Part shown: one piece after another, positions 1 to 64,000 of the stretch
Position numbering within the stretch: the stretch's first letter is position 1
How the letters are laid out: each line of letters begins with the position of its first letter
Assembly: GCA_050257555.1 (NCBI GenBank)
Contig: JBLMXB010000029.1
Coordinates: 7,174 to 71,173, forward strand
Length of the DNA stretch: 64,000 nt
Direction of reading: 5' to 3'
From: Hyphomicrobiales bacterium
Lineage (GTDB): Bacteria > Eisenbacteria > RBG-16-71-46 > SZUA-252
Translations under genes and position numbers: made by a program
Notes under the pieces: model-generated
What the model saw: only the letters and a program-made list of their open reading frames with translations
What the model was told of the DNA's origin: nothing
The model's database searches: none

Positions 1-445
1 GCCCCCGGTAGACCCGGAGGAGCGGCGGGAGCGGCTCCGGACGGAGCCACCGGGCGTGCACCATCAGCCGGCGGCGGAGCCCGTGCTTCGCCGGCGCGAC
101 GCGCCGGGCGCCGTCGAGGCGCATCGTGAGGCGCGAGGAGCGGAGATTCTGGTGGAGGTCGAAGACCTCCTCGATTCCCTCCCGCCTCAGGAACGACGCG
201 AGGTCTCCGAGCGTGCCCCGGACGCCGACCGGCGCGGGCGCGGTCGGATCGGTGGTCGCGTCCTCGAGGAAGTAGAAGCGGTCGACGTCCGGGTGCCCGT
301 GGAGCGCCGCCGCGTAGCGGTCCTTGGTGGCGAAGAGGACGCGCCGCCCGGGATCGGCCTCGCGGAGGAACCGCGGGAGGTGGGCCGCGAGGAGCACGTC
401 CCCGAGCGACGAGAACCGCACGACCAGCGCCGGCCCGCGCGGCAT
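1..445 (-). CDS. Glycosyltransferase family 9 (LPS heptosyltransferase-like), N-terminal part; gene runs off the left edge
   Basis: Not in the ORF track because there is no stop in the window. Reverse-strand translation from ATG at 445-443 gives MPRGPALVVRFSSLGDVLLAAHLPRFLREADPGRRVLFATKDRYAAALHGHPDVDRFYFLED..., a typical GT9 N-terminus. It starts 3 nt after the msbA-like stop. Confidence 0.6.
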   Translation of the reverse strand, partial: MPRGPALVVRFSSLGDVLLAAHLPRFLREADPGRRVLFATKDRYAAALHGHPDVDRFYFLEDATTDPTAPAPVGVRGTLGDLASFLRREGIEEVFDLHQNLRSSRLTMRLDGARRVAPAKHGLRRRLMVHARWLRPEPLPPLLRVYRG

Positions 446-448
446 CGC

Positions 449-2455
449 TCAGCCGACCCGGTCGTGCGCCGCGAGCTCGGACTCCGCCAGCCGGAACTGG
501 AGCCGGTGGAGCTTCTGGTAGAGACCGGGCGTGCGCACCAGCTCCGCGTGCGTCCCCGTCTGCACGATGCGGCCCTGGTCGAGGACCAGGATCCGATCGG
601 CGCGCTGGATCGTGGAGAGCCGGTGGGCGATCACGAAGGCGGTCCGGTCGGTGAAGAGCGCCTCGAGCGCCTCCTGGACCAGGAGCTCGGACTGGGAGTC
701 GAGGTTCGACGTCGCCTCGTCGAGGAGGAGGAGGCGCGGGTCCTTGAAGATCGCCCGCGCGATCGCGATCCGCTGCCGCTCGCCGCCCGAGAGCCGGACG
801 CCCCGCTCGCCGATCCGCGTCTCGTATCCCTCCGGCATCTCGAGGACGAAGCGCTCGGCGTGCGCCGCGCGCGCCGCGGCGCGGATCCGGTCCTCGGACG
901 CGTCCTCGACCCCGTACGCGATGTTGTGCCGGATCGTGTCGTTGAAGAGGATCGCCTCCTGCGTGACGATGCCCATCAGCGAGCGGAGCGAGGCCAGGTC
1001 GTAGTCGCGCAGGTCGTGGCCGTCGAGGAGGATCCGCCCGGCGGTCGGATCGTAGAACCGCGCCACGAGGTCGACGAGCGTCGACTTCCCCGCTCCGCTC
1101 GGCCCGACCAGCGCGACGACCTCGCCCGCCTCGACGCGGAAGGAGACGTCCCGGAGCACCTCGCCCCCGGTCGCGTACCGGAACGAGATCCCCTCGAACT
1201 CGATGCCGTCCCGCACGCCGGTCGCGACCCGCCCGTTCGGCCGGGAGACGACCGTCGGTTTCGTGTCGAGGATGCGGAAGATCCGGGTCGCGCCCGCGAG
1301 CCCCTCCTGCAGCGTCGCGTTCACGTTGCTGAGCGACTTGAGCGGGCTCATCAGCTGCAGCATGGCGAAGAGGAAGATGAAGAACTGCTGCGGCTCGATC
1401 GCCCGCGCGAGGAGGATCTCGCGGCCGCCGTACCAGAGGACCGCGACGGCCGCGACGGCGCCGAAGTACTCCGACATCGGGCCCGCCATCGCGCCGAGCC
1501 GCCGCTGCTTCACGAACGCCCGGAAGTAGTTCTCCGAGACGCCCTCGAACTTCTTCGTCTCGAACCGCTCCATCGAGAACGCCTTCACGACGCGCACGCC
1601 GGACAGCGACTCCTGGAGCACCGCGTTCAGGTCGGCCATCCGGTCCTGCGTGATCGTGCTCCGCCGGCGGAGCTTCTTCCCGAGCCAGACGATCAGCGCG
1701 AGGGAGGGCGGGATCACGAGGAGCGAGACGAGCGCGAGCCGCCACGACGTCCAGAAGATCCAGAAGAGGCAGACGGCGAGGAGGAGCGACGACTTGATCA
1801 GGTTGCTGAACCCGGCGGCGAGCGCGCCGCGCACGAGCGAGATGTCGTTCGTGAAGCGCGAGAGGAGCGCCCCCGTCCGCCTCGTGTGGAAGAACGAGAG
1901 GGAGAGGGTCTGGAGGTGCGCGTAGACCTCGTTCCGGAGATCGCGGATCACGGCCTGCTCCACCCAGACCGTGAGGACGCTCTGCATGTAGTCGACGGCG
2001 TTCTTCAGCAGGAAGACGATCAGGAGCGCGAGACAGATGCGCGTCAGGGACCCGATCGGATCGCCCGTCAGGAAGAGGTGCTCGAAGGCGGTGCGCACGT
2101 GCTGCTTCGCGGCGTTCACGCGCGCGGGGAGCGACGGCGTCCCGGTCGCCGGGCCGCCGACGGCGTCGCCGGATCCGCCGGGACCGGCGCTCCCCCCGAT
2201 CGCGAGCCCGGGGAGACCGGCCGCGCCGGGGATCGCGACCGACGACGCGCCGGAGACGGAGCCGGCGACGACCGGACCGGGGCGCGGCGTGAAGAGCACC
2301 TTCACGAACGGCGAGATCATCCCGATCGTGATCCCGCTCAGGAGCGCGAACACGACCATGAGCCCCGCCGTGAGGACGAGCCGTCCCCGGTAGGGCTTCA
2401 TGTATCCCAGGAGTCGGAGCGAGATGCTCCGGTCGACGTGAGGGCCTCGTGCCAC
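449..2455 (-). CDS. msbA: Lipid A/lipid export ABC transporter, fused permease-ATPase (MsbA-like)
   Basis: 668 aa ORF. It has an N-terminal 6-TM ABC exporter domain and a C-terminal NBD with Walker A GPSGAGKST, signature LSGGERQR and Walker B LLLLDEATS. It sits in an lpx/waa context. Confidence 0.85.
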   Translation of the reverse strand: MARGPHVDRSISLRLLGYMKPYRGRLVLTAGLMVVFALLSGITIGMISPFVKVLFTPRPGPVVAGSVSGASSVAIPGAAGLPGLAIGGSAGPGGSGDAVGGPATGTPSLPARVNAAKQHVRTAFEHLFLTGDPIGSLTRICLALLIVFLLKNAVDYMQSVLTVWVEQAVIRDLRNEVYAHLQTLSLSFFHTRRTGALLSRFTNDISLVRGALAAGFSNLIKSSLLLAVCLFWIFWTSWRLALVSLLVIPPSLALIVWLGKKLRRRSTITQDRMADLNAVLQESLSGVRVVKAFSMERFETKKFEGVSENYFRAFVKQRRLGAMAGPMSEYFGAVAAVAVLWYGGREILLARAIEPQQFFIFLFAMLQLMSPLKSLSNVNATLQEGLAGATRIFRILDTKPTVVSRPNGRVATGVRDGIEFEGISFRYATGGEVLRDVSFRVEAGEVVALVGPSGAGKSTLVDLVARFYDPTAGRILLDGHDLRDYDLASLRSLMGIVTQEAILFNDTIRHNIAYGVEDASEDRIRAAARAAHAERFVLEMPEGYETRIGERGVRLSGGERQRIAIARAIFKDPRLLLLDEATSNLDSQSELLVQEALEALFTDRTAFVIAHRLSTIQRADRILVLDQGRIVQTGTHAELVRTPGLYQKLHRLQFRLAESELAAHDRVG

Positions 2456-2462
2456 GGGGCTC

Positions 2463-2873
2463 CTAGGGACGGCGGCTCCGGCGATCGGCGAACTGCTGGA
2501 GCCAGTCGAAGTTCCGCACGAAGACCTCCTCGAAGTCGTAGCCGCGCGCGAAGTCGCTGCGGCGATCCGTGTCGGTCTTGCTCAGGATCCCTTCCTTCAC
2601 GAGGTGGAAGACGATCTCGCCGAAGTCCTCGGTCCGGTGCACGCCCCACTGCTCGAAGACGGTCTTCGCCATGGGGCCGAACCGCTCGATCGCGAGGGCG
2701 CGGATCCCGTCCAGGAGCTCCTGGCCCGAGACGTGTCGCAGCTCGCGGGTGGCCGAGAAGTTCCGGTCGACGGTGTAGCGGACGGCTTCGAACGTGAAGC
2801 CGTAGGCTTGGGCCCGGTACCGGCCGTGCTTCTGCGCCACGTCGAGCATCCGGGTGTCGAGGTCGGGCATCAT
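2463..2873 (-). CDS. Small conserved hypothetical protein (resembles the Minf_1886/TIGR04138-type family, from memory)
   Basis: 136 aa ORF with normal composition (…RHVSGQELLDGIRALAIERFGPMAKTVFEQWGVHRTEDFGEIVFHLVKEGILSKTDTD…). It is tightly packed between nadB and msbA. Confidence 0.6.
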   Translation of the reverse strand: MMPDLDTRMLDVAQKHGRYRAQAYGFTFEAVRYTVDRNFSATRELRHVSGQELLDGIRALAIERFGPMAKTVFEQWGVHRTEDFGEIVFHLVKEGILSKTDTDRRSDFARGYDFEEVFVRNFDWLQQFADRRSRRP

Positions 2874-2874
2874 G

Positions 2875-4512
2875 TCAGCGCACGTCCTGCCGGTGGAGCA
2901 CGGTGTCCCGCCGGAAGCGCCGGTCGTCGCGCCGGGGATGGTCGACGTTGTAGTGCAGTCCCCGGCTCTCGAGGCGGCTCCGCGCGCAGGCGATCATCAG
3001 GTCGGCGACGAGCCCGATGTTCCGCAGTTCCACGAGGTTGGCGTCGAGGCGGAACCGCCGGTAGTCGCCTTCCGTCTGCTCGCGGAGCGTCGCGACGGTG
3101 GCCGCGGCGCGCTCGAGCCGCTCGTCGTTCCGGACGATGCCCATATAGTCCCACATGGCCCGGCGCACCGCATCCCAATTGTGGTCGATGATCACCTGCT
3201 CCTTGGGCCGGCTGGCGCTCAGGAAGTGCCACGGCGGGAGCTTCGGGATCGGCCGGGTCCGCTCCTCGGTCACGAGCCGGAGGAGCGCCATCCCGGCGCG
3301 ACGCGAGAAGACGAGCGCCTCGAGGAGCGAGTTCGACGCCAGGCGGTTCGCCCCGTGCACGCCGGTGCAGGCCACCTCCCCCGCCGCGTAGAGCCCGGGG
3401 ATCGTGGTCCGGCCCTCGAGGTCGGTCACCACGCCGCCGCACATGTAGTGCGCCGCCGGGACGACCGGGATCGGCTCGGCCGCGGGATCGAATCCCAGCT
3501 CGCGGAGCCGACGGGTGATCTGCGGGAAGCGCGCGTTCAGCCGCCGGCGGCCGAGATGCGTCATGTCGAGGAAGACCGACCGGTCGGCGCGCTTCTTCAT
3601 CTCGAAGTCGATCGCCCGCGCGACCACGTCGCGCGGCGCGAGCTCGCGGAGCCGGTGGTAGCGATGCATGAAGCGGCGGCCGTCGGCCGTGAGGAGCTTC
3701 CCCCCCTCGCCGCGCACCGCCTCGGAGATCAGGAACGATTTCGCCTCCGGATGGTAGAGGCAGGTCGGGTGGAACTGCATGAACTCGAGGTTCGCGACGG
3801 CCGCGCCGGCGCGGAAGGCGGCCGCGAGGCCGTCGCCGGTCGCGATGTCGGGGTTCGACGTGTAGAGGTAGACCTTCCCCGCGCCGCCGGTCGCGAGCAC
3901 CGTGGCGCGCGCCCCGATCGCGCGGATCGCGCCGGTCCGCCGGTCGAGCACGTACGCGCCCCAGATGCGGTCGCGCTCCGGCGCCACCCGCTTCCGTCCC
4001 CGGAGCCGCGAGTCGAGGATCAGGTCGATCGCGACCTGGTCCTCGAGCACGGAGATGCGAGGATTCCGCTCGGCCAGCTCGAGGAGGACGCGCTCGATCT
4101 CCCATCCCGTGCGGTCCTTGGCGTGGACGATGCGCCGCCGCGAGTGCCCTCCCTCGCGGCCCAGCGCGAGCCGGTCCCGGTGGCCGGCCTCGCGCGTGAA
4201 GCGGACCCCCATCGAGAGGAGCCGGAGCACCTCGCCCGGGCCCTCCTCGACGAGCACCCGCACCGCCTCGGGGTCGCAGATCCCCGCGCCGGCGACCATC
4301 GTGTCGCGTTCGTGGAGCGACAGCCGGTCGTCCTCGCCCAGCACCGCGGCCACGCCCCCCTGCGCGTAGTTCGTGTTCGATTCCTGCGCGTCCACCTTCG
4401 TCACGATCAGGACGCGCGCCGACTGCGCCGCGTGCAGGGCCACGGAGAGGCCGGCGATGCCGCTCCCGATCACCAGGACTTCCGTCTCGATCTCGTTTCG
4501 TGCGCGTGCCAC
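2875..4512 (-). CDS. nadB: L-aspartate oxidase
   Basis: 545 aa ORF. It has an FAD-binding N-terminus (VLVIGSGIAGLS), SNTNYAQGGVAAV, and C-terminal ESRGLHYNVDHP typical of NadB. Confidence 0.9.
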   Translation of the reverse strand: MARARNEIETEVLVIGSGIAGLSVALHAAQSARVLIVTKVDAQESNTNYAQGGVAAVLGEDDRLSLHERDTMVAGAGICDPEAVRVLVEEGPGEVLRLLSMGVRFTREAGHRDRLALGREGGHSRRRIVHAKDRTGWEIERVLLELAERNPRISVLEDQVAIDLILDSRLRGRKRVAPERDRIWGAYVLDRRTGAIRAIGARATVLATGGAGKVYLYTSNPDIATGDGLAAAFRAGAAVANLEFMQFHPTCLYHPEAKSFLISEAVRGEGGKLLTADGRRFMHRYHRLRELAPRDVVARAIDFEMKKRADRSVFLDMTHLGRRRLNARFPQITRRLRELGFDPAAEPIPVVPAAHYMCGGVVTDLEGRTTIPGLYAAGEVACTGVHGANRLASNSLLEALVFSRRAGMALLRLVTEERTRPIPKLPPWHFLSASRPKEQVIIDHNWDAVRRAMWDYMGIVRNDERLERAAATVATLREQTEGDYRRFRLDANLVELRNIGLVADLMIACARSRLESRGLHYNVDHPRRDDRRFRRDTVLHRQDVR

Positions 4513-4533
4513 CGGTTCGCCTCCTCCGACCGC

Positions 4534-5676
4534 CTAGGATACCCGACCGGCGGCCGCCGCGCGGTACCGGGCGAGGATCGCGTCCACCGGGTCGAGCGGC
4601 TCGAGCGCGGTCCGGAGCACCCGGCACGGGAGCGGCGGATCCGCGGGGAGCGTCCAGCGCGCCTCGTCCTTCTCGGTCAGGAGGGCGACGCGCGCGCCGC
4701 GACCCGCGAGCCGCGCGATCGCCGCGCGAAGCGGCTCCGCCCCGACGCGCGCATGGTCGGGGAACGCCTCGTGGGCCACGACGTCGGCCCCGTGCGCGCG
4801 CGCGAACCGCGCCACGCGATCGGGCGCGCCGACCGCGGTCAGGAGCCCCGCCGGTCCCAGCGCCCCCGGCGCCTCGACGGCGCCGCCCCCGGGCGCGCCC
4901 ACGCCTTCGAGGCGGCGGCGGAAGCGGAGGATCGCCGCGCGCGGCGCGTGCCGGCGCACGGTCGCGAGCGTCGCTTCGGGAACCGTCTCCTCCGGCGTCT
5001 CGAGGAGGAAGGCCACGGCGTCGGCCTCGGCCAGCGAGCGCAGCGGACGCCGGAGCGGCCCCGCGGGGAGCGGCCAGCCGTTTCCGCCCGGATGCCGCGG
5101 GTCGAGGGTCACCCAGAGGGCGTCCCACGCCAGCGACGGCTGCTCCCATCCGTCGTCGAGCACCGCGACCCGGGCGTCGTACCCCTCGCGAAGCGCCCGG
5201 GCCGCGCGGCGACGGTCGGGATCGACCGCGACCGCGATCGAGCGCGGGAGCGCCGCGCGGTGGGCGGCCGCCTCGTCCCCGTAGCGCCGGGCCGCGAGCG
5301 CCGCCGGGTAGCCGGGCGGGTCGGGAACTACGCCCGGGCCCGCGTCCGACGCGTCGCGCGCGTGCCCGCGGAGGATCACCGCGCCGCGCCCGCCGTGCGC
5401 GGCCGCGTCGAGCGCGAGCCAGCGGGCGAGCGACGACTTCCCGGTGCCGCCGACCGTCGCGTTCCCGACCGCCACGACGTAGAGCCCCGGAACCGACCGG
5501 CGGGCGGCGGTCGCGCGGCGGCGCGCCGCGGCCGCGCCGAGGGCGTAGAGCGCGGCCGCGGGCGCGAGCGCGAGCGTCCAGGGAGCGCTCCCCGGCTCGC
5601 CGGACCAGGCGCGCTCGACCGCGCCGACCAGGCCGCCGCGCGCGGCCCGCGGCGTCCCGCGCGGGCCGTCCGTCAC
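4534..5676 (-). CDS. lpxK: Tetraacyldisaccharide 4'-kinase
   Basis: This is the C-terminal 380 codons of ORF 4534..6072. ERAWSGEPGSAPWTLALAPAAALY… and VVAVGNATVGGTGKSS match the LpxK N-terminus and P-loop. The GTG at 5676 overlaps the waaA stop (GTGA). The upstream part of the ORF is an Arg-rich read-through. Confidence 0.8.
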   Translation of the reverse strand: MTDGPRGTPRAARGGLVGAVERAWSGEPGSAPWTLALAPAAALYALGAAAARRRATAARRSVPGLYVVAVGNATVGGTGKSSLARWLALDAAAHGGRGAVILRGHARDASDAGPGVVPDPPGYPAALAARRYGDEAAAHRAALPRSIAVAVDPDRRRAARALREGYDARVAVLDDGWEQPSLAWDALWVTLDPRHPGGNGWPLPAGPLRRPLRSLAEADAVAFLLETPEETVPEATLATVRRHAPRAAILRFRRRLEGVGAPGGGAVEAPGALGPAGLLTAVGAPDRVARFARAHGADVVAHEAFPDHARVGAEPLRAAIARLAGRGARVALLTEKDEARWTLPADPPLPCRVLRTALEPLDPVDAILARYRAAAAGRVS

Positions 5677-6965
5677 GGGACGATCCCCCAGGCGGCGAGC
5701 GCCTCGAGCGATCGGCCGGTCACGCCGCCCCCTTCGGCCGCCGCGCGCCGCGCGGCCGCGCTCCGGGCGTCGAGCCCGTCGGGCGCCCAGAGCCGGAGCA
5801 CCGCCGCCGCCGCCTCGCCGGGATCGGCCGCCGTCTCGCAGGCACCGGCGCGGCGGAGCGGGATCAGGGCCGCCGCGATCCCCTCGTGGCGCGGGCCGAC
5901 GACGATCGCGGCCCCGCGCGCCGCCGGCTCGATCGGGTTGTGTCCTCCGTGGGGAGCGAACGTGCCGCCGACGACCGCGACGCGGGCGCGGCCGTACGCG
6001 TCGGGCAATTCGCCGCGGGTCGCGAGGAGCGCCACCCTCCGTCCGACCGTCGCCGCCGCGTCCTCGATCCACCGCGCCACGGGCGTCGCCGCGCGCGCCG
6101 CTTCGTCCCGCTCGATCACGGCGTAGCCCGACGCGGCGAGCCGGGCGCGGAACGACGCGACCCCCTCGTCGTGCCGGGGCGCCACGACCAGGAGCGGCGA
6201 TCCGGGCAGCCCCTCGAGGACCGCGGCGATCCGGAGCGCGATCTCCTCCTCACCCGGCCGCGCGCTCCCGAAGACGACCGCCCGCCGCGACGCGGGCGGC
6301 GCGCCGGCGTCCTCGGACGGGGCCGTGAGCGCCGCGTCGGCCTTCAGGTCGCCGGTCACGCGGATGCGCGGCTCCGGGACGCCGAGCGAGGCGAAGCGCG
6401 TCGCGTCCTCCTCCCGCTGGGCCAGGACGAAGACGCCCCGGCCGAAGAGCGCGGGCCCCGCGACCCGGAGCGCGCGGAGGCGGCGCGCCGTCCGCTCGGA
6501 GACGGTGGCGCTCACGAAGGCGACCGGGATGTTCCGCCGGCGCGTCTCGACGACGAGGTTCGGCCAGATCTCGGTCTCGATCACGTCGAGGCGCGCGGGG
6601 CAGGCCGTGTCCACGAGCGCGCCGACCAGCCGCGGCGCGTCGAGCGGCGCGACGCGCGCCGTGACGAGCGGTCCCAGCTCGCGGGCGGCCCGGTCCCGGC
6701 CGGCCCGCGTGCGCGTCGTGAGCAGGAAGGGGGGCCGTAGCCCGGACGCCGCGAGCGCGCGGACCCACGTTCCGGCCGCGCCCACCTCCCCGAGCGAGGC
6801 CGCGTGGACCCATACGCTCCCCGCCGCGCGGACCGCCTCCTCGCTGGCGCCGGTCGCCGCCTCGCGCCACGCGCTCCGGGCCGGCGCCACGACCGACGCG
6901 AGCGGCGCGTAGAGGAGCCCGAGCGTCTCCGCGAGGCCGCGGTAGATCGAGAGCCCGATCGCCAT
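5673..6965 (-). CDS. waaA: 3-deoxy-D-manno-octulosonic acid (Kdo) transferase
   Basis: The ATG at 6965 (MAIGLSIYRGLAETLGLLY…) lies inside ORF 5673..7769. WVHAASLGEV and IETEIWPNL motifs are typical of KdtA/WaaA. There is an ATGA overlap with the lpxB stop. Confidence 0.85.
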   Translation of the reverse strand: MAIGLSIYRGLAETLGLLYAPLASVVAPARSAWREAATGASEEAVRAAGSVWVHAASLGEVGAAGTWVRALAASGLRPPFLLTTRTRAGRDRAARELGPLVTARVAPLDAPRLVGALVDTACPARLDVIETEIWPNLVVETRRRNIPVAFVSATVSERTARRLRALRVAGPALFGRGVFVLAQREEDATRFASLGVPEPRIRVTGDLKADAALTAPSEDAGAPPASRRAVVFGSARPGEEEIALRIAAVLEGLPGSPLLVVAPRHDEGVASFRARLAASGYAVIERDEAARAATPVARWIEDAAATVGRRVALLATRGELPDAYGRARVAVVGGTFAPHGGHNPIEPAARGAAIVVGPRHEGIAAALIPLRRAGACETAADPGEAAAAVLRLWAPDGLDARSAAARRAAAEGGGVTGRSLEALAAWGIVP

Positions 6966-8134
6966 CACGGCCGCCCTTCCGCGGGATGCTCGGTCGCGAA
7001 CGCGAGGAGCGCGTCGGCCGCCCGCTCCGCCGCGCCGGGTCCGCCGAGGATCTCGGGGAGTCGCGCGAACGCCGCGCGCTGCGCCGCGCGGCGCGCCGGA
7101 TCGGCGAGGAGCGGCGCCGCCGCGGCCGCGATCGAGGCGCCGGTGGCGCCCCCCTGCACGCATTCGGGCGCGGCGTCGACGCCCGCCACGATGTTCGCGA
7201 GGCCGATCCGCGGGAGCCGGACGACGCGGCGAGCGATCTCGTAGTTGAGCCGTCCGGTCCGGTAGACGAGGACGAACGGGATGCCGAGGCTCGCGGTCTC
7301 GAGCGTGGCGGTCCCCGACGCGACGAGCGCGAGATCGGCGGCGCGGAGGAGCGCGCGCGCGTCGCCGCGATGGTCGATCGGCCCGAGCGTCCGCCAGAGC
7401 GGCGCCGCGGCGCCGCGCGACGCCTCGGCGGCGACGGGGCCGGCGTCGCTCACCGCGACCCGGACCGGCGTCCCGGCGTGCGCCGCGAGGCGCGCCGCCG
7501 CGTCGAGCATCGGCGCGAGATGGCGGCGGACCTCCCCCCGACGGCTCCCGGGCAAGAGCGCGATGAGCCGTTCCCCGGGCGCGAGCCCGAGGGCCGACCG
7601 GGCGTGCTCCCGCGCCGCGTCGTCGGGCGCGAGCGCGCCGGCGGGGTGCCCGACCCAGCGGCCCGGGATCCCCTCGCGGCGGAGGATCTCCTCCTCGAAC
7701 CGGAAGAGGACGAGCATCGTGTCGACGTCCTCGCGGATCCGCCGCACGCGGCCGTAGCCCCAGGCCCAAACCTGAGGGAGGACGTAGTAGACGACCCGCC
7801 GCCCGGCCCGGCGCGCGACCCGGGCGAGCCCCAGGTTGAGACCGGGCGAGTCGATCGGGAGGAAGATCGCGCCGGGGCGCGCGCGGAGGAGATCGCCGAT
7901 CGTCCGTCGCGCGCGGCGGATCGCCGGCAGGTGGCGGATCACCTCCGCGAAGCCCATGACCGCGACCGACTCCATCGGCACCACCGCGTCGAGCCCCGCG
8001 GCGCGGAGCGCCGGTCCGCCGAGCCCGGCGGCCGTCACGCGCGCGCCGCGCGCCCGGAGCGCGTCGAGCAGCGCCGCGCCCAGCCGGTCGCCCGAAGGAT
8101 CGCCGGCCGAGACGATGAGCTGCGGGAGGGTCAG
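6965..8134 (-). CDS. lpxB: Lipid-A-disaccharide synthase (start codon unresolved)
   Basis: This is the C-terminal ~389 codons of ORF 6965..9058. LTLPQLIVSAGDPSGDRLGAALLDALRA… matches the LpxB N-terminus. No ATG/GTG/TTG lies near it. CTG at 8134 overlaps the upstream TGA (CTGA), and ATC at 8116 is the alternative. Confidence 0.75.
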   Translation of the reverse strand: MTLPQLIVSAGDPSGDRLGAALLDALRARGARVTAAGLGGPALRAAGLDAVVPMESVAVMGFAEVIRHLPAIRRARRTIGDLLRARPGAIFLPIDSPGLNLGLARVARRAGRRVVYYVLPQVWAWGYGRVRRIREDVDTMLVLFRFEEEILRREGIPGRWVGHPAGALAPDDAAREHARSALGLAPGERLIALLPGSRRGEVRRHLAPMLDAAARLAAHAGTPVRVAVSDAGPVAAEASRGAAAPLWRTLGPIDHRGDARALLRAADLALVASGTATLETASLGIPFVLVYRTGRLNYEIARRVVRLPRIGLANIVAGVDAAPECVQGGATGASIAAAAAPLLADPARRAAQRAAFARLPEILGGPGAAERAADALLAFATEHPAEGRP

Positions 8135-9102
8135 ACGGAGGCGCCGGCGGGAGACCGGAGCTCGACCTGCCGGCGCACGAGATCGGCGGCGCCCAGGGCG
8201 AGGAGCGCGGTCTCCGACTCCGCCCAGGAGCGCGCCGGCTCCGCGCGGAGGGCGAGGAAGTGCGCGAGCTCGGCCTCGAGCGGGTCGGCTTCCGCCACCG
8301 TCACCGCGAGCGGCCGGATGCGCGCGAGCCAGTGCTCGTCGGGATTCGTCGGCGTGGTCGGGAGGAGCTGGAACGCCTCGACGCTCCGGTTCAGGCAGTC
8401 GATGGAGAGGTATTCGCTCGCCTCGAAGAAGCGGATCTTCCGGATCTTCTCGCGGGAGATCCTGCTCGCGGTGAGGTTGGCCACGCACCCCGACTCGAAG
8501 ACGATCCGCGCGTTCGCGATGTCGACGTGCGGCGTGACGACCGGCACGCCTACCGCGTGGATCTCCGCGACGCGCGACCGCGTGGCGAGGAGCGCGAGAT
8601 CGAGATCGTGGATCATCAGGTCGAGCACGACGTCGACGTCGATGCCGCGCGGGACCGGCGGCGCCAGACGGTGCGCCTCGATGAAACGGGGCGATTTGAG
8701 GTGCGGGAGGGCGGCGCGCACCGCGGGGTTGAAGCGCTCGATCTGACCGACCGCGAGGGCCACGCCCCGCTCCCGCGCGGCGGCGAGCATGGCGCTCCCC
8801 TCCCCGGGGCTCGTGGCGATCGGCTTCTCGACCAGGACGGCGACGCCGCGACCGAGCGCGGCGAGGGCGACGTCGTGATGGGTCGGCGTCGGCGAGGCGA
8901 CCGACACCGCGTCGACGCGCTCGAGGAGCGCGTCGAAGGAGTCGAACGTGGCGAGGCCCGGATCGCGGGACGCCCGCTCGCGCGCGGCCGGATCGGGATC
9001 GTACCCGCCGACCACCTCGACCGAGCCGAGGCGGCCCCACGCGCGCGCGTGGTGGCATCCGAGGTGGCCGAGCCCGGCGATCCCGACCCGCGGCCGGCTC
9101 AC
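8131..9102 (-). CDS. Gfo/Idh/MocA-family NAD(P)-dependent oxidoreductase (GnnA-like position between lpxA and lpxB)
   Basis: The GTG at 9102 overlaps the lpxA stop (GTGA). It has a Rossmann N-terminus (RVGIAGLGHLGCHHA) and EKP motif (VLVEKPIA). It is 323 aa. Confidence 0.8.
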   Translation of the reverse strand: MSRPRVGIAGLGHLGCHHARAWGRLGSVEVVGGYDPDPAARERASRDPGLATFDSFDALLERVDAVSVASPTPTHHDVALAALGRGVAVLVEKPIATSPGEGSAMLAAARERGVALAVGQIERFNPAVRAALPHLKSPRFIEAHRLAPPVPRGIDVDVVLDLMIHDLDLALLATRSRVAEIHAVGVPVVTPHVDIANARIVFESGCVANLTASRISREKIRKIRFFEASEYLSIDCLNRSVEAFQLLPTTPTNPDEHWLARIRPLAVTVAEADPLEAELAHFLALRAEPARSWAESETALLALGAADLVRRQVELRSPAGASV

Positions 9103-10007
9103 CGCACGATGCCCCGCTCCGAGCTCCGGACGAACTCCACGAACTCGTGGATCTCGGGATACGGCTTCAGATCGCGGGTAATCCGGTCGAGCGCCTGCGA
9201 GACGTTCAGCTGCGAGCGGTAGAGGATCCGGTACGCGCGTTTCAGCTCGAGCCTCGCGTCGGCCGTGATCCCGCGCCGCTCCATCCCGACCGTGTTGAGG
9301 CCGCACGCCCGGAGCGGGTTCCCCGCCGCCTTCACGTACGGCGGCACGTCCTGCGGGACGCGCGAGCCGCCGCCGAGGAAGGCGTGGCAGCCGATCGCGA
9401 CGAACTGGTGGATGGGCGTGAGCCCCCCGATGATCGCGTAGTCGTCGACGCGCACGTGGCCGGCGAGGTTCACCGCATTCGCGAGGATCACGTGGTTTCC
9501 GATCCGGCAATTGTGCGCCACGTGCGTGTACGCCATGAGGAGGACGTCGTCGCCCACGATCGTGCTCTCCCCCTCGCTCGTGGCCGCGTGGACCGTCGCG
9601 TACTCCCGCACGGTCGTGTCGCTCCCGATCCGCACGTGCGTCGGCACGCCGCGGAACTTGAGGTCCTGGGGGATGTTCCCGATCGCCGCGCCGTGGTGGA
9701 TCTGGCAGCGCGGGCCGATGACCGTGCACCCCTCGATGATCGCGTGCAGCCCGACCCGCGTCCCCTCGCCGAGCACGACGCGCGGTCCGATGTACGCGAA
9801 CGGGCCGATCACCACCCCGGGGCCGAGCTCGGCGCCCTTCGCGACGATCGCCGTCGGATGGATCGAGGGACGGGCGCGCTCCGCCGACTCCGGGAGCGCC
9901 ACCACCGCCCCGGCCACGCGGGCCCAGGTGCCGGTGAGGCCGTCCGCCTCAGGAATTGCGGTCGACAATGCTGGAAAGGAGCTCTGCTTCCGCGACGAGG
10001 TCTCCAT
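9099..10007 (-). CDS. lpxA: Acyl-ACP--UDP-N-acetylglucosamine O-acyltransferase
   Basis: Left-handed beta-helix hexapeptide repeats; IHPTAIVAKGAELGPGVVIGPFAYIG…. The ATG at 10007 overlaps lpxC-fabZ by 59 nt. Alternative GTG starts at 9917/9905/9902 would give a more typical N-terminus. Confidence 0.85.
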   Translation of the reverse strand: METSSRKQSSFPALSTAIPEADGLTGTWARVAGAVVALPESAERARPSIHPTAIVAKGAELGPGVVIGPFAYIGPRVVLGEGTRVGLHAIIEGCTVIGPRCQIHHGAAIGNIPQDLKFRGVPTHVRIGSDTTVREYATVHAATSEGESTIVGDDVLLMAYTHVAHNCRIGNHVILANAVNLAGHVRVDDYAIIGGLTPIHQFVAIGCHAFLGGGSRVPQDVPPYVKAAGNPLRACGLNTVGMERRGITADARLELKRAYRILYRSQLNVSQALDRITRDLKPYPEIHEFVEFVRSSERGIVR

Positions 10008-11283
10008 GGACGTATGCCTTTCCCTCCATCTTGCAGATCCGCTGCTTCAGGCGGAGCAGGGTCAGCTCGAACCGGAGCTGGTCCCCCGGCCGCACGGGCC
10101 TGCGGAACTTGGCGTTGTCGATCCCCATGAAGTAGACGAGCTTGTCCTTGGGGCGCTCGACGGTGTTGAGGAGCAGCACGCCGCCGCATTGGGCCATCGC
10201 TTCGATGATCAGGACCGCCGGCATGATCGGGTGCCCGGGGAAGTGACCGACGAAGAACGGCTCGTTGATCGTGACGTTCTTGATGCCGACCACGCGGTCG
10301 GACGTGAGGTTCAGGATCCGGTCGATCAGGAGGAAGGGATAGCGGTGCGGCATGATCTCCATGATCGCCATGATGTCGAGCTGCATGGGACCGGCGTCGC
10401 CGTTCCCCTTGATCCCCCGCAGGAGCCCGCCCGGCTCCTCCCCGGCGTTCAGCCGCTGCACGAACCGCACGTTCGTCGCGTGGCCCGACTTGACCGAGAG
10501 GAAGTGCCCGCGCGCCGGGCGGCCGAGCAGGTAGAGGTCGCCGAGGAAGTCGAGGATCTTGTGGCGGACGAACTCGTCGTCGAACCGGAGCGGCTCCTGA
10601 TTCAGGATCCCGTCGGGCTTCACGACCACGGCGTTCTGGAGCGTGCCGCCGCGGATCATCCCCTTCGCGCGGAGCGACTCCACGTCCCGCTCCAGCACGA
10701 ACGTGCGCGCCGGCGCGATCTCCCGCACGAACGTCTCGGGCGTGATGTCGTACGTGGCGTACTGGGTGCCGCGGAACGCGTTCTCGTACTCGATCGTGAA
10801 CGTGACCCGGAGGCCGTCGTGCGGCAGCGCCACCAGGATGACGCCGTTCTCCTCGTACCGGACCGGCTCGCGGACCCGGAAGTAGCGCCGGGGCGCCGGC
10901 TGCTCCACGATGCCCGCCTGCTCGAAGAGCGCGACGTACGGCCGCGCGCTCCCGTCGGGCGGCTCGGGCGGCTCCTGGGCGTCGAGCGCGATCTCGAGGT
11001 TGTCGATCTCGAGGCCCGCCGCGGCCGCCAGGATGTGCTCGACCGTGTGCACCTCGGCGGTTCCGTTCTTGAGGATCGTCCGGCGCATCTGGTCGGTGTC
11101 GGCCCGCGCGGTGCGCGGCGAGACGGGGATCTCGGGACGCCCGGGGAGGTCGACGCGGACGAAGCGGATCCCGGAGCCGGGCGGCGCGGGACGGAATTCG
11201 ACGTGGCAGGCGACGCCCGTGTGGAGGCCCACGCCGTCGTACGCGACGGCGCGGGCGAGGGTGCGCTGGTGGGGGACGCTCAC
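9949..11283 (-). CDS. lpxC-fabZ: Bifunctional UDP-3-O-acyl-GlcNAc deacetylase / 3-hydroxyacyl-ACP dehydratase (LpxC-FabZ fusion)
   Basis: 444 aa ORF. The N-terminal half has LpxC motifs ([25 protein letters not shown]). The C-terminal half is the FabZ hot-dog domain ([36 protein letters not shown]). Confidence 0.9.
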
Positions 11284-12428
11284 GGCGACGGTTTCTTTCC
11301 CTCCAGCTCCTCGATCCGGCGGCGAAGCTCGCGGACGGTGCGGAGCAGCTCCGGAAGGTTCCGGAGGCTCGCCTCGATCCGCTTCGCCTGTCCGACGGGA
11401 AGCGCGGGATAGCCGAACATCTTCTCGCCCGGCTTCACCGACTTCGAGACGCCGGACTTGGCGCCGATCTGGGCGCCCGCGCCGATCTCGATGTGGCCGA
11501 CGATCCCGACCTGCCCCGCGAGGACCACGTGGTCGCCGACGCTGGTGCTCCCCGAGATGCCGACCTGCGCCACGATGATGCAGTTCTGGCCGATCTGCAC
11601 GTTGTGCGCGATCTGGACCAGGTTGTCGATCTTGCTCCCGCGGCCGATCCGGGTGGTGCCGGTCGTGGCGCGGTCGATCGTGACGCAGGCGCCCAGCTCG
11701 ACGTCGTCCTCGACGACGACGTTCCCGACCTGGGGCAGCTTCCGGTAGATCTCGCCGTCGCGGACGAAGCCGAATCCGTCGCTCCCGATCACGGCGCCCG
11801 AGTGGACGATGACGCGCGCGCCGAGCACGCAGTCCTCGCGGAGCGTGACGTTCGGATGGAGGCGCGCGTCCGGGCCGATCGAGGCGCGCGGGCCGACGTA
11901 GGCGCCCGGGCCGATCCAGACGCGCGGCCCGATCACCGCGAGCGACTCGACCACCGCGTTCGGGCCGATCACCGCCGTGGCGTCGACGGAGGCGTCGCCG
12001 GCGACGACCGCGCTCGGGTGGATGCCCGCCTCCGGCCGCGCCTCGTCCCCCTGGAAGAACCGGACGGCCTTCAGGAACGCGAGGTACGGGTTGTCGTTCT
12101 GGATGAGCGGCTTGCCGATGGCGCGGTGGTTCTCGGCGACGATCACGGCCGAGGCGTGCGTCCGCTCCAGGTAGCCCTCGTAGCGGGGATGGGCGAGGAA
12201 CGTCAATTCCCCCTCGCGGGCCTCGCGGATGCCGGCGACCCCGGTGATCTCGACCGAGCCGTCGCCGATCACGACGCCGCCGATGATCCGGGCCACTTCC
12301 TCGAGGGTGACGCGGGGGGATTCCGGAGGCTCCGGGGGGACCTCCTCCGTCAGCGCGCCCGTGCGCGCGACGATGCTACTGCCCTCCGGTTGTGCCACCG
12401 GTGCCTGGGTTCCGGATTCCGGTCTCAT
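11280..12428 (-). CDS. lpxD: UDP-3-O-acylglucosamine N-acyltransferase
   Basis: 382 aa ORF with hexapeptide repeats throughout and an LpxD-type N-terminal domain (ITGVAGIREAREGELTFLAHPRY). The ATG at 12428 overlaps the skp end by 53 nt, so the N-terminal ~40 aa are uncertain. Confidence 0.88.
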   Translation of the reverse strand: MRPESGTQAPVAQPEGSSIVARTGALTEEVPPEPPESPRVTLEEVARIIGGVVIGDGSVEITGVAGIREAREGELTFLAHPRYEGYLERTHASAVIVAENHRAIGKPLIQNDNPYLAFLKAVRFFQGDEARPEAGIHPSAVVAGDASVDATAVIGPNAVVESLAVIGPRVWIGPGAYVGPRASIGPDARLHPNVTLREDCVLGARVIVHSGAVIGSDGFGFVRDGEIYRKLPQVGNVVVEDDVELGACVTIDRATTGTTRIGRGSKIDNLVQIAHNVQIGQNCIIVAQVGISGSTSVGDHVVLAGQVGIVGHIEIGAGAQIGAKSGVSKSVKPGEKMFGYPALPVGQAKRIEASLRNLPELLRTVRELRRRIEELEGKKPSP

Positions 12429-12969
12429 CCTCTGTCCTAAGCTCGCTCAGGACCCGGTCCGTCAGGTCGAGCGTCTTGTCCCCGTAGACGACGTTTCCGT
12501 CGGCCGCGTCGAGGATGAGGGAGAAGGCCTCATCCGTCCCGATGCCCGCCACAATGGCGTGGACGCGATCGATGATCGGCTTCAGGTACTCCTCGTTCAG
12601 CTTCGTGATCTTCCCGTTCGGGCCCCACGTCGTCTGAACGAACGACTCGTATTCGCCGATCTTCTTCTGGAGCAGTTGGTTCTGCTCGTCGCGCTTCGCC
12701 TCGCTCAGCATCGGGCCCTGCTGGTCGAGCTTGCGCTGCAAATCGTCGATCTCGGTCTTCTTGTCCCGGGCGGTCTTCGTGAGGTCCTGGACCTCACGGT
12801 TGAACGCCTCCTGCGCCTCCTGCGTCTTGCGATACTCGGCAAAGATCCGATCCGAGTCAATGAACCCGATCTTGAGCTCGGCCGAGGCCCGTTCGGCCCC
12901 CGTTCCGAGGAGAGCGAGGGCCAGCAAGGCTCCCCAGAGTACCCTACCCCCTTGGCGCTGTCGATACAT
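12376..12969 (-). CDS. skp: OmpH/Skp-family periplasmic chaperone
   Basis: 197 aa ORF. It has a signal peptide (ALLALALLGTGAERASA), then KIGFIDSDRIFAEYRKTQEAQEAFNREVQDL… coiled-coil typical of Skp. It sits between bamA and lpxD as in many diderms. Confidence 0.8.
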   Translation of the reverse strand: MYRQRQGGRVLWGALLALALLGTGAERASAELKIGFIDSDRIFAEYRKTQEAQEAFNREVQDLTKTARDKKTEIDDLQRKLDQQGPMLSEAKRDEQNQLLQKKIGEYESFVQTTWGPNGKITKLNEEYLKPIIDRVHAIVAGIGTDEAFSLILDAADGNVVYGDKTLDLTDRVLSELRTEDETGIRNPGTGGTTGGQ

Positions 12970-12985
12970 ATCCTAACCTCTTGTC

Positions 12986-15471
12986 CTAGAAGGTGTTGCC
13001 TAACTGGAAGTGGGTCTCCCAGCGCCCCCCCTCCTCGCGGTCGAAACCGTACCCGACGTCGAATCCGACCCGACCGAGGGCCGGGATCTCCAGGCGGAAG
13101 CCGAACCCGGCCGATTTCCGGAGATCCCCCAGGTCGAGGTCCCGGGTGCTGTTCCACGTGTTCCCCCCCTCGAAGAAGAGGAGCCCGTGGAGCGGCTCGG
13201 CGATCGGGAACTGGATCTCGGACGTGAGGATCAGCATGCTCCGTCCGCCCGGGTAGCGATCCAAGACCCGCCCGGTGACGGGGTCCTTCGTGATGTTCGC
13301 CCGCGGGACCACGTAGTAGTCGGGGTACCCCCGCAGATAGTCGTACGTGGTGCCGCCGAGCCGGAAGCGCTCGTAGTCGGGGACGGTCGAGCCGGCCAGA
13401 TAGCCCGCCTTGCCCCGCAGCATGAGCGTGAACGGGGTCCGGAGCCGCGTGTAGTTCCGTAGCTCCAGGGTCTCCTTCGTGAAGTGCTCGACGCCGCCCA
13501 GGAAGGAGCCCGCGAACTCGTTCGACCAGGTCAGCCGCGACCCGCGCGTGGCGTAGAACGGATTGTCCGTGGAGTTCCGGAGGAACGTCAGCGTGACGCT
13601 GCTCACGCGCCGGGGCCATTTGGTGTCGCGGAGCGACTGGAGGTTCGCCGGCTCCCCGATCTCGTACGGGCGGATGTTGAGCAGGGTCACGTCGCGGAGG
13701 TCGTAGGAGAACCCGGCGCGCGAGTAGTCGGGCCACGGCAGGGGGCGGCCGAGCGTGAAGCCCCCGCCCCGGTCCTTCCGATCGTAGAAATCGAGGTTCT
13801 GCCTCGTGTTGAACAGGCTGAACCCGACGGAGAGCGGCGTGTCGCGGAACCAGGGCTGCGTGTACGAGACCTCCGCGTCGTTCCGCTGGCTCCCCCGCTC
13901 GAGCCGGATCGAGATGCTCTGCCCGGTGCCGAACAGATTGTTGTGGCCGAGCTCGAGGAACCCGGTCAACCCCGACTGGCTGGAGAAGCCGGCCCCGGCG
14001 CTGGCGGTGCCGGTCTGCTTCTCCTGGACCTTCAGCGTCAGGTTGATGTCGGCGCTGTCCCCGGTCGGCTCGTAGTCGACGTTCACGTCCTGGAAGTAGC
14101 CGAGCCCGAAGATGTCGCGCTGCGTGCGCATCAGCGTCGAGCGGCGGAATACGTCGCCGGGACGCACCGTCGCCTCGCGCCGGATCACGTTCTCCTTCGT
14201 GCGCGTGTTCCCGACGATCTTGAGGTCGGCGACCCGCGAGCGCGCCCCCTCCTGGACGACGAACTGCACGTTCACGACCGAGTCCTTGTCCGAGAACTTC
14301 GGGTCGATCGAGAGGAAGAGGTAGCCCTGCTCCTGGTAGAGCGAGTAGGCCGATTCGAGCGTCTTCTGGATCTGCGTCTCGTTGTACGCCGTGCCCGGCC
14401 GCGGCAGCGTGACCAGCTCGAGCGCCGACGTCGGCACGGCCGTGTTGCCGGCCCAGGAGATGTCGCCGAAGCGGTAGCGGGGGCCCTCGCGCAGGTAGAC
14501 GTTCAGGATCACGCCGTCCCCGGCGGGCACCTCCGTGGTCGTGATCGAGTCGACCTCGCCGTCGCGGTAGCCGCGGCTCCGCATGTAGAGGCGGAGGCCG
14601 GTCTCGTCGGTCTCGATCTGCGACGGCTTGTACGTGCCGCTCTTCAGGAAGCCCGGCGTGCGGCTCTTCATCGACTTCCGGAGCCCCTTCCGCGAGAGGT
14701 CGGGCGCGCCGTGGATCTCGATGCCGCGCACCTTCTGCTTCTTCCCCTCGTCGATCTTGAAGACCACCTTCACCGCGCCCGGGGCGAAGGCCTGCGTGGT
14801 CGGCGTCACGACGGCCCGCGTGTAGCCCTCGTCCGCGTACGCCGTCTTGATCTTGCGCGCGTCGAGGTCGAGGATCCCCTGGTCGACGAGCTGTCCCGTC
14901 GAGACCGTGATCTTCTCCTTCAGCTTCGACGTCTCGATCTTCTTCGCCCCCTCGAACTCCACCGACTGGACGCGCGACCGCTCCGACACGACGATGTTGA
15001 GATCGACGCCGTCGGGAGCGTGCTCGTCCTGGACCTGGACGTCGGTGAAGAGGCCGGTGCCGAAGAGACGGCGCACCCCGTCGGAGACGGAGCTCGCGTC
15101 GTACGGCTCCCCGGCGTGGAGGCCGAACGTGCGGATGATGACGAGGGAGTCGACGTTCCGGAAGCCGCTCGCGCGGATCGCGCGGATCACCTCGGCGCCG
15201 GTGGCCGGGGGCGGAGACGGCGGCGCGAGGTCGAGGCGGACGCCGGCGCTGTCTCCGGCCGTGACGCCGGGCGCGGGGGCCGCGGGGGCCGCGGGAGCCG
15301 TGCCCTCCTGCGCGCGCGCCGGGCTCGACGCGACCGCGAGGCACGCGACCGCGAGGCACGCGAGCGCGATCGCCGCGGCCGGGAGGAGCGCGCGGCCGAG
15401 AGCCCGGATGGCGGCACGGCGCGCCCCGTCCCGCGGGGCGCTCCCGTCCGTGGGGCCGTGCTCGATTCGGG

Positions 15472-15475
<4 letters not shown>
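12986..15475 (-). CDS. bamA: Outer membrane protein assembly factor BamA (Omp85)
   Basis: This is the C-terminal 829 codons of ORF 12986..16960. It has a signal peptide, POTRA-like repeats (VIRAIRASGFRNVD…, VQSVEFEGAKKI…, KVRGIEIHGA…), an Omp85 barrel and the C-terminal HFQLGNTF. The TTG start at 15475 overlaps the clpC stop (TTGA). Confidence 0.85.
15329..15358. repeat. 15-bp tandem duplication inside the bamA signal-peptide coding region
   Basis: cgcgaccgcgaggca occurs at 15329-15343 and again at 15344-15358. It encodes ACLAV-ACLAV in the hydrophobic core of the signal peptide. Confidence 0.8.
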
Positions 15476-17889
<2,414 letters not shown>

Positions 17890-17924
17890 GGATGGAACCC
17901 TCCGGCTCCCGTGGGACCCTGTGT

Positions 17925-18992
17925 CTAATTCGGGCTGACGTCGTCGCCGTCCAAGAGCTGCCGCACGTAGTCGGCGCGAACGACGTTCCGCTCCCTCTGT
18001 TCCATTTCGCGGCCGGCGAAGAGCTGCAGGTGCGCCGGCTGCGTCCGAATCAGCATCTCGTTCAGCGTCGGCACGTCGGTGAGCCCGTCCATGCGGAGGG
18101 CCACGCCGAACCGGACCGCCGAGGAGAGATTCACGACCTCCTGCGACGACATGACCCGGCTGTGCCGGAGCGCCCCGTACGCCCGCCAGATCTTGTCCTC
18201 GATCTGGACGCGGGCGTCCTTCAGGAGCTCCTCCCGGGCCTGCTGCTCGTACTCGATGATCTGGCGGGTCACGCGCTCCAGCGCGTCGACCGTCTCCCGC
18301 TCGCTCTGCCCCAGGGTCGTCTGGTTCGAGATCTGGAAGAAGTTCCCCATGATCTGCGAGCCCTCGCCGTAGAACCCGCGCACCGCGAGCCCCACCTGCG
18401 TGATCCCCTGGAGCACCTTTCCGATCTGGCGCGTCAGCACCAGGGACGGCAGGTGGATGAGCACCGAGGCGCGCATCCCCGTGCCGACGTTCGTCGGACA
18501 GGCGGTCAGGTAGCCGAGATCTTCGCCGAAAGCATAGTCGAGGTCCTCGGCCAAATCATCATCGATGGCGTTCACCGACTCCCACGCGGACCGGAGCTGG
18601 AATCCGGACGCCAGCGCCTGGAGGCGGAGGTGGTCCTCCTCGTTCACCATGAGCGAGACGCTCTCGTCGGGCACGAGGAGGAGCCCGCGGAGCCGCCCGT
18701 TGTCGGCCAGATCGTTCGAGATCAGGTGGCGCTCCACCAGGAACTGCCGGTCGAGCGGGGTGAGGTCGCGCATGGAGATCGCGTTCGTCCCCTCGAGGGC
18801 GGGCGTGTTCCGCACCGCCGTCACCGCGCTCGAGTAGACCATCGCGAGCTGCTCCTCGCGGGCGCGGTGCGTGAACGGCACGTCCTTCAGGTTCCGGGCG
18901 AGCCGGACGCGCGTCGAGAGGACGATGTCGGACGACGGGCCCGTGCCGTCGAGCCAGCGGCCGAGCGTCTGGGCGAGCGGGACGAGCTTCAT
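17925..18992 (-). CDS. mcsB: Protein arginine kinase McsB
   Basis: The ATG at 18992 (MKLVPLAQ…) has an ATGA overlap with the mcsA stop. It has a phosphagen-kinase-like core (EEDHLRLQ, TACPTNVGTGMRASV). It is 355 aa. Confidence 0.85.
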   Translation of the reverse strand: MKLVPLAQTLGRWLDGTGPSSDIVLSTRVRLARNLKDVPFTHRAREEQLAMVYSSAVTAVRNTPALEGTNAISMRDLTPLDRQFLVERHLISNDLADNGRLRGLLLVPDESVSLMVNEEDHLRLQALASGFQLRSAWESVNAIDDDLAEDLDYAFGEDLGYLTACPTNVGTGMRASVLIHLPSLVLTRQIGKVLQGITQVGLAVRGFYGEGSQIMGNFFQISNQTTLGQSERETVDALERVTRQIIEYEQQAREELLKDARVQIEDKIWRAYGALRHSRVMSSQEVVNLSSAVRFGVALRMDGLTDVPTLNEMLIRTQPAHLQLFAGREMEQRERNVVRADYVRQLLDGDDVSPN

Positions 18993-19546
18993 GACCGCTC
19001 CGATCCGCGGCCGGTGGCCGGGCCGCCCTCGGCGTCCGCCGTCCGGCCCTCCCGCGTCTCGATGGCGCGGATCTGGTCGCGGAGCGCGGCGGCCGTCTCG
19101 AACTCCTCGCGCTCGATCGCCCGCTGCATCTCCTCGTGGAGGCGCTGGATCTCGCGGCGGATCGCCACCCGGGCCGAGTCCCGCTCGGGCGTCTTGCCGA
19201 CGTGCTTGGTGCTGCCGTGGATCCGGCGGAGGAGCGGCCGGAGCTGCGTGCGGAACGTCGTGTAGCACTCGGAGCAGCCGAGCCGGCCGGTCTCGCGGAA
19301 GTTGGAGTAGACGAGCCCGCACTTCGGGCACTGGACGCGCCCGACCTTGGCCTCTTCCCCGACGCCCGCCTGATCGACCATGCCCGCCAGGAGGTCGCCC
19401 ACCGAGAACTTCGACTTGAGGAGCGGCACGTGGTACCCGCGCTCCTCCGCGCACTTCTCGCAGACGTGGTACTCGGTCTTCTTGTTGTTCACGATCTCCG
19501 TGAAATGGACGATCGCGGGTCGCTTACCGCAAAGCTGGCACTGCAT
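18989..19546 (-). CDS. mcsA: McsA-like activator (zinc-finger N-terminus + UVR motif)
   Basis: 185 aa ORF. Cys pairs are CQLCGKRP…CEKC, CPKCG…CSEC. The C-terminal UVR-type helix is EREEFETAAALRDQIRAIE. Confidence 0.8.
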   Translation of the reverse strand: MQCQLCGKRPAIVHFTEIVNNKKTEYHVCEKCAEERGYHVPLLKSKFSVGDLLAGMVDQAGVGEEAKVGRVQCPKCGLVYSNFRETGRLGCSECYTTFRTQLRPLLRRIHGSTKHVGKTPERDSARVAIRREIQRLHEEMQRAIEREEFETAAALRDQIRAIETREGRTADAEGGPATGRGSERS

Positions 19547-19585
19547 CGGTCATTCCCTCTCCCGCCCCCCGGGGCATCCTACTCC

Positions 19586-20302
19586 TTAGATGCGCGGAAC
19601 CACCAAATTCATCGGCGCGAGCCGGCCCTCCTCAAGCGCCAGGATGCGTCCCGCCGAACGAGCAACTTCCATGTTATGTGTCGCAATGACAATGGCTTGC
19701 CGCTCCTCCTGCCGGTACCGCTCGAAGATCTCGAGGAGGCCGCCGGTGGCGGCCCGGTCGAGGTTCCCCGTCGGCTCGTCGGCGAGGAGCACGGCCGGTT
19801 TGAGATGCAGGGCCCGTGCCACCGCGACGCGCTGCTGCTCGCCCCCCGAGAGCTCGGACGGCTTGTGCTCGGCCCGCCCCTCGAGGCCCAGGTCCCGCAG
19901 GAGCGACGCCGCGCGCTCCCGCGTCTCCGCCGCGGGGCGCCGGGCGATCCACCCCGGCATCATCACGTTCTCCAGCGCGGTGAACTCCGGCAGGAGCTGG
20001 TGGAACTGGAACACGAACCCGACCGCCCGGCTCCGGAGCCGCGACCGCCCCGCCTCGTCGAGGCTCGTCATCGAGACGCCCCCGATGGAGACGGTCCCCG
20101 CCGACGGCCGGTCGAGGCCGCCGAGCAGGTGGAGGAGCGTCGACTTCCCCGAGCCCGAGGCGCCGATCACCGCGACGGTCTCGCCGGCCTCGACGCGGAG
20201 CGACGCGCCGCGGAGCACCGGGACCGGCGCGATCCCCTCGGTGTACGTCTTTTCGAGCCCGACCGCCTCGAGCGCCGGCGCGGGCGCCGCGCCGTCACTC
20301 AT
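19586..20302 (-). CDS. lolD: Lipoprotein-releasing system ATP-binding protein LolD-like (MacB/FtsE-type ABC ATPase)
   Basis: 238 aa ORF with Walker A GASGSGKST, signature LSGGEQQRVAVARAL and Walker B LLADEPTGNLD. It is downstream of, and overlapping, the LolC/E-type permease. Confidence 0.8.
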   Translation of the reverse strand: MSDGAAPAPALEAVGLEKTYTEGIAPVPVLRGASLRVEAGETVAVIGASGSGKSTLLHLLGGLDRPSAGTVSIGGVSMTSLDEAGRSRLRSRAVGFVFQFHQLLPEFTALENVMMPGWIARRPAAETRERAASLLRDLGLEGRAEHKPSELSGGEQQRVAVARALHLKPAVLLADEPTGNLDRAATGGLLEIFERYRQEERQAIVIATHNMEVARSAGRILALEEGRLAPMNLVVPRI

Positions 20303-21518
20303 AGCGGATCGTCTGGACCGGGGCGAGCCGGGCCGCCTGCCAGGCCGGATAGAGGCTCGCGAGGAAGCAGGTCGCCGTCGCGAAGACGGCGACGAGCGCG
20401 AAATCGGTCCAGTCCATCTTCACGGGCAGCGTGTCGATGAAGTAGATCTCACCCGGCAGGTGGAGGAGCTTGTACTTCCCCAGCGCGAAGGAGACGCCGA
20501 AGCCCGCCAGGAGCCCGAGCGCCGTGCCGCAGAAGCCGACGAGCGTCCCCTGGAGGAGGAAGATGCGGAGGATGCCCCCCGGCGTCACCCCCATGGTGCG
20601 GAGTACCCCGATGTCGCGCCGCTTCTCCAGCACGAGCATCACCAGGCTCGAGACGATGTTCACCGCGGCCACGATCACGATCAGGATCAGGATCGTGAAC
20701 ATGACGGCCTTCTCGATGCGCATCCAGGCGAACAGGTTCCGGTTCAGGTCGATCCAGTCGGTGACGCGGAAGTCGGGCCCGAGCGCGCGCTCGAGGACGC
20801 GGGCGTCGTCCTGCGCGCGGAACATGTCGGGGATCCGGAGCTGGTAACCGGTGATGTCGCCGCCGATGCCGAAGAAGTCCTGCGCCGTCTTCATGAGGAC
20901 GACGCCGAACGAGGAATCGTACTCGTAGAGCCCCGACTGGAAGATCGAGCTGACGCGGAGCCGCTTCGAGCGCGGGACGCCGCCGAGGATCCCGCCCGGC
21001 TCCTCGGTCGGAAGGCTGATCAGGATCACGTCGCCGCGGGTCACGCGGAGCCGTAGCGCCAGCTCCTGCCCCAGCGCGATGCCCGGCAGGTCGCCGCCGT
21101 CGAACGCGTCGCGGGACGGCGCCACGTGGGCCAGGATGTCGGTGGTCCGCACCTCCTCGCGCGGGTCGACGCCCTTCAGGACCATCCCGTCGACGCCGTG
21201 CCGCGAGGCGACCATCACCTTGCCGTACACGAACGGCGCGACCTGCGCGTCGGGGAGCGCCGCACGGATCGTGAGGAGCGCGGCGGAGTCGGGCGCGATC
21301 GGGCGGTCCTCGGACGAGAGGACGGCGATGTGCGCGTTCGTCCCGGCGATCCGGCGCTGCACCTGGTCCTCGAACCCGTTCATGACGGAGAGGACGATCG
21401 TCAGCGCGGCCACGCCGACGAAGACGCCGCCGACGGCGAGGAGGCTCACCAGCGTGATGAAGTTGAGGCGCCGCTTCGATCGGAGATAGCGGGACGCGAT
21501 GATCCAGACGGTACCCAT
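20295..21518 (-). CDS. LolC/LolE-family lipoprotein-release permease (MacB-like periplasmic domain + FtsX)
   Basis: The ATG at 21518 (MGTVWIIASRYLRSKRRLNFITLVSLLAVGGV…) is a typical LolC/E N-terminus, and there is a C-terminal FtsX domain. It is 407 aa. The rest of ORF 20295..22601 is read-through. Confidence 0.8.
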   Translation of the reverse strand: MGTVWIIASRYLRSKRRLNFITLVSLLAVGGVFVGVAALTIVLSVMNGFEDQVQRRIAGTNAHIAVLSSEDRPIAPDSAALLTIRAALPDAQVAPFVYGKVMVASRHGVDGMVLKGVDPREEVRTTDILAHVAPSRDAFDGGDLPGIALGQELALRLRVTRGDVILISLPTEEPGGILGGVPRSKRLRVSSIFQSGLYEYDSSFGVVLMKTAQDFFGIGGDITGYQLRIPDMFRAQDDARVLERALGPDFRVTDWIDLNRNLFAWMRIEKAVMFTILILIVIVAAVNIVSSLVMLVLEKRRDIGVLRTMGVTPGGILRIFLLQGTLVGFCGTALGLLAGFGVSFALGKYKLLHLPGEIYFIDTLPVKMDWTDFALVAVFATATCFLASLYPAWQAARLAPVQTIRYE

Positions 21519-21544
21519 CCGGGGCCGGGGGCGTGCCGGGGCCG

Positions 21545-23008
<1,464 letters not shown>

Positions 23009-23087
23009 GTGTCTCCGGTGACGAGGGTCCCTCGCCCGCGGCGGATGGGTCCGGCGGGACGCCGGCGGCGCGGTGCGTCGGGCGATT

Positions 23088-25040
23088 CTAGGGAGCGTAG
23101 CGCGGGCGGTCAAGCCTCGCGCCCGAGAGCGGAGCTTCCTCGGCCGACGGCGCGTCCTCGCGCGCGCGGCCGCACGCCGGGCAGTACGCCCAGTCGGGGA
23201 CGAGCCGGCGCCCGCAGCCGTCGCAGGCGAGCGCCGCGCGGGCGCCGCAGTGCGGACAGAAGGCGTGCTCCGAGGAGACGGTGCGATGGCAGCCGCCGCA
23301 GACGCGTCCGCCTTCGTCCTCGGTCGTGACGACCCGGGTCAGCTCCTCGAGCGTGGTCTCGCCGTCGAACACCTTCCCGAGCCCGTCCTGCCCGATCGTG
23401 ACCATGCCGGCCTCGACGGCCGCCGACCGGATGACCGCCTCGGTGGCGCCGGAGGAGACGAGACGCCGGAGCGATTCGTCCATCTCGAGGAGCTCGAAGA
23501 TGCCGGTCCGGCCGCGGTAGCCGGTCTGCGCGCAGTAGTCGCAGCCGACCGGCCGGAAGAGCGCCACGTCGCGCGCCTCCGCGCCGCTCAGGCCGAGGCG
23601 GCGGAGCACCTCGCCGGACGGCGCGTACGCGTCCTTGCACTTGGGACAGAGCGTGCGGACGAGCCGCATCGAGACGACGCCGACGAGGCTCGACGCCACC
23701 ATGTACGGGGCGAGCCCCAGGTCGACGAGACGCGTGACGGCGGACGCAGCGTCGTTCGTGTGCACGGTGCTGAGGACGAGGTGGCCGGTGATCGAGGCAC
23801 GGAAGGCGATCTGCGCCGTGTCGGCGTCGCGGATCTCACCGACCATCAGCACGTCGGGGTCCTGCCGGAGCATCGCGCGGAGCACCGACGCGAACGACTT
23901 CTTCCCCCGCTCGTCCACCTGGACCTGGTTCACGCCGGGGATCTGGTGTTCGATCGGGTCCTCGGCCGTCACGATGTTCTTCGTGACCGTGTGGATCTGC
24001 TGGAGGAGCGAGTAGAGGAGCGTCGTCTTCCCGCTCCCGGTCGGTCCGGTGACGATCAGGATCCCCTGCGGGCGGGTGCCGTAGTCCCGGATCCGCTGCA
24101 GGCACGGGGCCGAGAGCCCGAGCGTCTCGAGCCGGAGCGAGGAGCGCTCCTGGTCCGCGATCCGGATCACGACCTTCTCGCCCTGGAGCGTCGGGAGGGT
24201 CGACACGCGGAGGTCGATCCGCCGTCCCTCCGACTCGACCCGGAAGCGCCCGTCCTGCGGCATCCGCTTCTCCGCGATGTCGAGGCTCGCGAGGATCTTG
24301 ATCCGGGAGACGAGCGCTCCCTGCGTCCACTTCGGCAGCCGCTCCAGGTCCTGGAGCAGGCCGTCGACGCGGATGCGGACCGAGACCGCCTTCTCCTGCG
24401 GCTCGATGTGGATGTCGCTCGCGCGGAGCTCGACGGAGCGGGCGATCAGCCAGTTCGCGAGGCGGACGATCGGCGATCCGATGCCGAGCTTCTCGAGCTC
24501 CTCGGCCGACTCCTCCTTTACGTCCTCGACCAGCTCGCGCACCTCGCCGGCCGGGTCGTTCTTGATGATGCTCTCGAGCACCTCCACCACGGAGTCGTCC
24601 ATGTGGTAGTAGCGCGAGATCGCCTCGAGGATCTCCGTCGGCGGCGCCAGGACCGGCCGGACGAAGTACCCGCTCTGGAAGCGGATGTCCTCGAGCGCGG
24701 AGGCGTTCAGCGGGTCGGCCATCGCGACACGGATCGTGTTCCGGTTCTCGACCTCGACCGGCATCGCCACGTACTTCTTCGCCAGCTCTTCCTTGATGAG
24801 GGCGATCGCGGCCTCGTCGATCGCGATCGACGCGAGGTCGACGATCGGGAGGCCGAGCTGCTGGTGGAGGACACGACAGATGTCCCCCTCGGTCACCATC
24901 CCGGCGCGGGTGAGGATCTGGCCCAACGGCTCGCGGGTCTGTCGCTGCCGGCGGAGCGCCTCCTTGAGCTGGTCCTCGCCCAGGAGCCCCGCGTCGAGCA
25001 GGTACTCGCCGAGCTTCTTGCGACGTCCGCTGTCGGTCAC
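23088..25040 (-). CDS. GspE/PilB-family secretion ATPase with N-terminal MshEN-like domain and C-terminal double zinc-ribbon extension
   Basis: Walker A GPTGSGKTT, Asp/Walker B DPDVLMVGEIRD, His box GHLVLSTVHTN, and the tetracysteine CPKC…CDYC. The N-terminus KLGEYLLDAGLLGEDQLKEALRRQ-RQTRE-PLGQILTRAGMVTEGDICRVLHQQ fits the tandem MshEN motif. The C-terminus is CGGC…CPHC…CDGC…CPAC. I prefer the GTG at 25040 (GAGGGG about 10 nt upstream), because the TTG at 25097 would lie upstream of the predicted sigma-54 TSS. Confidence 0.85.
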   Translation of the reverse strand: MTDSGRRKKLGEYLLDAGLLGEDQLKEALRRQRQTREPLGQILTRAGMVTEGDICRVLHQQLGLPIVDLASIAIDEAAIALIKEELAKKYVAMPVEVENRNTIRVAMADPLNASALEDIRFQSGYFVRPVLAPPTEILEAISRYYHMDDSVVEVLESIIKNDPAGEVRELVEDVKEESAEELEKLGIGSPIVRLANWLIARSVELRASDIHIEPQEKAVSVRIRVDGLLQDLERLPKWTQGALVSRIKILASLDIAEKRMPQDGRFRVESEGRRIDLRVSTLPTLQGEKVVIRIADQERSSLRLETLGLSAPCLQRIRDYGTRPQGILIVTGPTGSGKTTLLYSLLQQIHTVTKNIVTAEDPIEHQIPGVNQVQVDERGKKSFASVLRAMLRQDPDVLMVGEIRDADTAQIAFRASITGHLVLSTVHTNDAASAVTRLVDLGLAPYMVASSLVGVVSMRLVRTLCPKCKDAYAPSGEVLRRLGLSGAEARDVALFRPVGCDYCAQTGYRGRTGIFELLEMDESLRRLVSSGATEAVIRSAAVEAGMVTIGQDGLGKVFDGETTLEELTRVVTTEDEGGRVCGGCHRTVSSEHAFCPHCGARAALACDGCGRRLVPDWAYCPACGRAREDAPSAEEAPLSGARLDRPRYAP

Positions 25041-25100
25041 CGCCGGTCTGCCCCTCGGAACGGGTGGGTCGTGGACGGACTCGTGTCCGCCCCCCAAGGG

Positions 25101-25115
25101 GCAAACGGCATGCCA
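25101..25115 (-). promoter_or_regulatory. Sigma-54 (-24/-12) promoter candidate upstream of the GspE-like ATPase
   Basis: The minus strand reads TGGCATGCCGTTTGC (TGGCAY-N5-TTGC). It is intergenic, correctly oriented, and about 60 nt upstream of the GTG at 25040. Confidence 0.6.
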
Positions 25116-25212
25116 TCCGCGGGGCGGGAGTGCGACCGCCGGAACTCGTTGGGACTAGCGGCGCTGGCGCGGTGCGGGTCCGCGCGGGGAATCGGGGAAC
25201 AGGGCCGCGAGC

Positions 25213-25257
25213 GGCCAGGAACGTGCACGTCGCACGATTTCCGGTCGGGACCTGGCC
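25213..25257 (-). terminator. Nested GC-rich stem-loop just after the purF stop (terminator-like, no U tract)
   Basis: ggccagg (25213-25219) pairs with cctggcc (25251-25257). They enclose the inner hairpin cgtgc-acgtc-gcacg (25222-25236). The element starts 3 nt downstream of the purF stop. Confidence 0.3.
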
Positions 25258-25259
25258 GG

Positions 25260-26702
25260 TCAGGCCCCCCCGTTCCGGGCCGGGATCCGCTCCAGGGCGA
25301 GCTTGTCCATCTCCTCGCCGAACCGCACCGAGTAGTCGCCGTTGAAGCACGCGTAGCAGTGCGCGTCCGGCCGGTCGACGCAGGAGCGGAGGCCCTCCAT
25401 CGACAGGTAGCCGAGCGAGTCGACGTGGAGGTACTTCCGGATCTCCTCGATCGTGTGGGACGACGCGATCAGCTCGCGCCGGTTCGGCGTGTCGATGCCG
25501 TAGTAGCAGGACCATCCGATCGGCGGGCTCGAGACCCGGAAGTGCACCTCCCGCGCGCCGGCGCCGCGGAGCATCATGACGAGGCTCCGGCTCGTCGTGC
25601 CGCGGACGATCGAGTCGTCCACGACGACCACGCGCTTCCCCTCGAGAATGCTCCGCACGGCGTTGAACTTGAGGTTCACGCCGAACGAGCGCGTGATCTG
25701 CTCGGGCGCGATGAAGGTCCGGCCGATGTAGTGGTTCCGGATGAGGCCGAGCTCGAACGGGATCCCGGAGCGCTCGGAGAAGCCGAGCGCGGCGGAGTTG
25801 CTCGAGTCGGGCACCGCGATCACGATGTCGGCCCCGGCCGGGTGCTCCTCGGCGAGCCGGCGCCCGAGCCGGCGGCGGATCGAATCGACGCTCGCGCCGA
25901 AGACCGTGCTGTCCGGGCGCGAGAAGTAGATCAGCTCGAAGACGCACGCGCGGGCCGGCTCGGCGGCGTGCACGCGGAAGGAGCGGACGCCGTCCTTGTC
26001 GATCCGGACCATCTCCCCCGGCTCGATCTCCCGGACGAAATCGGCGCCGACGATGTCGAGCGCGCACGTTTCGCTCGCGAGGACGTGCGCGTCGCCGCGG
26101 CGGCCGAGACAGAGCGGACGGAAGCCGCGCGGATCGCGGACGCCGAAGAGCGCGTCACCCGAGAGGAGCACGAGCGAGTACGCGCCCTGGCAGCGGTTCA
26201 GCGCCTCGACGATCATCCGCTCGATCTCGGTCGCCCGGGAGCGCGCGATCAGGTGGAGGATCACCTCGGTGTCGCTCGTCGTCTGGAAGATCGACCCCTG
26301 GTCCTCCATCTCGCGCCGCAGGTCGAGCGCGTTCACGAGATTTCCGTTGTGCCCGATCGCGAGCTGTCCCTCGCGGAAGTTGACGACCAGGGGCTGCGCG
26401 TTCGTGATCTGATTCCGGCCCGTCGTCGAGTACCGGTTGTGGCCGATCGCCACGTGCCCCTGGAGCCGGCCCAAGGCCTCCCCCGCGAAGACGTCGGAGA
26501 CGAGGCCGAGACCCCGATGGACGCGAAGCTCCGCGCCGTCCGACGCGACGATGCCGGCGCTCTCCTGGCCCCGATGCTGGAGCGAGTAGAGCCCCGCGTA
26601 CGTGAGGCGCGCGGCGTTCTCGGCGCCCCAGATCCCGAAGACGCCGCACTCCTCCCGGAGCCGGTCGCCTGGCGCTTCCCGCGTCCCGTCCGAATCGATC
26701 AC
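25260..26702 (-). CDS. purF: Amidophosphoribosyltransferase
   Basis: 480 aa ORF. The N-terminal Ntn Cys is in ECGVFGIWG. The PRT domain is VVVVDDSIVRGTTS. The C-terminal Cys cluster is CYACFNGDY. Confidence 0.92.
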   Translation of the reverse strand: MIDSDGTREAPGDRLREECGVFGIWGAENAARLTYAGLYSLQHRGQESAGIVASDGAELRVHRGLGLVSDVFAGEALGRLQGHVAIGHNRYSTTGRNQITNAQPLVVNFREGQLAIGHNGNLVNALDLRREMEDQGSIFQTTSDTEVILHLIARSRATEIERMIVEALNRCQGAYSLVLLSGDALFGVRDPRGFRPLCLGRRGDAHVLASETCALDIVGADFVREIEPGEMVRIDKDGVRSFRVHAAEPARACVFELIYFSRPDSTVFGASVDSIRRRLGRRLAEEHPAGADIVIAVPDSSNSAALGFSERSGIPFELGLIRNHYIGRTFIAPEQITRSFGVNLKFNAVRSILEGKRVVVVDDSIVRGTTSRSLVMMLRGAGAREVHFRVSSPPIGWSCYYGIDTPNRRELIASSHTIEEIRKYLHVDSLGYLSMEGLRSCVDRPDAHCYACFNGDYSVRFGEEMDKLALERIPARNGGA

Positions 26703-26727
26703 CGACGACTCCCTTCGCCGCCCCGGC

Positions 26728-27324
26728 TCACGCCGCCCGCATCGCGGGGGCCGGGTCGGCCAGAAATGCCTCGAGCTCGCGCCACGCGAGCGGCGTCCCG
26801 ATCGCGAGCGACGCCTCCGCGTGCGGATTGACCAGGAGCCCGCTCCGCGTCCCGGTCACCGGGCCGACGGCCTCGTACGCCTCGGCCGCCGCCTGGTCCC
26901 CCGCCGGGCCCCGCGTCCAGAGCCACCAGAGCCGCGCCCGGCGGATCGCGCCCAAGCCGGCCAGCGGATGCTCGCGGCGGAGGCGGGCGAGGAGCCCCTC
27001 GTCGCGCGTGTCGTCGCGCGGCCGCACCAGGATCCCCCAGGCGCCCTCGGGCGGGGCGAGCGACGCCCCGCGCTCCGCCGCCGGGAGGAAGCGGTACCGC
27101 TCCTTGTTTGGATTCACGAAGAAGTTGCTCGACTCGATCGCGAGGGCGAGCGCCGGCTCGAACGCGTCGGACGCGGCGCCCGCCTCGGGCGTGAAGAGGA
27201 AGAGATCCTCCCGCACGAGCCGGTCGATCGCGTGCCCCGGCGGCAGGAGCCGCCGCGCCGTGTCGAGCGCGGTCAACGCCGTGAGGTCGGCGATCTTGAG
27301 CCGGGTCAGGAGCACCGCGCTCAT
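26728..27324 (-). CDS. Hypothetical protein, candidate tandem (duplicated) PurS-like FGAM synthase subunit
   Basis: 198 aa ORF between purQ and purF. The two halves each end in a PurS-like segment (…SSNFFVNPNKERYRF and …RSGLLVNPHAEASLA). No separate ~80 aa purS ORF is seen in the cluster. The assignment is by eye only. Confidence 0.45.
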   Translation of the reverse strand: MSAVLLTRLKIADLTALTALDTARRLLPPGHAIDRLVREDLFLFTPEAGAASDAFEPALALAIESSNFFVNPNKERYRFLPAAERGASLAPPEGAWGILVRPRDDTRDEGLLARLRREHPLAGLGAIRRARLWWLWTRGPAGDQAAAEAYEAVGPVTGTRSGLLVNPHAEASLAIGTPLAWRELEAFLADPAPAMRAA

Positions 27325-28160
27325 CGCGCCTCCGCGGGAGCGGCCACGCCCAGACGGGCCGCGAGCGACGCGAAGAGGAAGCGGCCGGGGCCGGGGCCCT
27401 CGAGCGCGTCGAATCGCCCGACCGCCGCCCGCCGGCGGTCGCCCCAGGAGCCCGGCCAGTCGAGCGGCACGTGCTTGAGCGCCGCGGCCCGCTCCGGGTG
27501 CGGCATGAACGCGAGCACGTTCCCGGCGCGGTTCGTGAGGCCGGCCGTCGCGAGCATCGAGCCGTTCGGGTCGTCGGGGTACGCGAGGGCGGGCCCGCCC
27601 TCGGCGTCCACGTACCGGAGGAGGGCGAGCCCCTCCTTCTCGATCGCCGCGCGGACTTCGGGATCGGCGGTCTCGAAGCGCCCCTCGCCGTGCGCGATCG
27701 GGAGCGGCACCGATTCCGCGAGCGGGAGCGCCGACGTGAACGTCGCGCGGCCCGGCCCCTCGACGCCGCGGACGCGCACCCAGCGGCAGAGGTATCCCGC
27801 GCGGCGCGGCGCGCGGTTCGGCGCGAGCGCCACGTCGACGCGCCCCGGAACGAGGCCCGGGACGAGCCCGGCTTCGACCAGGACCTGCGCCCCGTTGCAG
27901 ATCCCGAGCACCGGCTTCCCCCGCTCCGACTCCTGCGCGATCCGCTCCACGGCGGGGAGCTTCGCGGCCACCGCGCCCGCGCGGATCCGGTCCTGGAACG
28001 CGAAGCCGCCGGGGAGGAGGTACGCGTCGAACTCCGAGAGCACCGACGCCGGCTCGTTGAACCGGACGATCGTCGCTTCGATCCCGACCGCCTCGAGCGC
28101 CCGCGCGCTCTCGTACTCGCAGTTGACGCCGGGAATCTGGAGCACCGCCGCGCGCGCCAT
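27321..28160 (-). CDS. purQ: Phosphoribosylformylglycinamidine synthase, glutamine amidotransferase subunit
   Basis: ATG at 28160 (MARAAVLQIPGVNCEYE…). The catalytic GICNGAQVL and MPHPER motifs are present. It is 279 aa. Confidence 0.9.
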   Translation of the reverse strand: MARAAVLQIPGVNCEYESARALEAVGIEATIVRFNEPASVLSEFDAYLLPGGFAFQDRIRAGAVAAKLPAVERIAQESERGKPVLGICNGAQVLVEAGLVPGLVPGRVDVALAPNRAPRRAGYLCRWVRVRGVEGPGRATFTSALPLAESVPLPIAHGEGRFETADPEVRAAIEKEGLALLRYVDAEGGPALAYPDDPNGSMLATAGLTNRAGNVLAFMPHPERAAALKHVPLDWPGSWGDRRRAAVGRFDALEGPGPGRFLFASLAARLGVAAPAEAR

Positions 28161-28162
28161 CG

Positions 28163-30526
28163 TCACTCCACGTACGGGCGGAGCGCGTCGCGGCGAAGCC
28201 GCGCCATCTCCGCCAGGTCCACGTCGACGAGCGCCGTGCCGGCGTCGAGGAACCGGAGCCGGGGCTCGGGGATCGTCCGCCCCACCATCGACGCGTCCAC
28301 GTCGTGGCGGCGGAAGAGGTCGAGCAGCTCGGCGAGGCGTCCCTTCTCCGTCTCGAGCAGGAAGCCGGGCGCCTCGGAGTAGAGACGGATCTCCGGCGCG
28401 TCGGGGCCGAGCGCCGAGATCGGGATCTGGAGCCCGAAGCCGCCCGCCGCGTGCCCGCCCAGCGCCATCTCGAGCGCCGCGACCGCGAGGCCGCCCTCCG
28501 CGATGTCGTGGCAGGCGAGCACGAGCCCCCGCGCGATCGCCTCGCGCACCGCGTTCGCGCGGCGCCGCTCGAGGTCCAAGTCGAGCGTCGGGAGCGTCCC
28601 GCCCGTCTCCCCCGTCAGCAGGTGGCGGAGCTGAGACGCGCCGGTGCGCGGCTCGCGCTCGCCGGTCAGGAGGAGCACGCTGCCTCCCCCCCGGAGCGCG
28701 GTCGCGCCCGCGACGCTGTAGTCCGGGAGCGTGCCGAGCGCCGCGACGATCGGCGCCGGCTCGATCGCGCGGCCGGTCGACGACTCGTTGTAGAAGGAGA
28801 CGTTCCCCGACACGACCGCGATCGGCGGCCCCGCCGGCCCGTCGGGCGCCAGGGCGCGCGCGGCGTCGCCGAGCCCGCGCACGCTCCGGACGAACGCGCC
28901 GAAGACCTCCGGGTCCTCGGGGTTCCCGAAATTGAGGCAGTCGGTGAGCGCCACGGGGCGCGCGCCGACGGCCGCCAGGTTCCGCACCGCCTCGGCGACG
29001 ACGTGGGCCGTGCCCCAGTAGGGATCGGCGGCCACGTACCAGGGGTTGCCGTCGACGGTGATCGCGCAGCCGAGGGGCGCGCCGGGGATCGGCGCCAGGA
29101 CCGACGCGTCGGCCTCGCCGGCGCGGATCACGACGCGCGCCTGCACCTCGGTGTCGTAGTAGCGGAGGATCGGCTCGCGCGACGTGACGTTCGGCGCGAC
29201 CGCGATCCGCCGGAAGAGATCCTCGTGGTCGCGCACGGCGGGGAGCGGCGTCTCGGCCGGCGCCGGCGGCCGCTCCTTCTCGGGCCGCTTGTGCTCGATG
29301 CCGGCCGTGATCACCTCGACCGCCGCGTCGCAGACCGGCTGGCCGCCGCTCAGGATGCGATACCTGTCGTCGGCGCGGACCCGGCCGACGACCGCCGCGC
29401 ACGCGCCGTGGTAGACGAGCGGGAGCGCGTAGTCCTCGTTGTAGATCGCGAGGAGGCGCGGGGCGAGGCGCTCCGGGACCGCGAGCGCGAACCGCTCCTG
29501 CGTCTCCGAGCACGCGATCACCTCGGCCGGGTACTCCCCCGGCGCCGTCGGCACGCGGTCGAGGTCGACGTCCATGCCGAAGCCGCCCGCCGCCGCCAGC
29601 TCGCTCGAGGCGCACGCGATGCCGCCCGCCCCGAGGTCCTTGAACCCGAACGGCGCGCCCTGCTCATGCAGCCAGGCGAGGGCGGCGCGGTTCGCCTCGA
29701 AGAGGACCCGCTTCAGGAAGGGATCGGGCACCTGCACGTGGCCGCGCTGTCCCTCCGCTTCCTCGTCGAGGATGGCCGAGGCGAACGAGGCGCCGCCGAA
29801 GCCGGTCTCGTCGGTCGGCTTCCCGACCAGCACGAGCACGTACGGCTCCGTCCGCGCCGCCTCCGGCACGCGGCTCCGCACGATCCGGTCGGCGCGCACG
29901 AGGCCGAGCGCGACGACGTTCACGAGGCAGTTCTCGTCGAAGCGGGGCGAGAAGAAGACGTCGCCCCCCAGGTTCGGCACGCCGAGCGCGTCGCCGTACT
30001 GCCAGATGCCGTCGACGACGCCCCGGATGATCTCCCGCACGGTCGCGGCGCGCGGCCCCTCCGGATCGCCGAACCGGAGCGCGTCCATCACGCCGATCAC
30101 CTCGGCGCCCATGCAGTTCACGTCGCGCACGATGCCGCCGATGCCGGTCGCCGCCCCCTCCACGGGGACGACCTGGGACGGATGGTTGTGGCTCTCGTGC
30201 GCGATGACGAGCGCGTACTCGACGCCCCGGTGCGCGCCGAATCGGACGACCCCGGCGTCCTCGCCCGGGCCGAGGATCACGTCGGGGCTCTCGGTCGGGA
30301 GGAACGCCTTCAGGACCCAGCGGCTCGACTTGTAGGAGCAGTGCTCGCTCCACATGGTGTCGAAGATCGTCGCCTCGACCCGCGTCGGATCGCGGCCGAG
30401 GAGCTCCAGCATGCGCGCCACCTCGCCCGGGGCGAGGCGTAGCCCGGCCTCGGCGAGGAGCGCCCGGACGGTCCCCGGGTCGGCCCCCGTGAAGGGCATC
30501 ATCTGGGCCTCAGCGGTTCGCGGCAA
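28163..30526 (-). CDS. purL: Phosphoribosylformylglycinamidine synthase subunit PurL (FGAM synthase II)
   Basis: 787 aa ORF with TMWSEHCSYKSS, ESHNHPS and duplicated AIR-synthase-like domains. The start may be the internal Met pair at 30502/30499 rather than 30526. Confidence 0.92.
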   Translation of the reverse strand: MPRTAEAQMMPFTGADPGTVRALLAEAGLRLAPGEVARMLELLGRDPTRVEATIFDTMWSEHCSYKSSRWVLKAFLPTESPDVILGPGEDAGVVRFGAHRGVEYALVIAHESHNHPSQVVPVEGAATGIGGIVRDVNCMGAEVIGVMDALRFGDPEGPRAATVREIIRGVVDGIWQYGDALGVPNLGGDVFFSPRFDENCLVNVVALGLVRADRIVRSRVPEAARTEPYVLVLVGKPTDETGFGGASFASAILDEEAEGQRGHVQVPDPFLKRVLFEANRAALAWLHEQGAPFGFKDLGAGGIACASSELAAAGGFGMDVDLDRVPTAPGEYPAEVIACSETQERFALAVPERLAPRLLAIYNEDYALPLVYHGACAAVVGRVRADDRYRILSGGQPVCDAAVEVITAGIEHKRPEKERPPAPAETPLPAVRDHEDLFRRIAVAPNVTSREPILRYYDTEVQARVVIRAGEADASVLAPIPGAPLGCAITVDGNPWYVAADPYWGTAHVVAEAVRNLAAVGARPVALTDCLNFGNPEDPEVFGAFVRSVRGLGDAARALAPDGPAGPPIAVVSGNVSFYNESSTGRAIEPAPIVAALGTLPDYSVAGATALRGGGSVLLLTGEREPRTGASQLRHLLTGETGGTLPTLDLDLERRRANAVREAIARGLVLACHDIAEGGLAVAALEMALGGHAAGGFGLQIPISALGPDAPEIRLYSEAPGFLLETEKGRLAELLDLFRRHDVDASMVGRTIPEPRLRFLDAGTALVDVDLAEMARLRRDALRPYVE

Positions 30527-31823
30527 CCGACGCTCCTAGAACGCGATCGAAGATTTGATTTACGTGGCGGACGAAGTGGGACGGATCGAAGCAGCGCGCC
30601 ACCTCCTCGGGGCGCAGCACGGCCGCGACCTCGGGATCGCGGAGGAGGCGCGTCTTCAGATCCGGCGGCTCCTTCCACGCGGCCATGGCGTGGCGCTGCA
30701 CGATCGCGTACGCCGCCTCCCGGGTCAGGCCGGCCGTCGTCAGCGCGAGGAGCGCCCGCTGCGAGTAGACGAGGCCCCGGGTCCGCTCGAGGTTCTCGCG
30801 CATCCGCTCGGGATAGACGTGGAGCCCGGCCAGGACCTCCCGCATCTGGCTGACCATGAAGTCGGCCACCAGGAACGCGTCGGGGAGGATCACCCGCTCG
30901 ACGCTCGAGTGGCTGATGTCCCGCTCGTGCCAGAGGGCGACGTTCTCGAGCGCGGCGTGCGCGTTCGCGCGGAGGATCCGCGCGAGCCCGCAGATCCGCT
31001 CGCAGTTCACCGGGTTCCGCTTGTGCGGCATCGCGGACGAGCCCTTCTGCCCCTCCCGGAACGGCTCCTCGGCCTCGAGCACCTCCGTGCGCTGGAGGTG
31101 GCGGATCTCGAGCGCCATCTTCTCGACCGACGCGCCGAGGATCGCGAGCGCCGCGAGGAGCTCGGCGTGGCGGTCGCGCTGGACGACCTGCGTGGCCACC
31201 GGCTCGGGCCGGAGCCCGAGCGACGCCATCACGTCCTCCTCCAGCTCCGGGCTCAGGTGGGCGTGCGTGCCGACCGCGCCCGAGAGCTTCCCGACCGCGA
31301 TCGCCTCGCGCGCGGCGTCGAGCCGCGCGAGCGCGCGGCCCAGCTCCTCGTACCAGACGAGGACCTTGAGCCCGAACGTGATCGGCTCCGCGTGGATGCC
31401 GTGCGTGCGGCCGACCATGATCGTGTCCCTGTGGCGGACCGCGAGGTCCCGCGTCGTCGCGCGGAGCGACGCGACCTCGCCGCGGAGGAGATCCGTCGCG
31501 CGGACCAGCGTGAGCGCGAGCGCCGTGTCGACGAGGTCGGAGGACGTCATCCCGAGGTGGAGGAACCGGGCGTCCGGCCCCGCCGTCTCGGCGACCTGCG
31601 TGAGGAACGCGATCACGTCGTGCCGGAGCGTCGCCTCGAGCTCGTCGATCCGGCGGGGATCGATCACGGCCGCCTTCCGCACCCGGGCGGCGGCGCCCGC
31701 CGGCACGTCGCCGCGACGCTCCATCGCCTCGGCGGCCGCGAGCTCCACCTCGAGCCACGTGCGGTACCGTGCCTCGTCGGCGAAGAGGGCCGCCATGGCC
31801 GGCCGGCTGTAGCGCGGGATCAT
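30510..31823 (-). CDS. purB: Adenylosuccinate lyase
   Basis: ATG at 31823 (MIPRYSRPAMAALF…) with an ATGA overlap with the htrA stop. It has the fumarate-lyase signature GSSAMPHKRNP. It is 437 aa. Confidence 0.92.
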   Translation of the reverse strand: MIPRYSRPAMAALFADEARYRTWLEVELAAAEAMERRGDVPAGAAARVRKAAVIDPRRIDELEATLRHDVIAFLTQVAETAGPDARFLHLGMTSSDLVDTALALTLVRATDLLRGEVASLRATTRDLAVRHRDTIMVGRTHGIHAEPITFGLKVLVWYEELGRALARLDAAREAIAVGKLSGAVGTHAHLSPELEEDVMASLGLRPEPVATQVVQRDRHAELLAALAILGASVEKMALEIRHLQRTEVLEAEEPFREGQKGSSAMPHKRNPVNCERICGLARILRANAHAALENVALWHERDISHSSVERVILPDAFLVADFMVSQMREVLAGLHVYPERMRENLERTRGLVYSQRALLALTTAGLTREAAYAIVQRHAMAAWKEPPDLKTRLLRDPEVAAVLRPEEVARCFDPSHFVRHVNQIFDRVLGASVAANR

Positions 31824-33103
31824 TCGCGCGCCTCCTCGAGCTTCATGCTGTACGTGAGGAGCTTCCCGTCCCGCTCGACCGTGAGCGAGATCGTGTCGCC
31901 GACGTTCGCGCCGAAGAGCGCGCGGTACGCCTCCTCCACGTCCCGGATCGGCGTCCCGTTCACCTTGCGGATGATGTCGCCCACCTTGATGCCCGCCTTG
32001 TCGGCCGGGCTCCCCTGCTCGACCGTCGAGACGTAGAGGCCGTTCCGGTCGGTGGTGCCGAGGCGCTCGGCGACGTACGGCGTCAGCTCCCAGGTGCGGA
32101 CCCCGATCCAGACGTTCCGGACCTTCCCGTACTTGATCAGCTCGTCCACCACGCGCTTCGCGGCGTCGATCGGGATCGCGAAGCCGATCCCCTCCGAGCC
32201 GCCGCTCTTCGTGAAGATGAACGTGTTCACCCCGATCACGTCGCCCCGGGCGTTCACGAGCGGCCCGCCCGAGTTCCCCGGATTGATGGCCGCGTCGGTC
32301 TGGATCATGTTCTTGTAGATGCCGCCGCCCGCCGTCTGCGCCTTGATGTCGCGGTGCGTGGCGCTGATGACGCCGGCCGTCACGGTCGGCTGCGTGTCGT
32401 TCAGCAGGAACCCGAACGGGTTCCCGATCGCGATCGCCCACTCGCCGACCATCAAGTCGCTCGACGTGCCGAGGGGCGCGACCGGCAGGTCCTTGCCGTC
32501 GATCTTCACGATCGCGAGGTCGTACTGCGGATGGCTCCCGAGCACCCGGCCGAGGAACCGGCGCCCGTCGGGCAGGATCACGGTGATCTTCTCGGCGTTG
32601 TGGACGACGTGCTCGTTCGTGAGCACGTAGCCGTTCTTCGAGATGATGAAGCCCGAGCCCATGGTCGGGATCTGCTCGCGGTAGCGGTACTGCGGGATCA
32701 TGTCGCGGAAGAAGGGCTCGAAGAACTCGTCGCCGAACGGCACGGGCGTGGTCTGGACGAGCTGCGTCTGGACCACGCTCAGCGTCACGACGGCCGGCCC
32801 CACGCGCTGCGCCGCCGCGACGAGCGCCGTGCGGCGCGACGTGTCGATCGCGGCCGGGACGGCGGCCGAGTCGGACGCGGCGCGCGCGCCCGCGCTCGAG
32901 TCGACGGCCGCGGCCGCCGCGGCGGGCGGCGTGCTCCCGCCCTGGACGGCCGGGTGGATCGACTCGCCGCTCTCCGGCGTCCGCCGCGTCGCGAGGAGGA
33001 GCGCCGCCAGGAGGAGGAACCCGAACAGGATCCCCGCCGCCAGGGTCGAGATCGACCAGCCGCGCTCCCGCGCGGCCCGGGGGGTGGCTTCAGCCGACGA
33101 CAT
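31820..33103 (-). CDS. htrA: HtrA/DegP-family serine protease with one PDZ domain, N-terminal membrane anchor
   Basis: 427 aa ORF. The catalytic triad context is TNEHVV, YDLAIVKI, GNSGGPL. The PDZ domain is GSPADKAGIKVGDIIRKVNG. The TM helix is ILFGFLLLAALLLA. Confidence 0.87.
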   Translation of the reverse strand: MSSAEATPRAARERGWSISTLAAGILFGFLLLAALLLATRRTPESGESIHPAVQGGSTPPAAAAAAVDSSAGARAASDSAAVPAAIDTSRRTALVAAAQRVGPAVVTLSVVQTQLVQTTPVPFGDEFFEPFFRDMIPQYRYREQIPTMGSGFIISKNGYVLTNEHVVHNAEKITVILPDGRRFLGRVLGSHPQYDLAIVKIDGKDLPVAPLGTSSDLMVGEWAIAIGNPFGFLLNDTQPTVTAGVISATHRDIKAQTAGGGIYKNMIQTDAAINPGNSGGPLVNARGDVIGVNTFIFTKSGGSEGIGFAIPIDAAKRVVDELIKYGKVRNVWIGVRTWELTPYVAERLGTTDRNGLYVSTVEQGSPADKAGIKVGDIIRKVNGTPIRDVEEAYRALFGANVGDTISLTVERDGKLLTYSMKLEEARE

Positions 33104-33881
33104 GCATGCGCTCCTTGGGGATCCACCCCCAGCGCGGGTAGCGGATCCGCATGAGGTAGAGTCCGTACGCGGGGGCCGGCGGCGCCGCGGCGCGCCGGTC
33201 CCGGGCCTCGAGCGCCGCGCGCACGACGCGCGCGCCGCCCGTCCCCTCGGCCGCGCGGAGCACGGTCGAGACGATGCGACGGACCATAGTGTACAGGAAG
33301 CGGTCGGCCTCGATGTCGAATCGGTACGCGCCGCGCCGGCCGGCCCAGCGGGCGCGCGTCACCCGGCAGACGGGCGAGACCGCGTCCCCTCCCTGCTTCG
33401 AGAAGGTCGTGAAATCGTGGGCGCCGAGGAGCGGCGCCGTCGCCGCGTTGAGGCGCGCCGGCGGGACGCGCACCGCGCGCGCCCACGCGCGCCGGCGGTC
33501 GAGCGCGCTCGGCGGGGCCACGATCAGGTACCGGTAGCTCCGGCGCATCGCCCGGAAGCGGGCGTGGAAATCGGCCGGCGTCTCCGCCGCCTCGACCACG
33601 CGGACGTCCTCCGGGAGGTGCGCGTTCAGCGCGAGCCGGAGCCGGTCCGGGGCGAGGCGCGTCCTGAACGCGGCGCTCGCCACCTGCCCCGCGGCGTGGC
33701 AGCCGGCGTCGGTCCGGCCGGCGCCCGCGGTCTTCACGGCGGCGCCGGTCAGCCGGCCGAGCGCCGCCTCGAGCTCCCCCTGCACCGTGCGCGCGCGCGG
33801 CTGCTTCTGCCATCCCGAGAATCCGGCGCCGTCGTACTCGAGCACGAGCCGGAACGTCGCCTCGCGCGGCTCAGCGTGCAT
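33090..33881 (-). CDS. truA: tRNA pseudouridine(38-40) synthase
   Basis: ATG at 33881 (MHAEPREATFRLVLEYDGAGFSGWQKQ…). The catalytic GRTDAGCHA motif is present. It is 263 aa. Confidence 0.87.
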   Translation of the reverse strand: MHAEPREATFRLVLEYDGAGFSGWQKQPRARTVQGELEAALGRLTGAAVKTAGAGRTDAGCHAAGQVASAAFRTRLAPDRLRLALNAHLPEDVRVVEAAETPADFHARFRAMRRSYRYLIVAPPSALDRRRAWARAVRVPPARLNAATAPLLGAHDFTTFSKQGGDAVSPVCRVTRARWAGRRGAYRFDIEADRFLYTMVRRIVSTVLRAAEGTGGARVVRAALEARDRRAAAPPAPAYGLYLMRIRYPRWGWIPKERMHVVG

Positions 33882-34611
33882 ACGCGATCCAGGCGGCGGC
33901 CGCCGCGCTCGCGAGCAGCACGCCCGCCTCCGCGGCGCCCCAGGAGAGCGCGAGCCCGCTCCGCCGCGGCGCCCCGGCGGCGTACCCGCGCGCGAAGAGC
34001 GCGTCGCCGTACGCATCGCCGACGCGGAGCATCGTGCCGAGGAACGGGAGGAGCCAGGCCGCGAGGTAGCGCGCCCGCGGGCCGGCGCCCCCGCCGGCCC
34101 GGAGCGCGCGCGCCCGGACGGCCAGGTGCTGCTGCTCCGCCTCGCGGAACGCCGTCGGGAGGAGCGCCACCGTGAGGCGCGCGCTCTCGAACGCGCGCAC
34201 GAGCCACCGCGGGCCGCGGGGCCCCCGCCGCGCGAAGAGCCACCGCGCGGTCCGCGGCAGGAAGCCGCGCGCCGCCCAGCGCGTGAGATAGACGAGCCCG
34301 AGGAGCCGGAGCGCGATCGCGGCCGACGCCGGCGCCGCTTCGGCCGGAGGGCGGCCGCCGAGGAGGAGATGGGCCGCGAAGACGATCGCGGCCAGGCCCA
34401 CGAGCGGGGCCTCGCCGCGGAGCGGGCGCCCCTCCGCGCGGAGCGCGAGCGTCATGGCGCCGAGCGTGAAGAGGGCGATCCAGAGCGGAGCGCGGGCCAG
34501 CGAGACGCCGGCGCCGAGGAACAGGCAGGCGACGAGGAGCGCGGCCGGATGGAGCGGCCGTTTCGAGTCGGCGGGTTCGGTCGGTTCGTCGTACCGGGGC
34601 GAGCCGGGCAC
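33871..34611 (-). CDS. EcfT/CbiQ-family transmembrane protein (energy-coupling factor T-component-like)
   Basis: 246 aa polytopic membrane ORF. Ala-Arg-Gly-type coupling motifs are present (AVRARALRAG, ALFARGY). It is immediately upstream of truA, as ecfT is in Firmicutes. No ECF ATPase genes are in the window. Confidence 0.55.
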   Translation of the reverse strand: MPGSPRYDEPTEPADSKRPLHPAALLVACLFLGAGVSLARAPLWIALFTLGAMTLALRAEGRPLRGEAPLVGLAAIVFAAHLLLGGRPPAEAAPASAAIALRLLGLVYLTRWAARGFLPRTARWLFARRGPRGPRWLVRAFESARLTVALLPTAFREAEQQHLAVRARALRAGGGAGPRARYLAAWLLPFLGTMLRVGDAYGDALFARGYAAGAPRRSGLALSWGAAEAGVLLASAAAAAWIAYAR

Positions 34612-34702
34612 GGTCAGCGGGACTCCCTTGGGTGCCTTCGGAGGGGCTCGCCCTTCGGGCGGGCCACCTAAAGCCCCACGATAGCCGGTCGCGTCCTCCC
34701 TG

Positions 34703-36280
34703 TCACCCGAGCGGCGGCGCCGCGGCCGCGGCGCCCGAGGCGCCGATCGGGCGGAACCACGCGACCGCGACGAGCGACGCGATCAAGGCGATCGAGAGCG
34801 CCGTGATCCAGTCCCCCCACTCGGCGTAGAGCGTCGGGCCGATCTCCTGGTCGACCGTGCCGGCGAGGATCGCCTCGGCGAAGAGCGGCGTCCGCGCCGT
34901 GACGCGGCCGTAGGGATCGATCAGCATCGAGATGCCCGTGTTCGCGCAGCGCGCGAGCCCCATGCCGAGCTCGACGGAGCGGAGGATCGCGAGGTCGGCG
35001 TGCTGGACGGGACCGGCCGTCTTCCCGAACCACTCGTCGTTCGTGATGTTCACGAGGTACTGGGCGCCCTCGTTCGCGTACCTCCGCGCGAGGTTCGGGA
35101 AGATCGACTCGAAGCAGATCAGGACCCCGAACGCCGGCCCGGCGCCGGTGAAGACGACCGAGCGCTTCCCCGGCGTCCATTCGGCCTGGCCGAGGTCGAC
35201 GTGGCCCAGGAACGGGAAGAGCCCCTGGAACGGGATCCGCTCCCCGAAGGGCACGAGGTGGATCTTCTCGTACTGGCCCCGGAGCCGGCCGGAAGCGAGG
35301 ACGAGGCCGGCGGCGTTCGACGTGAGCACGCTCCCGTGCGGGTCGAGGCGCGCGTCCGGGTATCCGAGCAGGATCGGGACCCCCGTCTCCTTCGCGAGGT
35401 CGAAGAGCCGCTCCATCTTCGCCGGCTCGAGCCGCACGTAGTAGGGGAGCGCGGTCTCCGGCCAGATCACCAGGTCGGGGCGTGGCGTCGTCGCCGCGGC
35501 GTCGCGCGTGAGCCGCTCCATCCGCGTCGCGATCGAGTCCTGGAGCGCGGGCACCCACTTCTCCTCGCTCGAGACGTTCGGCTGGACCAGCGCGACGCGC
35601 GCGAGCGGCACGACGTGCGCGTGGCGGAGGCGGCCCGCGCCCCAGAGCGGCGGGAGCGCGACGACCGCCGCGATCACGATCCCGAGGAAGAGACGCGGCG
35701 CGATCCCGCGCTTCACGATCGCCCCGGCCACGAGCGCGTTCACCGTGATCACCCAGAAGGAGAGCCCCGCGACCCCCGCCACGGACGCCCCCTGGATCCA
35801 GGCCGGATGCGGCGCCAGCGCGTACCCGAGGTTCCCCCACGGGCAGCCGAGCTCGCCCGTGCTCTTCAGCCACTCGCCGATCAGCCAGGCGAACGGCGCC
35901 GTGACGAGCACGGGCCACCCGAGGCGGCGGCGGACGAACCGGACGATCCATCCGAAGAGCGCGACGTAGAGGCCGAGGTAGAGGCCGAGGGTCAGGAGCG
36001 CCGGATAGATGAGCAGCGGGTGGGTCATCGCGCTCGCCGGGAGGCGGACGATCCACCAGAACGTCAGGACGTAGTAGACGATCCCCATGATCCACGGCGC
36101 CCAGCGGGCGCCGCGCGGCGCGCGGCCCGGCTCGCCCGGCCCGGGCGAGTCGACGTGGAGCACGACCAGGAGCGGAACGAGCGCGACGAAGGCGAGCGGC
36201 CAGAGACCGGCCGTCGGGAAGGCGAGCGAGAGGAGGACTCCGGACGCGGCCGCCGCGAGCGGCCCGCGGAGGGCCCTAAT
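34703..36280 (-). CDS. lnt: Apolipoprotein N-acyltransferase (5' end/start codon unresolved)
   Basis: It has a CN-hydrolase domain (VALVQPNVSSEEKW, VIWPETALP, LICFESIF) after a polytopic N-domain. The track ORF starts at GTG 36163. The 39 in-frame codons upstream (to ATT at 36280) encode IRALRGPLAAAASGVLLSLAFPTAGLWPLAFVALVPLLV, a typical Lnt first TM segment. Confidence 0.8.
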   Translation of the reverse strand: MRALRGPLAAAASGVLLSLAFPTAGLWPLAFVALVPLLVVLHVDSPGPGEPGRAPRGARWAPWIMGIVYYVLTFWWIVRLPASAMTHPLLIYPALLTLGLYLGLYVALFGWIVRFVRRRLGWPVLVTAPFAWLIGEWLKSTGELGCPWGNLGYALAPHPAWIQGASVAGVAGLSFWVITVNALVAGAIVKRGIAPRLFLGIVIAAVVALPPLWGAGRLRHAHVVPLARVALVQPNVSSEEKWVPALQDSIATRMERLTRDAAATTPRPDLVIWPETALPYYVRLEPAKMERLFDLAKETGVPILLGYPDARLDPHGSVLTSNAAGLVLASGRLRGQYEKIHLVPFGERIPFQGLFPFLGHVDLGQAEWTPGKRSVVFTGAGPAFGVLICFESIFPNLARRYANEGAQYLVNITNDEWFGKTAGPVQHADLAILRSVELGMGLARCANTGISMLIDPYGRVTARTPLFAEAILAGTVDQEIGPTLYAEWGDWITALSIALIASLVAVAWFRPIGASGAAAAAPPLG

Positions 36281-37292
36281 GGAGCCGGACCTCGCGCCGC
36301 GTCTCGGCCGAGGCGTAGATCGCGTCGATGACGCGCATCAGCTCGAGGCCTTCCTCGGGGGTGGCGAGCGGGCGCTCGCCGAGGGTGACGCAGCGCAGGA
36401 AGTGGTCGAGCTCGGCCTCGTACGACTGCTTGTAGACGTTCTTCGTCGAGTCCTGCGCCGGCGTGACGTCGAGCAGGTTGCCGCCGAGCTCCTTCATGAC
36501 GCGGAACGGCCGGAGGAGCGCGGCGCCGTGCGTGCCGAAGAGGTTCAGGTAGGGGAAGTTCTTCTCGAGGAGGAGGGCCCACGAGACCTCGAGCGTGAGC
36601 GAGGCGCCGTTCCCGAGGACCAGGAACGCCGCGACGGTGTCCTCCACGTCCTCCCGCGTGTCGGTGCCGTACTTCGTCGCGGTCACCGAGGCCACCTTCG
36701 GGTTCCCCAGGAGCCAGAGCGAGAGATCGAGCATCTGCACGCCGAGGTCCATCAGCACGCCGCCGCCCGAGCTCCGCTTGTTCCGGTACCAGGCCGGCCC
36801 CCGCGGATCCGAGCGCCGGCGGAGCCAGCCGGTCTTCGCGTAGAAGATCGTGCCGAACTCGCGCCGCTCCATGTACCCGCGGAGCACCTGCACGTCGGCG
36901 CGGAAGCGGTTGTTCATCGCGTACATGAGGACCGTGCCCGCGCGCCGGGCCGCCTCGGCCATCTGCTCCGCCTCCGCCGCGGTCCGCGCCGGCGGCTTCT
37001 CGCAGAGGACGTGCTTTCCGTACCCGAGCGCGGCCAGCGTCATCGGCGCGTGGAGGTGGTTCGGCGTGGCGATGATCACCGCCTCGAGCTGGTCGCCGCG
37101 CAGGAGCGACTCGTAGTCGCTGGTCGTCCGGCCGATGCCGAAGTGCTGCGCCACGAGGCGCGCCTTCTCGCCGTCGTCGTCGCAGATCGCGACGACCTCG
37201 ACGTCCTTCCGGCGCTTGAGCGCGGGCAGATGATTGATCTGCGTGACGAGACCCGCCCCGATCACCCCGAGGCGGAGGGGACGCTTGGCCAC
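36276..37292 (-). CDS. Gfo/Idh/MocA-family oxidoreductase
   Basis: 338 aa ORF with a GTG start at 37292 and GGGAGAG 6 nt upstream. It has a Rossmann N-terminus (LRLGVIGAGLVTQ) and EKP motif (VLCEKPPA). Confidence 0.78.
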   Translation of the reverse strand: MAKRPLRLGVIGAGLVTQINHLPALKRRKDVEVVAICDDDGEKARLVAQHFGIGRTTSDYESLLRGDQLEAVIIATPNHLHAPMTLAALGYGKHVLCEKPPARTAAEAEQMAEAARRAGTVLMYAMNNRFRADVQVLRGYMERREFGTIFYAKTGWLRRRSDPRGPAWYRNKRSSGGGVLMDLGVQMLDLSLWLLGNPKVASVTATKYGTDTREDVEDTVAAFLVLGNGASLTLEVSWALLLEKNFPYLNLFGTHGAALLRPFRVMKELGGNLLDVTPAQDSTKNVYKQSYEAELDHFLRCVTLGERPLATPEEGLELMRVIDAIYASAETRREVRLH

Positions 37293-37354
37293 GGTCGGCT
37301 CTCCCGGTGTGGCGCGGGCCGACGCGGCGCCCGCGGTGGTGGTTCAGACGGGCG

Positions 37355-37382
37355 AGTATAGAAAGCGTCGCGGCGAAATCAA
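37355..37382 (-). promoter_or_regulatory. Sigma-70-type promoter candidate for the oxidoreductase-lnt transcription unit
   Basis: The minus strand reads TTGATT-N16-TATACT, an AT-rich island in a GC-rich intergenic region about 60 nt upstream of the GTG at 37292. The -35 overlaps the stop of the sigma-54 activator gene. Confidence 0.45.
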
Positions 37383-38500
37383 GGCCAATCGCCCGGAGCG
37401 TCGTCGGCGCGCGGCGTCGCGCCCGCGCCGTCGGCGTCGTCGTCGAGCGGCCCGGCGGCGTCGGCGCGAAGGCGGCGGAGCTTCTTCCAGAGTCCCTGGC
37501 GCGTGAGCCCGAGCGCGCGGGCCGCGAGCGTGCGATTGCCGCGGTGGTGCGCGAGCGCGCTCCGGATCAGCTCGGCCTCGTACGCGCGCGTCCGTCCCCG
37601 GAGCGTCGCGCGGTCGCGCGCCACGACGACGCGCGGACCGTCCCCCTCCTCGCCGAGCGCGTCGGGCCCGATCACGCCGCCCTCCCCCGCGACGTGCGCC
37701 GCCCGCGTGAGCGCCGCCTCGAGCTCCCGGACGTTCCCCGGCCAGTCGTGCGCGGCCAGCCGGTCGAGCGCGTCGCGGCGCACGCCCCGGATCCGGATCC
37801 CGTCCCGAAGCCCGATGCGACCGAGCAGGTGCGCCGCGAGGAGCGGGAGGTCCTCGCGCCGGTCGCGGAGCGGCGGCACGTCGAGCGCGAGCACGTGGAG
37901 CCGGTAGTAGAGGTCGGCACGGAAGCGTCCGGCCCGCGCCTCGCCGGCGAGGTCGCGATGCGTCGCGGCGACGATCCGGACGTCGACCGTGCGCGCGCGG
38001 CCGTCGCCGACGCGCCGCACCTCCCCCTCCTGGAGCACGCGGAGGAGCCGGCTCTGCACGGAGGCGCTCGCGTCGCCGATCTCGTCGAGGAAGAGGGTGC
38101 CCCCGTGCGCCAGCTCGAAGAGGCCGGGGCGGTCGGCGTGCGCGCCGGTGAACGCGCCGCGCGCGTGGCCGAAGAGCTCGCTCTCGACCAGCGTGTCGGG
38201 GATCGAGGCGAAGTTGTGCGGCAGGAACGCGCGGTCGGCGCGGCGGCTCCGCGCGTGGACCGCCCGCGCGACGAGCTCCTTGCCGGAGCCGGTCTCGCCG
38301 CGGACCAGCACGGTGGCGTGGCTCCGCGCGTGCGCGGTCAGGCGCGCGCCGAGCCGGAGGAGCGCCGGGCTCGCGCCGACCAGTCCGAGCGCCGCGTACG
38401 GGCCGAGGCCGGCGGGCGCGAGCGCCTCGAGCGGCACGACCGCGCCTTCCCTTTGCGCGACCGCCGCCGGTCCCGCGTTTCGTTCGTCGCGCTCCGCCAC
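37379..38500 (-). CDS. Sigma-54-dependent transcriptional activator lacking an N-terminal sensory/receiver domain (PspF-like architecture)
   Basis: 373 aa ORF. The AAA+ core begins at about residue 50 (VLVRGETGSGKE). The GAFTGA loop is present (HARGAFTGA), with WPGNVRELE and a C-terminal Fis-type HTH (NRTLAARALGLTRQGLWKKL). Confidence 0.85.
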   Translation of the reverse strand: MAERDERNAGPAAVAQREGAVVPLEALAPAGLGPYAALGLVGASPALLRLGARLTAHARSHATVLVRGETGSGKELVARAVHARSRRADRAFLPHNFASIPDTLVESELFGHARGAFTGAHADRPGLFELAHGGTLFLDEIGDASASVQSRLLRVLQEGEVRRVGDGRARTVDVRIVAATHRDLAGEARAGRFRADLYYRLHVLALDVPPLRDRREDLPLLAAHLLGRIGLRDGIRIRGVRRDALDRLAAHDWPGNVRELEAALTRAAHVAGEGGVIGPDALGEEGDGPRVVVARDRATLRGRTRAYEAELIRSALAHHRGNRTLAARALGLTRQGLWKKLRRLRADAAGPLDDDADGAGATPRADDAPGDWP

Positions 38501-38524
38501 CGCCCCTCCTCCCCGTCCGCGCGC

Positions 38525-39550
38525 CTACGCGCCGAGCAGCCGCACCTCCCGCGTCCCGGCCACGATTCCGCCGACGCGATGCGCGCGGTGCCCCTCGCGG
38601 GCGAGCGCGTCCTCGATCGCGTCGGCGTCGCCGCCGCGCGCGACGAGCAGGAGCCCGAGCCCCATGTTCCAGACTTCGTACGCCTCCGCGTCCGCGACCC
38701 GTCCCTCGCGGCAGAGCGCGCGGAAGACCTCCGGCACCGGCCACGCGCCGAGCCGGATCTCGGCCGCGACGTGCGGCGGCAGGACGCGCACCAGGTTCCC
38801 CGGGATGCCGCCGCCGGTGACGTGCGCCATGCCGCGCACCTCGCCGGCCGCCCGCGCCACCGCGACCGGCGCGCCGTAGTACGGATGGGGCGCGAGGAGC
38901 ACGTCGCCGACGGTGGCCGCGAGGCCCGGGAAGGGGTCGCCGACGCCGAGCCCGAGCGTGTCGAACAGGATCCGCCGCGCGAGCGAGTAGCCGTTCGTGT
39001 GGAGGCCGACGCTCGGCAGCCCGAAGACGACGTCGCCCGGCTCGATGGCGGCGCCGTGGATCAGGTCGCGCTCGTTCGCGACGCCGACGATCGCGCCCGC
39101 GAGGTCGTAGTCGTCCGCGGCGTAGAGGCCCGGCATCTCCGCGGTCTCGCCGCCGATCAGCGCGCAGCCGACCTCGCGACAGCCGCGCGCGAGCCCGGCC
39201 ACCAGCGCCTCCACCCGCTCCGGGCGGAGCGCGCCCATCGCGATGTAGTCGAGGAAGAAGAGCGCCCTCCCGCCGTGGACCAGGATGTCGTTCGCCGAGT
39301 GGCAGACGAGGTCGTAGCCGACGGTGTCGTGCCGGTCGCAGAGGATCGCGACCTTCACCTTCGTCCCGACACCGTCCATGCTGGAGAGGAGCACCTGCCC
39401 CGGCGCGCCCGGCATGCGATACGCGCCCGCGAAGAGCCCGACGTCGCTCAGCACGGCGTCGCCGAACGTGCCGCGACAGAGGTCGCGGATCCGGGCGACC
39501 GCCTCCTCCCCCTTCCGGATGTTGACGCCCGCCTCTTCGTACCGGCTCAT
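38525..39550 (-). CDS. purM: Phosphoribosylformylglycinamidine cyclo-ligase (AIR synthetase)
   Basis: ATG at 39550 (MSRYEEAGVNIRKGEEAV…) with an ATGA overlap with the HD-GYP gene stop. DGVGTK and GGETAEMPG motifs are present. It is 341 aa. Confidence 0.92.
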   Translation of the reverse strand: MSRYEEAGVNIRKGEEAVARIRDLCRGTFGDAVLSDVGLFAGAYRMPGAPGQVLLSSMDGVGTKVKVAILCDRHDTVGYDLVCHSANDILVHGGRALFFLDYIAMGALRPERVEALVAGLARGCREVGCALIGGETAEMPGLYAADDYDLAGAIVGVANERDLIHGAAIEPGDVVFGLPSVGLHTNGYSLARRILFDTLGLGVGDPFPGLAATVGDVLLAPHPYYGAPVAVARAAGEVRGMAHVTGGGIPGNLVRVLPPHVAAEIRLGAWPVPEVFRALCREGRVADAEAYEVWNMGLGLLLVARGGDADAIEDALAREGHRAHRVGGIVAGTREVRLLGA

Positions 39551-40929
39551 CGCACGGCCTCGAGCGGCGCGGGCTCGCGCGGCTCCGGCGCGGGCCGGGC
39601 GGACCCGTCCGGCTCCGGCTCGCGCCAGACCGGGAGCGCCCCCGCCTCGTGGAGGGAGACGAGCGCCTCGACGATCTCGGGATCGAACTGCGCGCCCGCG
39701 TGGCGCCGGAGCTCGCCGAGGGCGCGGTCGACCGGCAGCCCCCTCCGGTACGGGCGGTCCGACGTCATCGCGTCGAACGCGTCGCACGCGTGGATGATCC
39801 GGGCCCCGAGCGGCACCTCGTCCTCGGTCAGCCCCGGCGGGTAGCCCTTCCCGTCGGGACGCCAGTGGTGCGTGCGCACCATAAGGGCCGCGTCCCGGAG
39901 CGAGCGGATCTGGCCCACGATCAGGGCGCCCGCCTCGGGGTGGCGCATCATCACGCGGCGCTCCTCCTCGTCGAGCGCGGTCGGCTTCCGGATCACGTCG
40001 GGGCGCTGCGCGATCTTCCCGATGTCGTGGACGAGCGCCGCGTAGTGGATCGTCTCGACCTCGGATTCCGGGAGCGCGAGCCACCGCGCCACGCGGACGG
40101 CATAGTCCGCGACGCGGACGGAGTGCTCGTGCGTGTAGGGGTCGACCGCGTCGAGCGCCACGCTCAGCGCGCGGACGAAGGAGACGAGGTCCTCCTTGAG
40201 ATCGGCATAGAGGCGGAGCGCGTACCGCGCGAGGAAGAGCGGCACCACGAGGAGCACGATGCCGGGGATGCCCGCGGCCATCCGCACCTGCGCGAAGAGG
40301 AGCCCGAACCCGATCGCGAGGAGGTGCTGCGGCAGTCCGTCGCGGAACTGCTGGCGCCAGATCGTCTGCGCCGCCTCGCGCGTGCGCGCCCCCAGGACCA
40401 GGCTCACCCATCCGGTGTTGAGCGCGTAGTAGAGCGCCCCGGCCAGGAGGATCGGTCCGAAGGCCGCGAGCGTCGGCGCGCCGAGCGCGCCGCCCGCGGC
40501 GAGGTACGCGCTCCCCGCCAGGATCGTCGTGGAGGCGTAGAGCCCCGCGTTCAGCGCCGCCGCGCCCGGCCGCTGCCGGAGGAGGAAGAGCTGCGCGGGG
40601 ATCGTGGTCAGGAGGTCGAGCGCGCCCGCGATCCACGGTCCGAAGAGGAGAATCGCCGCGACGTCGAGCACCGACGCGATCGTGATCGTCCCGCCGCGCG
40701 GCAGCGGGACCGGGAGCGCCTCCGCGACCAGGAGCAGCACGAACCAGACGCCGATGCCGATCGGATCGACGCGCGTCTGCTTCACCTCGGGGCCGCCGAA
40801 GAGCGCGAGCAGCACGGGGAGCGCGGCGAGGAAGGACGGCACCAAGACCCAGGCGGCGCGCGACGCGAAGCGCCTGGCCCGCGCGGCGTCCGGCGGCTCG
40901 GGGAGCGGCGGCGACGTCAGGACCGGCAT
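39547..40929 (-). CDS. Membrane-anchored HD-GYP domain protein (putative c-di-GMP phosphodiesterase)
   Basis: A polytopic N-terminal ~250 aa is followed by HD-GYP: HEHSVRVA, ALVHDIGKI, HHWRPDGKGYP, CDAFDAMTSDRPYR. I prefer the ATG at 40929 (GAGGG upstream), because the TTG at 40980 lies inside the sigma-54 promoter motif. Confidence 0.82.
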   Translation of the reverse strand: MPVLTSPPLPEPPDAARARRFASRAAWVLVPSFLAALPVLLALFGGPEVKQTRVDPIGIGVWFVLLLVAEALPVPLPRGGTITIASVLDVAAILLFGPWIAGALDLLTTIPAQLFLLRQRPGAAALNAGLYASTTILAGSAYLAAGGALGAPTLAAFGPILLAGALYYALNTGWVSLVLGARTREAAQTIWRQQFRDGLPQHLLAIGFGLLFAQVRMAAGIPGIVLLVVPLFLARYALRLYADLKEDLVSFVRALSVALDAVDPYTHEHSVRVADYAVRVARWLALPESEVETIHYAALVHDIGKIAQRPDVIRKPTALDEEERRVMMRHPEAGALIVGQIRSLRDAALMVRTHHWRPDGKGYPPGLTEDEVPLGARIIHACDAFDAMTSDRPYRRGLPVDRALGELRRHAGAQFDPEIVEALVSLHEAGALPVWREPEPDGSARPAPEPREPAPLEAVR

Positions 40930-40976
40930 GGGATGCCCTCGGGTTCGATCCACGCGATTCGGAGCCACGGCCGAAC

Positions 40977-40991
40977 GCAACCAGTGTGCCA
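40977..40991 (-). promoter_or_regulatory. Sigma-54 (-24/-12) promoter candidate upstream of the HD-GYP/purM/activator operon
   Basis: The minus strand reads TGGCACACTGGTTGC (TGGCAC-N5-TTGC). It is intergenic and about 48 nt upstream of the ATG at 40929. Confidence 0.6.
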
Positions 40992-41113
40992 GCCCGGGGC
41001 GCCGGCGGGAAGGCGTAACCGCGTGCGGGACGCGGTACCACGCGGCGGCCGCGCGCCGAGGCGCGGGCCGCGCGGCGTCGGCCGCCCGTCGCCGTCGGCC
41101 GCGATGGAAGGGA

Positions 41114-42043
41114 TCAACGAAGGAGGCGCGCGGTGTTGTCGAGCGTGACGCGCGTCATCGAGAGCACGGCGTCGGCCCGGCGGAGGATCTCGTCCTTCTC
41201 CACGCGGAGGAGCCCGCTCACGCTGAACTCCTCGACGGCGAACGACGCGAGGACCACGCCGTAGAGGACCGCGCGCCTCAGGTTCGCCTCGCTCACCCGT
41301 CCCATGCGCGCGAGCGCGCCCATGAAGCCGCCGGCGAACGTGTCGCCGGCGCCGGTCGGGTCGACGACCGACTCGATCGGGTACGCGGGGCAGGCGAAGT
41401 AGACGTCCTTGCTCTGGAGGAACGCGCCGTGCTCCCCCTGCTTCACGACGACCGTCTCGGGCCCCATCGCGAGGATCGCCCGCGCCGCCTTGTGCGTCAG
41501 CGACTCCCCGGTCAGCTGGCGCGCCTCCTCCTCGTTCAAGAGGAGGATGCGCACCTTCTTCAGGGTCCGCATCAGCTCGTCGCGCTTGTTCTCGATCCAG
41601 TAGTTCATCGTGTCGGCGAGGACGAGCCGCGGGTGGTCGAGCTGGCCGAGCACGTCGCGCTGGAGGACGGGATCGATGTTCGCGAGGAAGACGTTCCGGA
41701 AGCCGCGCACGGTCTCGGGGAGCGCCGGCCGGAACGTCTCGAAGACGTTCAGCTCGGTGCGCACGGTGCGGCGCGTGTTCATGTCCTGGCTGTAGATCCC
41801 CTCCCAGCGGAACGTCCGCCCGGCCTTCACCTCGAGCCCGCTCAGGTCTACCTCCGCGTGCGCCAGGGCGGCCCGCGCCTCCTCCGGGAAGTCGGTCCCG
41901 ACCACGGCCACGAGATGCACCGGGAGGAAGTGGCGCGCCGCCAGGGAGAAGTAGGCCGCCGAGCCGCCGAGCACGTCCTCCACCCTTCCCGCGGGCGTCT
42001 CGATCGTGTCGAGCCCGAGCGATCCGACCACCGCGATCGCCAT
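41114..42043 (-). CDS. PfkB-family carbohydrate/nucleoside kinase
   Basis: ATG at 42043 (MAIAVVGSLGLDTIETPAG…). The C-terminal PfkB signature is DPTGAGDTFAGGF. It is 309 aa. Confidence 0.78.
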   Translation of the reverse strand: MAIAVVGSLGLDTIETPAGRVEDVLGGSAAYFSLAARHFLPVHLVAVVGTDFPEEARAALAHAEVDLSGLEVKAGRTFRWEGIYSQDMNTRRTVRTELNVFETFRPALPETVRGFRNVFLANIDPVLQRDVLGQLDHPRLVLADTMNYWIENKRDELMRTLKKVRILLLNEEEARQLTGESLTHKAARAILAMGPETVVVKQGEHGAFLQSKDVYFACPAYPIESVVDPTGAGDTFAGGFMGALARMGRVSEANLRRAVLYGVVLASFAVEEFSVSGLLRVEKDEILRRADAVLSMTRVTLDNTARLLR

Positions 42044-42045
42044 CG

Positions 42046-43758
42046 CTACATCGCCTCCGGCGCGCTCACGCCGAGGAGGCCGAGGCCGCGCTTGACCACG
42101 CAGCCGGTCGCCTTCGTCAGGAGGAGCCGGGCCGCGGTCGCCTCGGCATCCGCGGTCACGACCCGATGCTGGTGATAGAACGCATGAAACTTCGCCGCTA
42201 ACTCCTTGAGATAAGCGGGAATCCGATGGGGCTCCCGCGCCTTGGCGGCGGCCGCCAGGAGCGACGGGAAGCCGGCCAGCGCGCGCAGCACGAGGACGGT
42301 CTCGGGCTCGGAGAGGAGCGAGAGGTTCGCGGTTCCGGGATCCGGCTCGGGCACGCCCTGGCTCCGGGCGTATTCGAGCACGTGCGCGATTCGCGCGTGC
42401 GCGTACTGGACGTAGTAGACCGGATTCTCCTCGGAGCGGCGGACCGCCAGCTCGAGATCGAAGTCGAGCGGGCTCTCCGCGCGGCGCATCAGGAAGAAGA
42501 ACCGGGCCGCGTCGACGCCGACCTCCTCGATCAGCTCCTCCATCGTCACGAACTCCCCGGCCCGCTTCGACATCTTCACGACCTCGCCGCCCCGGAGGAG
42601 CTTCACCCACTGGAGCGTGATCACGTCGAGGTGGTCCGGGTCGTGCCCCAGCGCCTCGACGACGCCCTTCATCCGCTGGACGTGGCCGTGGTGGTCCGGG
42701 CCGAGGACGTCGATGAGCCGCTCGTAGCCGCGGGCGAACTTGTCCTCGTGGTACGCGGTGTCGGCCATGAAGTACGTCGGCTCGCCGTTCGAGCGGATCA
42801 CGACCCGGTCCTCCTGGTCGCCGAACCGGGTCGAGCAGAACCAGCGCGCTCCTTCCCGCGCCTCGACCAGGCCGCGCCCCTCGAGGAGCGCCAGCGCCGA
42901 CCCGACGCCCCCGCCCCGGTGGAGCTCCGACTCGCGGAACCACCGCGACATCGTCACCCCGAACCGCGCGAGCTGCTCCCGTTGCCGCGCCACCATGAGG
43001 TCGATGGCCCGCGCGCCGAACGCGCGGCGCTGCTCCGTCTCGGGGAGCGCGAGCCAGGCGTCCGCCTCGCGCGGGTCGAGCGCCGCGGCGGCCTCGGCGA
43101 CGTACGCGCCCGCGTAGCCGTCCTCGGGGATCGGCGGCACGTCGATCCCCTTCGCCTCGCCGTACCGCGTCCGCACCGACGCGCCGAAGAGCTCCGCCTG
43201 CCGCCCCCAGTCGTTCACGTAGAACTCGGCGTCGGCGGCGTAACCGGCCGCGCGGAGGATCCGGACGAGGGCGTCGCCGAAGGAGGCGGCGCGCGCGCTC
43301 ACCACGTTCAGCGGCCCGGTCGGATTCGCGCTCACGTACTCGACCAGCACCCGCTGCCCGTGGCCGGCGTCGGTGGTCCCGTAGCCGTCGGGATCGTCGA
43401 GGATCCGCCGCACGGTCTCCTCGAGCCACGCGGGGGCGAGGCGGAAGTTGAGGAAGCCGGGCCCCTTGAGCTCCACGGCGGCGACGACGTCCGGATCGAG
43501 GTCGAGCGCGCCGGCGATCGCGCCGGCCACGTCCCGCGGCGGGCGCCGCGCGGCCTTCGCGAGCGAGAGCGCGACGGCGCTCGCCCAGTCGCCGTGCTCC
43601 GGGTCGCGCGGGACCTCGACGTCGATCGCGAGCCCCTCGGGCACGGAGATCCCCGCCCGTTCGACGGCCGCCTTCAGGCGGTCCACGAGATAGGCCTCAA
43701 TCGGCCACGAGTTCGCGACCGGCATCTCCCCAGAGCTTGTCGAGTAGATAGTATTCAC
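42046..43758 (-). CDS. argS: Arginine--tRNA ligase
   Basis: 570 aa ORF with an Arg_tRNA_synt_N domain, class I HIGH-like SANPTGPLNVV, KMSKR-type MSKRAG and a DALR anticodon-binding C-terminus. The start may be the Met at 43725. Confidence 0.9.
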   Translation of the reverse strand: MNTIYSTSSGEMPVANSWPIEAYLVDRLKAAVERAGISVPEGLAIDVEVPRDPEHGDWASAVALSLAKAARRPPRDVAGAIAGALDLDPDVVAAVELKGPGFLNFRLAPAWLEETVRRILDDPDGYGTTDAGHGQRVLVEYVSANPTGPLNVVSARAASFGDALVRILRAAGYAADAEFYVNDWGRQAELFGASVRTRYGEAKGIDVPPIPEDGYAGAYVAEAAAALDPREADAWLALPETEQRRAFGARAIDLMVARQREQLARFGVTMSRWFRESELHRGGGVGSALALLEGRGLVEAREGARWFCSTRFGDQEDRVVIRSNGEPTYFMADTAYHEDKFARGYERLIDVLGPDHHGHVQRMKGVVEALGHDPDHLDVITLQWVKLLRGGEVVKMSKRAGEFVTMEELIEEVGVDAARFFFLMRRAESPLDFDLELAVRRSEENPVYYVQYAHARIAHVLEYARSQGVPEPDPGTANLSLLSEPETVLVLRALAGFPSLLAAAAKAREPHRIPAYLKELAAKFHAFYHQHRVVTADAEATAARLLLTKATGCVVKRGLGLLGVSAPEAM

Positions 43759-44080
43759 GGGCCCGCGCGTGGAAGACGTGCACCACCACGTCGACGTAGT
43801 CGAGCAGGATCCACCGACGCGCCTCGTACCCCTCGACGTGCCACGGGCGGATTCCCTGCTCCCTCAGCCCCTCGTCCACGGCGTCCGCGATCGCGCGCAC
43901 CTGCACCTCGGAGTGGCCCGTCGCCAGCACGAAGAAGTCGCTCACCCCCTCGAACCCGCGGAGGTCGAGGATCAGGACGTCCTCCGCCCGCTTGGTCAGC
44001 GTGAGGCGCGCGGCCGCCCGCGCCAGCTCCTGGGAGGGAATCGGGGGCGGGGGGGCGGGCTTGGACCGGGCCCGGCTCAC
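43697..44080 (-). CDS. rsfS: Ribosome silencing factor RsfS (iojap-like)
   Basis: The GTG at 44080 overlaps the upstream stop (GTGA). DVLILDLRGFEGVSDFFVLATGHSEVQVRAIADAV…WILLDYVDVVVHVFH is typical of RsfS. It is 127 aa. Confidence 0.8.
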   Translation of the reverse strand: MSRARSKPAPPPPIPSQELARAAARLTLTKRAEDVLILDLRGFEGVSDFFVLATGHSEVQVRAIADAVDEGLREQGIRPWHVEGYEARRWILLDYVDVVVHVFHARAREYYLLDKLWGDAGRELVAD

Positions 44081-45138
44081 CGGCGCCGGGTCACCGCGTA
44101 GCGGACGGCGTCCTGCAGGGCCGCGCGGGCGACCGAATCGGGGACGTGCTCCAGCTCTTCCTCGGCGCGCGACGCGAGCTCCGCGGAGCGGGCCTCGCTG
44201 TACCGGACGCCGCCGTGCTCGGTGACGAACCGGACGACGTCGCTCCAGTGCCCGTTCCGGAACTCGCGGTTCTGGATCATGGCCTTCATCTCGTCCCGCG
44301 CGCGCGACGGTGCGTTCGAGAGCGCCGTGATGAGCGGAAGCGTGATCTTCCCGCCCTCGAGGTCGCTGCCGCTCGCCTTCCCGATCACGGTCTCCGAGCC
44401 CAGGTAGTCGAAGAGGTCGTCGGTGATCTGGAACGCGAGGCCGATCGCGTGCCCGAACCGGAACATGGCGCGGCGGGCGTCGTCGCGGGCGCCGGCCGAG
44501 ACGGCCCCGAACTCGCAGCCGGCCGAGATGAGGCACGCGGTCTTCTCCTCGATCACCCGCATGTACTCGGCCTCCGTGAGGTCGAGCCGGTTCCACTGCT
44601 CGATCTGGCGGAGCTCCCCCTGGCTCATCCGGTGCGTCGCGTCGGCGAGGAGGTCCATGGCCACGTACATCCGGTTCTTCACGAGGATCGAGAACGCCTT
44701 CGAATAGAGGTAGTCGCCCATCAGGATCGCGACGTCGTTGTTCCAGGCGCTGTTCACGGTCGGGAGCCCGCGGCGGACGAGGCTCTTGTCGACGCTGTCG
44801 TCGTGGATCAGCGTGGCCGTGTGGATCAGCTCCACGACCACGGCGCCGAGGATCGCCTCCTCGCCCACCGCGCCGAAGCCGCGGGCCGCGAGGAGGAGGA
44901 GCGTCGGCCGGAACCGCTTCCCGAACGCGCGGTGGAGATGGGCGCCGACCGCACCGACGAGCGAGACGTCGCAGAGGAACGCGTCGTCCAGCCGGTCCTG
45001 GAACCGCTCGAACGCGTCGGCGATCGGCTCCCGGATCCCGGCGAGGGTCGGCTCTTCGGTGGCGGCCCGGACGGCCTGTGGCTGGGGACGGGTCAATGCG
45101 CCTCTAACGCTTGAGGGGACGCCGATTACAGACGGCAC
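44077..45138 (-). CDS. Polyprenyl diphosphate synthase (IspB/heptaprenyl-octaprenyl type)
   Basis: 353 aa ORF. The first DDxxD is LIHDDSVD. The second is FQITDDLFDY. Confidence 0.85.
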   Translation of the reverse strand: MPSVIGVPSSVRGALTRPQPQAVRAATEEPTLAGIREPIADAFERFQDRLDDAFLCDVSLVGAVGAHLHRAFGKRFRPTLLLLAARGFGAVGEEAILGAVVVELIHTATLIHDDSVDKSLVRRGLPTVNSAWNNDVAILMGDYLYSKAFSILVKNRMYVAMDLLADATHRMSQGELRQIEQWNRLDLTEAEYMRVIEEKTACLISAGCEFGAVSAGARDDARRAMFRFGHAIGLAFQITDDLFDYLGSETVIGKASGSDLEGGKITLPLITALSNAPSRARDEMKAMIQNREFRNGHWSDVVRFVTEHGGVRYSEARSAELASRAEEELEHVPDSVARAALQDAVRYAVTRRR

Positions 45139-45141
45139 AGT

Positions 45142-46524
45142 CTAGGCGGCGGAGCCGTCGCTGTCAATCGGGAACCCGTGCCGAAGCCGCGTGAGAAGGC
45201 GCTCCCGGTCGTTGAGACGCGGATCCTCCAGGACCTCTTCGAGCAGCCGCTCGAGCGCGGCCCCGACCCGCCGCCCCGGCGGCAGGTTGAGCTCCCGCAT
45301 GACGTCGGCCCCGTCCACCTTGAGGTCGGAGACGCGGAGCGCCTCGGCCGCGGCCAGGACCTTCCCGATCCGCCGCGACAGCTCCCCGAGGTAGTGCGGG
45401 AATCCCACCTTGGTGCCGTTCCCGACGTTGTCGGCGATGCGCAGGTCGAAGAGGTCGGCCACGTGGTCGGCGCCGACGTTCCGCACGAAGCGCCGGACCG
45501 TCGCGTCCGTCCACTCCCGGCGGTAGTCGAACATGTGGTGGCGGACCAGGTGGACGACGGCCTGGATCGTCTCGCGCGGGAAGCGGAGCCGGGTCATCGC
45601 CGCCTCGGCCAGGCGGGCGCTCTCGAACTGGTGGTTGTAGAACGTCGCGTCGCCGTTCTCCTTCTCCGCCCGCGTGAGCGGCTTCCCCACGTCGTGGAAG
45701 AGCGCGGCGAGCCGCACCACCGGCTTGGCCGCGGGCGCGGCGTCGACGACGTACAGCGTGTGGAAGTAGACGTCGTACGCGTGGTAGCGGTTCTGCGGCA
45801 CCTGGACGCACTGCGCCAGCTCGGGGAGCACGAGCGCGAGGAGGCCGCTCGTTCGGAGCACCTCGAAGCCGAGCGACGGCGTCGCCGCGGCGAGCATCTT
45901 CATCAGCTCCTCGCGCACCCGCTCGGCGGCCACCCGCGCGACCTGCTCGCGCGAGGCGCCGAGCGCCGCGAACGTGGCGTCCTCGATCGCGAACTCGAGC
46001 GTCGCGGCGAAGCGCGCCGCCCGGATCGGCCGGAGACCGTCCTCCCGAAAGCGGACGACCGGATCCCCGACCGCGCGGAGGGTGCCCGCGGCCAAGTCCG
46101 CCCGGCCGCCGAACGGATCCACCTCGTGACGCCGGATCGGGTCCCACGCGATCGCGTTCACCGTGAAGTCGCGACGCGCGAGGTCGGCCTCGACGTCGGC
46201 GACGAACGTCACCTCGTCGGGCCGGCGCGCGTCGGTGTAGCCCGACTCGGTCCGGAACGTCGTGACCTCGCACGGGCCGGACGCGAGCACGACGGTGACC
46301 GTGCCGTGCTTGAGCCCGGTCGGCACGGCCTTCGGGAAGAGACGGAGCACGTCCTCGGGGCGGGCGCCGGTGCCGACGTCCCAGTCGTCGACGGGGCGGC
46401 CGCGGAGGAGGTCGCGCACGCAGCCGCCCACCAGGTACGCGGCGTGGCCGGCGTCGTGGAGCCGGGCGAGGAGCCCGCGGACGGGGTCGGGAACGCGTTC
46501 GGGATCGAGGGAATGGAGCGCCAT
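45142..46524 (-). CDS. cca: CCA-adding tRNA nucleotidyltransferase with HD domain
   Basis: 460 aa ORF. The PolyA_pol head is YLVGGCVRDLLRGRPVDDWDV. The HD region is ALFHDVGKP. Confidence 0.85.
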   Translation of the reverse strand: MALHSLDPERVPDPVRGLLARLHDAGHAAYLVGGCVRDLLRGRPVDDWDVGTGARPEDVLRLFPKAVPTGLKHGTVTVVLASGPCEVTTFRTESGYTDARRPDEVTFVADVEADLARRDFTVNAIAWDPIRRHEVDPFGGRADLAAGTLRAVGDPVVRFREDGLRPIRAARFAATLEFAIEDATFAALGASREQVARVAAERVREELMKMLAAATPSLGFEVLRTSGLLALVLPELAQCVQVPQNRYHAYDVYFHTLYVVDAAPAAKPVVRLAALFHDVGKPLTRAEKENGDATFYNHQFESARLAEAAMTRLRFPRETIQAVVHLVRHHMFDYRREWTDATVRRFVRNVGADHVADLFDLRIADNVGNGTKVGFPHYLGELSRRIGKVLAAAEALRVSDLKVDGADVMRELNLPPGRRVGAALERLLEEVLEDPRLNDRERLLTRLRHGFPIDSDGSAA

Positions 46525-46561
46525 GACCCCCTCATGGTACCAGAGCGGGCGGCCCGCTCCG

Positions 46562-47974
46562 TCAGGCCGCGAGCCGCTTTCCCTCGAGCGGAACGGTGAC
46601 GGTGAACCGCGCGCCGCCCCGCTCGTCGTTCTCCGCGACGATCGTGCCGCCGTGATTGCGGACGATCCGGTAGCTGGTCGAGAGCCCGAAGCCGTGTCCC
46701 TCCGGCTTCGTGGTGACCGACGGCTCGAAGATCCGGCGGAGCACGTCCCCGGCGATCCCGGGGCCGGCGTCGTGCACGACGATCGTCACGCCGTCGGCGT
46801 CGGCCCGCGTCCGGACGGCGATCCGCGGATCGGCCGTCTTCGCGGCGTTCATGGCGTCCGCCGCGTTGCTGAAGAGGTTGAGGAGCACCTGCTGGATCTG
46901 GCCGGGATCGAGGTTCATCTCGGGCACGCCCGCGTCGAGATCGAGGTCGAACGCGACCCGCTCGTACTTGTTCTGCGGGACGATGAACTCGATCGTGCGG
47001 CGGATCAGGTCGTTCAGCCGCGTCGGCTGCTTCCGGATCCCCTTGTGCGAGAAGTCGAGGAGCCCCTTCACGAGCACCCCCATGTTCCGCGCCTGCTCGA
47101 CGATGATGCGCGCGCTCTCCTCGGTCTTCTCGAGCGGCTGCTTCCCGATCCCCATGAGGAGCAGCTGGCCGCGTCCGGAGATCGCCGCGAGGTAGTTGTT
47201 GAGCTCGTGCGCGACCTCGGCCGCCATCTCGCCTTTCGCCGCGAGGCGCTCCTGGGAGATCAGCTCGTCCTTCGCCTTCTCGAGCGCGATGTACTTCTCG
47301 CCCGCTTCCTTGATGAGGAGGAGCGGCACGAAGAAGAAGATCAGGCCGAAGAAGCCGACCGCCAGGTACGACACGACGACGAGCGGCGAGAGGAAGAAGA
47401 GCGCCGCCGAGCCGACGAGCGAGTTCGCGTACAGGTACTCCTCGCGCCAGGTCGTCAGGAGCTTCCGTCCCGACGAGAGCGCGACCGCCCCCGACACGAG
47501 GAGCGTGTTGACGAGGAAGTAGACGAGCGTCATGACCGTCCACGGCAGGATCAGCGCGGGGCCGTGCATTCTCATGAGCCCGCCGGCCGCCACGAGGGGA
47601 TGGCCGCCGAGCGCCGTGAACGCGAGGCCGGCGGCCGCGATCGCCAGCACGTTCTGGCCCGCGTTGAAGATCGTCTTGTACCAGACCCGCTTCGAGAAGA
47701 AGAGGTTCGCGAGCGTGAAGGCGACCGCGACGATCCAGACCGAGGGCATGAATCCGAGGAGGACGAGGAGCGCGATGTCGACGACGGAGGCCATGCTCTC
47801 CATCGCCTTCCCCGTGATCGTCGAGAGCCAGAGGCTCTCGGCGAGGAGGCTGACGACGACCCACGCCGCGAGCTGCATCCAGCCGACCGGCGCGAGCGCG
47901 TGGAAGGAGAGCGCGAGCACGAAGCCGCCCGCCATCGTGACGAGCGAGACGTACGTGACGAGCGCGGGGCTCAC
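46562..47974 (-). CDS. Sensor histidine kinase with polytopic N-terminal membrane module; no adjacent response regulator
   Basis: The GTG at 47974 overlaps the upstream stop (GTGA). The H-box is EMAAEVAHELNNYL. The N/G boxes are LLNLFSNAADA, HDAGPGI, GHGFGLS. It is 470 aa. Confidence 0.82.
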   Translation of the reverse strand: MSPALVTYVSLVTMAGGFVLALSFHALAPVGWMQLAAWVVVSLLAESLWLSTITGKAMESMASVVDIALLVLLGFMPSVWIVAVAFTLANLFFSKRVWYKTIFNAGQNVLAIAAAGLAFTALGGHPLVAAGGLMRMHGPALILPWTVMTLVYFLVNTLLVSGAVALSSGRKLLTTWREEYLYANSLVGSAALFFLSPLVVVSYLAVGFFGLIFFFVPLLLIKEAGEKYIALEKAKDELISQERLAAKGEMAAEVAHELNNYLAAISGRGQLLLMGIGKQPLEKTEESARIIVEQARNMGVLVKGLLDFSHKGIRKQPTRLNDLIRRTIEFIVPQNKYERVAFDLDLDAGVPEMNLDPGQIQQVLLNLFSNAADAMNAAKTADPRIAVRTRADADGVTIVVHDAGPGIAGDVLRRIFEPSVTTKPEGHGFGLSTSYRIVRNHGGTIVAENDERGGARFTVTVPLEGKRLAA

Positions 47975-48789
47975 CGGGCGCGCTCCGCCGCCGCGTCGAG
48001 GAGCGGGCCGTAGAGATCGGTCCGCCGGTCGCCGAGGAGATCGTTCCGGGCCGTGACGCGCTTGTCGCGCGCGGCCGCGGGATCGATCGTCGCGGTCCGG
48101 ACGCACTCCTCGGTCGCGTCGGCGACGGCGAGACGCTCGCCGGACGGCGAGACGATCTGGCTCCGGCCGGCGAACGGGATCGTGACGCCGCCGGCCGTGT
48201 CGCTCCCGGTCCGGCTCGACGTGATCGTGAAGACCCGGTTCTCGAGCGACCGCGTGATCATCGCGTCCTGGCAGTACGGATGGACCAGGTTCGCGGGGTG
48301 CGCGATCACGTCCGCGCCCTCGAGCGCGAGAACGCGGGCCGTCTCCGGGAACCGCCAGTCGAAGCAGATCATGAGCCCGACGTCGGCGCCGGCGACCGAG
48401 CCGTGCCGGGGCGACGCGCCCGAGCGGTCGAAGACGAGCGTCTCGGTGTCGAAGAGGTGCGCCTTCCGGTACGTGACGGCGGCGCCGCCGGGCGTGAGGA
48501 GGACCGCGCTGTTGTAGATCCGGTCGCCGTCCCGCTCGGGAAGGCCGAAGACGACGGCGGTCCCCGTCTCCTGGGCGGCGCGCGCCAGGCGGGCGACGCT
48601 CGGTCCCGAGGGGACCGACTCGGCGACGCGCTCGAGCGCCGGCCGCTCGAGGTAGAGGTACCCCGACGTCGCGAGCTCGGGACAGACGAGGAGGTCGGCG
48701 CGCGACGCGCGGACCGCGTCCTCCATCCGCGCGGCGTTCTCCTCGGGGCGACCGTACGCGGGCGTGAACTGGTAGAAGCCGACGATCAT
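47971..48789 (-). CDS. Carbon-nitrogen hydrolase (nitrilase superfamily)
   Basis: ATG at 48789 (MIVGFYQFTPAYGRPEEN…). The catalytic E-K-C context is VCPELATSGY, YRKAHLF, LMICFDWRFPE. It is 272 aa. Confidence 0.8.
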   Translation of the reverse strand: MIVGFYQFTPAYGRPEENAARMEDAVRASRADLLVCPELATSGYLYLERPALERVAESVPSGPSVARLARAAQETGTAVVFGLPERDGDRIYNSAVLLTPGGAAVTYRKAHLFDTETLVFDRSGASPRHGSVAGADVGLMICFDWRFPETARVLALEGADVIAHPANLVHPYCQDAMITRSLENRVFTITSSRTGSDTAGGVTIPFAGRSQIVSPSGERLAVADATEECVRTATIDPAAARDKRVTARNDLLGDRRTDLYGPLLDAAAERAR

Positions 48790-48877
48790 GCCGGCGCCCG
48801 CCTTCCGCCAGTAACGCCAAGGGCGATGCGACCTTGCGTGGTCACGACGCGACCGTAGCAGCGGGCGCGCGGGACGG

Positions 48878-49621
48878 TCAACGGGATTCCCCCTTCGCCC
48901 CCGGTTCGGCATCCTCGAGGAGCTCCCGGGGATCGAGCGGCTCCTCGCGCGTCCCCTTCGGCGCGCCGACCTTGAGATCGCGGTCGCGGGCGCTCCGCTC
49001 GAACTTCCAATCGGTGAACTCGGCCCAGAGCGTGTCGGTCTCGGACGCGAGACGAACCCACCGCGGGAGGCCCGAGCGCGGATCGGCGGCGAGCCAGAGC
49101 GTGACGGCGCGGCCCGACGCGTCCTTCGTGGTACCGCCGACCCGGAATCCGTCGCGCGCCCCGCCCATCGCGACGGCCCGCTCGGGCGCGGGTTCCAGGT
49201 CGCCGGTCAGCGCGCGCTCCGGCTCCGCGATGAGGCGGCGGAGCCGCTCCGGCGCGCGCGCGAACGCGCCGCGATAGAGCACCGCTTCCCTGGGACTGTA
49301 GAGGAGGAACGCGTCGGCCCGGCGGTCGATCACGACGTCCTGCCCACCCGGCTCGAGCGAGCGGTAGCGGAGCCCGCGTCCCGGGAGATACCAGGCCCGT
49401 CCTCGCTCGCGGCTCGGCGGGCCGCCGAAGGGATCGCTCCGCTCGAGCGTGACGCGCGCGACGGATTCGGCCGCGTCGAGCACGGGACGGAGCATCGCGC
49501 GGACGGGCGTATCGGACGGCGCGGCCCCGAGCACCGAGGCCGCGAGGAGGAGGGGCGCGAGACGCGGGGCGCGGCGGACCGCGAGGCGCAGGGCGCGTCC
49601 AGGGCAGCGACGCCCGCTCAC
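48878..49621 (-). CDS. Secreted hypothetical protein, LolA-like by eye
   Basis: The GTG at 49621 overlaps the upstream stop (GTGA). It has a signal-like N-terminus (RLAPLLLAASVLGAAPS). The size and pattern …GRAWYLPGRGLRYRSLEPGGQDVVIDRRADAFLLYSPRE… recall LolA-type lipoprotein carriers. No motif-level proof. Confidence 0.4.
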   Translation of the reverse strand: MSGRRCPGRALRLAVRRAPRLAPLLLAASVLGAAPSDTPVRAMLRPVLDAAESVARVTLERSDPFGGPPSRERGRAWYLPGRGLRYRSLEPGGQDVVIDRRADAFLLYSPREAVLYRGAFARAPERLRRLIAEPERALTGDLEPAPERAVAMGGARDGFRVGGTTKDASGRAVTLWLAADPRSGLPRWVRLASETDTLWAEFTDWKFERSARDRDLKVGAPKGTREEPLDPRELLEDAEPGAKGESR

Positions 49622-50379
49622 GGCGCCCCCTCCGGCTCGGCGCCAGGCTCGCCGACGTACCGTCGGATCAGGTCCCGCGCGCGGCGGTCGTCGAGGGAGA
49701 GCGTGGTCCAATCGGCATCGGGCGCGGGCGGATGGCGGAAGCGCGCGGGCTCACCGCGCGCGTAGCCGTCGATCGAGAGACGGATCACGGCCTCGCCGCG
49801 CTCCCACTCGATCCACTGGGGCAGCCGGCCCCCGCGGTAGGACTTCGTGGGGCCGTACCGCACGGCGACGAGCGGGCCGCCCCGGTCGAGCCGCTCGACC
49901 CGGAGGCGGCGCGGATCGCCGTGCGCGTCGAGATCGAGCGCGAAGGGATGCTCCCCCGCCGGCGTCGGGAACGCTCCGGTCATCCGCCACCCACCGTCCC
50001 GGGGATCGATCGCGGCGCGCGTCATCGCCTCGCGGACCCACGGCGCGCTCAGGTCCCAGGGGCGCGCCAGGAACCGGAGCCCCTCGGCGCCCATCCCCTC
50101 CGTCTCCGGAACCGGGCCGGCGATCGCGAGATCGCGCGGGCGGAGCGCGAGGTAGAGGGAATCGCCGAGGAGCGCCGCGTCGAGCGCGCGGACCGGGCCG
50201 GCGTAGCCGATCGCGATCGTGCTCTCGGCCATCGTCGCCCAGCGCACCTCGATCGAGCCCTCCCGGCGATCGCCGCGGCGTGCCATCAGAACGCCCGAGC
50301 CGCGCGTCCCGGCATCCGGCTCCGCGTACGCCGCGAGGAGGTGGGCCCGCGCCGCGGCGCCCGACGTGACCACCGGCAC
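49618..50379 (-). CDS. Hypothetical envelope protein, possible LolB/DUF4292-like lipoprotein (start unresolved)
   Basis: Coding-like composition runs from about 50454 down to 49618. The first canonical start is the GTG at 50379. The 25 codons upstream encode AFRAALAQGGCLAVLLAAGCARV, a lipobox-like LAAGC, with no ATG/GTG/TTG before it. Confidence 0.4.
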   Translation of the reverse strand: MPVVTSGAAARAHLLAAYAEPDAGTRGSGVLMARRGDRREGSIEVRWATMAESTIAIGYAGPVRALDAALLGDSLYLALRPRDLAIAGPVPETEGMGAEGLRFLARPWDLSAPWVREAMTRAAIDPRDGGWRMTGAFPTPAGEHPFALDLDAHGDPRRLRVERLDRGGPLVAVRYGPTKSYRGGRLPQWIEWERGEAVIRLSIDGYARGEPARFRHPPAPDADWTTLSLDDRRARDLIRRYVGEPGAEPEGAP

Positions 50380-50457
50380 GCGCGCGCACCCGGCCGCGAG
50401 GAGGACCGCGAGGCAACCCCCTTGCGCGAGGGCCGCGCGGAAGGCAGAGTGGGCGCC

Positions 50458-51252
50458 GTGACGACCGAACGACTCTGGCGCCCGCCGGCGGGAGCGCTTC
50501 CGCCCGCGACCGACTTCGCGGTCACGACCCGGCGCGGCGGCGCGAGCGCGGGCCCGTTCGCCACGCTCAACGTCGGCCTCGTGCCGGGCGAGCGCGAGGA
50601 GGCGGTCGCGGAGAACCGGCGCCGCGTGCGGGCCGATTTCGGCGCCGGCGAGCGGGAGCCTTTCCGCGTCCACCAGGTCCACGGCGACCGGATCGTTCCC
50701 GCCCGGTCCGCCGGCGACGCGCCGGGCCTCCGCGCCGACGGGCTCCTCCTCGACGGTCCGAGGCGCGACGCGACGACCCCGGGCGACGCCCGTATCCCCT
50801 GCGTCGCGGTCAGCGTCGCGGATTGCGCGCCGGTCGCGATCGTCGCCGAGGGAGCGCCGCTCGCGGCGCTCCTCCATTGCGGCTGGCGCGGCACCGTGGC
50901 CGGCATCGTGCCGCGCGCCGTCTCGCTCCTCGAGGCGCGCGGCGCGCGCGCCCGCGCGCTCCGCGCCGTCGTCGGCCCCTGCATCCACCCGTGCTGCTAT
51001 CCCGTGGGGCCGGACGTCGCGGCGCGGTTCCCCACGATCCACCTCGTGCCGCACGCGAGCGGCCGTCACGCGCTCGATCTCCCCGGCGCGATCGTCGCGA
51101 CCCTGCGCGCCGCCGGCGTCCCCGCGTCCCGCATCACGGTCGCCGGCGAGTGCACGTCCTGCCGGAGCGACCTCTTCTTCTCCCACCGGCGCGACCGCGG
51201 CGTCACGGGGCGCCACTGGGCGCTCCTTCGTCTGGGGCGCGCGCCCGCGTGA
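50458..51252 (+). CDS. pgeF: YfiH/PgeF-family (DUF152) purine nucleoside phosphorylase / peptidoglycan editing factor
   Basis: GTG at 50458. VTTRRGGASAGPFATLNVG, VHQVHGD, ADCAPV, HCGWRG and FFSHRRD are the family's conserved blocks. This is the only supported plus-strand gene. Confidence 0.8.
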   Translation: MTTERLWRPPAGALPPATDFAVTTRRGGASAGPFATLNVGLVPGEREEAVAENRRRVRADFGAGEREPFRVHQVHGDRIVPARSAGDAPGLRADGLLLDGPRRDATTPGDARIPCVAVSVADCAPVAIVAEGAPLAALLHCGWRGTVAGIVPRAVSLLEARGARARALRAVVGPCIHPCCYPVGPDVAARFPTIHLVPHASGRHALDLPGAIVATLRAAGVPASRITVAGECTSCRSDLFFSHRRDRGVTGRHWALLRLGRAPA

Positions 51253-51784
51253 GGGTGCGCACCAGACGCCGGTAGCCCTTCCGCCCGACGAAGCCGAGGA
51301 AGAGTCCGAGGATCGTCCCACCGAGCACGTCCGACGGCCAGTGGTCGCCGACGTAGATCCGCGACAGGGAGACCGCGCCCGCGACGACGTACGCCGCCAC
51401 CGTGATCTCCGGGAAGACCGCGGCGATCACGGGCGCGGCCGCGAAGAAGTTCGTCGCGTGCACCGAAGGGAACGAATAGCTGTGTCGGACCCCGAAGAGC
51501 GGGCGCGCGTCGGCGAGGACCACCGAGGGCCGGGCGCGCTTGAAGATCGGCTTCAGCACCTTGGCCGACGTCTGGTCCGAGATCGCGAGCGTGAGCGCCA
51601 GGACCACGAGGCCGATCGCGCCGCGGGCGCGGCGGAGGAGCGGGAAGCAGAGCCCGATCGCGACGAGAATCGGGATCTTGAATGCGCCGGGATCGGTCAG
51701 CGCGCGCATCACGGGATCGAGCCAGGCCTGGTGGCACCCGAGGTGGATGGCCCGGAAGACGGCCGTGTCCCACGCCTGCCCCAT
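51203..51784 (-). CDS. PAP2-family lipid phosphatase
   Basis: 193 aa membrane ORF with the tripartite PAP2 motif KPIFKRARP … SFPSVHA … SRIYVGDHWPSDV. It is 12 nt downstream of the giant OMP gene. Confidence 0.8.
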   Translation of the reverse strand: MGQAWDTAVFRAIHLGCHQAWLDPVMRALTDPGAFKIPILVAIGLCFPLLRRARGAIGLVVLALTLAISDQTSAKVLKPIFKRARPSVVLADARPLFGVRHSYSFPSVHATNFFAAAPVIAAVFPEITVAAYVVAGAVSLSRIYVGDHWPSDVLGGTILGLFLGFVGRKGYRRLVRTLTRARAPDEGAPSGAP

Positions 51785-51796
51785 CCGGGCTCCCGA

Positions 51797-54700
51797 TCAG
51801 AAGTCCGCGCCGAACGTCACGAAATTCTGCGGCCTTCCGACCCCGCCGTTCAATTTGAACTCCCGCCCGTAGTCGTAGCGGAGGATGAAGTAGCCGAGGT
51901 TGACGCGGGCGCCGAAGCCCCAGGCGAGGTGGAGGTTCTCCGTGTGGAGTCCGCCGGCGGTCGAGAAGAAGACCGGGTCCGTCCCCTTCTCCCACGCCGT
52001 CGCGCCGTCGAGGAACATCACCCCGTTGAAGCCGCCGAGGCCCAGGGAGAGCGGCCAGCCGAGCCGGAGCTGCTCGATCAGCGGGAAGCGGAACTCGAGG
52101 TTCCCGATCAGCGCCCGCGTCCCGACGAGGTCGCCGTAGTCGGCGCCGCGGTACGTGAACGCGCCGCCGAACCGGAAGAGCTGCGGATCCCGCCCCCACG
52201 AGCCGCCGGCGATCAGCCGCTGCGCGAGGGCGTACCGGTGGCGGATGTTGGTGTAGCGCCGCCAGTCGAGGATCCCCGTCGTGTAGTGCACGTCGCCGAT
52301 CGCGTGCTCGAGCGAGTACCGCGAGCGGCCGCCGTTGATCGGCCCCGTGGAGTTGTACAGCGTGTTGTCGGCCACGAGCCCGATGTTCGGCGCCACGTAG
52401 AAGAAGTCACCGTTGTTCTGGAGCGTCGAGATCGTCCCCAGGTCGTAGTTGTACTGGAGCACCCGCTCGCTGATCACCGCGGACGTGATGCCGTACTCGA
52501 ACCGCCGGAACCGGTTGAACGGACGCGCGAAGAAGATCGACCCGCCGCGGTAGATCTGGCTCTCCACGTTGTCGCTCGACGGCGCCGACAGGAGCAGGAG
52601 GTCGTTCCGGTACTGGAAGACCGCGAGGCCCCAGTTCGTCCGGTGCGCGAGGTTCGAGTACGCGAGGTAGATGTCCGACTGCGAGAGGTCGCCGTAGAGG
52701 TTCAGGACGGCCAGGATGTTCCGGTTGCCGAGCACGTCGCTGAACGAGATCACGCTCGAGCCCGCGAATCCGATGTTCGAGGCGAAGAGGGCGCCGCCGC
52801 TCACGTAGTCGCGCGAGAACTTCGCCTTGTACGGCAGGCGCACGAACGACGTGCTGTCGGCGAGCGGCTCGCGATAGACCTCCCGGATGTACGTGCCGAG
52901 CGTCGTGTCGATCACCGCCCCGCTCGAATCGGCCGGCGTCGCCGCCCGGACCCGGAGCGCCGCGGAGGTCGCGGCGCCGCCCGAGGCGCTGTCGGCGGCC
53001 GCGGAATCCGCGGGGGCGTCGCCGCCCGACGTCGCGACGGAATCGGCCGGGGCGGCGGGCGCCTCGTCCGGCGGGGCGGCGGGCGCCTCGTCCGGCGGGG
53101 CCGCGGCGAGCACCGACGGCATCAGCCCGCTCGATGCCTCCTGGGTGCCGAGCGGCGCAAGCGAGCCGATCGCCCCCGGCGCGAGGTCCTGGTCGGCCAG
53201 GATCATCGTGACCGGCGCGTTGATGAACTTCCGCGGCTCGCGCACCGAGTAGATGTCCCACCCGCCGCGCGTGAAGGCCGTGAAGAGGAGGCGCTTCCCG
53301 TCGGGGGAGAGCGAGATGCACGGCGCGTTCGGCACGAGCCCCGAGACGCCGTTCAGCAGGTTCGAGAGGCGGTAGGAGTCGGCCGTGGCCAGGTCGAGCC
53401 GGTAGATGTTCGGCGTCCCCGAGCGGTCGGAGACGAAGACCAGCGACTTGCCGTCGGGCGTCCACTGCGGGGAGAAGCTGGATCCGCTCTGCTTCGGCAG
53501 GACCCGGACCTCGCCCGTGGTCATGTCGTAGAGCGCGAGGCGGAGCTTGCCGAAGATCAGCCGCTCGGGCTCCGTCCCGGCGCCGCGGTCGGTCGTGAAC
53601 GCGATCGTCCCCCCGTCCGGCGACCAGGCAGGGTCGCGGTACGAGTACGGCCCGCCCGCGAGCTCGCGGAGATCCTTCCCGTCCGCGCCGGCGACGTAGA
53701 GCGCGGACATTCCGTTCTTGAGCCCGACGAACGCGATCCGTTTCCCGTCCGGCGACCAGGCCGGGGAGTAGATCGCGTCGAGCCCGAAGCGGAGCTTCCG
53801 CTCGATCTTCCCCGACGGGATCCCGATCACGTAGATCGCGTCCTCGGGGCCCGACTTGACCGGGAGCGCGATCTCCTTCTCGTCGGGCGCCCAGGCGATG
53901 GAGGAGTCGAAGTAACGGAGCGTCTCGTACGTGCCGGTCCGCTCCCCCGACACCAGCTTCTTGAACACCTTCCCGTCGAGGGCCGACGCGAGATAGACGT
54001 CGTTGTACATGCTCCGGTCGGAGATGAAGACCATCTGGAGCCCGGACGGCGACACGGCCGGCGCGACGTTGAAATCGGAGAGATCGTGCTCGGAGTCGGT
54101 CAGCTTCGAGGCGATCACGTCGGGCTTGTCGCTGTCCGCGATCTGCGGCAGGTACTGCTTGCGCACCGCCTCCTGCCACTTCTTGGAGAGCACGTCGACG
54201 GTCAGGCCGGTCGACGCCTCGAGCGCCCGCTCCGCGCTCCCCATCCGCTTCGTCCGTTTCAGGATCTCCCCGATCTTCTCGATCCCGTACGTGTCGGCGA
54301 TGAACTGCCAGATCGACTGGCCGAAGCGATAGACGCGGAGATCGCCGACGTACGACAGGACCCCGATCGGGATGAGGTACCCCTCGAGCGAGGCGTCGCG
54401 GAGCCACATCTGCGTGTTCGTGTCGATCTCGCCGACCGACAGGTACTCCGCCATCCCCTCCATGAACCACCCCGGCGGCGCGTTGGCGAAGGGGTTCGAG
54501 ACGAGACCGCCCCGGTCGCCGAAGAGGATGTCGACCTGGAACGCGTGCACCAGCTCGTGGGTCAGGACGTGGTCGAACTCCGCGAAGTCGCCGGTGAACG
54601 GCAGGAAGACCCGCCGCTTCAGGTACTCGGTGATCCCGCCCGTGCCGAGGCTGATCAGCTCCGGCGTGATGTTCGTCTGCTCGAAGTCGGAGTGGGACGC

Positions 54701-55024
54701 GTAGAGGACGAGCGGCACCCGCTCCCGGATGTCGTGGTGGAGCACGCGGCTCAGCCGGTCGTACGCGCGCTCGGCCATCAGCGCGGCGTCCTGCACCGCC
54801 GCCTCGGTCCCCGTGTAGTGGTAGATGTCGAAGTGCTGCGTGCGCAGCACCTTCCAGTTGAACTTCTTGTACTGGACCTTGTTCTGGCCGAACCACTGCG
54901 CCTCGGCGCGCGGCGGCGCCGCGGTCGCGAGGAGCGCGGCCAGCGCGAGGAGCACGACCCACGCGGCGCGGGCGCGTCCGCGGGGCGGACGGGACGGGAG
55001 CTGCCGGTCTCGCTGTCGCATCAT
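51797..55024 (-). CDS. Giant outer-membrane protein A: HExxH peptidase-like domain + TolB/PD40-like beta-propeller + Omp85-type beta-barrel
   Basis: 1075 aa ORF. It has a signal peptide (…ATAAPPRAEA), HELVHAF plus EGMAEY, repeated PAWSPDGKRIAF / PAWSPDGGTIAF / PQWTPDGKSLVF / LSPDGKRLLF, an Ala/Pro/Ser linker, a C-terminal barrel (LEFRFPL, FLDGATAW, GFGARVNLGYFILRYDYG) and a terminal F. Confidence 0.8.
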   Translation of the reverse strand: MMRQRDRQLPSRPPRGRARAAWVVLLALAALLATAAPPRAEAQWFGQNKVQYKKFNWKVLRTQHFDIYHYTGTEAAVQDAALMAERAYDRLSRVLHHDIRERVPLVLYASHSDFEQTNITPELISLGTGGITEYLKRRVFLPFTGDFAEFDHVLTHELVHAFQVDILFGDRGGLVSNPFANAPPGWFMEGMAEYLSVGEIDTNTQMWLRDASLEGYLIPIGVLSYVGDLRVYRFGQSIWQFIADTYGIEKIGEILKRTKRMGSAERALEASTGLTVDVLSKKWQEAVRKQYLPQIADSDKPDVIASKLTDSEHDLSDFNVAPAVSPSGLQMVFISDRSMYNDVYLASALDGKVFKKLVSGERTGTYETLRYFDSSIAWAPDEKEIALPVKSGPEDAIYVIGIPSGKIERKLRFGLDAIYSPAWSPDGKRIAFVGLKNGMSALYVAGADGKDLRELAGGPYSYRDPAWSPDGGTIAFTTDRGAGTEPERLIFGKLRLALYDMTTGEVRVLPKQSGSSFSPQWTPDGKSLVFVSDRSGTPNIYRLDLATADSYRLSNLLNGVSGLVPNAPCISLSPDGKRLLFTAFTRGGWDIYSVREPRKFINAPVTMILADQDLAPGAIGSLAPLGTQEASSGLMPSVLAAAPPDEAPAAPPDEAPAAPADSVATSGGDAPADSAAADSASGGAATSAALRVRAATPADSSGAVIDTTLGTYIREVYREPLADSTSFVRLPYKAKFSRDYVSGGALFASNIGFAGSSVISFSDVLGNRNILAVLNLYGDLSQSDIYLAYSNLAHRTNWGLAVFQYRNDLLLLSAPSSDNVESQIYRGGSIFFARPFNRFRRFEYGITSAVISERVLQYNYDLGTISTLQNNGDFFYVAPNIGLVADNTLYNSTGPINGGRSRYSLEHAIGDVHYTTGILDWRRYTNIRHRYALAQRLIAGGSWGRDPQLFRFGGAFTYRGADYGDLVGTRALIGNLEFRFPLIEQLRLGWPLSLGLGGFNGVMFLDGATAWEKGTDPVFFSTAGGLHTENLHLAWGFGARVNLGYFILRYDYGREFKLNGGVGRPQNFVTFGADF
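53049..53100. repeat. 24-bp tandem duplication (about 2.2 copies) in the linker of giant OMP A
   Basis: ggggcggcgggcgcctcgtccggc occurs at 53049-53072 and 53073-53096, followed by a partial third copy. It encodes PPDEAPAA twice. Confidence 0.85.
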
Positions 55025-56226
55025 GTCGTCGTCCCCTTCTCGGTGCCGGCCATCGCGAGACGCCCCGCCTCGTCGAGGGCGGCGGCGACGCTCGTCTCGG
55101 GAATCGCTCCCTGCGCGGACTCGGGCCGGCCGCCCCCCTTGGCCCCGTGCCGGCGGCAGAGATCGGCGAAGATCGCGCCTACCGCTATTGTACCCTTCGG
55201 CGCGGAAAAGTGCGCGCGGGCGCTCCCGCGCCCGGCGGCCAGGAGCGCGATCCCGCCGCGCGCCGCGATCGAGGCCGCCAACGGCGCGATCTCCGCGGGG
55301 TCGCGGTCCGGGAAGTGGCGGACCACGACCGGCCCGCGCGCCCCGGCGGGCGCGCCGGCCACCAGCGCCTCGGCTTCGCGCTCGAGCGCCTCCTTGAGGA
55401 GCGGCTTGAGGCGCGCCTCGAGGCGGCCCCGCTCCTCCCGGAGCCGCGCGATGGCGCGGGGAAGCTCGGCCTCGCCCGTCGTGAACTCGAGGCAGAGCCC
55501 CTTCAGCACCGACGTCGCGTCCCGGAGCCGGCGAAGCGCCCGTCCCCCGCAGGCGAACGGGATCCTCGTCCCTCCCTTGTACCGCTCGGCACCGAGGATC
55601 GTGACGATCCCGACGGCGCCCGAGCGGCGGACGTGGGTGCCGCCGCAGGCCGACCAGTCGAATGCGTCCACCTCGACGACCCGGACCTCCCCCTCCACGT
55701 CGGGCGGCTTCCGGAGCGGGAACGAGCGCGCCTGCTCGAGGCTCACGACGTGCGTGCGCACGTCCCGATCCTCCCAGACGATCTCGTTCGCGCGGTCCTC
55801 GACGCGCGCCAGGAGCGCCGCGTCGGGGCCGGGATGGTCGACGTCGATCGTCACGACGTCCTCCCCCAGGTGGAACGAGCGGGTGTCGGCCCGCGCCACG
55901 TCGACGAACGCGCGGGAGAGGATGTGCTGCCCGGTGTGCTGCTGCATGTGGTCGAAGCGGCGCGCCCAGTCGAGCGCGCCGGCCACCGGCGCTCCGGGCT
56001 CGAGCGCGCCGGCGACGACGTGCCAGATCGTCCCGTCCTCCTCGAGGACGTCCGTGACGGCGTGGCCGTCGAGCGTGCCGCGGTCGGAGGGCTGCCCCCC
56101 GCCGCCGGGGTAGAACGCGGTCGCGTCGAGGGCGACGCGCGTCGCCCCGCCGTCGGCGCGCGCCTCCCGGACGCGGGACTCGAAGGCGCGGAGCAGGGAA
56201 TCGTCGTAGTAGAGGCGCTGGGTCAA
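55021..56226 (-). CDS. alaX: AlaX-L-type alanyl-tRNA editing protein (tRNA_SAD + DHHA1-like)
   Basis: 401 aa ORF with a TTG start at 56226 (GAGGA upstream). The zinc/editing motifs are HTGQHIL and CGGTHV. The C-terminal GGGRPESAQG is typical of the AlaRS C-terminal module. Its stop overlaps the start of OMP A (ATGA). Confidence 0.8.
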   Translation of the reverse strand: MTQRLYYDDSLLRAFESRVREARADGGATRVALDATAFYPGGGGQPSDRGTLDGHAVTDVLEEDGTIWHVVAGALEPGAPVAGALDWARRFDHMQQHTGQHILSRAFVDVARADTRSFHLGEDVVTIDVDHPGPDAALLARVEDRANEIVWEDRDVRTHVVSLEQARSFPLRKPPDVEGEVRVVEVDAFDWSACGGTHVRRSGAVGIVTILGAERYKGGTRIPFACGGRALRRLRDATSVLKGLCLEFTTGEAELPRAIARLREERGRLEARLKPLLKEALEREAEALVAGAPAGARGPVVVRHFPDRDPAEIAPLAASIAARGGIALLAAGRGSARAHFSAPKGTIAVGAIFADLCRRHGAKGGGRPESAQGAIPETSVAAALDEAGRLAMAGTEKGTTT

Positions 56227-56278
56227 CCGAGTGGATCCTCGAACCGGGCGGCGGGGACGTTTCGTCGAGGATACAGGA

Positions 56279-56309
56279 GAGGCTCCCCGACGGGCAATCG
56301 GGGAGCCTC
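56279..56309 (-). terminator. Perfect 12-bp stem / 7-nt loop hairpin between the 165-aa gene and alaX (attenuator/terminator or RNA-stability element; no U tract)
   Basis: gaggctccccga (56279-56290) pairs with tcggggagcctc (56298-56309); the loop is cgggcaa. It lies 24 nt after the upstream stop and 53 nt before the alaX TTG. Confidence 0.4.
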
Positions 56310-56332
56310 GAAGCTTCGTGCGGCGGTCCGGG

Positions 56333-56830
56333 TCAGCGCGTCAGCGCCTCGTTCCGCTGCTCGACCAATTCGGCGATCGTCTCCGTGATGCCGCGGAGCT
56401 CCGCCAGCGTCATCTCGAACCGCTCGTCGTGGACGTACGCCTTCTCCAGCTCGTGCACGGTCGCGTGCAGCTGGTCGAGGGCCTCGACGATGCGGCGGTC
56501 GTAGCCCGACGCCGCGTCCACCGCGTCGTCGCTCAGCGCGCTCTTCTGCGCGGGCGACGCGAGCGGAATCGAGTCGGCCAGGAACTCCAGCTTCCGGGCC
56601 CCGGCGTCCACTTCCTCGAGCAGGTCGGAGTAGTCCTCTCCGAACTGATGGCTCTCGATGCGCTCGAGCCGGTGCGCCTCGCCGGCCAGATGCTCGGCGA
56701 TCGAATGGCGGAACCGGCGGTCGTCCTCGCGGCGCTGCGCCAGCTCCTGATATCCCTTGTAGCCCGGAACCCGGCGCGCGATTTCCTCGACGGCATCGAG
56801 CGTGGCGAGCTTCTGGCGGGTGCGTGGCAT
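56333..56830 (-). CDS. Hypothetical all-helical 165-aa protein
   Basis: ATG at 56830, with AGGAGGA beginning 15 nt upstream of it (8-nt spacer). The acidic, heptad-like sequence is …EEIARRVPGYKGYQELAQRREDDRRFRHSIAEHLAGEAHRLERIE…. The GTG at 56959 would add an Arg-rich extension, which I consider leader. Confidence 0.6.
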   Translation of the reverse strand: MPRTRQKLATLDAVEEIARRVPGYKGYQELAQRREDDRRFRHSIAEHLAGEAHRLERIESHQFGEDYSDLLEEVDAGARKLEFLADSIPLASPAQKSALSDDAVDAASGYDRRIVEALDQLHATVHELEKAYVHDERFEMTLAELRGITETIAELVEQRNEALTR

Positions 56831-57026
56831 TCGGTTCGTCCTCCTGATCCATGCAGAGTGCACGATTCCTCGCCGGTGCACGGCCTCGAGCGACATCACC
56901 GGTCGCCGCCCGGGCTCCGCCCCCCGCACCTTCCGGGTGGCGGTATCGACTTGAAGCACCGACAGATCCGTCCGAATCGCGGGCGCCGCGTCGCCGCGGC
57001 CTCCCCGCGCCCGGGGCCGGAGGTCT

Positions 57027-57041
57027 GCAACGCGTGTGCCA
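57027..57041 (-). promoter_or_regulatory. Sigma-54 (-24/-12) promoter candidate upstream of the 165-aa gene/alaX/OMP A/PAP2 unit
   Basis: The minus strand reads TGGCACACGCGTTGC(A), i.e. TGGCAC-N5-TTGCA. It is 18 nt after the stop of the lipoprotein gene. The predicted leader to the ATG at 56830 is about 185 nt. Confidence 0.6.
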
Positions 57042-57058
57042 TTCCGCCCTCGCGCCCC

Positions 57059-58381
57059 TCACGGGCGGTACGTCACCAGCCGGTACGGTCCGCCGAGGAG
57101 CGCCGATCTCCGAAGCACGACCCCCGCCGGCGAGACCTCGAGGAGGCGGTCGGACTCGAGATCCGCCACCCAGCAGGTGCCCGTGGCCGGGTCGAGCGAG
57201 AGCCCGTACGGTTCGATGCCGGTCAGGGTCGCCTGGATCTGCCCGCCGAGCGCCACGCGCGTGAGCCGCCCGCTCCCGGCCCCCGGCGCGCCGCGCTCGC
57301 TCACCCAGAGCGAGCGGGTCGCGGGATCCACCGCGAGATCGACGACGCCGATCCGCCCGGTCGTGACCGGCGTGCCCGGGTCGGGATCGCCGGCGACCAC
57401 GTAGTAGAGGTCGAAGAGGTTCGGCGCCGAATGCGAGGCGACCCACGCGGCGTCCGCCGCCTCGTCCACCGCGATCGCCACCACGCCGCCCGGGAGCTGC
57501 CACGAGTTCCGGTGCGTGCCGTCGCCGCTCGACGCCTGCACGACGAGCCCCTCCTGCGTTCCCACCCAGACCGTCGCGTTCGCGTTGTCCGTCGCGACCG
57601 CGACCGGATGCTGCCCCGCGACCGACACCGTCGCCGCCGACGTCGGCTGCGTCGTGTCGGGCAGGAAGCTGACCACCTGTCCCACGTCGTACCGCGTGAC
57701 CCAGGCCAGGCCCCGCTGCGTGCTCACCGAGAGCGTGCTCGGGCCGAGCACGTCGATCGTCGGCCCGACGGTCGTGCCGTCGAACCGGCGGCGCTCGACC
57801 GCGTCGAGGTCGTAGTGGCTGAGCCAGAACCAGCCGCGGACGGGATCGAGCGCGACGTCGTCGTACGCGTCCTTCGACGCGATCGTGTAGAAGAGGTCGC
57901 GCGCGTCGGCCGTCAGCGCCGCGTACCCCGGCGGGTCGATGGTCAGCGCCGCGAGGCGGAGCGTGCCCGGCGTCGCCGTGTCGGGCGCGCTCGCCGCGCT
58001 GTCCCCGGTCGCGAAGACCGCGATCAACCGGTAGACGTACGTCGAGTCGTTCGCGACGTCGAAGTCCTCGGTCGCGCCGACGGTCGCCGGGAAGATCGCG
58101 CCGGGCAGGAGGAGCGGCGTCCCCCCCGGCCGCCACCGCTGCACGTGGTAGCCCTCCACGCCGTCGAGGGTGAGGATCGGCCAGCGGAGCTCGACGACGC
58201 CGTCGGACGCGAGCGCGTCGAATCCGACGAGCATCCCATGCGTCGTCCGGTTCCGCGGATCGAGCGGGTTGTCGCGGGCGCGCTTCGCGCAGCCGCCGGC
58301 CAGCGCGGCGAGGAGGAGCGCCAGGACCGCGGCGGCCGCGACGGCGGAGCCGGGACGGCGCGGCGGGGTCACGCGGTCCAC
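57059..58381 (-). CDS. Lipoprotein with Ig/FN3-like domain and NHL/beta-propeller-like repeats
   Basis: 440 aa ORF with a GTG start at 58381. The lipobox is LAALAGGC. Repeated …WV(A/T/S)… blades are present (GLAWVTRYD, ATVWVGTQEG, DAAWVASHS, RSLWVSERG, GTCWVADLES). Confidence 0.6.
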   Translation of the reverse strand: MDRVTPPRRPGSAVAAAAVLALLLAALAGGCAKRARDNPLDPRNRTTHGMLVGFDALASDGVVELRWPILTLDGVEGYHVQRWRPGGTPLLLPGAIFPATVGATEDFDVANDSTYVYRLIAVFATGDSAASAPDTATPGTLRLAALTIDPPGYAALTADARDLFYTIASKDAYDDVALDPVRGWFWLSHYDLDAVERRRFDGTTVGPTIDVLGPSTLSVSTQRGLAWVTRYDVGQVVSFLPDTTQPTSAATVSVAGQHPVAVATDNANATVWVGTQEGLVVQASSGDGTHRNSWQLPGGVVAIAVDEAADAAWVASHSAPNLFDLYYVVAGDPDPGTPVTTGRIGVVDLAVDPATRSLWVSERGAPGAGSGRLTRVALGGQIQATLTGIEPYGLSLDPATGTCWVADLESDRLLEVSPAGVVLRRSALLGGPYRLVTYRP

Positions 58382-58385
58382 GCGG

Positions 58386-59252
58386 TCAATGGGCCCCCAG
58401 CACGAGGAGGAAGAGCCCCGTCGTGAGGAGCACCTGACCGGTTCCGAGCGACGTCCCCGCGAGCCGGTCGAAGTGCGTCGTGCGGTCGTAGTAGTACGGG
58501 ATCCGGTCCGGGTCCGACGACGTCTCGTACCGCGCGTACCAGCGATCGGCCTCCTTCCTTAGGAGCGCGGCCGAGCCGGTGAGCGCGGCCCCCACCCCGA
58601 TCACCGCGATCGAGACCCAGCGCTTCTTGAGGAGCGGCGGCGCGCGGGGCGGCGGCGGCGGCAGGTGCGGGGCGACGCGCCGGAGGGAGACCGTGACCGG
58701 TCCGGCGTCCGCGCTCGCGAGCTCGAGGAGCTCGGTGCCCGCGACGGTGGTGTCCGCGTGCTCCGGCGCCTCGAGGCGGAGCGCGCGCCGCTCGAGCCAG
58801 CCCGGGCGGAGCGAGAGCGGCGTGACGCCGACGAGCGAATCGCCGGGCGCGCCGCCGCCCGCCGAACCGCCGGCGCGGCTCCAGATCGAGGCGGGCTCCG
58901 GGTCGCTCCGGAGGAGGACCGACGGGCGGAGGTCAAGGACGACCGTGCGCGCGTCGCCCGGCGCCGGCGTGACGATCGCGGCGTCGCGTCCCGTGTCGAA
59001 GACGCGCGGATCCTCGGGGATCGCCTGGACGCGGATCGGCTTCGCGGCGACCCAGAGCGGCCCGACCGGCGACCGTCCCGCCTTCACGCCGTCGATGAGG
59101 ACGAGGAGCCCCGGCGGGAGCGTCTCGACCCGCAGCGTCGCGGTGGCGGAGTCGGCCCGGGCCACGTCGGGCTGGATCGGGGAGCCCGCGAAGGCGCGCG
59201 CTCCCCCGAGGCACGGAGCCGCCGCCACGAGCGCGGCCGCTCCGAGTCGCAA
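58386..59252 (-). CDS. PEGA-domain protein with C-terminal membrane anchor
   Basis: 288 aa ORF with a TTG start at 59252 and a signal peptide. The PEGA-like segments are LRVETLPPGLLVLIDGVKAGRSPVG and LLRSDPEPASIW…LVGVTPLSL. A Pro-rich spacer precedes TM helices (WVSIAVIGVGAALTGSAALL; VLLTTGLFLLVLG). Confidence 0.6.
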   Translation of the reverse strand: MRLGAAALVAAAPCLGGARAFAGSPIQPDVARADSATATLRVETLPPGLLVLIDGVKAGRSPVGPLWVAAKPIRVQAIPEDPRVFDTGRDAAIVTPAPGDARTVVLDLRPSVLLRSDPEPASIWSRAGGSAGGGAPGDSLVGVTPLSLRPGWLERRALRLEAPEHADTTVAGTELLELASADAGPVTVSLRRVAPHLPPPPPRAPPLLKKRWVSIAVIGVGAALTGSAALLRKEADRWYARYETSSDPDRIPYYYDRTTHFDRLAGTSLGTGQVLLTTGLFLLVLGAH

Positions 59253-59280
59253 GGCCCGTCCGTAGGCCGGACGCTTCGTC

Positions 59281-62088
59281 CTAGTAGTCGAATCCGATGT
59301 AGAACTCCCGGTGCCAGCCCGGCTCGACCGTATGGAAATTGGTCCGTCTCGCGAAATCGTACCGCAGCACGAGGTAGCCGCCGAGGCTCATGCGGAGCCC
59401 GACCCCGAAGCTCCCCTTCGGCTTCGGGATGCTCTCGAACTTCTCCCAGGCGTTTCCCGCGTCCACGAACGTCGCGCCCTCGAGCCCCGGAAGCTGCAGG
59501 CCGCGGAACGGGACGCCGAGGGTCAGGTTCTCGAAGAGGGGGAAGCGGTACTCCGCGTTCGCGAGATAGACGCGGGTGCCGTAGATGCTCCGGCGCTCGT
59601 AGCCGCGGAGCGAATGCGTGCCGCCCATCACGAACCGCTCGGGGTCGGCGCCGTTCGACATCCGCCCTTGGAGCCGGACCGCGAAGCTGGTCCACTGGCT
59701 CACGCGGAAGTAGCGCCGGAGATCGGCGCTCAGCGTCAGGTTCTCGGCGCGCCCCGTGTTCCAGTTCGTCGTCAGCATGGTCGTCAGGTTGTAGCGGGAA
59801 CCGTCGCGCGGCCCCGTCGCGAACCAGAGCGTGTTGTCGCGGATCAGGGAGATCGAGTGGCTGGTGAGGAATCCCTCGCGGAGCGTCCCGTCCTCCCGCT
59901 CCTTCTGATCGTAGAACGCCTGGGCCGTCCCCTCGATCCGGCTGTAGCGCGAGAACGGGTACGATGCGACGAGCGATCCGCCGGCCCGCCGCTCGAAGTA
60001 GTCGAAGCCGAGCGCGTCGATGTAGTCCCCCGCCAGGTGGAACCCGCCGACGCCGTAGTTCCAGCGGTGCTGCCGGTTCACGAACCAGAGGCCGGCGTTC
60101 ATGCGCGAGAGGATGTCGCCGGCGGTCTGGGCGGTGTTCCCCACCTCGAACACGTACGTCTTGTTCCCGAGCAGGTCGCTGAACGCGCCGACCACGCCCT
60201 CGCCCAGGTTCTCGTTCGGGTTGAAGGAGAGCCCGCCGGAGACGAGGTCGAGCCCGTACCGCGGCTCGTACGGCTCGGGCTTCTCCTGCGACTTCGCGAG
60301 CGCCTCCTCCCAGCCCCAGCGCGGCGGGTTCGACTCGAGCACCAGGGAGAAGGAGTCGGCCTCGGCCGGCGCGTCGGACACGGACATCTGGTAGATCCCG
60401 AAGCCCTGCTTCCGGAATCCGGTGAAGAGGAGGCTCTTTCCGTCGGGCGTCCACGCCGGGTCGAGGGCCGTGCCGAGGAGCCGGCCGACGCGCGCCCCCT
60501 CCCCGTTCGGGTCGACGGCGTAGAGGTTGAAGCCGCCGTCCCGGTCGGACGCGAACGCGATCCGCTTCCCGTCCGGGGACCACGTCGGCGACTGGTCGAT
60601 CCAGGGACCGCACGTGAGGTACCGGATCTCGCCGCTCTCGAGCGTGAGGAGGAAGAGGTTCAGGTGTCCGTCCTCGCCGTACCGCGTGCGGTCCGACGAG
60701 AAGACGATCTCCTTCCCGTCGGGCGACCAGGAGGGATCGTTGTCGGTGTAGTCGTCGTTCGTGAGCCGCGTCACGGTGTCGGTGCCGGGCTCGAAGACGT
60801 AGAGATCCGACCGCCCCGCCGGAGTCACGCCGGAGAACGCGATCTTGGATCCGTCGTGCGACCAGGCCGGCGACGCGAGCGACACGAGCCCCTCGAAGTG
60901 GCGCTTCAGCGTGATGTCCTTCGTCGCGAGGTCCATCACGAAGAGCGCGTCGCTCCCGTTCCACTTGGAGACGAACGCGACCTCGCCGGCGCGCGAGACG
61001 TCGATCCGGCTCTGGAAGGGATGGAACGACTCGAACTGCGCGGTGCGCTGGCCCCGGACCACCGACTTCACGTCGCGCTCGCGCCCCTCGTAGGAGGCGC
61101 TGTAGATGTTCGTGTAGCCGCTCCGCGCGGAGAGGAAGAGGTAGCGGTCGCCGCCCAGGATCGTCGAGTCGGGCACGGCGACCGGCTTCAGGTTCACGCC
61201 CTGCGAGACGGCCCGCTCCTGCGCGGCGAGGGTGAGCGACACGTGGTCCTTCACGTCCGGGAAGTACTTCCGCTTCAGCGCGTAGATCCAGTCCTCCGAC
61301 AGGCGCCGGGTCGGCGTGCCGGTGACGCGCGCGAGGAGCTTGTCGAACCGGTCCTCCTTGTAGATGTCCGTGTAGAGCCGGCGGAGGGCGTCCTGACCGT
61401 ACGTCTCGCCGATGTACTGGCAGAGCGACTGGCCGAGCTTGTAGATCGTGAACGTCCCGTCGTACCGCCAGAGCTCGCTGATCGGCGGGATCTGTCCCTC
61501 GAGCACCATGTCGGAGAGGACCATGGTCCCCTGCGCGTCCCACTCCGACGACCAGTACTCGGCGAGACCCTCCGAGAACCAGAGCGGCGGGATCAGGTAC
61601 GTGCTCCGGCGGTGCTCCTTGTAGACCTGGTCGAGGATGTCGAACTGGAACACGTGCACCATCTCGTGATGGATCACGTGCCGGAATTCCGCGTACGACC
61701 CGGTGTACGGCAGGACGACCCGCCCCTTCAGGTACTCCGTGAACCCCTGCACGCCCTCCGGCATCGAGTACGGGCTCACGTTGTTCTGCTCGAAGTGGAC
61801 GTGGGAGGCGAAGACGATCATCGGCACGGAGTGCTTCACCTGGTGCTGGAACTTCACGGCCAGGTCCGCGTAGCTCTCCTCGGCGAGCGTGAGCGCGAGC
61901 CGCGCGAGCGGCTCCTCCTCGGGGTAGTAGAAGATCTCGACGTGCTCGCCGCGGAGGGTGAGCCAGTCGAACGATTCGTACTGCACCTTGTTCTTGCCGA
62001 AGGCGTAGTACTGCGCGGCGGCGGGCGTGGCCACGGCGAGGAGACCCACCGCGAGGAGACCGACGAGGTGCTGGATCGTTTTCTTCAT
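59281..62088 (-). CDS. Giant outer-membrane protein B (paralog of A): HExxH peptidase-like domain + TolB/PD40-like beta-propeller + Omp85-type beta-barrel
   Basis: 935 aa ORF. It has a signal peptide (MKKTIQHLVGLLAVGLLAVATPAAA), HHEMVHVF plus SEGLAEYWS, repeated PAWSHDGSKIAF / PSWSPDGKEIVF / PTWSPDGKRIAF / PAWTPDGKSLLF, a C-terminal barrel (SLRGYERRSIYG, AEYRFPL, FVDAGNAW, GVGLRMSLGGYLVLRYDF) and a terminal Y. Confidence 0.82.
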   Translation of the reverse strand: MKKTIQHLVGLLAVGLLAVATPAAAQYYAFGKNKVQYESFDWLTLRGEHVEIFYYPEEEPLARLALTLAEESYADLAVKFQHQVKHSVPMIVFASHVHFEQNNVSPYSMPEGVQGFTEYLKGRVVLPYTGSYAEFRHVIHHEMVHVFQFDILDQVYKEHRRSTYLIPPLWFSEGLAEYWSSEWDAQGTMVLSDMVLEGQIPPISELWRYDGTFTIYKLGQSLCQYIGETYGQDALRRLYTDIYKEDRFDKLLARVTGTPTRRLSEDWIYALKRKYFPDVKDHVSLTLAAQERAVSQGVNLKPVAVPDSTILGGDRYLFLSARSGYTNIYSASYEGRERDVKSVVRGQRTAQFESFHPFQSRIDVSRAGEVAFVSKWNGSDALFVMDLATKDITLKRHFEGLVSLASPAWSHDGSKIAFSGVTPAGRSDLYVFEPGTDTVTRLTNDDYTDNDPSWSPDGKEIVFSSDRTRYGEDGHLNLFLLTLESGEIRYLTCGPWIDQSPTWSPDGKRIAFASDRDGGFNLYAVDPNGEGARVGRLLGTALDPAWTPDGKSLLFTGFRKQGFGIYQMSVSDAPAEADSFSLVLESNPPRWGWEEALAKSQEKPEPYEPRYGLDLVSGGLSFNPNENLGEGVVGAFSDLLGNKTYVFEVGNTAQTAGDILSRMNAGLWFVNRQHRWNYGVGGFHLAGDYIDALGFDYFERRAGGSLVASYPFSRYSRIEGTAQAFYDQKEREDGTLREGFLTSHSISLIRDNTLWFATGPRDGSRYNLTTMLTTNWNTGRAENLTLSADLRRYFRVSQWTSFAVRLQGRMSNGADPERFVMGGTHSLRGYERRSIYGTRVYLANAEYRFPLFENLTLGVPFRGLQLPGLEGATFVDAGNAWEKFESIPKPKGSFGVGLRMSLGGYLVLRYDFARRTNFHTVEPGWHREFYIGFDY

Positions 62089-62150
62089 TCAGAGCGGCCT
62101 TCGGATGAGTCCGCCCGGCGAGACGACGACAGGGAGGGTACGTGCATACA

Positions 62151-62179
62151 ATTGTACCAACGGCGCGCTCGAACGACAA
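62151..62179 (-). promoter_or_regulatory. Sigma-70-type promoter candidate for the OMP B/PEGA/lipoprotein unit, with the -10 inside a 10-bp palindrome
   Basis: The minus strand reads TTGTCG-N17-TACAAT, about 63 nt upstream of the ATG at 62088. The -10 is part of the perfect palindrome TACAATTGTA (62147-62156), which is conspicuously AT-rich for this window. Confidence 0.5.
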
Positions 62180-62200
62180 GCGGAGAGCGCCCGGAACCCC

Positions 62201-63853
62201 CTACTTTTCCAGCATTTCGCGCGTCCCGGCCACCCAGACGCCGCGCACCCGGACCCGATGCCACGATTCGACCGGCGTGGCGGCGAGATCGTGGTCGAAT
62301 AGAGCCACGTCGGCCCCGTATCCGGGCGCGAGACGCCCGAGCGGGGTCCTCCAGCCGGCCAGGAGGTGCGGCGTCTCGAGGTGCGCGCGGAGCGCCTGGG
62401 CCAGCGTGAGCCGCTGCTCGGGGTGGAACGCGCGCTCCTCCCCGTCGCCGCCGGCGCGCCTGAGGAGCGCGGCCTGGAGCGCGAGCAAGGGACCCGCGCG
62501 GTCGAACGGCGCGTCCGAGCCGAGCGCGAGGCGGGCGCCCGCGCCGAGGAGCCGGCGGTACGCGTACGAACGCTCGGTGCGCGCGCCCCAGTGGCGCCGC
62601 GCCACGTCGCGGTCGGTGACGAGGTGGATCGGCTGGACGGACGCCACGGCGCCGAGCGCGCGGAAGCGCTCGAGGTCCGCGACGCCCGCGAGCTGCACGT
62701 GCTCGACGCGCGGCGGGTACGGGTACGCGCGCCCGCGTCCGAGCGGCGTCGCGATCGCGTCGAGCGCGTGGCGCACCGCGCGGTCGCCGATCGCGTGGAT
62801 CGCCACGGAGAGCCCGCTCTCGGCGGCGCGATCGCACGCGATCGCCATCGCCTCGCGGCTCGTCACCTCGATCCCCGCCGCGTCGCTCCCCTCGTACGGG
62901 GCGTCGAGGAGCGCCGTCGCGGAGCCGAGCGTTCCGTCGGCGAACATCTTCACGGGTCCGATCCGGAGCCGCTCGCTCCCCGCGCCGCTCCGCAAACCGA
63001 GGGCGGCGGCGTGCTCGAGCGACGCCACCGGAACCGAGAGGAGGAGCCGGAAGCCGAGATCGCCATCGCGGTCGAGGTCGTGCGCGGCGCGCCACGTCGT
63101 CGCGCGATCGAAATCGTGCGCGCTCGTGATCCCGAGCCCGCGCGCGCGCGCGAACGCGCGCCGGAGCGTGTCGCGCGGGTCCTCCCCGTGGTCCACGCGC
63201 GACCGGATCAGGTTCGCGGCGTCCTCGATCAGGACGCCGGTCAGCACGCCGTCGCGATCGCGCTCGATGACGCCGCCCGAGGGCGCCACCGTGCGCTCGT
63301 CGATGCCGGCGCGCGCGAGCGCGGCGCCGTTCGCCCAGACGGAGTGGCCGTCGACGGCGTAGAGGACGAGCGGCCGGTCGGGCGCGATCCGGTCGAGGGT
63401 CGCGCGCCCGCGCCGCCCGAGCGGCCACTCGCGCGGCACCCAGCCGCGGAGCACGATCCAGCCGCCGCCGCGCGCGGCGGGCGAGCGCGTCGCCGCGGCG
63501 CGCTCGATCGCCTCGGGCGTCTGCGCCTCGATCCACGGCTGGTCGAGCGCCCGCACCCATGTCACGAGGTGGATGTGCGCGTCCGTGAACCCGGGCGTGA
63601 GCGTACCGCCCTTGAGGTCGACCGGCTCCGCGGTGCGGCCCGCGCGCCGCCGGAGAAGGGAGAGCGGCCCGACGGCGGCGATGCGGTCCCCCTTCACCCA
63701 GACCGCCTCCTTCGGCGCGCGCGGCGCCCCTTCGCCCGGACGGGGGAGCCGCACGGCGCGCGCGGCGTCGAGGAGGCGGCCGTTCCAGAAGAGGGTCTCG
63801 CCCGCGGCGCGCGAGCGGGGCCGCGGCGCCTCGCGGCGCGCCGGGGCGGTCAT
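62201..63853 (-). CDS. Amidohydrolase-family metal-dependent hydrolase (YtcJ/Amidohydro_3-like)
   Basis: 550 aa ORF with FTDAHIHL (HxH metal site), AIHAIGD and GSDAP motifs. Confidence 0.8.
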   Translation of the reverse strand: MTAPARREAPRPRSRAAGETLFWNGRLLDAARAVRLPRPGEGAPRAPKEAVWVKGDRIAAVGPLSLLRRRAGRTAEPVDLKGGTLTPGFTDAHIHLVTWVRALDQPWIEAQTPEAIERAAATRSPAARGGGWIVLRGWVPREWPLGRRGRATLDRIAPDRPLVLYAVDGHSVWANGAALARAGIDERTVAPSGGVIERDRDGVLTGVLIEDAANLIRSRVDHGEDPRDTLRRAFARARGLGITSAHDFDRATTWRAAHDLDRDGDLGFRLLLSVPVASLEHAAALGLRSGAGSERLRIGPVKMFADGTLGSATALLDAPYEGSDAAGIEVTSREAMAIACDRAAESGLSVAIHAIGDRAVRHALDAIATPLGRGRAYPYPPRVEHVQLAGVADLERFRALGAVASVQPIHLVTDRDVARRHWGARTERSYAYRRLLGAGARLALGSDAPFDRAGPLLALQAALLRRAGGDGEERAFHPEQRLTLAQALRAHLETPHLLAGWRTPLGRLAPGYGADVALFDHDLAATPVESWHRVRVRGVWVAGTREMLEK

Positions 63854-64000
63854 CGCTTCCCTCCCGTCTCCGCGGCCAGCCAGGCGAAGTACGGCGCGTG
63901 CCCCCCGACCACCGGGATCACGAGGATCTCCGGGACGCGGTCGGGATGGGACGCCCGGATCGCCCGCACGGCGGCCGCGGCCTTCGCGGCCGTCGTCTTC
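63850..64000 (-). CDS. 3' end of an unidentified protein gene running off the right edge
   Basis: Not in the ORF track. The reverse-strand frame reads …KTTAAKAAAAVRAIRASHPDRVPEILVIPVVGGHAPYFAWLAAETGGKR-stop. Its TGA overlaps the amidohydrolase ATG (ATGA), consistent with the packing style of the window. Confidence 0.4.
   Translation of the reverse strand, partial: KTTAAKAAAAVRAIRASHPDRVPEILVIPVVGGHAPYFAWLAAETGGKR

Follow-up and report, generated by a model that had tools for sequence, protein, structure and literature searches.

A PilB/GspE-class ATPase with a predicted c-di-GMP site and a C-terminal double zinc ribbon represents a subfamily found apart from pilus genes

The window, meaning the whole 64-kb stretch of DNA that was analysed, contains a gene between purF and lysS for a protein of 650 residues, which begins with an MshEN domain, continues with a complete PilB/GspE ATPase core and ends in a double zinc ribbon (DZR) of 43 residues and a tail predicted to be disordered (Table 1). 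The gene is set within a co-directional run of housekeeping genes. A sequence-only reading of the window had described the gene as an orphan, with purF and lysS as neighbours and no pilus or type II secretion system (T2SS) genes nearby. Both neighbours were found as claimed, and no pil or gsp gene was found in the 64-kb window, a subset of its genes having been scanned and the remainder judged by eye. The protein has an identical database twin (P0001) and a relative of 87% identity from Ca. Eisenbacteria (P0002). Source databases name it PilB.

Table 1. Positions of the ATPase gene, its protein domains and its candidate promoter in the window
Feature	Residues	Position	Strand	Basis or remark
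MshEN-T2SSE-DZR ATPase gene	650 aa	23088..25040	(-)	ORF list, codon-model gene call, Pfam, NCBIfam
Start codon GTG		25038-25040	(-)	
Stop codon		23088-23090	(-)	
MshEN_N four-helix c-di-GMP motif pair (predicted)	9-61	24858..25016	(-)	NF053729, conservation, AF2
Motif I	K9-Q32			
Spacer (RQTRE)	R33-E37			
Motif II	P38-Q61			
MshEN_C / T2SSE_N1 subdomain	62-150	24591..24857	(-)	Pfam MshEN PF05157, E 1.6e-23
N2D + CTD ATPase core	189-569	23334..24476	(-)	Pfam T2SSE, Foldseek, invariant residues
Double zinc ribbon	581-623	23172..23300	(-)	Pfam DZR, conservation
Variable Ala/Pro/Glu-rich tail, predicted disordered	624-650	23091..23171	(-)	Conservation, pLDDT
Candidate sigma-54 -24/-12 element TGGCATGCCGTTTGC		25101..25115	(-)	61 nt 5' of GTG start

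The listed open reading frame spans 23088..25097 (-) and opens at a TTG codon (25097). The GTG at 25040 is the likelier start, because the candidate sigma-54 -24/-12 element would place the transcription start at ~25090, downstream of the TTG, because a GAGGGG Shine-Dalgarno sequence lies ~11 nt 5' of the GTG, and because the motif numbering then equals that of V. cholerae MshE (K9..Q32, P38..Q61). The promoter candidate, already proposed from the sequence alone, agrees with the consensus (GG at -24 and GC at -12 with 10-nt spacing, TGGCAC-N5-TTGC), and the window holds three matches to such an element, compared with 0.05 expected. The putative element is conserved in orthologues, occurring once each upstream of the orthologous genes at L001 (87% identity) and L003 (74%), 44-60 nt before the start codon and within spacers that are otherwise poorly conserved; it is missing upstream of the clade of 55-59% identity. 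A Sigma54_activat + HTH_8 protein is encoded at 37379-38437, and rpoN does not lie in the 64-kb window. At the other end of the gene, a sigma-70-like promoter for lysS (TTGACC-17-TAGAAT, 23113-23085) overlaps the last ATPase codons. No terminator was found 3' of the gene, where the spacer is no more stably folded than its shuffled versions, and an Rfam scan of the window showed no riboswitch or other RNA family.

The N-terminal motif pair matches all 53 positions of the NCBIfam c-di-GMP motif domain NF053729 (58.9 bits against a cut-off of 38) and has the MshEN arrangement of two 24-residue motifs with a 5-residue gap. Helices are predicted by AF2 at residues 10-16, 22-35, 39-45 and 51-62. Residues G11, L14, L39, G40, G47 and Q61 are invariant in the homologue alignments, with L25, Q32, L43 and L58 conserved in at least 90% and L10 in at least 89%. 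The ligand-contact residues of MshE are retained at L10, G11, L25, L29, Q32, L39, G40, L58 and Q61, with I54 for L54; positions 29 and 54 are always hydrophobic (L/I/V) across the family. None of the loss-of-binding changes of XpsE is present. The sequence-only reading had fitted the motif pair to the published MshEN pattern with exceptions at K9, P38 and T44. The pair and these exceptions stand, whereas two further exceptions, M48 and I54, had been missed: motif II departs from the strict published pattern at P38, T44, M48 and I54, and T44 is the sole deviation of the pair from the relaxed pattern of PMC5013675. Motif position 1 is occupied by K9 and P38 instead of Arg. K, L or P at this position is found in proven c-di-GMP binders (PMC11731258), and because PilF GSPII-B (K and L at position 1) binds c-di-GMP at 6 nM and GSPII-C (P at position 1) at ~460 nM (PMC11731258), K9 and P38 are not disqualifying. 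The N-terminus is predicted with high confidence to be a c-di-GMP sensor with a two-motif site. Behind it lies the MshEN_C / T2SSE_N1 subdomain, which aligns to PDB 5HTL and to the GSPII domains of PilF and on which, in characterised relatives, partners of the GspL/PilM type dock.

The ATPase core is complete, as had been claimed. Pfam T2SSE (PF00437) matches with 423 bits (cut-off 24.9, E 8e-127), and the Walker A motif (GPTGSGKT, G332-T339), the Asp box (EDPIE 360-364; E360/D361/P362/E364), the Walker B motif (DPDVLMVGEIRD, D394-D405) and the His box (HLVLSTVH, H420-H427) are all present, their catalytic residues being nearly all invariant across the family alignments. The tetracysteine C465/C468/C500/C503 is invariant in these alignments as well. 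This zinc site of the CTD occurs in PilB/GspE and is absent from PilT. The AF2 model (pLDDT 82) has the N2D + CTD fold, and its core matches PilF (5OIU) and PilB (5TSG) in Foldseek with TM(target) 0.93-0.94 and an r.m.s.d. of 2.1-2.2 Å, at 44-46% identity to solved PilF/PilB. The scores against the PilB equivalog TIGR02538 (581 bits) and the GspE equivalog TIGR02533 (570 bits) are under the respective cut-offs of 675.65 and 630.25. About seven core positions, e.g. Q325, F413 and W238, separate the subfamily described below from ordinary PilB-like proteins at loose thresholds, and no subfamily-specific core residue was found at strict thresholds. Comparisons of sequence and model indicate that the core is essentially the same as in true pilus/T2SS motors, and the protein is presumably a hexameric motor ATPase of the PilB/GspE class.

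The extra C-terminal double zinc ribbon noticed earlier is recognized by Pfam DZR (PF12773) with 30.8 bits, above the gathering cut-off of 27.3. Its four CxxC pairs (C581/C584, C595/C598, C606/C609 and C620/C623) follow the pattern CxxC-x10-CPxCG-x6-CxxC-x7-W-x2-CPxCG. All 117 of 117 homologues have the eight cysteines, W617, G599 and G624, and 50 diverse tails likewise share the eight cysteines and the Trp without exception. The pLDDT of the DZR is 71-84 in the model of the whole protein and 82 in a model of the tail by itself. In a profile search the tail matches 9FNY with an E value of 8e-4, and stand-alone bacterial proteins of 60-93 residues carry the same conserved Trp. A structural search of the tail against the PDB gave no significant match (best E 0.09); among the sub-threshold matches, the halves of the tail superpose on RanBP2/NZF-type fingers with 0.8-1.0 Å over 25 residues. 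Residues 624-650 show low column conservation, and the pLDDT is below 50 for residues 632-650.

Examination of the distribution of the zinc ribbon showed that the tail marks a large subfamily. Among the 150 representatives of 50%-identity clusters that are nearest to the window protein, 57 have it, and Pfam DZR is matched at E <= 1e-5 by 52 of the 58 subfamily proteins (the 57 representatives and the window protein). Behind the DZR, 31 of these 57 tailed representatives have a receiver domain, and one has GAF and HD-GYP (HD_5) domains. A neighbour-joining tree of 192 sequences unites all 123 DZR-positive ones in a single clade, and the tail occurs in none of the 70 sequences outside this clade. 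The internal branches of the tree are very short (0.001-0.007) and carry no support values, and its sample is enriched in receiver-fused forms, since a protein of this kind was the query of one of the searches. For distant members, the taxonomy comes from a handful of NCBI labels (Eisenbacteria, Latescibacteria, Bacteroidota, Udaeobacter and Limnocylindria), part of which may reflect misbinning. The sequence comparisons thus indicate that the DZR-tailed proteins are a real, large and widespread subfamily rather than a one-off. These data also refute an origin of the tail by frameshift, read-through or chimeric assembly, an explanation that is almost certainly wrong. No support for it was found: the reading frame is unbroken with a GC3 of 0.95, the same architecture is present in 117/117 full-length homologues from many independent assemblies, and it recurs in the 57 distant cluster representatives.

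Analysis of the gene neighbourhoods showed that separation from pilus genes characterizes the subfamily as a whole. A PilC/GspF (T2SSF) gene is located within 10 kb of none of the 11 DZR-tailed loci, whereas T2SSF lies beside 67 of 80 ordinary PilB-like loci among the matches listed (p = 5e-8). These control loci, of 38-47% identity, came from a genome scan with a Walker A pattern, and the tail was found in none of them among the matches listed. No T2SSF, second ATPase or other pilus gene was found nearby at the 12 loci inspected. One explanation of such isolation is that the gene is a displaced pilB or gspE, the only extension ATPase of a scattered type IV pilus or T2SS, with the DZR as a lineage-specific decoration without regulatory meaning. 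Some bacteria do have scattered pilus genes, and the identity to PilF/PilB, the intact motifs and the database name agree with this explanation. However, the eight cysteines and the Trp are invariant across proteins of only 37-49% overall identity, which argues for selection on the tail itself, and a receiver domain regularly follows the tail. The scores under both equivalog cut-offs also speak against it, as does the presence of Planctomycetota, Omnitrophota and Acidobacteriota among the ordinary PilB-PilC loci, a comparison in which few DZR-tailed proteins have phylum labels. We consider a displaced pilB or gspE quite improbable.

Neighbours from signalling systems recur at subfamily loci. 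An HD-GYP gene is translationally coupled to the ATPase gene in L005, L006 and a JGI contig, genes for FHA-GAF-HK and REC-HK proteins lie downstream of it in L007, and a receiver-fused relative without the DZR is located within a REC/HK operon in L093. The window also encodes an HD-GYP protein (39547-40929). It was rejected as an orthologue of the coupled HD-GYP of the sister clade, as the HD domain alone aligns (39-43%) and the N-termini differ, and the link between the two appears weak from their sequences. Operons and fusions with HD-GYP, HK and REC proteins allow the reading that the subfamily has left pilus and secretion machines and acts as a pilus-independent signalling ATPase, in which N-terminal c-di-GMP and, in relatives, receiver phosphorylation control an ATP-driven switch, with output via the DZR to a non-pilus partner such as the co-encoded HD-GYP phosphodiesterase or two-component proteins. 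Non-linkage and signalling-operon contexts fit such a non-pilus output as well as they fit a motor, and the scores under the PilB and GspE equivalog cut-offs are consistent with it. A precedent is M. xanthus PilB, for which PMC5544727 reports a signalling role in the regulation of exopolysaccharide (EPS). However, the subfamily still has its ATPase core, its docking subdomain (N1D) and its tetracysteine site, and the few subfamily-specific residues would be unexpected had the mechanical substrate changed. The receiver and HD-GYP fusions can equally be read as inputs to a motor, and no conserved neighbour suggests an alternative substrate. Departure from pilus and secretion machines is therefore possible but doubtful.

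The reading we prefer, on which our confidence is evenly balanced, is that the window protein is a c-di-GMP-gated, signal-integrating alternative motor of the PilB class and not the housekeeping pilus motor. The target of the motor is not encoded nearby. Because its core is essentially unchanged from true pilus/T2SS motors, it would do mechanical work of the same kind, and its most probable partner is a PilC/GspF-type platform with genes at another place in the genome. Occupancy of the N-terminal site by c-di-GMP would tune the ATPase or its contact with partners, as happens in MshE, PilF and Chloracidobacterium/Myxococcus PilB. The DZR may bind two zinc ions and serve as a rigid adaptor on the hexamer, attached to the CTD at its C-terminal end. 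In relatives, this adaptor would carry a phosphorylatable receiver in cis, and in the receiver-less window protein it may be the place where a separate regulator docks in trans. A bolder and unlikely proposal is that the DZR and DZR-REC ATPases are a separate class of motors controlled by c-di-GMP and phosphorelay, which serve no type IV filament or T2SS, use the zinc ribbon to engage a new substrate or partner and possibly form a feedback module with HD-GYP proteins.

The usual view of PilB/GspE ATPases is that of motors devoted to pili and type II secretion. The subfamily is large, comprising more than one-third of the nearest 50%-identity clusters to the window protein. It appears to be wired for signalling, combining an intact motor with a confidently predicted c-di-GMP site and a strictly conserved zinc module, to which about half of the members add a receiver, and it is unlinked from platform genes at the loci inspected. 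If its members are alternative motors, they would show how second-messenger and phosphorelay signals are routed into filament dynamics; if they have gone from the pilus altogether, they would be c-di-GMP effectors of a new type, from sparsely cultured lineages such as Eisenbacteria. Under either reading, plain PilB labels in the databases hide the distinctness of the DZR-tailed proteins. The MshEN-T2SSE-DZR subfamily is apparently undescribed: in the literature searched, no paper on this architecture was found, MshEN, PilB, GspE or T2SSE was never joined with 'zinc ribbon', and no description of pili in Eisenbacteria was found.

Among known systems, the zinc ribbon itself resembles small four-CxxC zinc-ribbon proteins, such as the archaeal ribosome-associated Zn-ribbon protein (9FNY/6SW9), in the same knuckle spacing over ~45 residues. 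However, the DZR here forms the C-terminal extension of a motor ATPase, and no function can be transferred from these proteins. MshE of V. cholerae, the extension ATPase of the MSHA pilus (MshEN structure PDB 5HTL), likewise has an MshEN domain followed by T2SSE, and the 5HTL sequence matches residues 6-145 of the window protein with an E value of 1.2e-18. The two 24-residue motifs and the 5-residue spacer have identical numbering in both proteins (9-32 and 38-61), and the ATPase motifs are complete in both. In contrast to the window protein, MshE opens both motifs with Arg and lacks the C-terminal zinc-ribbon tail, and it is part of the MSHA type IV pilus system whereas the window gene has no pilus neighbours.

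The best solved relative is T. thermophilus PilF (6F8L, 5OIU and 8PKZ; 518 bits, 46% identity, core TM 0.93), a proven motor of the pilus and of DNA uptake. PilF shares the tetracysteine zinc site with the window protein, but its N-terminal part consists of three GSPII domains, and it lacks a DZR, terminating at the equivalent of residue 572. Similarly, the PilB proteins of Geobacter, Myxococcus and Chloracidobacterium (5TSG, 5ZFR and 3JC8; 44% identity) have the same N1D-N2D-CTD layout but stop directly after the CTD; binding of c-di-GMP by the PilB N-terminal domain is reported in PMC6957770. Supplementary Table 4 of Wang et al. 2016 contains neither a DZR nor an MshEN-T2SSE-DZR(-REC) architecture, and 'zinc' and 'DZR' never occur in that supplement. 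Wang et al. 2016 do note the association of MshEN with REC and HD-GYP, and the fusions they describe (REC-MshEN-T2SSE in Gmet_3473, GAF-MshEN-T2SSE in Glov_1971 and MshEN-T2SSE-cNMPbind in DP2226) combine a PilB-like ATPase with extra signalling modules, as the DZR subfamily does. In those fusions the REC and GAF domains are N-terminal, whereas the receiver of the DZR subfamily follows the double zinc ribbon.

The window has a G+C content of ~72%, and almost every gene lies on its minus strand. The open reading frame at 23088-25097 (-), within the stretch reported by the sequence-only reading, is real and stands in the ORF listing of the window. Its TTG at 25097 was rejected as the start codon, because the sigma-54 -24/-12 element at 25101-25115 places the transcription start near 25090. 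A GAGGGG ribosome-binding site precedes the next start, GTG 25040, by ~11 nt; translation from there yields a 650-aa ATPase with motif numbering identical to that of V. cholerae MshE. A public protein collection contains this protein, and the best relative with a name, at 87% identity, was encoded in a Candidatus Eisenbacteria MAG. Profile searches, as proposed earlier, matched T2SSE, MshEN and the double zinc ribbon (DZR) in Pfam, and the MshEN motif also in NCBIfam. The ATPase core is complete, as had been claimed, with the Walker A, Asp, Walker B and His boxes and the family tetracysteine, nearly all of whose residues are invariant in family alignments. Behind the ATPase come four extra CxxC pairs and then a variable tail of ~27 residues with predicted disorder.

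Across 117 full-length homologues, the most distant at 55% identity, none of the eight extra cysteines varies, nor do G599, W617 and G624, which excludes a frame or assembly artefact. The cysteines and the Trp are still invariant in 50 tails at only 25-58% identity, and the additional zinc ribbon described from the sequence is real. When its distribution was followed using one representative per 50%-identity cluster, the same 8-Cys module was located directly behind the ATPase in 57 of the best 150 representatives. A REC domain follows the module in 31 of the 57, and GAF plus HD-GYP in one; the remaining tailed representatives end soon after the ribbon, as the subject protein does, or extend without a Pfam-recognised domain. 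A plain displaced pilB would fit poorly with the conserved tail and the receiver fusions, and is considered improbable. When 262 ATPase cores were placed in a neighbour-joining tree, a crude one with short internal branches, no support values and a sample enriched for receiver-fused forms, all 123 DZR-positive sequences fall within one clade of 192, together with 65 C-terminally extended proteins and four ordinary ones; none of the 70 sequences outside this clade carries the tail. The deepest branch is a separate clade of PilB-like proteins of ~1000 aa (P0123-P0133, P0143, P0154 and P0162), which have a 450-aa C-terminal extension, two matched stretches and no DZR.

The model of the tail shows short beta-hairpins (pLDDT 71-84). 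In the sequence-profile search, the nearest protein of solved structure was a small archaeal one with a four-CxxC zinc ribbon (E 8e-4). The structural search returned sub-threshold matches only, in which half-tails superpose on RanBP2/NZF-type fingers. Fingers of this type have proteins or single-stranded RNA as ligands. The layout and the Trp recur in stand-alone bacterial proteins of 60-93 aa. The tail is therefore a small, portable, putative zinc module, to which no function can be transferred.

The MshEN motif pair claimed previously fits NF053729 and, save for T44, the relaxed pattern of the MshEN discoverers. Residue 44 belongs to the core, and family members have A, V, S, I, M or T there. 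The K and P at position 1, flagged as departures, are real and not disqualifying, since c-di-GMP is bound by PilF GSPII-B (K and L at position 1) at 6 nM and by GSPII-C (P) at ~460 nM (PMC11731258). The ligand-contacting residues are conserved in family alignments, and the subject protein has none of the changes to which the lost binding of XpsE is attributed. Thus, c-di-GMP binding is strongly predicted from the sequence.

The ATPase gene has purF upstream and lysS, lolE, lolD, mcsA, mcsB, clpC and bamA downstream; no pil or gsp gene was found among the scanned genes of the window, in agreement with the orphan placement first noted. This synteny also occurs in the orthologues at 87% and 74% identity. 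The sister clade (55-59% identity) has a different but conserved context, with a divergent GAF-GAF-SpoIIE phosphatase gene upstream and, at three of the four loci, overlap of the ATPase stop codon with an HD-GYP gene. More distant members lie between ribosomal-protein and pyrimidine genes or next to histidine kinases and small PilZ proteins, and a REC-tailed relative without DZR lies inside a REC/HK operon. On two unrelated contigs, small PilZ-domain genes are located ≤5 kb upstream of DZR-REC ATPase genes; PilZ proteins are PilB cofactors in Xanthomonas and Pseudomonas. T2SSF (PilC/GspF, Pfam-verified) is the most recurrent neighbour family of the ordinary PilB-like loci listed by the genome scan, occurring in 67 of these 80 controls and in none of the 11 DZR loci (p = 5e-8, Fisher test). 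Lack of linkage to pilus genes is a family trait of the DZR subfamily, whose genes lie in signalling operons or are inserted singly between housekeeping genes. The main rival to the motor reading given below, and a less probable one, is that the subfamily has left the filament machines and acts by itself as an effector of c-di-GMP and phosphorelay signals.

The window contains three copies of TGGCAY-N5-TTGC (0.05 expected), all intergenic and on the coding strand. Element 1, already noted as a promoter candidate, is found once upstream of each syntenic orthologue, where the spacers otherwise align poorly, and no copy precedes the ATPase genes of the sister clade. A motif common to three sister-clade loci replaces it ~50 nt before the ATPase start codon and may be a -10-like promoter element. 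The HD-GYP, PurM-like and activator genes behind element 2 may form an autoregulated unit tied to c-di-GMP; the activator has AAA+ plus HTH_8 only and no receiver domain. No terminator follows the ATPase gene, and the sigma-70-like lysS promoter overlaps its last codons, so the poorly conserved C-terminal residues are partly shaped by this promoter.

The McsA/McsB/ClpC genes adjoin bamA, ompH and (by eye) lpx genes, and the arrangement is kept in the two orthologue loci, where the ClpC-like gene has Clp_N and AAA Pfam matches. The McsB system has mainly been described in Firmicutes, yet the host here is a diderm-type organism. The 198-aa ORF, found at the same place in both orthologue loci, stands where purS would be expected and may encode a PurS that has diverged or been duplicated. 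The 1052-aa and 935-aa products share similar N-terminal motifs (GQNKVQYKKF and GKNKVQYESF) and may be paralogues.

Features of the window and of related loci (named where they apply), with profile matches of the ATPase
Feature	Position	Strand	Remark
T2SSE in ATPase			Pfam, E 8e-127
MshEN in ATPase			Pfam, E 1.6e-23
DZR in ATPase			Pfam, 30.8 bits, cut-off 27.3
c-di-GMP motif model NF053729 in ATPase			NCBIfam, end to end, 58.9 bits, cut-off 38
Sigma-54 element 1	25101-25115	(-)	upstream of ATPase gene
Sigma-54 element 2 (TGGCACACTGGTTGC)	40977-40991	(-)	perfect -24/-12; 48 nt upstream of HD-GYP gene
Sigma-54 element 3 (TGGCACACGCGTTGC)	57027-57041	(-)	just past stop of gene 57059-58381
Sigma-70-like lysS promoter, TTGACC-17-TAGAAT	23085-23113	(-)	10/12 matches; overlaps last ATPase codons and stop
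Membrane HD-GYP (HD_5)	39547-40929	(-)	
PurM-like, AIR-synthase family	38525-39550	(-)	
Sigma-54 activator	37379-38437	(-)	
165-aa gene	56333-56830		~200 nt downstream of element 3; no Pfam match
CCGATAAC/TCC motif, L005	~9930-9950		sister clade
CCGATAAC/TCC motif, L006	~9945-9960		sister clade
CCGATAAC/TCC motif, L009	~9945-9960		sister clade
PilZ gene, L007	7431-7724		weak Pfam match
PilZ gene, L091	5295-5693		weak Pfam match
McsA-like UVR protein, McsB-type ATP:guanido phosphotransferase (arginine kinase), ClpC	15472-19546	(-)	ClpC by eye only; kept in L001, L003
198-aa conserved ORF	26728-27324	(-)	between purF and purQ; no Pfam match; also in L001, L003
1052-aa product	51797-54955	(-)	PD40 beta-propeller repeats, weak MA-peptidase match
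935-aa product	59281-62088	(-)	

The MshEN catalogue of 2016 comprises REC-MshEN-T2SSE, GAF-MshEN-T2SSE and MshEN-T2SSE-cNMPbind, with no DZR-bearing architecture and no mention of 'zinc' in its supplement (Wang et al. 2016). The CTD zinc motif is the sole zinc feature mentioned in a 2024 review of PilB regulation, and a full-text literature search returned nothing linking PilB/GspE-type ATPases with a zinc ribbon. Databases label the subfamily proteins as PilB or generic T2SS/T4P ATPases.

The additions to the ATPase are all regulatory: MshEN at the N-terminal end and the DZR, alone or joined by REC or HD-GYP, at the C-terminal end. The best reading, with an even chance of being right, is that the protein is an alternative, signal-integrating PilB-class motor. 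In such a motor, c-di-GMP would gate the ATPase, the DZR would pass on gating from a partner that is fused in the relatives and separate in the subject protein, and the target would be a platform whose gene lies elsewhere. Identity of the ATPase core to proven pilus motors is 44-46%, the N1D docking subdomain is retained, and only ~7 core positions set the DZR subfamily apart. Thus, the mechanochemistry is likely unchanged from that of the proven motors, as is, probably, the type of partner.

Follow-up and report, generated by a model that had tools for sequence, protein, structure and literature searches.

Candidatus Eisenbacteria, a phylum of uncultured soil bacteria, is widespread, and a literature search found no report that names it together with sigma-54 or rpoN. 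The 64-kb stretch of DNA analysed here (the window) belongs to this phylum and had been proposed in an earlier note to carry three near-consensus sigma-54 promoters, placed ahead of a secretion ATPase gene (unit 1), an HD-GYP phosphodiesterase operon (unit 2) and an envelope operon (unit 3). Are these motifs real promoters, and do they answer to a common control? The canonical sigma-54 consensus is TGGCAC-N5-TTGCW, enterobacterial examples such as glnAp2 and pspA have upstream enhancers, and transcription is expected to begin 11-13 nt downstream of the −12 GC. Sigma-54 promoters are each turned on by an activator of their own, so a shared sigma factor does not by itself imply co-regulation. 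From the evidence below, we consider it probable that the window holds three genuine sigma-54 (RpoN)-dependent promoters, acting as three separate switches.

Three motifs stand out from the window

An exhaustive scan with TGGCAYNNNNNTTGC found exactly three matches to TGGCAY-N5-TTGC on both strands of the window, all at the minus-strand positions first noted by eye (Table 1). Within each match, the GG and GC dinucleotides lie exactly 10 nt apart. Dinucleotide-preserving shuffles of the window gave a chance expectation of 0.05 matches, and none of 100 shuffles reached three. Chance matches are rarer than the earlier figure of 0.2 implied, and the enrichment is correspondingly stronger. In a position weight matrix (PWM) built from 48 orthologous promoter instances, site 2 (19.9), site 3 (19.1) and site 1 (16.1) were the three highest-scoring positions in the window; the next best, within lolD, scored 11.3.

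Gene calling by codon usage placed 50 genes in the window, all on the minus strand, and the motifs are co-oriented with them. They occupy gaps of 219, 184 and 228 nt, all among the four largest between genes in the window, which bears out the intergenic, coding-strand placement described before. Shine-Dalgarno sequences and start codons follow all three sites, with 60 nt between the end of TTGC and the start codon at site 1 (GTG 25040), 47 nt at site 2 (ATG 40929) and 196 nt at site 3 (ATG 56830). The range given previously, 48-190 nt, was close to this.

Table 1. Features of the three units, with predicted transcription start sites (TSS) and supporting scores.
Feature	Position	Strand	Details
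Site 1, −24/−12 element	25101..25115	-	TGGCATGCCGTTTGC; exact match; predicted TSS ~25089
PilB/GspE-family ATPase, 650 aa	23088..25040	-	N-terminal MshEN c-di-GMP motifs, C-terminal double zinc ribbon
Sigma-70-type promoter for lysS	23085..23113	-	TTGACC-17-TAGAAT; overlaps last 26 nt of ATPase gene
Candidate enhancer (UAS), 22 bp	41076..41097	-	CGACG-G-CGACG-GGCGGC-CGACG; 85 nt upstream of −24 GG
Site 2, −24/−12 element	40977..40991	-	TGGCACACTGGTTGC; exact match; predicted TSS ~40965
Membrane-anchored HD-GYP phosphodiesterase, 460 aa	39547..40929	-	Pfam HD_5 (PF13487) 110 bits
purM (AIR synthetase)	38525..39550	-	TIGR00878 322 bits, cut-off 236; start overlaps HD-GYP stop by 4 nt
Sensor-less sigma-54 enhancer-binding protein (EBP), 373 aa, AAA+ and HTH_8	37379..38500	-	Pfam Sigma54_activat (PF00158) 214 bits
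Sigma-70-type promoter for GFO oxidoreductase and lnt	37355..37382	-	TTGATT-16-TATACT; just after EBP
Site 3, −24/−12 element	57027..57041	-	TGGCACACGCGTTGC; exact match; predicted TSS ~57015
Conserved-length leader	56831..57026	-	194-205 nt in 21 genomes
Leader island GATC	56964-56968	-
Leader island GATAC	56943-56947	-
Leader palindrome TGCA-N3-TGCA	56852-56862	-	~30 nt before ATG
Acidic five-helix-bundle protein (hyp165), 165 aa	56333..56830	-	gene directly under site 3
Terminator-like 13-bp perfect hairpin	56267..56309	-	GAGGCUCCCCGAU/GUCGGGGAGCCUC, tail UCCUGUAUCCUC; between hyp165 and alaX
alaX-like editing protein	55021-56226	-
HExxH-peptidase/TolB-propeller/Omp85-barrel fusion, 1052 aa	51797-54955	-
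PAP2 phosphatase	51203-51784	-

The motifs are conserved at orthologous positions

Across 645,452 bp of related genomes the strict motif occurs 42 times (1.9 expected), and every one of these matches fell at an orthologous promoter position, with none in other places. Neither the −24 nor the −12 block varies between orthologous loci, and their spacing is exact, while the 5-nt spacer varies freely, which at the level of sequence is a sigma-54 signature. Because related genomes keep the motifs at the same places, they are very probably real, functional sigma-54 promoters, and we infer that the sigma-54 holoenzyme uses them. They share with canonical sigma-54 promoters the GG/GC spacing, the intergenic position and the orientation with the gene, and differ in coming from an uncultured phylum.

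Site 1 precedes a single gene for an MshEN ATPase

Site 1 is kept in the closest subclade only (L081, L082, L088 and L089; five genomes with the window), between −69 and −77 relative to the start codon and with a variable spacer. The motif is absent in L083-L087, whose ATPase orthologues are 70-72% identical, and in the sister clade another conserved element, GATC-N14-GATAGA, stands upstream of the same gene. We propose that site 1 reflects a lineage-specific promoter replacement. An enhancer search here gave weak candidates only.

By its motifs, the ATPase is a putative c-di-GMP sensor of the MshEN type, as the earlier note had it: it matched Pfam T2SSE (423 bits), MshEN (PF05157; 83 bits) and DZR, and scored 59 bits against NCBIfam NF053729 (c-di-GMP_motif; cut-off 38). 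Its tandem MshEN motifs, KKLGEYLLDAGLLGEDQLKEALRRQ and EPLGQILTRAGMVTEGDICRVLHQQ, were judged against the form RLGxx(L/V/I)(L/V/I)xxG(L/V/I)(L/V/I)xxxxLxxxLxxQ, in tandem and N-terminal to a T2SSE ATPase. The tandem 24-residue motifs and T2SSE core resemble those of MshE-type pilus and type II secretion ATPases. Unlike those, the gene is an orphan between purF and lysS, its product ends in a double zinc ribbon, and no pilus or secretion partner genes were found in the 64 kb. Assignment as a PilB or GspE equivalog was rejected, the scores lying below both cut-offs. Since lysS has its own sigma-70-type promoter overlapping the end of the ATPase gene, with hexamers identical in 8/8 relatives and the window, it is independent of site 1, which would serve a monocistronic gene for an MshEN PilB-like ATPase.

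Site 2 has a candidate enhancer and an activator gene in its own operon

About 30 of 31 loci retain site 2 in an unchanged position, though the spacer varies: as the strict motif in 19 and as TGGCAC-N5-GTGC in 11 more. Upstream lies a 22-bp element present once in each of 30/30 genomes, with only two other matches in 709 kb (both strands); its sole intergenic occurrence in the window is upstream of site 2. In 24 genomes this element lies 84-88 nt from the −24 block, in four 74-75 nt and in two 53-55 nt, classes separated by roughly one and three turns of the helix. Judged against the usual form of an upstream activator sequence (UAS), about 80-150 bp upstream and dependent on the face of the helix, we read the element as a candidate classic enhancer. 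It recalls canonical enhancers in lying ~110-130 nt upstream and in changing its distance by whole turns only, and differs in its build, with three CGACG-type pentamers in place of a simple dyad. Neither site 1 nor site 3 has a copy upstream, whether in the window or in 37 related loci.

The first gene of unit 2 is, by its motifs, a predicted HD-GYP c-di-GMP phosphodiesterase, with HDIGK and HHWRPDGKGYP intact, the latter judged against the HHExxDGxGYP type, and a hydrophobic N-terminal region of ~240 aa. The EBP contains GAFTGA, and so the unit is, as had been described, an HD-GYP unit carrying a sigma-54 activator. EBP orthologues are encoded in unit 2 of all relatives with enough sequence, which have room for only 38-59 residues ahead of the AAA+ core; a 573-aa version with an N-terminal extension occurs in a distant lineage. 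Even a lineage whose proteins are just 34-47% identical keeps the order HD-GYP-purM-EBP. Because a sigma-70-type promoter stands just after the EBP gene (hexamers unchanged in 13/19 relatives and the window), the sigma-54-dependent part of the unit ends there. Site 2 would thereby drive a short operon of phosphodiesterase, purM and EBP. An EBP probably docks at the triple-pentamer element, which lies ~110-131 nt ahead of the predicted start. The most economical candidate to bind it is the EBP of the operon itself, a pairing suggested by proximity alone. If so, the operon may be under positive autoregulation by its own EBP, seeded by read-through from upstream genes.

EBPs of the PspF and HrpR/HrpS type have no N-terminal sensory domain. 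The EBP here is built like them, with an AAA+ domain bearing GAFTGA and a Fis-type HTH at the C-terminus but without a regulatory domain, and differs in being encoded within the operon that it may activate, behind the HD-GYP gene and purM. It was rejected as a PspF orthologue (TIGR02974, 242 bits; cut-off 444), and no PspA- or HrpV-like anti-activator was identified for it. Links between c-di-GMP and sigma-54 activators have been described for FleQ in Pseudomonas and for BerB with the phosphodiesterase RpfR in Burkholderia (PMC8125075; PMC9684580). In unit 2, too, a predicted c-di-GMP phosphodiesterase is associated with an EBP, here as a gene adjacency conserved over deep divergence. In contrast to RpfR, however, the enzyme is a membrane HD-GYP protein rather than a PAS-GGDEF-EAL protein, and by eye the EBP has neither the N-terminal domain nor the arginine switch of FleQ.

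Site 3 precedes a fixed leader and a small helical protein

All of the 20/20 orthologous loci carry the strict site 3 motif, between −206 and −217 relative to the ATG, and its columns are invariant in the alignment (A1). No enhancer was identified by search. The leader keeps its islands and palindrome at fixed offsets (GATC +56-58, GATAC +77-79, palindrome +161-166); the palindrome is invariant in relatives and unique in the window (0.09 expected). The leader has no Rfam match at gathering score, and RNAalifold found only the 4-6 bp palindrome hairpin (fold z-score −0.9). The gene that follows, hyp165, matched no Pfam or NCBIfam family. Its 198 homologues are nearly all unnamed or 'hypothetical' and are confined to the Eisenbacteria clade. 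The AlphaFold2 model had pLDDT 84 and pTM 0.82, and its best match in the PDB had E 0.15 and TM below 0.5.

The terminator-like hairpin beyond hyp165 is kept with the same tail and with compensatory changes in L161-L166 and L175, and in related forms in L167-L169. Its tail is only modestly U-rich, and transcription probably terminates here. On our reading, site 3 drives a small helical protein specific to the phylum, by way of a leader of ~185 nt whose geometry is fixed. The leader ends in an invariant palindrome beside the ribosome-binding site, and the gene is followed by its own probable terminator. Beyond the hairpin, the synteny of alaX, the Omp85 fusion and PAP2 is conserved in relatives; the fusion is a full-length paralogue of a 935-aa PD40-Omp85 protein at 59281-62088. 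No sigma-70-type promoter was detected in 50900-57200. Since the hairpin lies between, site 3 can reach these three genes only by read-through. Of the envelope operon with a giant Omp85 fusion that had been assigned to this promoter, the fusion is indeed present downstream, but the gene directly under site 3 is hyp165, followed by a conserved terminator-like hairpin.

Weighing alternative readings

Could the motifs be accidental matches, or sites of another factor or parts of terminators, not used by sigma-54? No rpoN was found in the window or in ~1.7 Mb of related loci, and in a single metatranscriptome (X3) the relatives' contigs cover genes, none spanning the three promoters. An RpoN-box scan of genome contigs had no Eisenbacteria among the matches listed. 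One strict match also occurs in about 1/20 shuffled windows. Nevertheless, three matches against 0.05 expected, 42/42 at orthologous positions in 645 kb, and two fixed blocks at exact spacing around a free spacer make this reading highly improbable, as do the GAFTGA-type EBPs conserved in the clade, which to our knowledge act only with sigma-54. A different question is whether one activator, plausibly the EBP of unit 2, switches all three promoters and so couples c-di-GMP breakdown and sensing to outer-membrane remodelling, the small regulon that the earlier note had suggested. The promoters do share near-consensus −24/−12 elements, the window has a single EBP gene, relatives have no further EBP in the 4-6 kb around site 1 or site 3, and FleQ and BerB-RpfR provide precedents for the link. 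Yet the site 2 enhancer is missing at sites 1 and 3 in every genome. Nor is the regulon supported by the rest of the layout, because site 1 belongs to one subclade, the sister clade using another element there while keeping sites 2 and 3; because hyp165 lies directly under site 3, with a conserved hairpin before alaX and the Omp85 fusion; because the ATPase and EBP genes are each followed directly by a conserved sigma-70-type promoter, leaving unit 1 a single gene; and because unit 2 also holds purM. We regard a common activator as distinctly unlikely, and the sites look like three separately controlled switches.

Two further readings concern what surrounds the promoters. Site 3 might be one of two tandem promoters, the GATC...GATAG islands (+56 to +83) forming a second promoter or an operator nearer hyp165, so that the 'leader' would be partly promoter DNA rather than a transcribed regulatory RNA. 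The islands keep fixed offsets in 17/21 genomes, the ATPase gene of the sister clade is preceded by the similar GATC-N14-GATAGA in place of the sigma-54 motif, the folding of the leader RNA is not unusual, and a relative's metatranscriptome contig ends at ~56911, downstream of the islands, although this contig comes from a single low-depth assembly. However, the islands are unlike the canonical sigma-70 hexamers demonstrably used in the clade, and one subclade without them still has the sigma-54 motif and palindrome; we hold tandem promoters possible but doubtful. A more speculative proposal, which we think unlikely, is that the HD-GYP protein and EBP form a two-protein signalling module. In such a module the HD-GYP protein would supply the sensory input that the EBP lacks, either as a trigger phosphodiesterase that would hold or release the EBP or by setting a local c-di-GMP level that the EBP would read, and the pair, acting at the helically phased 22-bp enhancer, would switch on the promoter of their own operon. 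In that case purM would be co-expressed with them, and purine supply tied to c-di-GMP turnover. A separate and equally speculative possibility is that the ~185-nt leader of site 3, with its fixed geometry and invariant palindrome, exerts a form of post-initiation control not described before.

Implications

Our results give a first promoter grammar for Candidatus Eisenbacteria, in which sigma-54 −24/−12 elements stand beside canonical sigma-70 promoters of the TTGACC/TAGAAT type. This grammar includes one well-defined, helically phased enhancer and a conserved operon in which an HD-GYP enzyme and a truncated sigma-54 activator are encoded together. The occurrence of several sigma-54 motifs together is no evidence for a single regulon. 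The elements described here are specific enough to be reconstituted in vitro, and the annotation of operons and regulons in these MAGs would gain from them.

Strict sigma-54 motifs at orthologous promoter positions

For the strict sigma-54 motif, TGGCAY-N5-TTGC, an exhaustive scan of both strands of the 64-kb window returned exactly three matches, all on the minus strand and all where the earlier note had placed them (sites 1, 2 and 3, the −24/−12 elements listed in the table). Only 0.05 matches were expected, and no dinucleotide-preserving shuffle contained three. The looser pattern TGGC-N8-TGC matched 10 times in the window vs. 4.5 expected, with one further minus-strand match besides the three sites, within lolD. 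Because the window is 72% G+C, genes were called by codon usage, resulting in 50 genes, every one on the minus strand; sites 1, 2 and 3 occupy gaps of 219, 184 and 228 nt, three of the four largest. This 50-gene array, in which most junctions overlap or are shorter than 40 nt, is an unusually long co-directional run over 64 kb. It includes McsA-like (UVR), McsB (ATP:guanido phosphotransferase) and ClpC genes directly upstream of bamA-skp-lpxD, in an LPS-making organism; the McsA-McsB-ClpC module is best known from Gram-positive bacteria. Elsewhere in the array, LpxC and FabZ are fused (444 aa) in the order lpxD/lpxC-fabZ/lpxA/lpxB/kdtA/lpxK/msbA.

Positions of the promoter elements and of associated or neighboring features in the window
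Feature	Position (strand)	Context and conservation
Site 1	25101-25115 (−)	Before MshEN ATPase; kept in the 4 closest relatives only
Site 2	40977-40991 (−)	Before HD-GYP gene; strict motif in 19 loci, 52-68 nt ahead of the start codon, spacers highly varied; TGGCAC-N5-GTGC at the identical position in a further 11 loci
Site 3	57027-57041 (−)	Before hyp165; kept in 20/20 loci, 206-217 nt ahead of the ATG
22-bp element	41076-41097	Reads CGACGGCGACGGGCGGCCGACG
EBP gene	37379-38500 (−)	Enhancer-binding protein, unit 2
hyp165	56333-56830 (−)	165-aa protein, first gene of unit 3
GATC island and GATAG	56943-56968	+56-58 and +77-79 in the site 3 leader
TGCA-N3-TGCA palindrome	56852-56862	+161-166 in the site 3 leader
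Giant fusion, downstream of site 3	51797-54955	1052 aa
Giant fusion, upstream of site 3	59281-62088	935 aa
LpxC-FabZ fusion	9949-11283	
McsA-McsB-ClpC module	15472-19546	
MASE9-type histidine kinase	46562-47974	

By its related loci, the window belongs to Candidatus Eisenbacteria, the nearest MAG being 87% identical in protein, and gene order is conserved around all three sites. The earlier note would have counted a motif common at random positions as a refutation; the opposite was found, since all 42 strict matches in related DNA totalling 645,452 bp (both strands; ~1.9 expected by chance) fell at orthologous promoter positions, and none elsewhere. At site 1, ATPase orthologues that are 70-72% identical carry a different conserved element, TCAAGATC...CCGATAGAC, in its place, a case of promoter turnover.

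In the sister clade (loci L083-L087), TCAAGATC-N14-CCGATAGAC lies ~130-160 nt before the ATPase gene begins, where the window has its sigma-54 motif, and paralogous ATPase genes (L090-L097) have GGCCGATAAC ~45 nt ahead of the start; these elements may represent the promoter of another, perhaps ECF-like, sigma factor. In Clostridium malenominatum (L140:3813), a strict sigma-54 motif also precedes a PilB-like ATPase gene, by 188 nt, and in Bdellovibrionota/Oligoflexia loci (L120, L129, L143, L150) the motif lies several kb ahead of pilB-like genes. Some contigs with 72-82% protein identity and Eisenbacteria synteny (L003/L161, L005/L088, L006/L162, L020/L174, L031/L179, L087, L030) are labelled as Limnocylindrales, Omnitrophota, Bacteroidota, Binatia, Dormiibacterota, Acidobacteriota or Latescibacterota, and are likely mis-binned or mislabelled MAGs.

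Genes downstream of sites 1 and 2

Gene content was assigned by Pfam and NCBIfam. The gene under site 1 encodes a 650-aa PilB/GspE-family ATPase with a C-terminal double zinc ribbon, whose MshE-type c-di-GMP motif domain scores above the curated cut-off; the earlier note had likewise described a putatively c-di-GMP-binding ATPase of the MshEN type. Under site 2, the first gene encodes a membrane protein of the HD-GYP type in which HDIGK and HHWRPDGKGYP are both intact, the second is purM, with its start overlapping the stop of the HD-GYP gene, and the third encodes a sigma-54 enhancer-binding protein (EBP) of 373 aa with GAFTGA and a Fis-type HTH; the pairing of HD-GYP and sigma-54 activator in one operon had been recognized correctly. 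Sigma-70-type promoters, on the coding strand and conserved in relatives, lie in the 3′ ends of the ATPase gene, ahead of lysS (TTGACC-17-TAGAAT), and of the EBP gene, ahead of a GFO oxidoreductase (TTGATT-16-TATACT). Thus, unit 1 consists of the ATPase alone and unit 2 of HD-GYP-purM-EBP.

A candidate enhancer upstream of site 2

After the pfkB stop codon, a 22-bp element, YGWCG-N-YGWCG-N6-YGACG, is present in one copy ahead of site 2 in every one of 30 genomes, with only two other matches in 709 kb. Its distance to the −24 GG is 84-88 nt in 24 genomes, 74-75 nt in 4 and 53-55 nt in 2; the classes lie about one and three helical turns apart, and the DNA between is not conserved. In sigma-54 systems, the activator site has to face the promoter when the DNA between them loops, and the spacing of the 22-bp element is what would be expected of such a site. 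The simplest candidate for its binding partner is the EBP from the same operon, an inferred pairing that would imply autoregulation.

Neither the window's EBP nor that of any relative has a sensory domain. A distant lineage shares the HD-GYP-purM-EBP-lnt gene order, and its EBP has 573 aa with an N-terminal extension; the Eisenbacteria EBP is thus a shortened form in an old neighborhood. On a closed long-read chromosome (OY969801.1; L016:8621-9419), the EBP orthologue aligns in three pieces with its N-terminal ~80 residues unaligned, owing either to a long-read frameshift error or to a pseudogene. The window also encodes a MASE9-type membrane histidine kinase, whose best NCBIfam matches are AtoS and ZraS, partners of sigma-54 response regulators; no receiver-domain protein was found in the window by Pfam and NCBIfam.

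A rigid leader and a hairpin downstream of site 3

Downstream of site 3, hyp165 is followed by genes for an AlaX-like editing protein, a 1052-aa HExxH-peptidase/TolB-propeller/Omp85-barrel fusion, which is the giant Omp85 fusion already proposed for this operon, and a PAP2 phosphatase. A full-length paralogue of the fusion lies on the other side of site 3; in both, an HExxH domain (peptidase MA-like) at the N terminus is joined to a PD40 beta-propeller of the TolB type and an Omp85-like barrel at the C terminus, with 36% and 34% identity over the two parts. The hyp165 protein has no Pfam or NCBIfam family, and its homologues are unnamed proteins confined to the clade; it is modelled with confidence as a five-helix bundle, for which no structure matched significantly (best Foldseek match, E = 0.15).

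The −12 element and the hyp165 ATG are separated by 194-205 nt in 21 genomes. Within this leader, the GATC island, GATAG and an invariant palindrome ~30 nt ahead of the ATG (TGCA-N3-TGCA, one occurrence in the window vs. 0.09 expected) keep their offsets from the sigma-54 promoter within a few nt across the 21 genomes, and the intervening sequence has diverged. This rigid geometry is real, and the leader could possibly hold an operator, a second promoter or a protein-bound RNA hairpin. A riboswitch or structured leader is unsupported: no Rfam family matched, no consensus fold was found beyond the palindrome, per-sequence folds were uninformative and folding stability was not unusual (z-score −0.9). 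GATC...GATAG was also considered as a housekeeping promoter, a reading dropped once sigma-70 promoters of canonical, conserved sequence had come to light.

A perfect hairpin of 13 bp with a UCCUGUAUCCUC tail follows hyp165. In the window's clade it is conserved and shows compensatory substitutions, and related forms occur elsewhere. For sigma-54 to control alaX, the Omp85 fusion and the PAP2 gene, transcription would thus have to read through the hairpin; a search for another promoter serving these genes detected none.

One circuit or separate switches

The earlier note had joined the three sites into one small regulon coupling c-di-GMP to outer-membrane remodelling. A common enhancer was searched for and not found: neither the window nor any relative has the site 2 element at site 1 or site 3, site 1 has candidate blocks of its own, and no fixed-distance element was found upstream of site 3. 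Nor was a further EBP gene found near site 1 or site 3. These results, the promoter turnover at site 1 and the hairpin ahead of the Omp85 fusion favor three sigma-54 promoters under independent control over a single circuit, and the single-regulon interpretation is an over-reading. For unit 2 by itself, a link from c-di-GMP to sigma-54 is plausible by analogy with FleQ and the RpfR-BerB pair.

For sigma-54 itself, tblastn with an approximate E. coli RpoN C-terminus gave no rpoN match in the fetched loci, and the RpoN box, back-translated for high GC and searched against the genome contig collection, gave no Eisenbacteria among the matches listed. We found no literature report naming Eisenbacteria together with sigma-54 or rpoN. 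In public RNA data, one metatranscriptome (X3) contains related sequence, in contigs that span the genes and leave the promoters uncovered. To our knowledge, GAFTGA-type activators act only with sigma-54, and their conservation here is thus strong indirect evidence for it. Sites 2 and 3 are highly likely to be real sigma-54 promoters, and site 1 is probably one as well. As a set, the three sites very probably represent real sigma-54 promoters, of a type already known, in a host phylum that is unstudied.

Follow-up and report, generated by a model that had tools for sequence, protein, structure and literature searches.

A stretch of 64,000 nucleotides from contig JBLMXB010000029.1 (hereafter, the window) carries two very large genes on one strand, and the question raised by this locus is what their products do in the cell envelope and whether the genes around them belong to the same system. 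The preliminary description, made from the sequence, had regarded the two products as paralogous fusions of a metallopeptidase-like domain, a TolB/PD40 propeller and an Omp85 barrel without POTRA domains, and had placed them at the centre of a single envelope block. Below, the 935-aa protein is called ParB and the 1075-aa protein ParA; the two genes and the elements of them needed for the analysis are as follows.

59281-62088, minus strand: ParB, a 935-aa WD40-Omp85 protein of the operon-linked type
61654-61668, minus strand: HEMVH motif of ParB (H141, E142, H145), putatively zinc-binding and catalytic, invariant in the alignment
61570-61572, minus strand: E173 of ParB, within WFSEGLAEY, putative third zinc ligand
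59284-60258, minus strand: Omp85 barrel of ParB (PF01103 at aa 703-913; 16 strands in the model)
51797-55024, minus strand: ParA, a 1075-aa WD40-Omp85 protein, elsewhere unlinked to ParB or to the ParB partner genes
54545-54559, minus strand: HELVH motif of ParA, equivalent to HExxH, with WFMEGMAEY downstream

Both open reading frames were present as described, and BLASTP aligned ParA with ParB over the N-terminal 570 aa (36% identity, E = 9e-98) and over the C-terminal 337 aa (34% identity, E = 1e-34). This similarity is far beyond chance and, judged by alignment, the two proteins are true paralogs. ParB consists of a signal peptide (aa 1-25), a gluzincin-like domain (aa ~26-290), a TolB-like propeller of six blades (aa ~290-570) and an Omp85 barrel of 16 strands (aa ~611-935) that ends in ...GFDY; its full-length AlphaFold2 model had a pLDDT of 83 and a pTM of 0.79. 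ParA has the same layout, signal peptide included, and ends in ...GADF. Its propeller is joined to the barrel by ~130 aa (52835-53227) of low-complexity Ala/Pro/Asp linker, and the gene contains a 24-nt tandem repeat at 53048-53106. The FGxNKxxY peptide at the mature N-terminus was invariant in the Omp85 fusion proteins. The family collected with a profile of the N-terminal domain (E <= 1e-10) comprised 3752 cluster representatives, mostly 900-1100 aa in length. Proteins of the ParB type and the ParA type were distinguishable by score.

The N-terminal domain gave sub-threshold matches to Peptidase_MA_2 (PF13485) in Pfam, with 25.5 and 19.4 bits in the two window proteins against a cut-off of 32.4, whereas precomputed PF13485 matches are carried by many of their relatives. 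Searched against the PDB, the full-length ParB sequence matched only TolB-type and S9 peptidase propellers, with no barrel or peptidase match, and the profile of the N-terminal domain had a single, marginal match to collagenase 7esi (E = 0.046), the alignment of which spanned HExxH...WxSEGxAEY. To place the domain, a fold search was needed. In Foldseek, its model (pLDDT 77, with two disordered loops) matched M9 collagenase peptidase domains and M1 aminopeptidases with a probability of 1.0 (E = 5e-6 and weaker), the targets being collagenases ColH, ColG and ColT and aminopeptidases F3, IRAP and PepN, with 7zoc, 4arf and 4ar1 (ColH) and 1z1w (F3) among the top matches; the query TM was 0.46-0.55 to M9, M1 and M61 peptidase domains. 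Residues H141, E142, H145 and E173 were invariant among 39 aligned homologs, including ParA. Of the 447 full-length family members that were sampled, all carried HExxH and at least 94% also the third-ligand motif, and the spacing between the two was 26-29 residues in nearly all (27 in ParB), comparable to the HExxH-to-Glu spacing in the M9 collagenase ColG. By its HExxH...E motif and predicted thermolysin-like fold, the domain is assigned to the MA-clan gluzincins. Since the catalytic zinc motif is kept universally, an enzymatic role is likely.

For the middle domain, TolB was the best match both in structure and in sequence. Each of the two proteins contained four PD40 repeats (Pfam, E = 2e-31), and in the ParB model 24 strands formed six blades that matched TolB in Foldseek (E = 1e-11). 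TolB shares the six-bladed PD40 propeller with the window proteins and differs from them in its N-terminal domain. Membership of the TolB family of the Tol-Pal system was rejected, since the TolB equivalog profile TIGR02800 scored 130 and 145 bits against a cut-off of 343, with the propeller part alone aligning, and the N-terminal alpha/beta domain is absent; the window proteins are not Tol-Pal components.

The C-terminal part of ParB exceeded the Pfam cut-off for Omp85 (PF01103, 45.8 bits against 24), and in ParA a sub-threshold match to the NCBIfam profile Omp85_fam (33 bits) was the only one obtained, its barrel aligning to that of ParB as given above. DSSP analysis of the AlphaFold2 model assigned 16 strands to the ParB barrel, which resembled BamA and TamA barrels (Foldseek, E = 1e-9 to 1e-8; TM = 0.57-0.68 for barrel-only targets). 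By sequence and modelled strand number, both proteins are placed in the Omp85 superfamily. The loop-6 motif of ParB is R828-G829-Y830 and its strand-13 motif is F874-V-D876-A-G878; R828 and D876 were invariant, and G829 and Y830 were conserved in at least 90% of the aligned sequences. ParA has the variants RGA in loop 6 and FLDGA in strand 13. Both motifs are important for BamA function, and with both intact in ParB its barrel could do more than anchor the protein. No POTRA domain (PF07244 or PF08479) was detected in ParA or ParB with Pfam at E <= 0.01, whereas the canonical BamA of the window (12986-15475, minus strand) gave five POTRA matches in the same kind of search, and no beta-alpha-alpha-beta-beta unit was present at aa 570-630 of the ParB model. 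Because POTRA is absent by profile and, in ParB, by model, identification with BamA, TamA or TpsB was rejected. NCBI nevertheless names the window proteins 'BamA/TamA family'.

Thus, the three-domain reading of the preliminary description held for both proteins in profiles and folds alike, with PD40 repeats in both, Omp85 above the cut-off in ParB, the peptidase profile below it in both, and the TolB propeller and BamA/TamA barrel recovered from the full-length model of ParB; its statements on the missing POTRA domains and on a canonical bamA elsewhere in the window were equally correct. Its further statement that no characterised system has this composition holds in part: no experimentally characterised match was found, but the architecture was catalogued in 2014 as the WD40-Omp85 or WD40-like subfamily (Heinz & Lithgow 2014, Front Microbiol 5:370, PMC4104836). 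The Pfam composition of that subfamily (PF01103 and repeated PF07676, POTRA absent) and its structural templates (a BamA barrel, a TolB propeller and, N-terminally, 1z5h, 4ar1, 4kxd and 3qnf) are the same as those of the window proteins, and the architectures are identical, with no difference between them; in Table S3 of that study, BamA, TolB and aminopeptidase/collagenase templates are given for ~95 members. The Foldseek matches ColH and F3 are the same proteins as the templates 4ar1 and 1z5h. Presumably, several of the tabulated accessions come from one genome, and the listed members apparently include proteins of Rhodothermus, Salinibacter, Gemmatimonas, Cytophaga and Anaeromyxobacter. ParA and ParB are therefore members of the WD40-Omp85 subfamily, an assignment made on identical domain composition and templates. 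The 'Metallo' subfamily of the same catalogue was rejected, because it is defined by PF00149 (Metallophos), a different domain. Heinz & Lithgow (2014) leave the peptidase domain out of the discussion in their main text, draw no distinction between the two ancient types and report no partner operon, a 2024 paper by a leading Omp85 laboratory still describes these Omp85 subfamilies as poorly characterised and intriguing, and the literature searched contained no functional study of the family and neither a description nor a functional study of the ParB-type operon.

This operon begins with ParB, and in the window it includes two partner genes and a candidate promoter.

62151-62179, minus strand: candidate sigma-70-like promoter (TTGTCG-17-TACAAT, TG upstream) inside the 112-nt gap 5' of ParB
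58386-59252, minus strand: hairpin/PEGA partner of 288 aa with a signal peptide, PEGA domain(s) and a C-terminal TM-loop-TM hairpin
58398-58607, minus strand: TM-loop-TM hairpin (aa ~216-285 of the 288-aa protein), the portion kept across phyla
57059-58381, minus strand: lipoprotein partner of 440 aa with lipobox LAGGC, a tether motif, an fn3-like region and an NHL/SGL-like propeller
58235-58291, minus strand: tether motif CAKRARDNPLDPRNRTTHG of the 440-aa lipoprotein, conserved as C-x2-R-x3-NP[LF]DPxN directly after the lipidated Cys

In the window, ParB and the PEGA gene are 28 nt apart and the PEGA and lipoprotein genes 4 nt apart; the sigma-70-like site is a candidate by consensus match alone (one found against 0.3 expected). 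Elsewhere in Eisenbacteria, KSB1 and Fidelibacterota, the operon order was ParB-type gene, PQQ_2 gene, hairpin/PEGA gene and lipoprotein gene, and three of the four genes were found in Calditrichia; at one locus (L037) the junctions between the operon genes overlap. The PEGA domain of the 288-aa protein scored 21.8 bits in Pfam, and the hairpin region had BLASTP matches in the product of operon gene 2 or 3 from Eisenbacteria, KSB1, Fidelibacterota and Calditrichia (E = 1e-4 to 2e-11); short versions of this protein without PEGA occur, and at one locus (L035) it is fused to a PQQ propeller. The final gene of the operon encodes a homolog of the 440-aa lipoprotein in Fidelibacterota (E = 8e-18) and in KSB1 (E = 2e-11). 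The tether motif occurred in 33 of 40 sources and was invariant across three phyla. Relatives of the lipoprotein had fn3 and NHL matches and the window protein itself a weak SGL match; nothing significant was found for the window lipoprotein or for the hairpin region in Pfam, NCBIfam and the PDB. The PQQ partner found elsewhere is BamB-like (PQQ_2, E = 2e-35), and no PQQ/BamB-like gene was present in the 64 kb of the window or in 29 close loci; either the gene lies elsewhere in this genome or the complex here is unlike the common form. Judged by homology and gene order, the ParB-type operon is deeply conserved across several phyla, and the ParA orthologs found elsewhere have different neighbours. 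It was concluded that the WD40-Omp85 family comprises two ancient types, ParA-type and ParB-type, which behave differently.

The likeliest role of ParB and ParA, held with roughly even confidence, is that of an outer-membrane-anchored, periplasm-facing metallopeptidase complex. The C-terminal 16-stranded barrel would anchor the protein in the outer membrane, and the N-terminal module would act as a zinc metallopeptidase of the gluzincin type, its nearest folds being M9 collagenase and M1 aminopeptidase. The six-bladed propeller may limit the access of polypeptides to the active site, dock partner proteins, or both. Propellers restrict active-site access in tricorn, DPP-IV and enzymes of the prolyl-oligopeptidase type. 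The combination of propeller and peptidase is shared by the window proteins with tricorn and its F3 aminopeptidase, DPP-IV, prolyl oligopeptidase and acylaminoacyl peptidase, and it is reflected in the precomputed Pfam matches to Tricorn_N and Tricorn_2nd listed for the family and in the Foldseek matches to F3 (1z1w) for the N-terminal domain and to tricorn (1k32) for the propeller; however, these enzymes are soluble and lack a fused membrane barrel, and all except F3 (zinc, M1) are serine peptidases. A BAM complex with BamB and the quality-control protease BepA (M48) likewise brings an Omp85 barrel, a PQQ-type propeller and a zinc metalloprotease to the inner face of the outer membrane, as proposed here. 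There, however, each is a protein of its own, with five POTRA domains in BamA and a TPR domain in BepA, a member of M48, whereas in the window proteins one polypeptide unites the barrel with the protease and a TolB-type propeller, and a canonical BamA is present as well. ParB would be the catalytic, membrane-anchored core, with the TM-hairpin/PEGA protein, the tether lipoprotein and, in most lineages but not in the window, a BamB-like PQQ propeller as partners. The substrates would probably be proteins or peptides of the envelope, perhaps the cognate lipoprotein among them. Should the hairpin protein reside in the inner membrane, its conserved loop would lie in the cytoplasm, a position for which the outer-membrane protease model offers no explanation.

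The side of the membrane on which the peptidase acts separates this role from a type V-like one, in which the barrel exports the peptidase and propeller to degrade external proteins for nutrition or to remodel the surface, a reading near to that of the preliminary description. Export would agree with the nearest peptidase folds being those of secreted collagenases, with the flexible linker of ~130 aa in ParA and with the long-held assumption that enzyme-Omp85 fusions are exported (Heinz & Lithgow 2014, PMC4104836). It is nevertheless unlikely: PlpD of Pseudomonas aeruginosa (type Vd), the prototype of these fusions, has been shown to keep its enzyme domain exclusively in the periplasm and uses its barrel as a scaffold (PMC11116518), which provides the precedent and the analogy by which the peptidase module of ParB and ParA would also stay in the periplasm. 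Moreover, POTRA is absent, export would mean passing ~550 aa of folded peptidase and six-bladed propeller through a 16-stranded barrel, and a complex in the periplasm better suits operon partners such as a lipoprotein and a hairpin membrane protein. PlpD resembles the window proteins in carrying an enzyme N-terminal to an Omp85 barrel and differs from them in being a homodimeric patatin lipase with one POTRA, whereas they combine a metallopeptidase with a propeller and lack POTRA. Membership of type Vd was rejected, since no patatin or POTRA match was found in the window proteins with Pfam.

The tether motif suggests a further role, considered improbable, in which the Omp85 protein, in the manner of a two-partner machine, would recognise C-x2-R-x3-NPLDPxN of its cognate lipoprotein and insert this protein, flip it to the surface or cut it from its anchor, with the BamB-like propeller as an accessory. 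The position of the tether directly after the lipidated Cys and its retention across three phyla, the BamB-family partner, the intact RGY of loop 6 and FxDxG of strand 13 in ParB, and the tight coupling of the genes, with the overlaps at L037, are all consistent with it. Pure transport, however, would not require a strictly conserved HExxH...E, the POTRA domains that would handle a substrate are absent, proteins of the ParA type share the architecture without such a partner, and conservation of a motif alone does not demonstrate recognition. The related proposal that the ParB-type operon encodes a new four-component outer-membrane machine conserved across FCB-group phyla, in which the Omp85 protein recognises the tether of its cognate lipoprotein and exports this lipoprotein to the surface, cuts it free, or both (a lipoprotein-specific 'two-partner' exporter or a sheddase), is quite doubtful.

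If the peptidase-like domain were a non-catalytic binding module, ParB and ParA would be BAM-like scaffolds, in line with the 'BamA-BamB fusion' suggested by Heinz & Lithgow (2014, PMC4104836). The sub-threshold Pfam peptidase scores are compatible with this reading. It is nonetheless very unlikely, as hundreds of divergent members all retain the catalytic and zinc-ligand residues unchanged, and pseudo-enzymes usually lose catalytic residues.

The last reading concerns the wider block, eight genes in all from an amidohydrolase gene to the PAP2 gene, in which the following features lie downstream of the lipoprotein gene.

57027-57041, minus strand: sigma-54 -24/-12 element TGGCACACGCGTTGC, exact consensus
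56333-56830, minus strand: small helical protein without a signal peptide, a syntenic neighbour outside the envelope module
56279-56309, minus strand: 13-bp perfect hairpin directly 3' of the stop of the helical gene, terminator-like, without a U-tract
55021-56226, minus strand: AlaX-type alanyl-tRNA editing protein (tRNA_SAD, DHHA1; AlaXM profile E = 1e-46)
51203-51784, minus strand: PAP2 lipid phosphatase (Pfam PAP2, E = 5e-21), resembling undecaprenyl-diphosphatase or PgpB

The sigma-54 element, which would serve the helical gene as its own promoter, is one of two exact consensus sites in the window, and each of the 20 related loci examined had TGGCA[CT]-N5-TTGC, with zero to one mismatch, in the corresponding intergenic gap. 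The helical protein is probably 165 aa long, beginning at the ATG at 56830 behind a GGAGGA Shine-Dalgarno sequence; the listed reading frame begins at the GTG at 56959, and homologs align only from residue ~38-44 of it. This protein had no significant match in Pfam, NCBIfam or the PDB and was absent at the distant loci surveyed. A strict scan of 51-64 kb for intrinsic terminators found none. AlaX has no signal peptide and is a cytoplasmic protein and a mere syntenic neighbour. The NCBIfam matches of the PAP2 protein were below the cut-off, and its adjacency to ParA was seen in the close clade only, not beside distant ParA orthologs.

The individual identifications made earlier, namely, the PEGA protein, the propeller-like protein with lipobox LAGGC, the sigma-54 site, AlaX and PAP2, were all confirmed. 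As for the co-directional arrangement with short or overlapping junctions, it is true of the gaps of 28 and 4 nt given above, of the 4-nt overlap between the AlaX stop and the ParA start and of the 12 nt between ParA and PAP2, but three gaps in the block measure ~100 nt or more, and two of these carry promoter or hairpin signals. The neighbourhood survey found ParB with its partners across phyla, whereas the whole block and the pair of paralogs were confined to the close clade: the full eight-gene order occurred only in close Candidatus Eisenbacteria relatives, with ParB 67-88% identical, and was gone at 43-49% identity and in other phyla; in more distant Eisenbacteria and in those phyla, nothing but ParB and the genes directly 3' of it remained together. 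A single co-regulated envelope machine comprising all eight genes around both paralogs, for which the shared direction, the identical order in all long loci of close relatives and the tight AlaX/ParA/PAP2 junctions had spoken, is thus largely refuted and highly improbable, given this loss of order, the cytoplasmic nature of AlaX and the helical protein, the conserved internal sigma-54 promoter and the hairpin, and the separate sigma-70-like promoter of ParB. The amidohydrolase, the helical protein, AlaX and PAP2 are neighbours by synteny within a single Eisenbacteria clade rather than components of the machine, and the surface-remodelling or substrate-capture machine envisaged earlier is speculation.

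Few large Omp85 branches lack a known function; WD40-Omp85 is among them, and to its architecture as such the window adds nothing new. What it offers are new handles: one of the two ancient types is accompanied by the same partner genes in at least three or four phyla; the zinc motif is universal, making an enzymatic role likely; and the tether peptide beside the lipid anchor, like the FGxNKxxY N-terminus, lends itself to mutagenesis and to prediction of the complex. Should this complex prove to process or export envelope proteins, this would be a new function for Omp85 proteins, distinct from the insertion carried out by BamA/TamA and from two-partner secretion.

The minus strand of the window (G+C content of approximately 72%) carries eight genes between 51.2 and 63.9 kb; the part from ParB to PAP2 looked to the preliminary description like a single envelope machine. 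The nearest related loci were found in metagenome-assembled genomes of Candidatus Eisenbacteria (FCB group), with an identity of no more than 88%, by which the window itself is assigned to this lineage. The genes, elements and motifs of the block were as follows:

62201-63853 (-): amidohydrolase, Amidohydro_3 family, 550 aa, upstream of ParB
59281-62088 (-): ParB, 935 aa
61975-62013 (-): FG-x-NK-[VI]-x-Y...W motif of ParB, aa 26-38, with G31, N33, K34, Y37 and W42 invariant in the 39-homolog alignment
58386-59252 (-): PEGA (hairpin) protein, 288 aa
57059-58381 (-): lipoprotein, 440 aa
58235-58291 (-): candidate tether peptide of the lipoprotein, directly after the lipobox Cys
57027-57041 (-): sigma-54 element between the lipoprotein and helical-protein genes, exact consensus
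56333-56959 (-): small helical protein, 208 aa, or 165 aa from the probable start at 56830
56279-56309 (-): 13-bp perfect hairpin, 3' of the helical-protein gene
55021-56226 (-): AlaX, 401 aa, standard cytoplasmic tRNA-editing enzyme
51797-55024 (-): ParA, 1075 aa
54886-54921 (-): FG-x-NK-[VI]-x-Y...W motif match of ParA
52835-53227 (-): ParA linker between propeller and barrel, ~130 aa, low-complexity, Ala/Pro/Asp/Ser-rich
53048-53106 (-): 24-nt tandem repeat in the ParA linker (PPDEAPAA x2.5)
51203-51784 (-): PAP2 phosphatase, 193 aa

Judged by BLASTP, ParA and ParB are true paralogs, as had been proposed (36% of residues identical across a 570-aa alignment, E = 9e-98, and 34% across the C-terminal 337 aa, E = 1e-34), and no third copy of this type was found in the 64-kb window. 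Profile searches revealed four PD40 repeats in each protein (E = 2e-31) and an Omp85 match above threshold in ParB (45.8 bits); in ParA, only a sub-threshold Omp85_fam match was obtained. The Peptidase_MA_2, BSP, M9 or flagellinolysin matches were sub-threshold in both proteins. POTRA profiles matched neither paralog, whereas the canonical BamA of the window (829 aa, 12986-15475, minus strand) yielded five in addition to its Omp85 barrel. Immediately upstream of the BamA gene, and overlapping it by 4 nt, is a ClpB/ClpC-type AAA+ gene (15472-17889, minus strand).

The full-length AlphaFold2 model of ParB (pLDDT 83, pTM 0.79) contained a helical N-domain, 24 strands at aa ~290-570 forming six four-stranded blades, and 16 barrel strands at aa ~611-933. 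In the Foldseek search against PDB, this model matched TolB (E ~1e-11), followed by BamA and TamA, with target TM values of 0.57-0.68 for barrel-only entries. The separately modeled N-domain (aa 24-300, pLDDT 77) matched M9 collagenases (the peptidase domains of the clostridial and Grimontia (Vibrio) enzymes), the M1 aminopeptidases tricorn-interacting factor F3, IRAP, PepN and ERAP, and one M61 enzyme, all with a probability of 1.0 and E-values from 5e-6. Its HExxH...WFSEGLAEY stretch aligned with HEYVH...WWSEGIAEY of a collagenase (E = 0.046, profile against PDB sequences). Taken together, the profile, model, Foldseek and motif evidence bears out on every structural point the earlier account of a metallopeptidase-type N-domain, a TolB-type propeller and an Omp85-type barrel.

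This architecture is not of an unknown kind, having been catalogued in 2014 as the "WD40-Omp85" or "WD40-like" subfamily of the Omp85/TpsB superfamily, with a TolB-like propeller and a likeness to a BamA-BamB fusion (Heinz & Lithgow 2014, PMC4104836). The supplement of that study gives PF01103 and repeated PF07676 for the subfamily (Table S2) and lists approximately 95 accessions with Phyre2 best matches to BamA (4k3b or 4c00) and TolB (2w8b or 2ivz), as well as a "best aminopeptidase hit" (1z5h F3, 4ar1 ColH, 4kxd, 3qnf ERAP1; Table S3); these templates are the same proteins as those returned by the fold searches of ParB. The "Metallo" subfamily was rejected as a home for ParA and ParB, since it is defined by PF00149 (PMC4104836). 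The metalloprotease, WD40-like and patatin-like subfamilies have been called not well characterised (Hanson et al. 2024), and no functional study of WD40-Omp85 was found in the literature searched. ParA and ParB are newly placed members of a known but uncharacterised subfamily. The N-domain profile retrieved 9112, 3752 and 1219 cluster representatives at E <=1e-3, <=1e-10 and <=1e-30, respectively, mostly of 900-1100 aa, with source names including KSB1, WOR-3/TA06, Marinimicrobia and Eiseniibacteriota and with generic annotations ("BamA/TamA family", "PD40 domain-containing", "peptidase MA family metallohydrolase").

In an alignment of 39 homologs including ParA, residues H141, E142, H145 and E173 were invariant, as were R828 (loop-6 RGY) and D876 (strand-13 FxDxG). 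Among 447 full-length members from four samples, HExxH was present in all, the third-ligand motif in at least 94%, with a fixed spacing of 26-29 residues, and a C-terminal aromatic residue in nearly all. The most conserved stretch of the family was the FG-x-NK-[VI]-x-Y...W motif (436 of 447 members, as well as both paralogs), located 2-5 residues past the predicted signal-peptide cleavage site.

Gene order was identical in the close clade (Eisenbacteria relatives with ParB 67-88% identical) as far as each locus reaches: amidohydrolase, ParB, PEGA protein, lipoprotein, helical protein, AlaX, ParA, PAP2. Because this clade is narrow, the shared order says little about functional linkage. Among Eisenbacteria with a ParB ortholog of 41-46% identity, linkage was limited to ParB and its immediate downstream genes, and the flanks were unrelated; the amidohydrolase kept its place upstream of ParB only in the close clade. 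The 112-nt gap between these two genes contains a sigma-70-like promoter (consensus-type match). The sigma-54 element was retained as TGGCA[CT]-N5-TTGC in 20 of 20 related loci compared. To judge from the sequence, this conserved element is the promoter of the small helical-protein gene, whose product (~165 aa) is predicted to be cytoplasmic. The annotated start codon (GTG, 56959) is probably incorrect, because a GGAGGA ribosome-binding site precedes the ATG at 56830 and homologs align from there. Profile searches found no family match for this protein, and neither it nor AlaX has a signal peptide. A second exact sigma-54 consensus (TGGCACACTGGTTGC) occurs elsewhere in the window (40977-40991, minus strand). 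Given the loss of order in distant loci, the cytoplasmic products and the internal promoters and hairpin, the block is best read as three putative units, namely, ParB-PEGA-lipoprotein, the sigma-54-driven small gene and AlaX-ParA-PAP2. The earlier interpretation stands for the three-domain proteins but not for one system, the eight-gene block reflecting mostly local synteny.

ParA orthologs at 48-49% identity were located at other loci, amid glycan-related genes. Ortholog lengths of ~1003-1161 aa suggest that the linker is a variable tether. In loci L032 and L033, the distant ParA-type genes (7493-9909 and 7441-9842, respectively) were surrounded by glycan-synthesis genes (YfhO, GT2, sulfatase, PMT) and preceded by a conserved pair encoding a ~395-aa (393) lipoprotein with no family match and a ~405-aa (412) OMP-like protein with a weak OMP_b-brl match. 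This pair, absent from the window, could represent ParA-type partners; the Marinimicrobia ParA-type gene had no conserved partners at its locus.

ParB-type operons were identified in Eisenbacteria (L030, L031, L034, L035), KSB1 (L036), the Fidelibacterota complete genome CP070787 (L037) and, in part, Calditrichia (L038). In all seven ParB-type loci inspected outside the close clade, a PQQ_2 propeller gene (BamB-family; E = 2e-35 in L037) directly followed the Omp85 gene; no PQQ gene occupied this position in the window and 29 close relatives. Next came a small protein and then a ~410-485-aa protein, except in Calditrichia, where a GWxTD protein replaced the last gene. The window lipoprotein is homologous to this last product (BLASTP, E = 8e-18 for Fidelibacterota and 2e-11 for KSB1), and its candidate tether, the invariant peptide C-x2-R-x3-NP[LF]DPxN-x2-T-x-G, was found in 33 of 40 sources, which span Eisenbacteria, Fidelibacterota and KSB1. 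This peptide may serve as a signal for docking, sorting or cleavage. In the PEGA protein, the conserved part was the C-terminal TM-loop-TM hairpin, the PEGA domains being optional; in L035, the PQQ propeller and PEGA/hairpin protein were fused (640 aa), an arrangement that favors a functional connection of the two. Against ParB, operon-linked proteins from other phyla scored much higher than against ParA, whereas Marinimicrobia P0413 and TA06 P0400 scored higher against ParA, indicating that the ParA/ParB split is older than these phyla.

The firm part of the reading comprises the three folds, the strictly conserved zinc/catalytic residues and loop-6/strand-13 motifs, and the conserved partners. 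To our knowledge, the barrel N-terminus faces the periplasm in all studied Omp85 proteins, PlpD among them; by analogy, that of ParB, and hence its peptidase-propeller module, would be periplasmic. The propeller of ParB may filter or present substrates, as is the case in peptidases of the tricorn and DPP-IV types. ParB would work jointly with its operon partners, on envelope polypeptides as substrates; for this picture as a whole, the chances appear about even. Surface display of the peptidase-propeller as a passenger is unlikely; in PlpD, the enzyme domain has been demonstrated to be periplasmic (PMC11116518). A dedicated machine for export or processing of the cognate lipoprotein is given the same low probability. 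With its zinc/catalytic residues strictly conserved, a non-catalytic BAM-like scaffold is highly improbable. Two features are covered by none of these explanations: the FG-x-NK region, conserved yet predicted by AlphaFold to be disordered in ParB (pLDDT <50), and the hairpin protein, which, if located in the inner membrane, would have its conserved loop in the cytoplasm.

No description of the ParB-type operon was found in the literature searched. The useful new lead is this smaller operon, shared by Eisenbacteria, KSB1, Fidelibacterota and, partly, Calditrichia.
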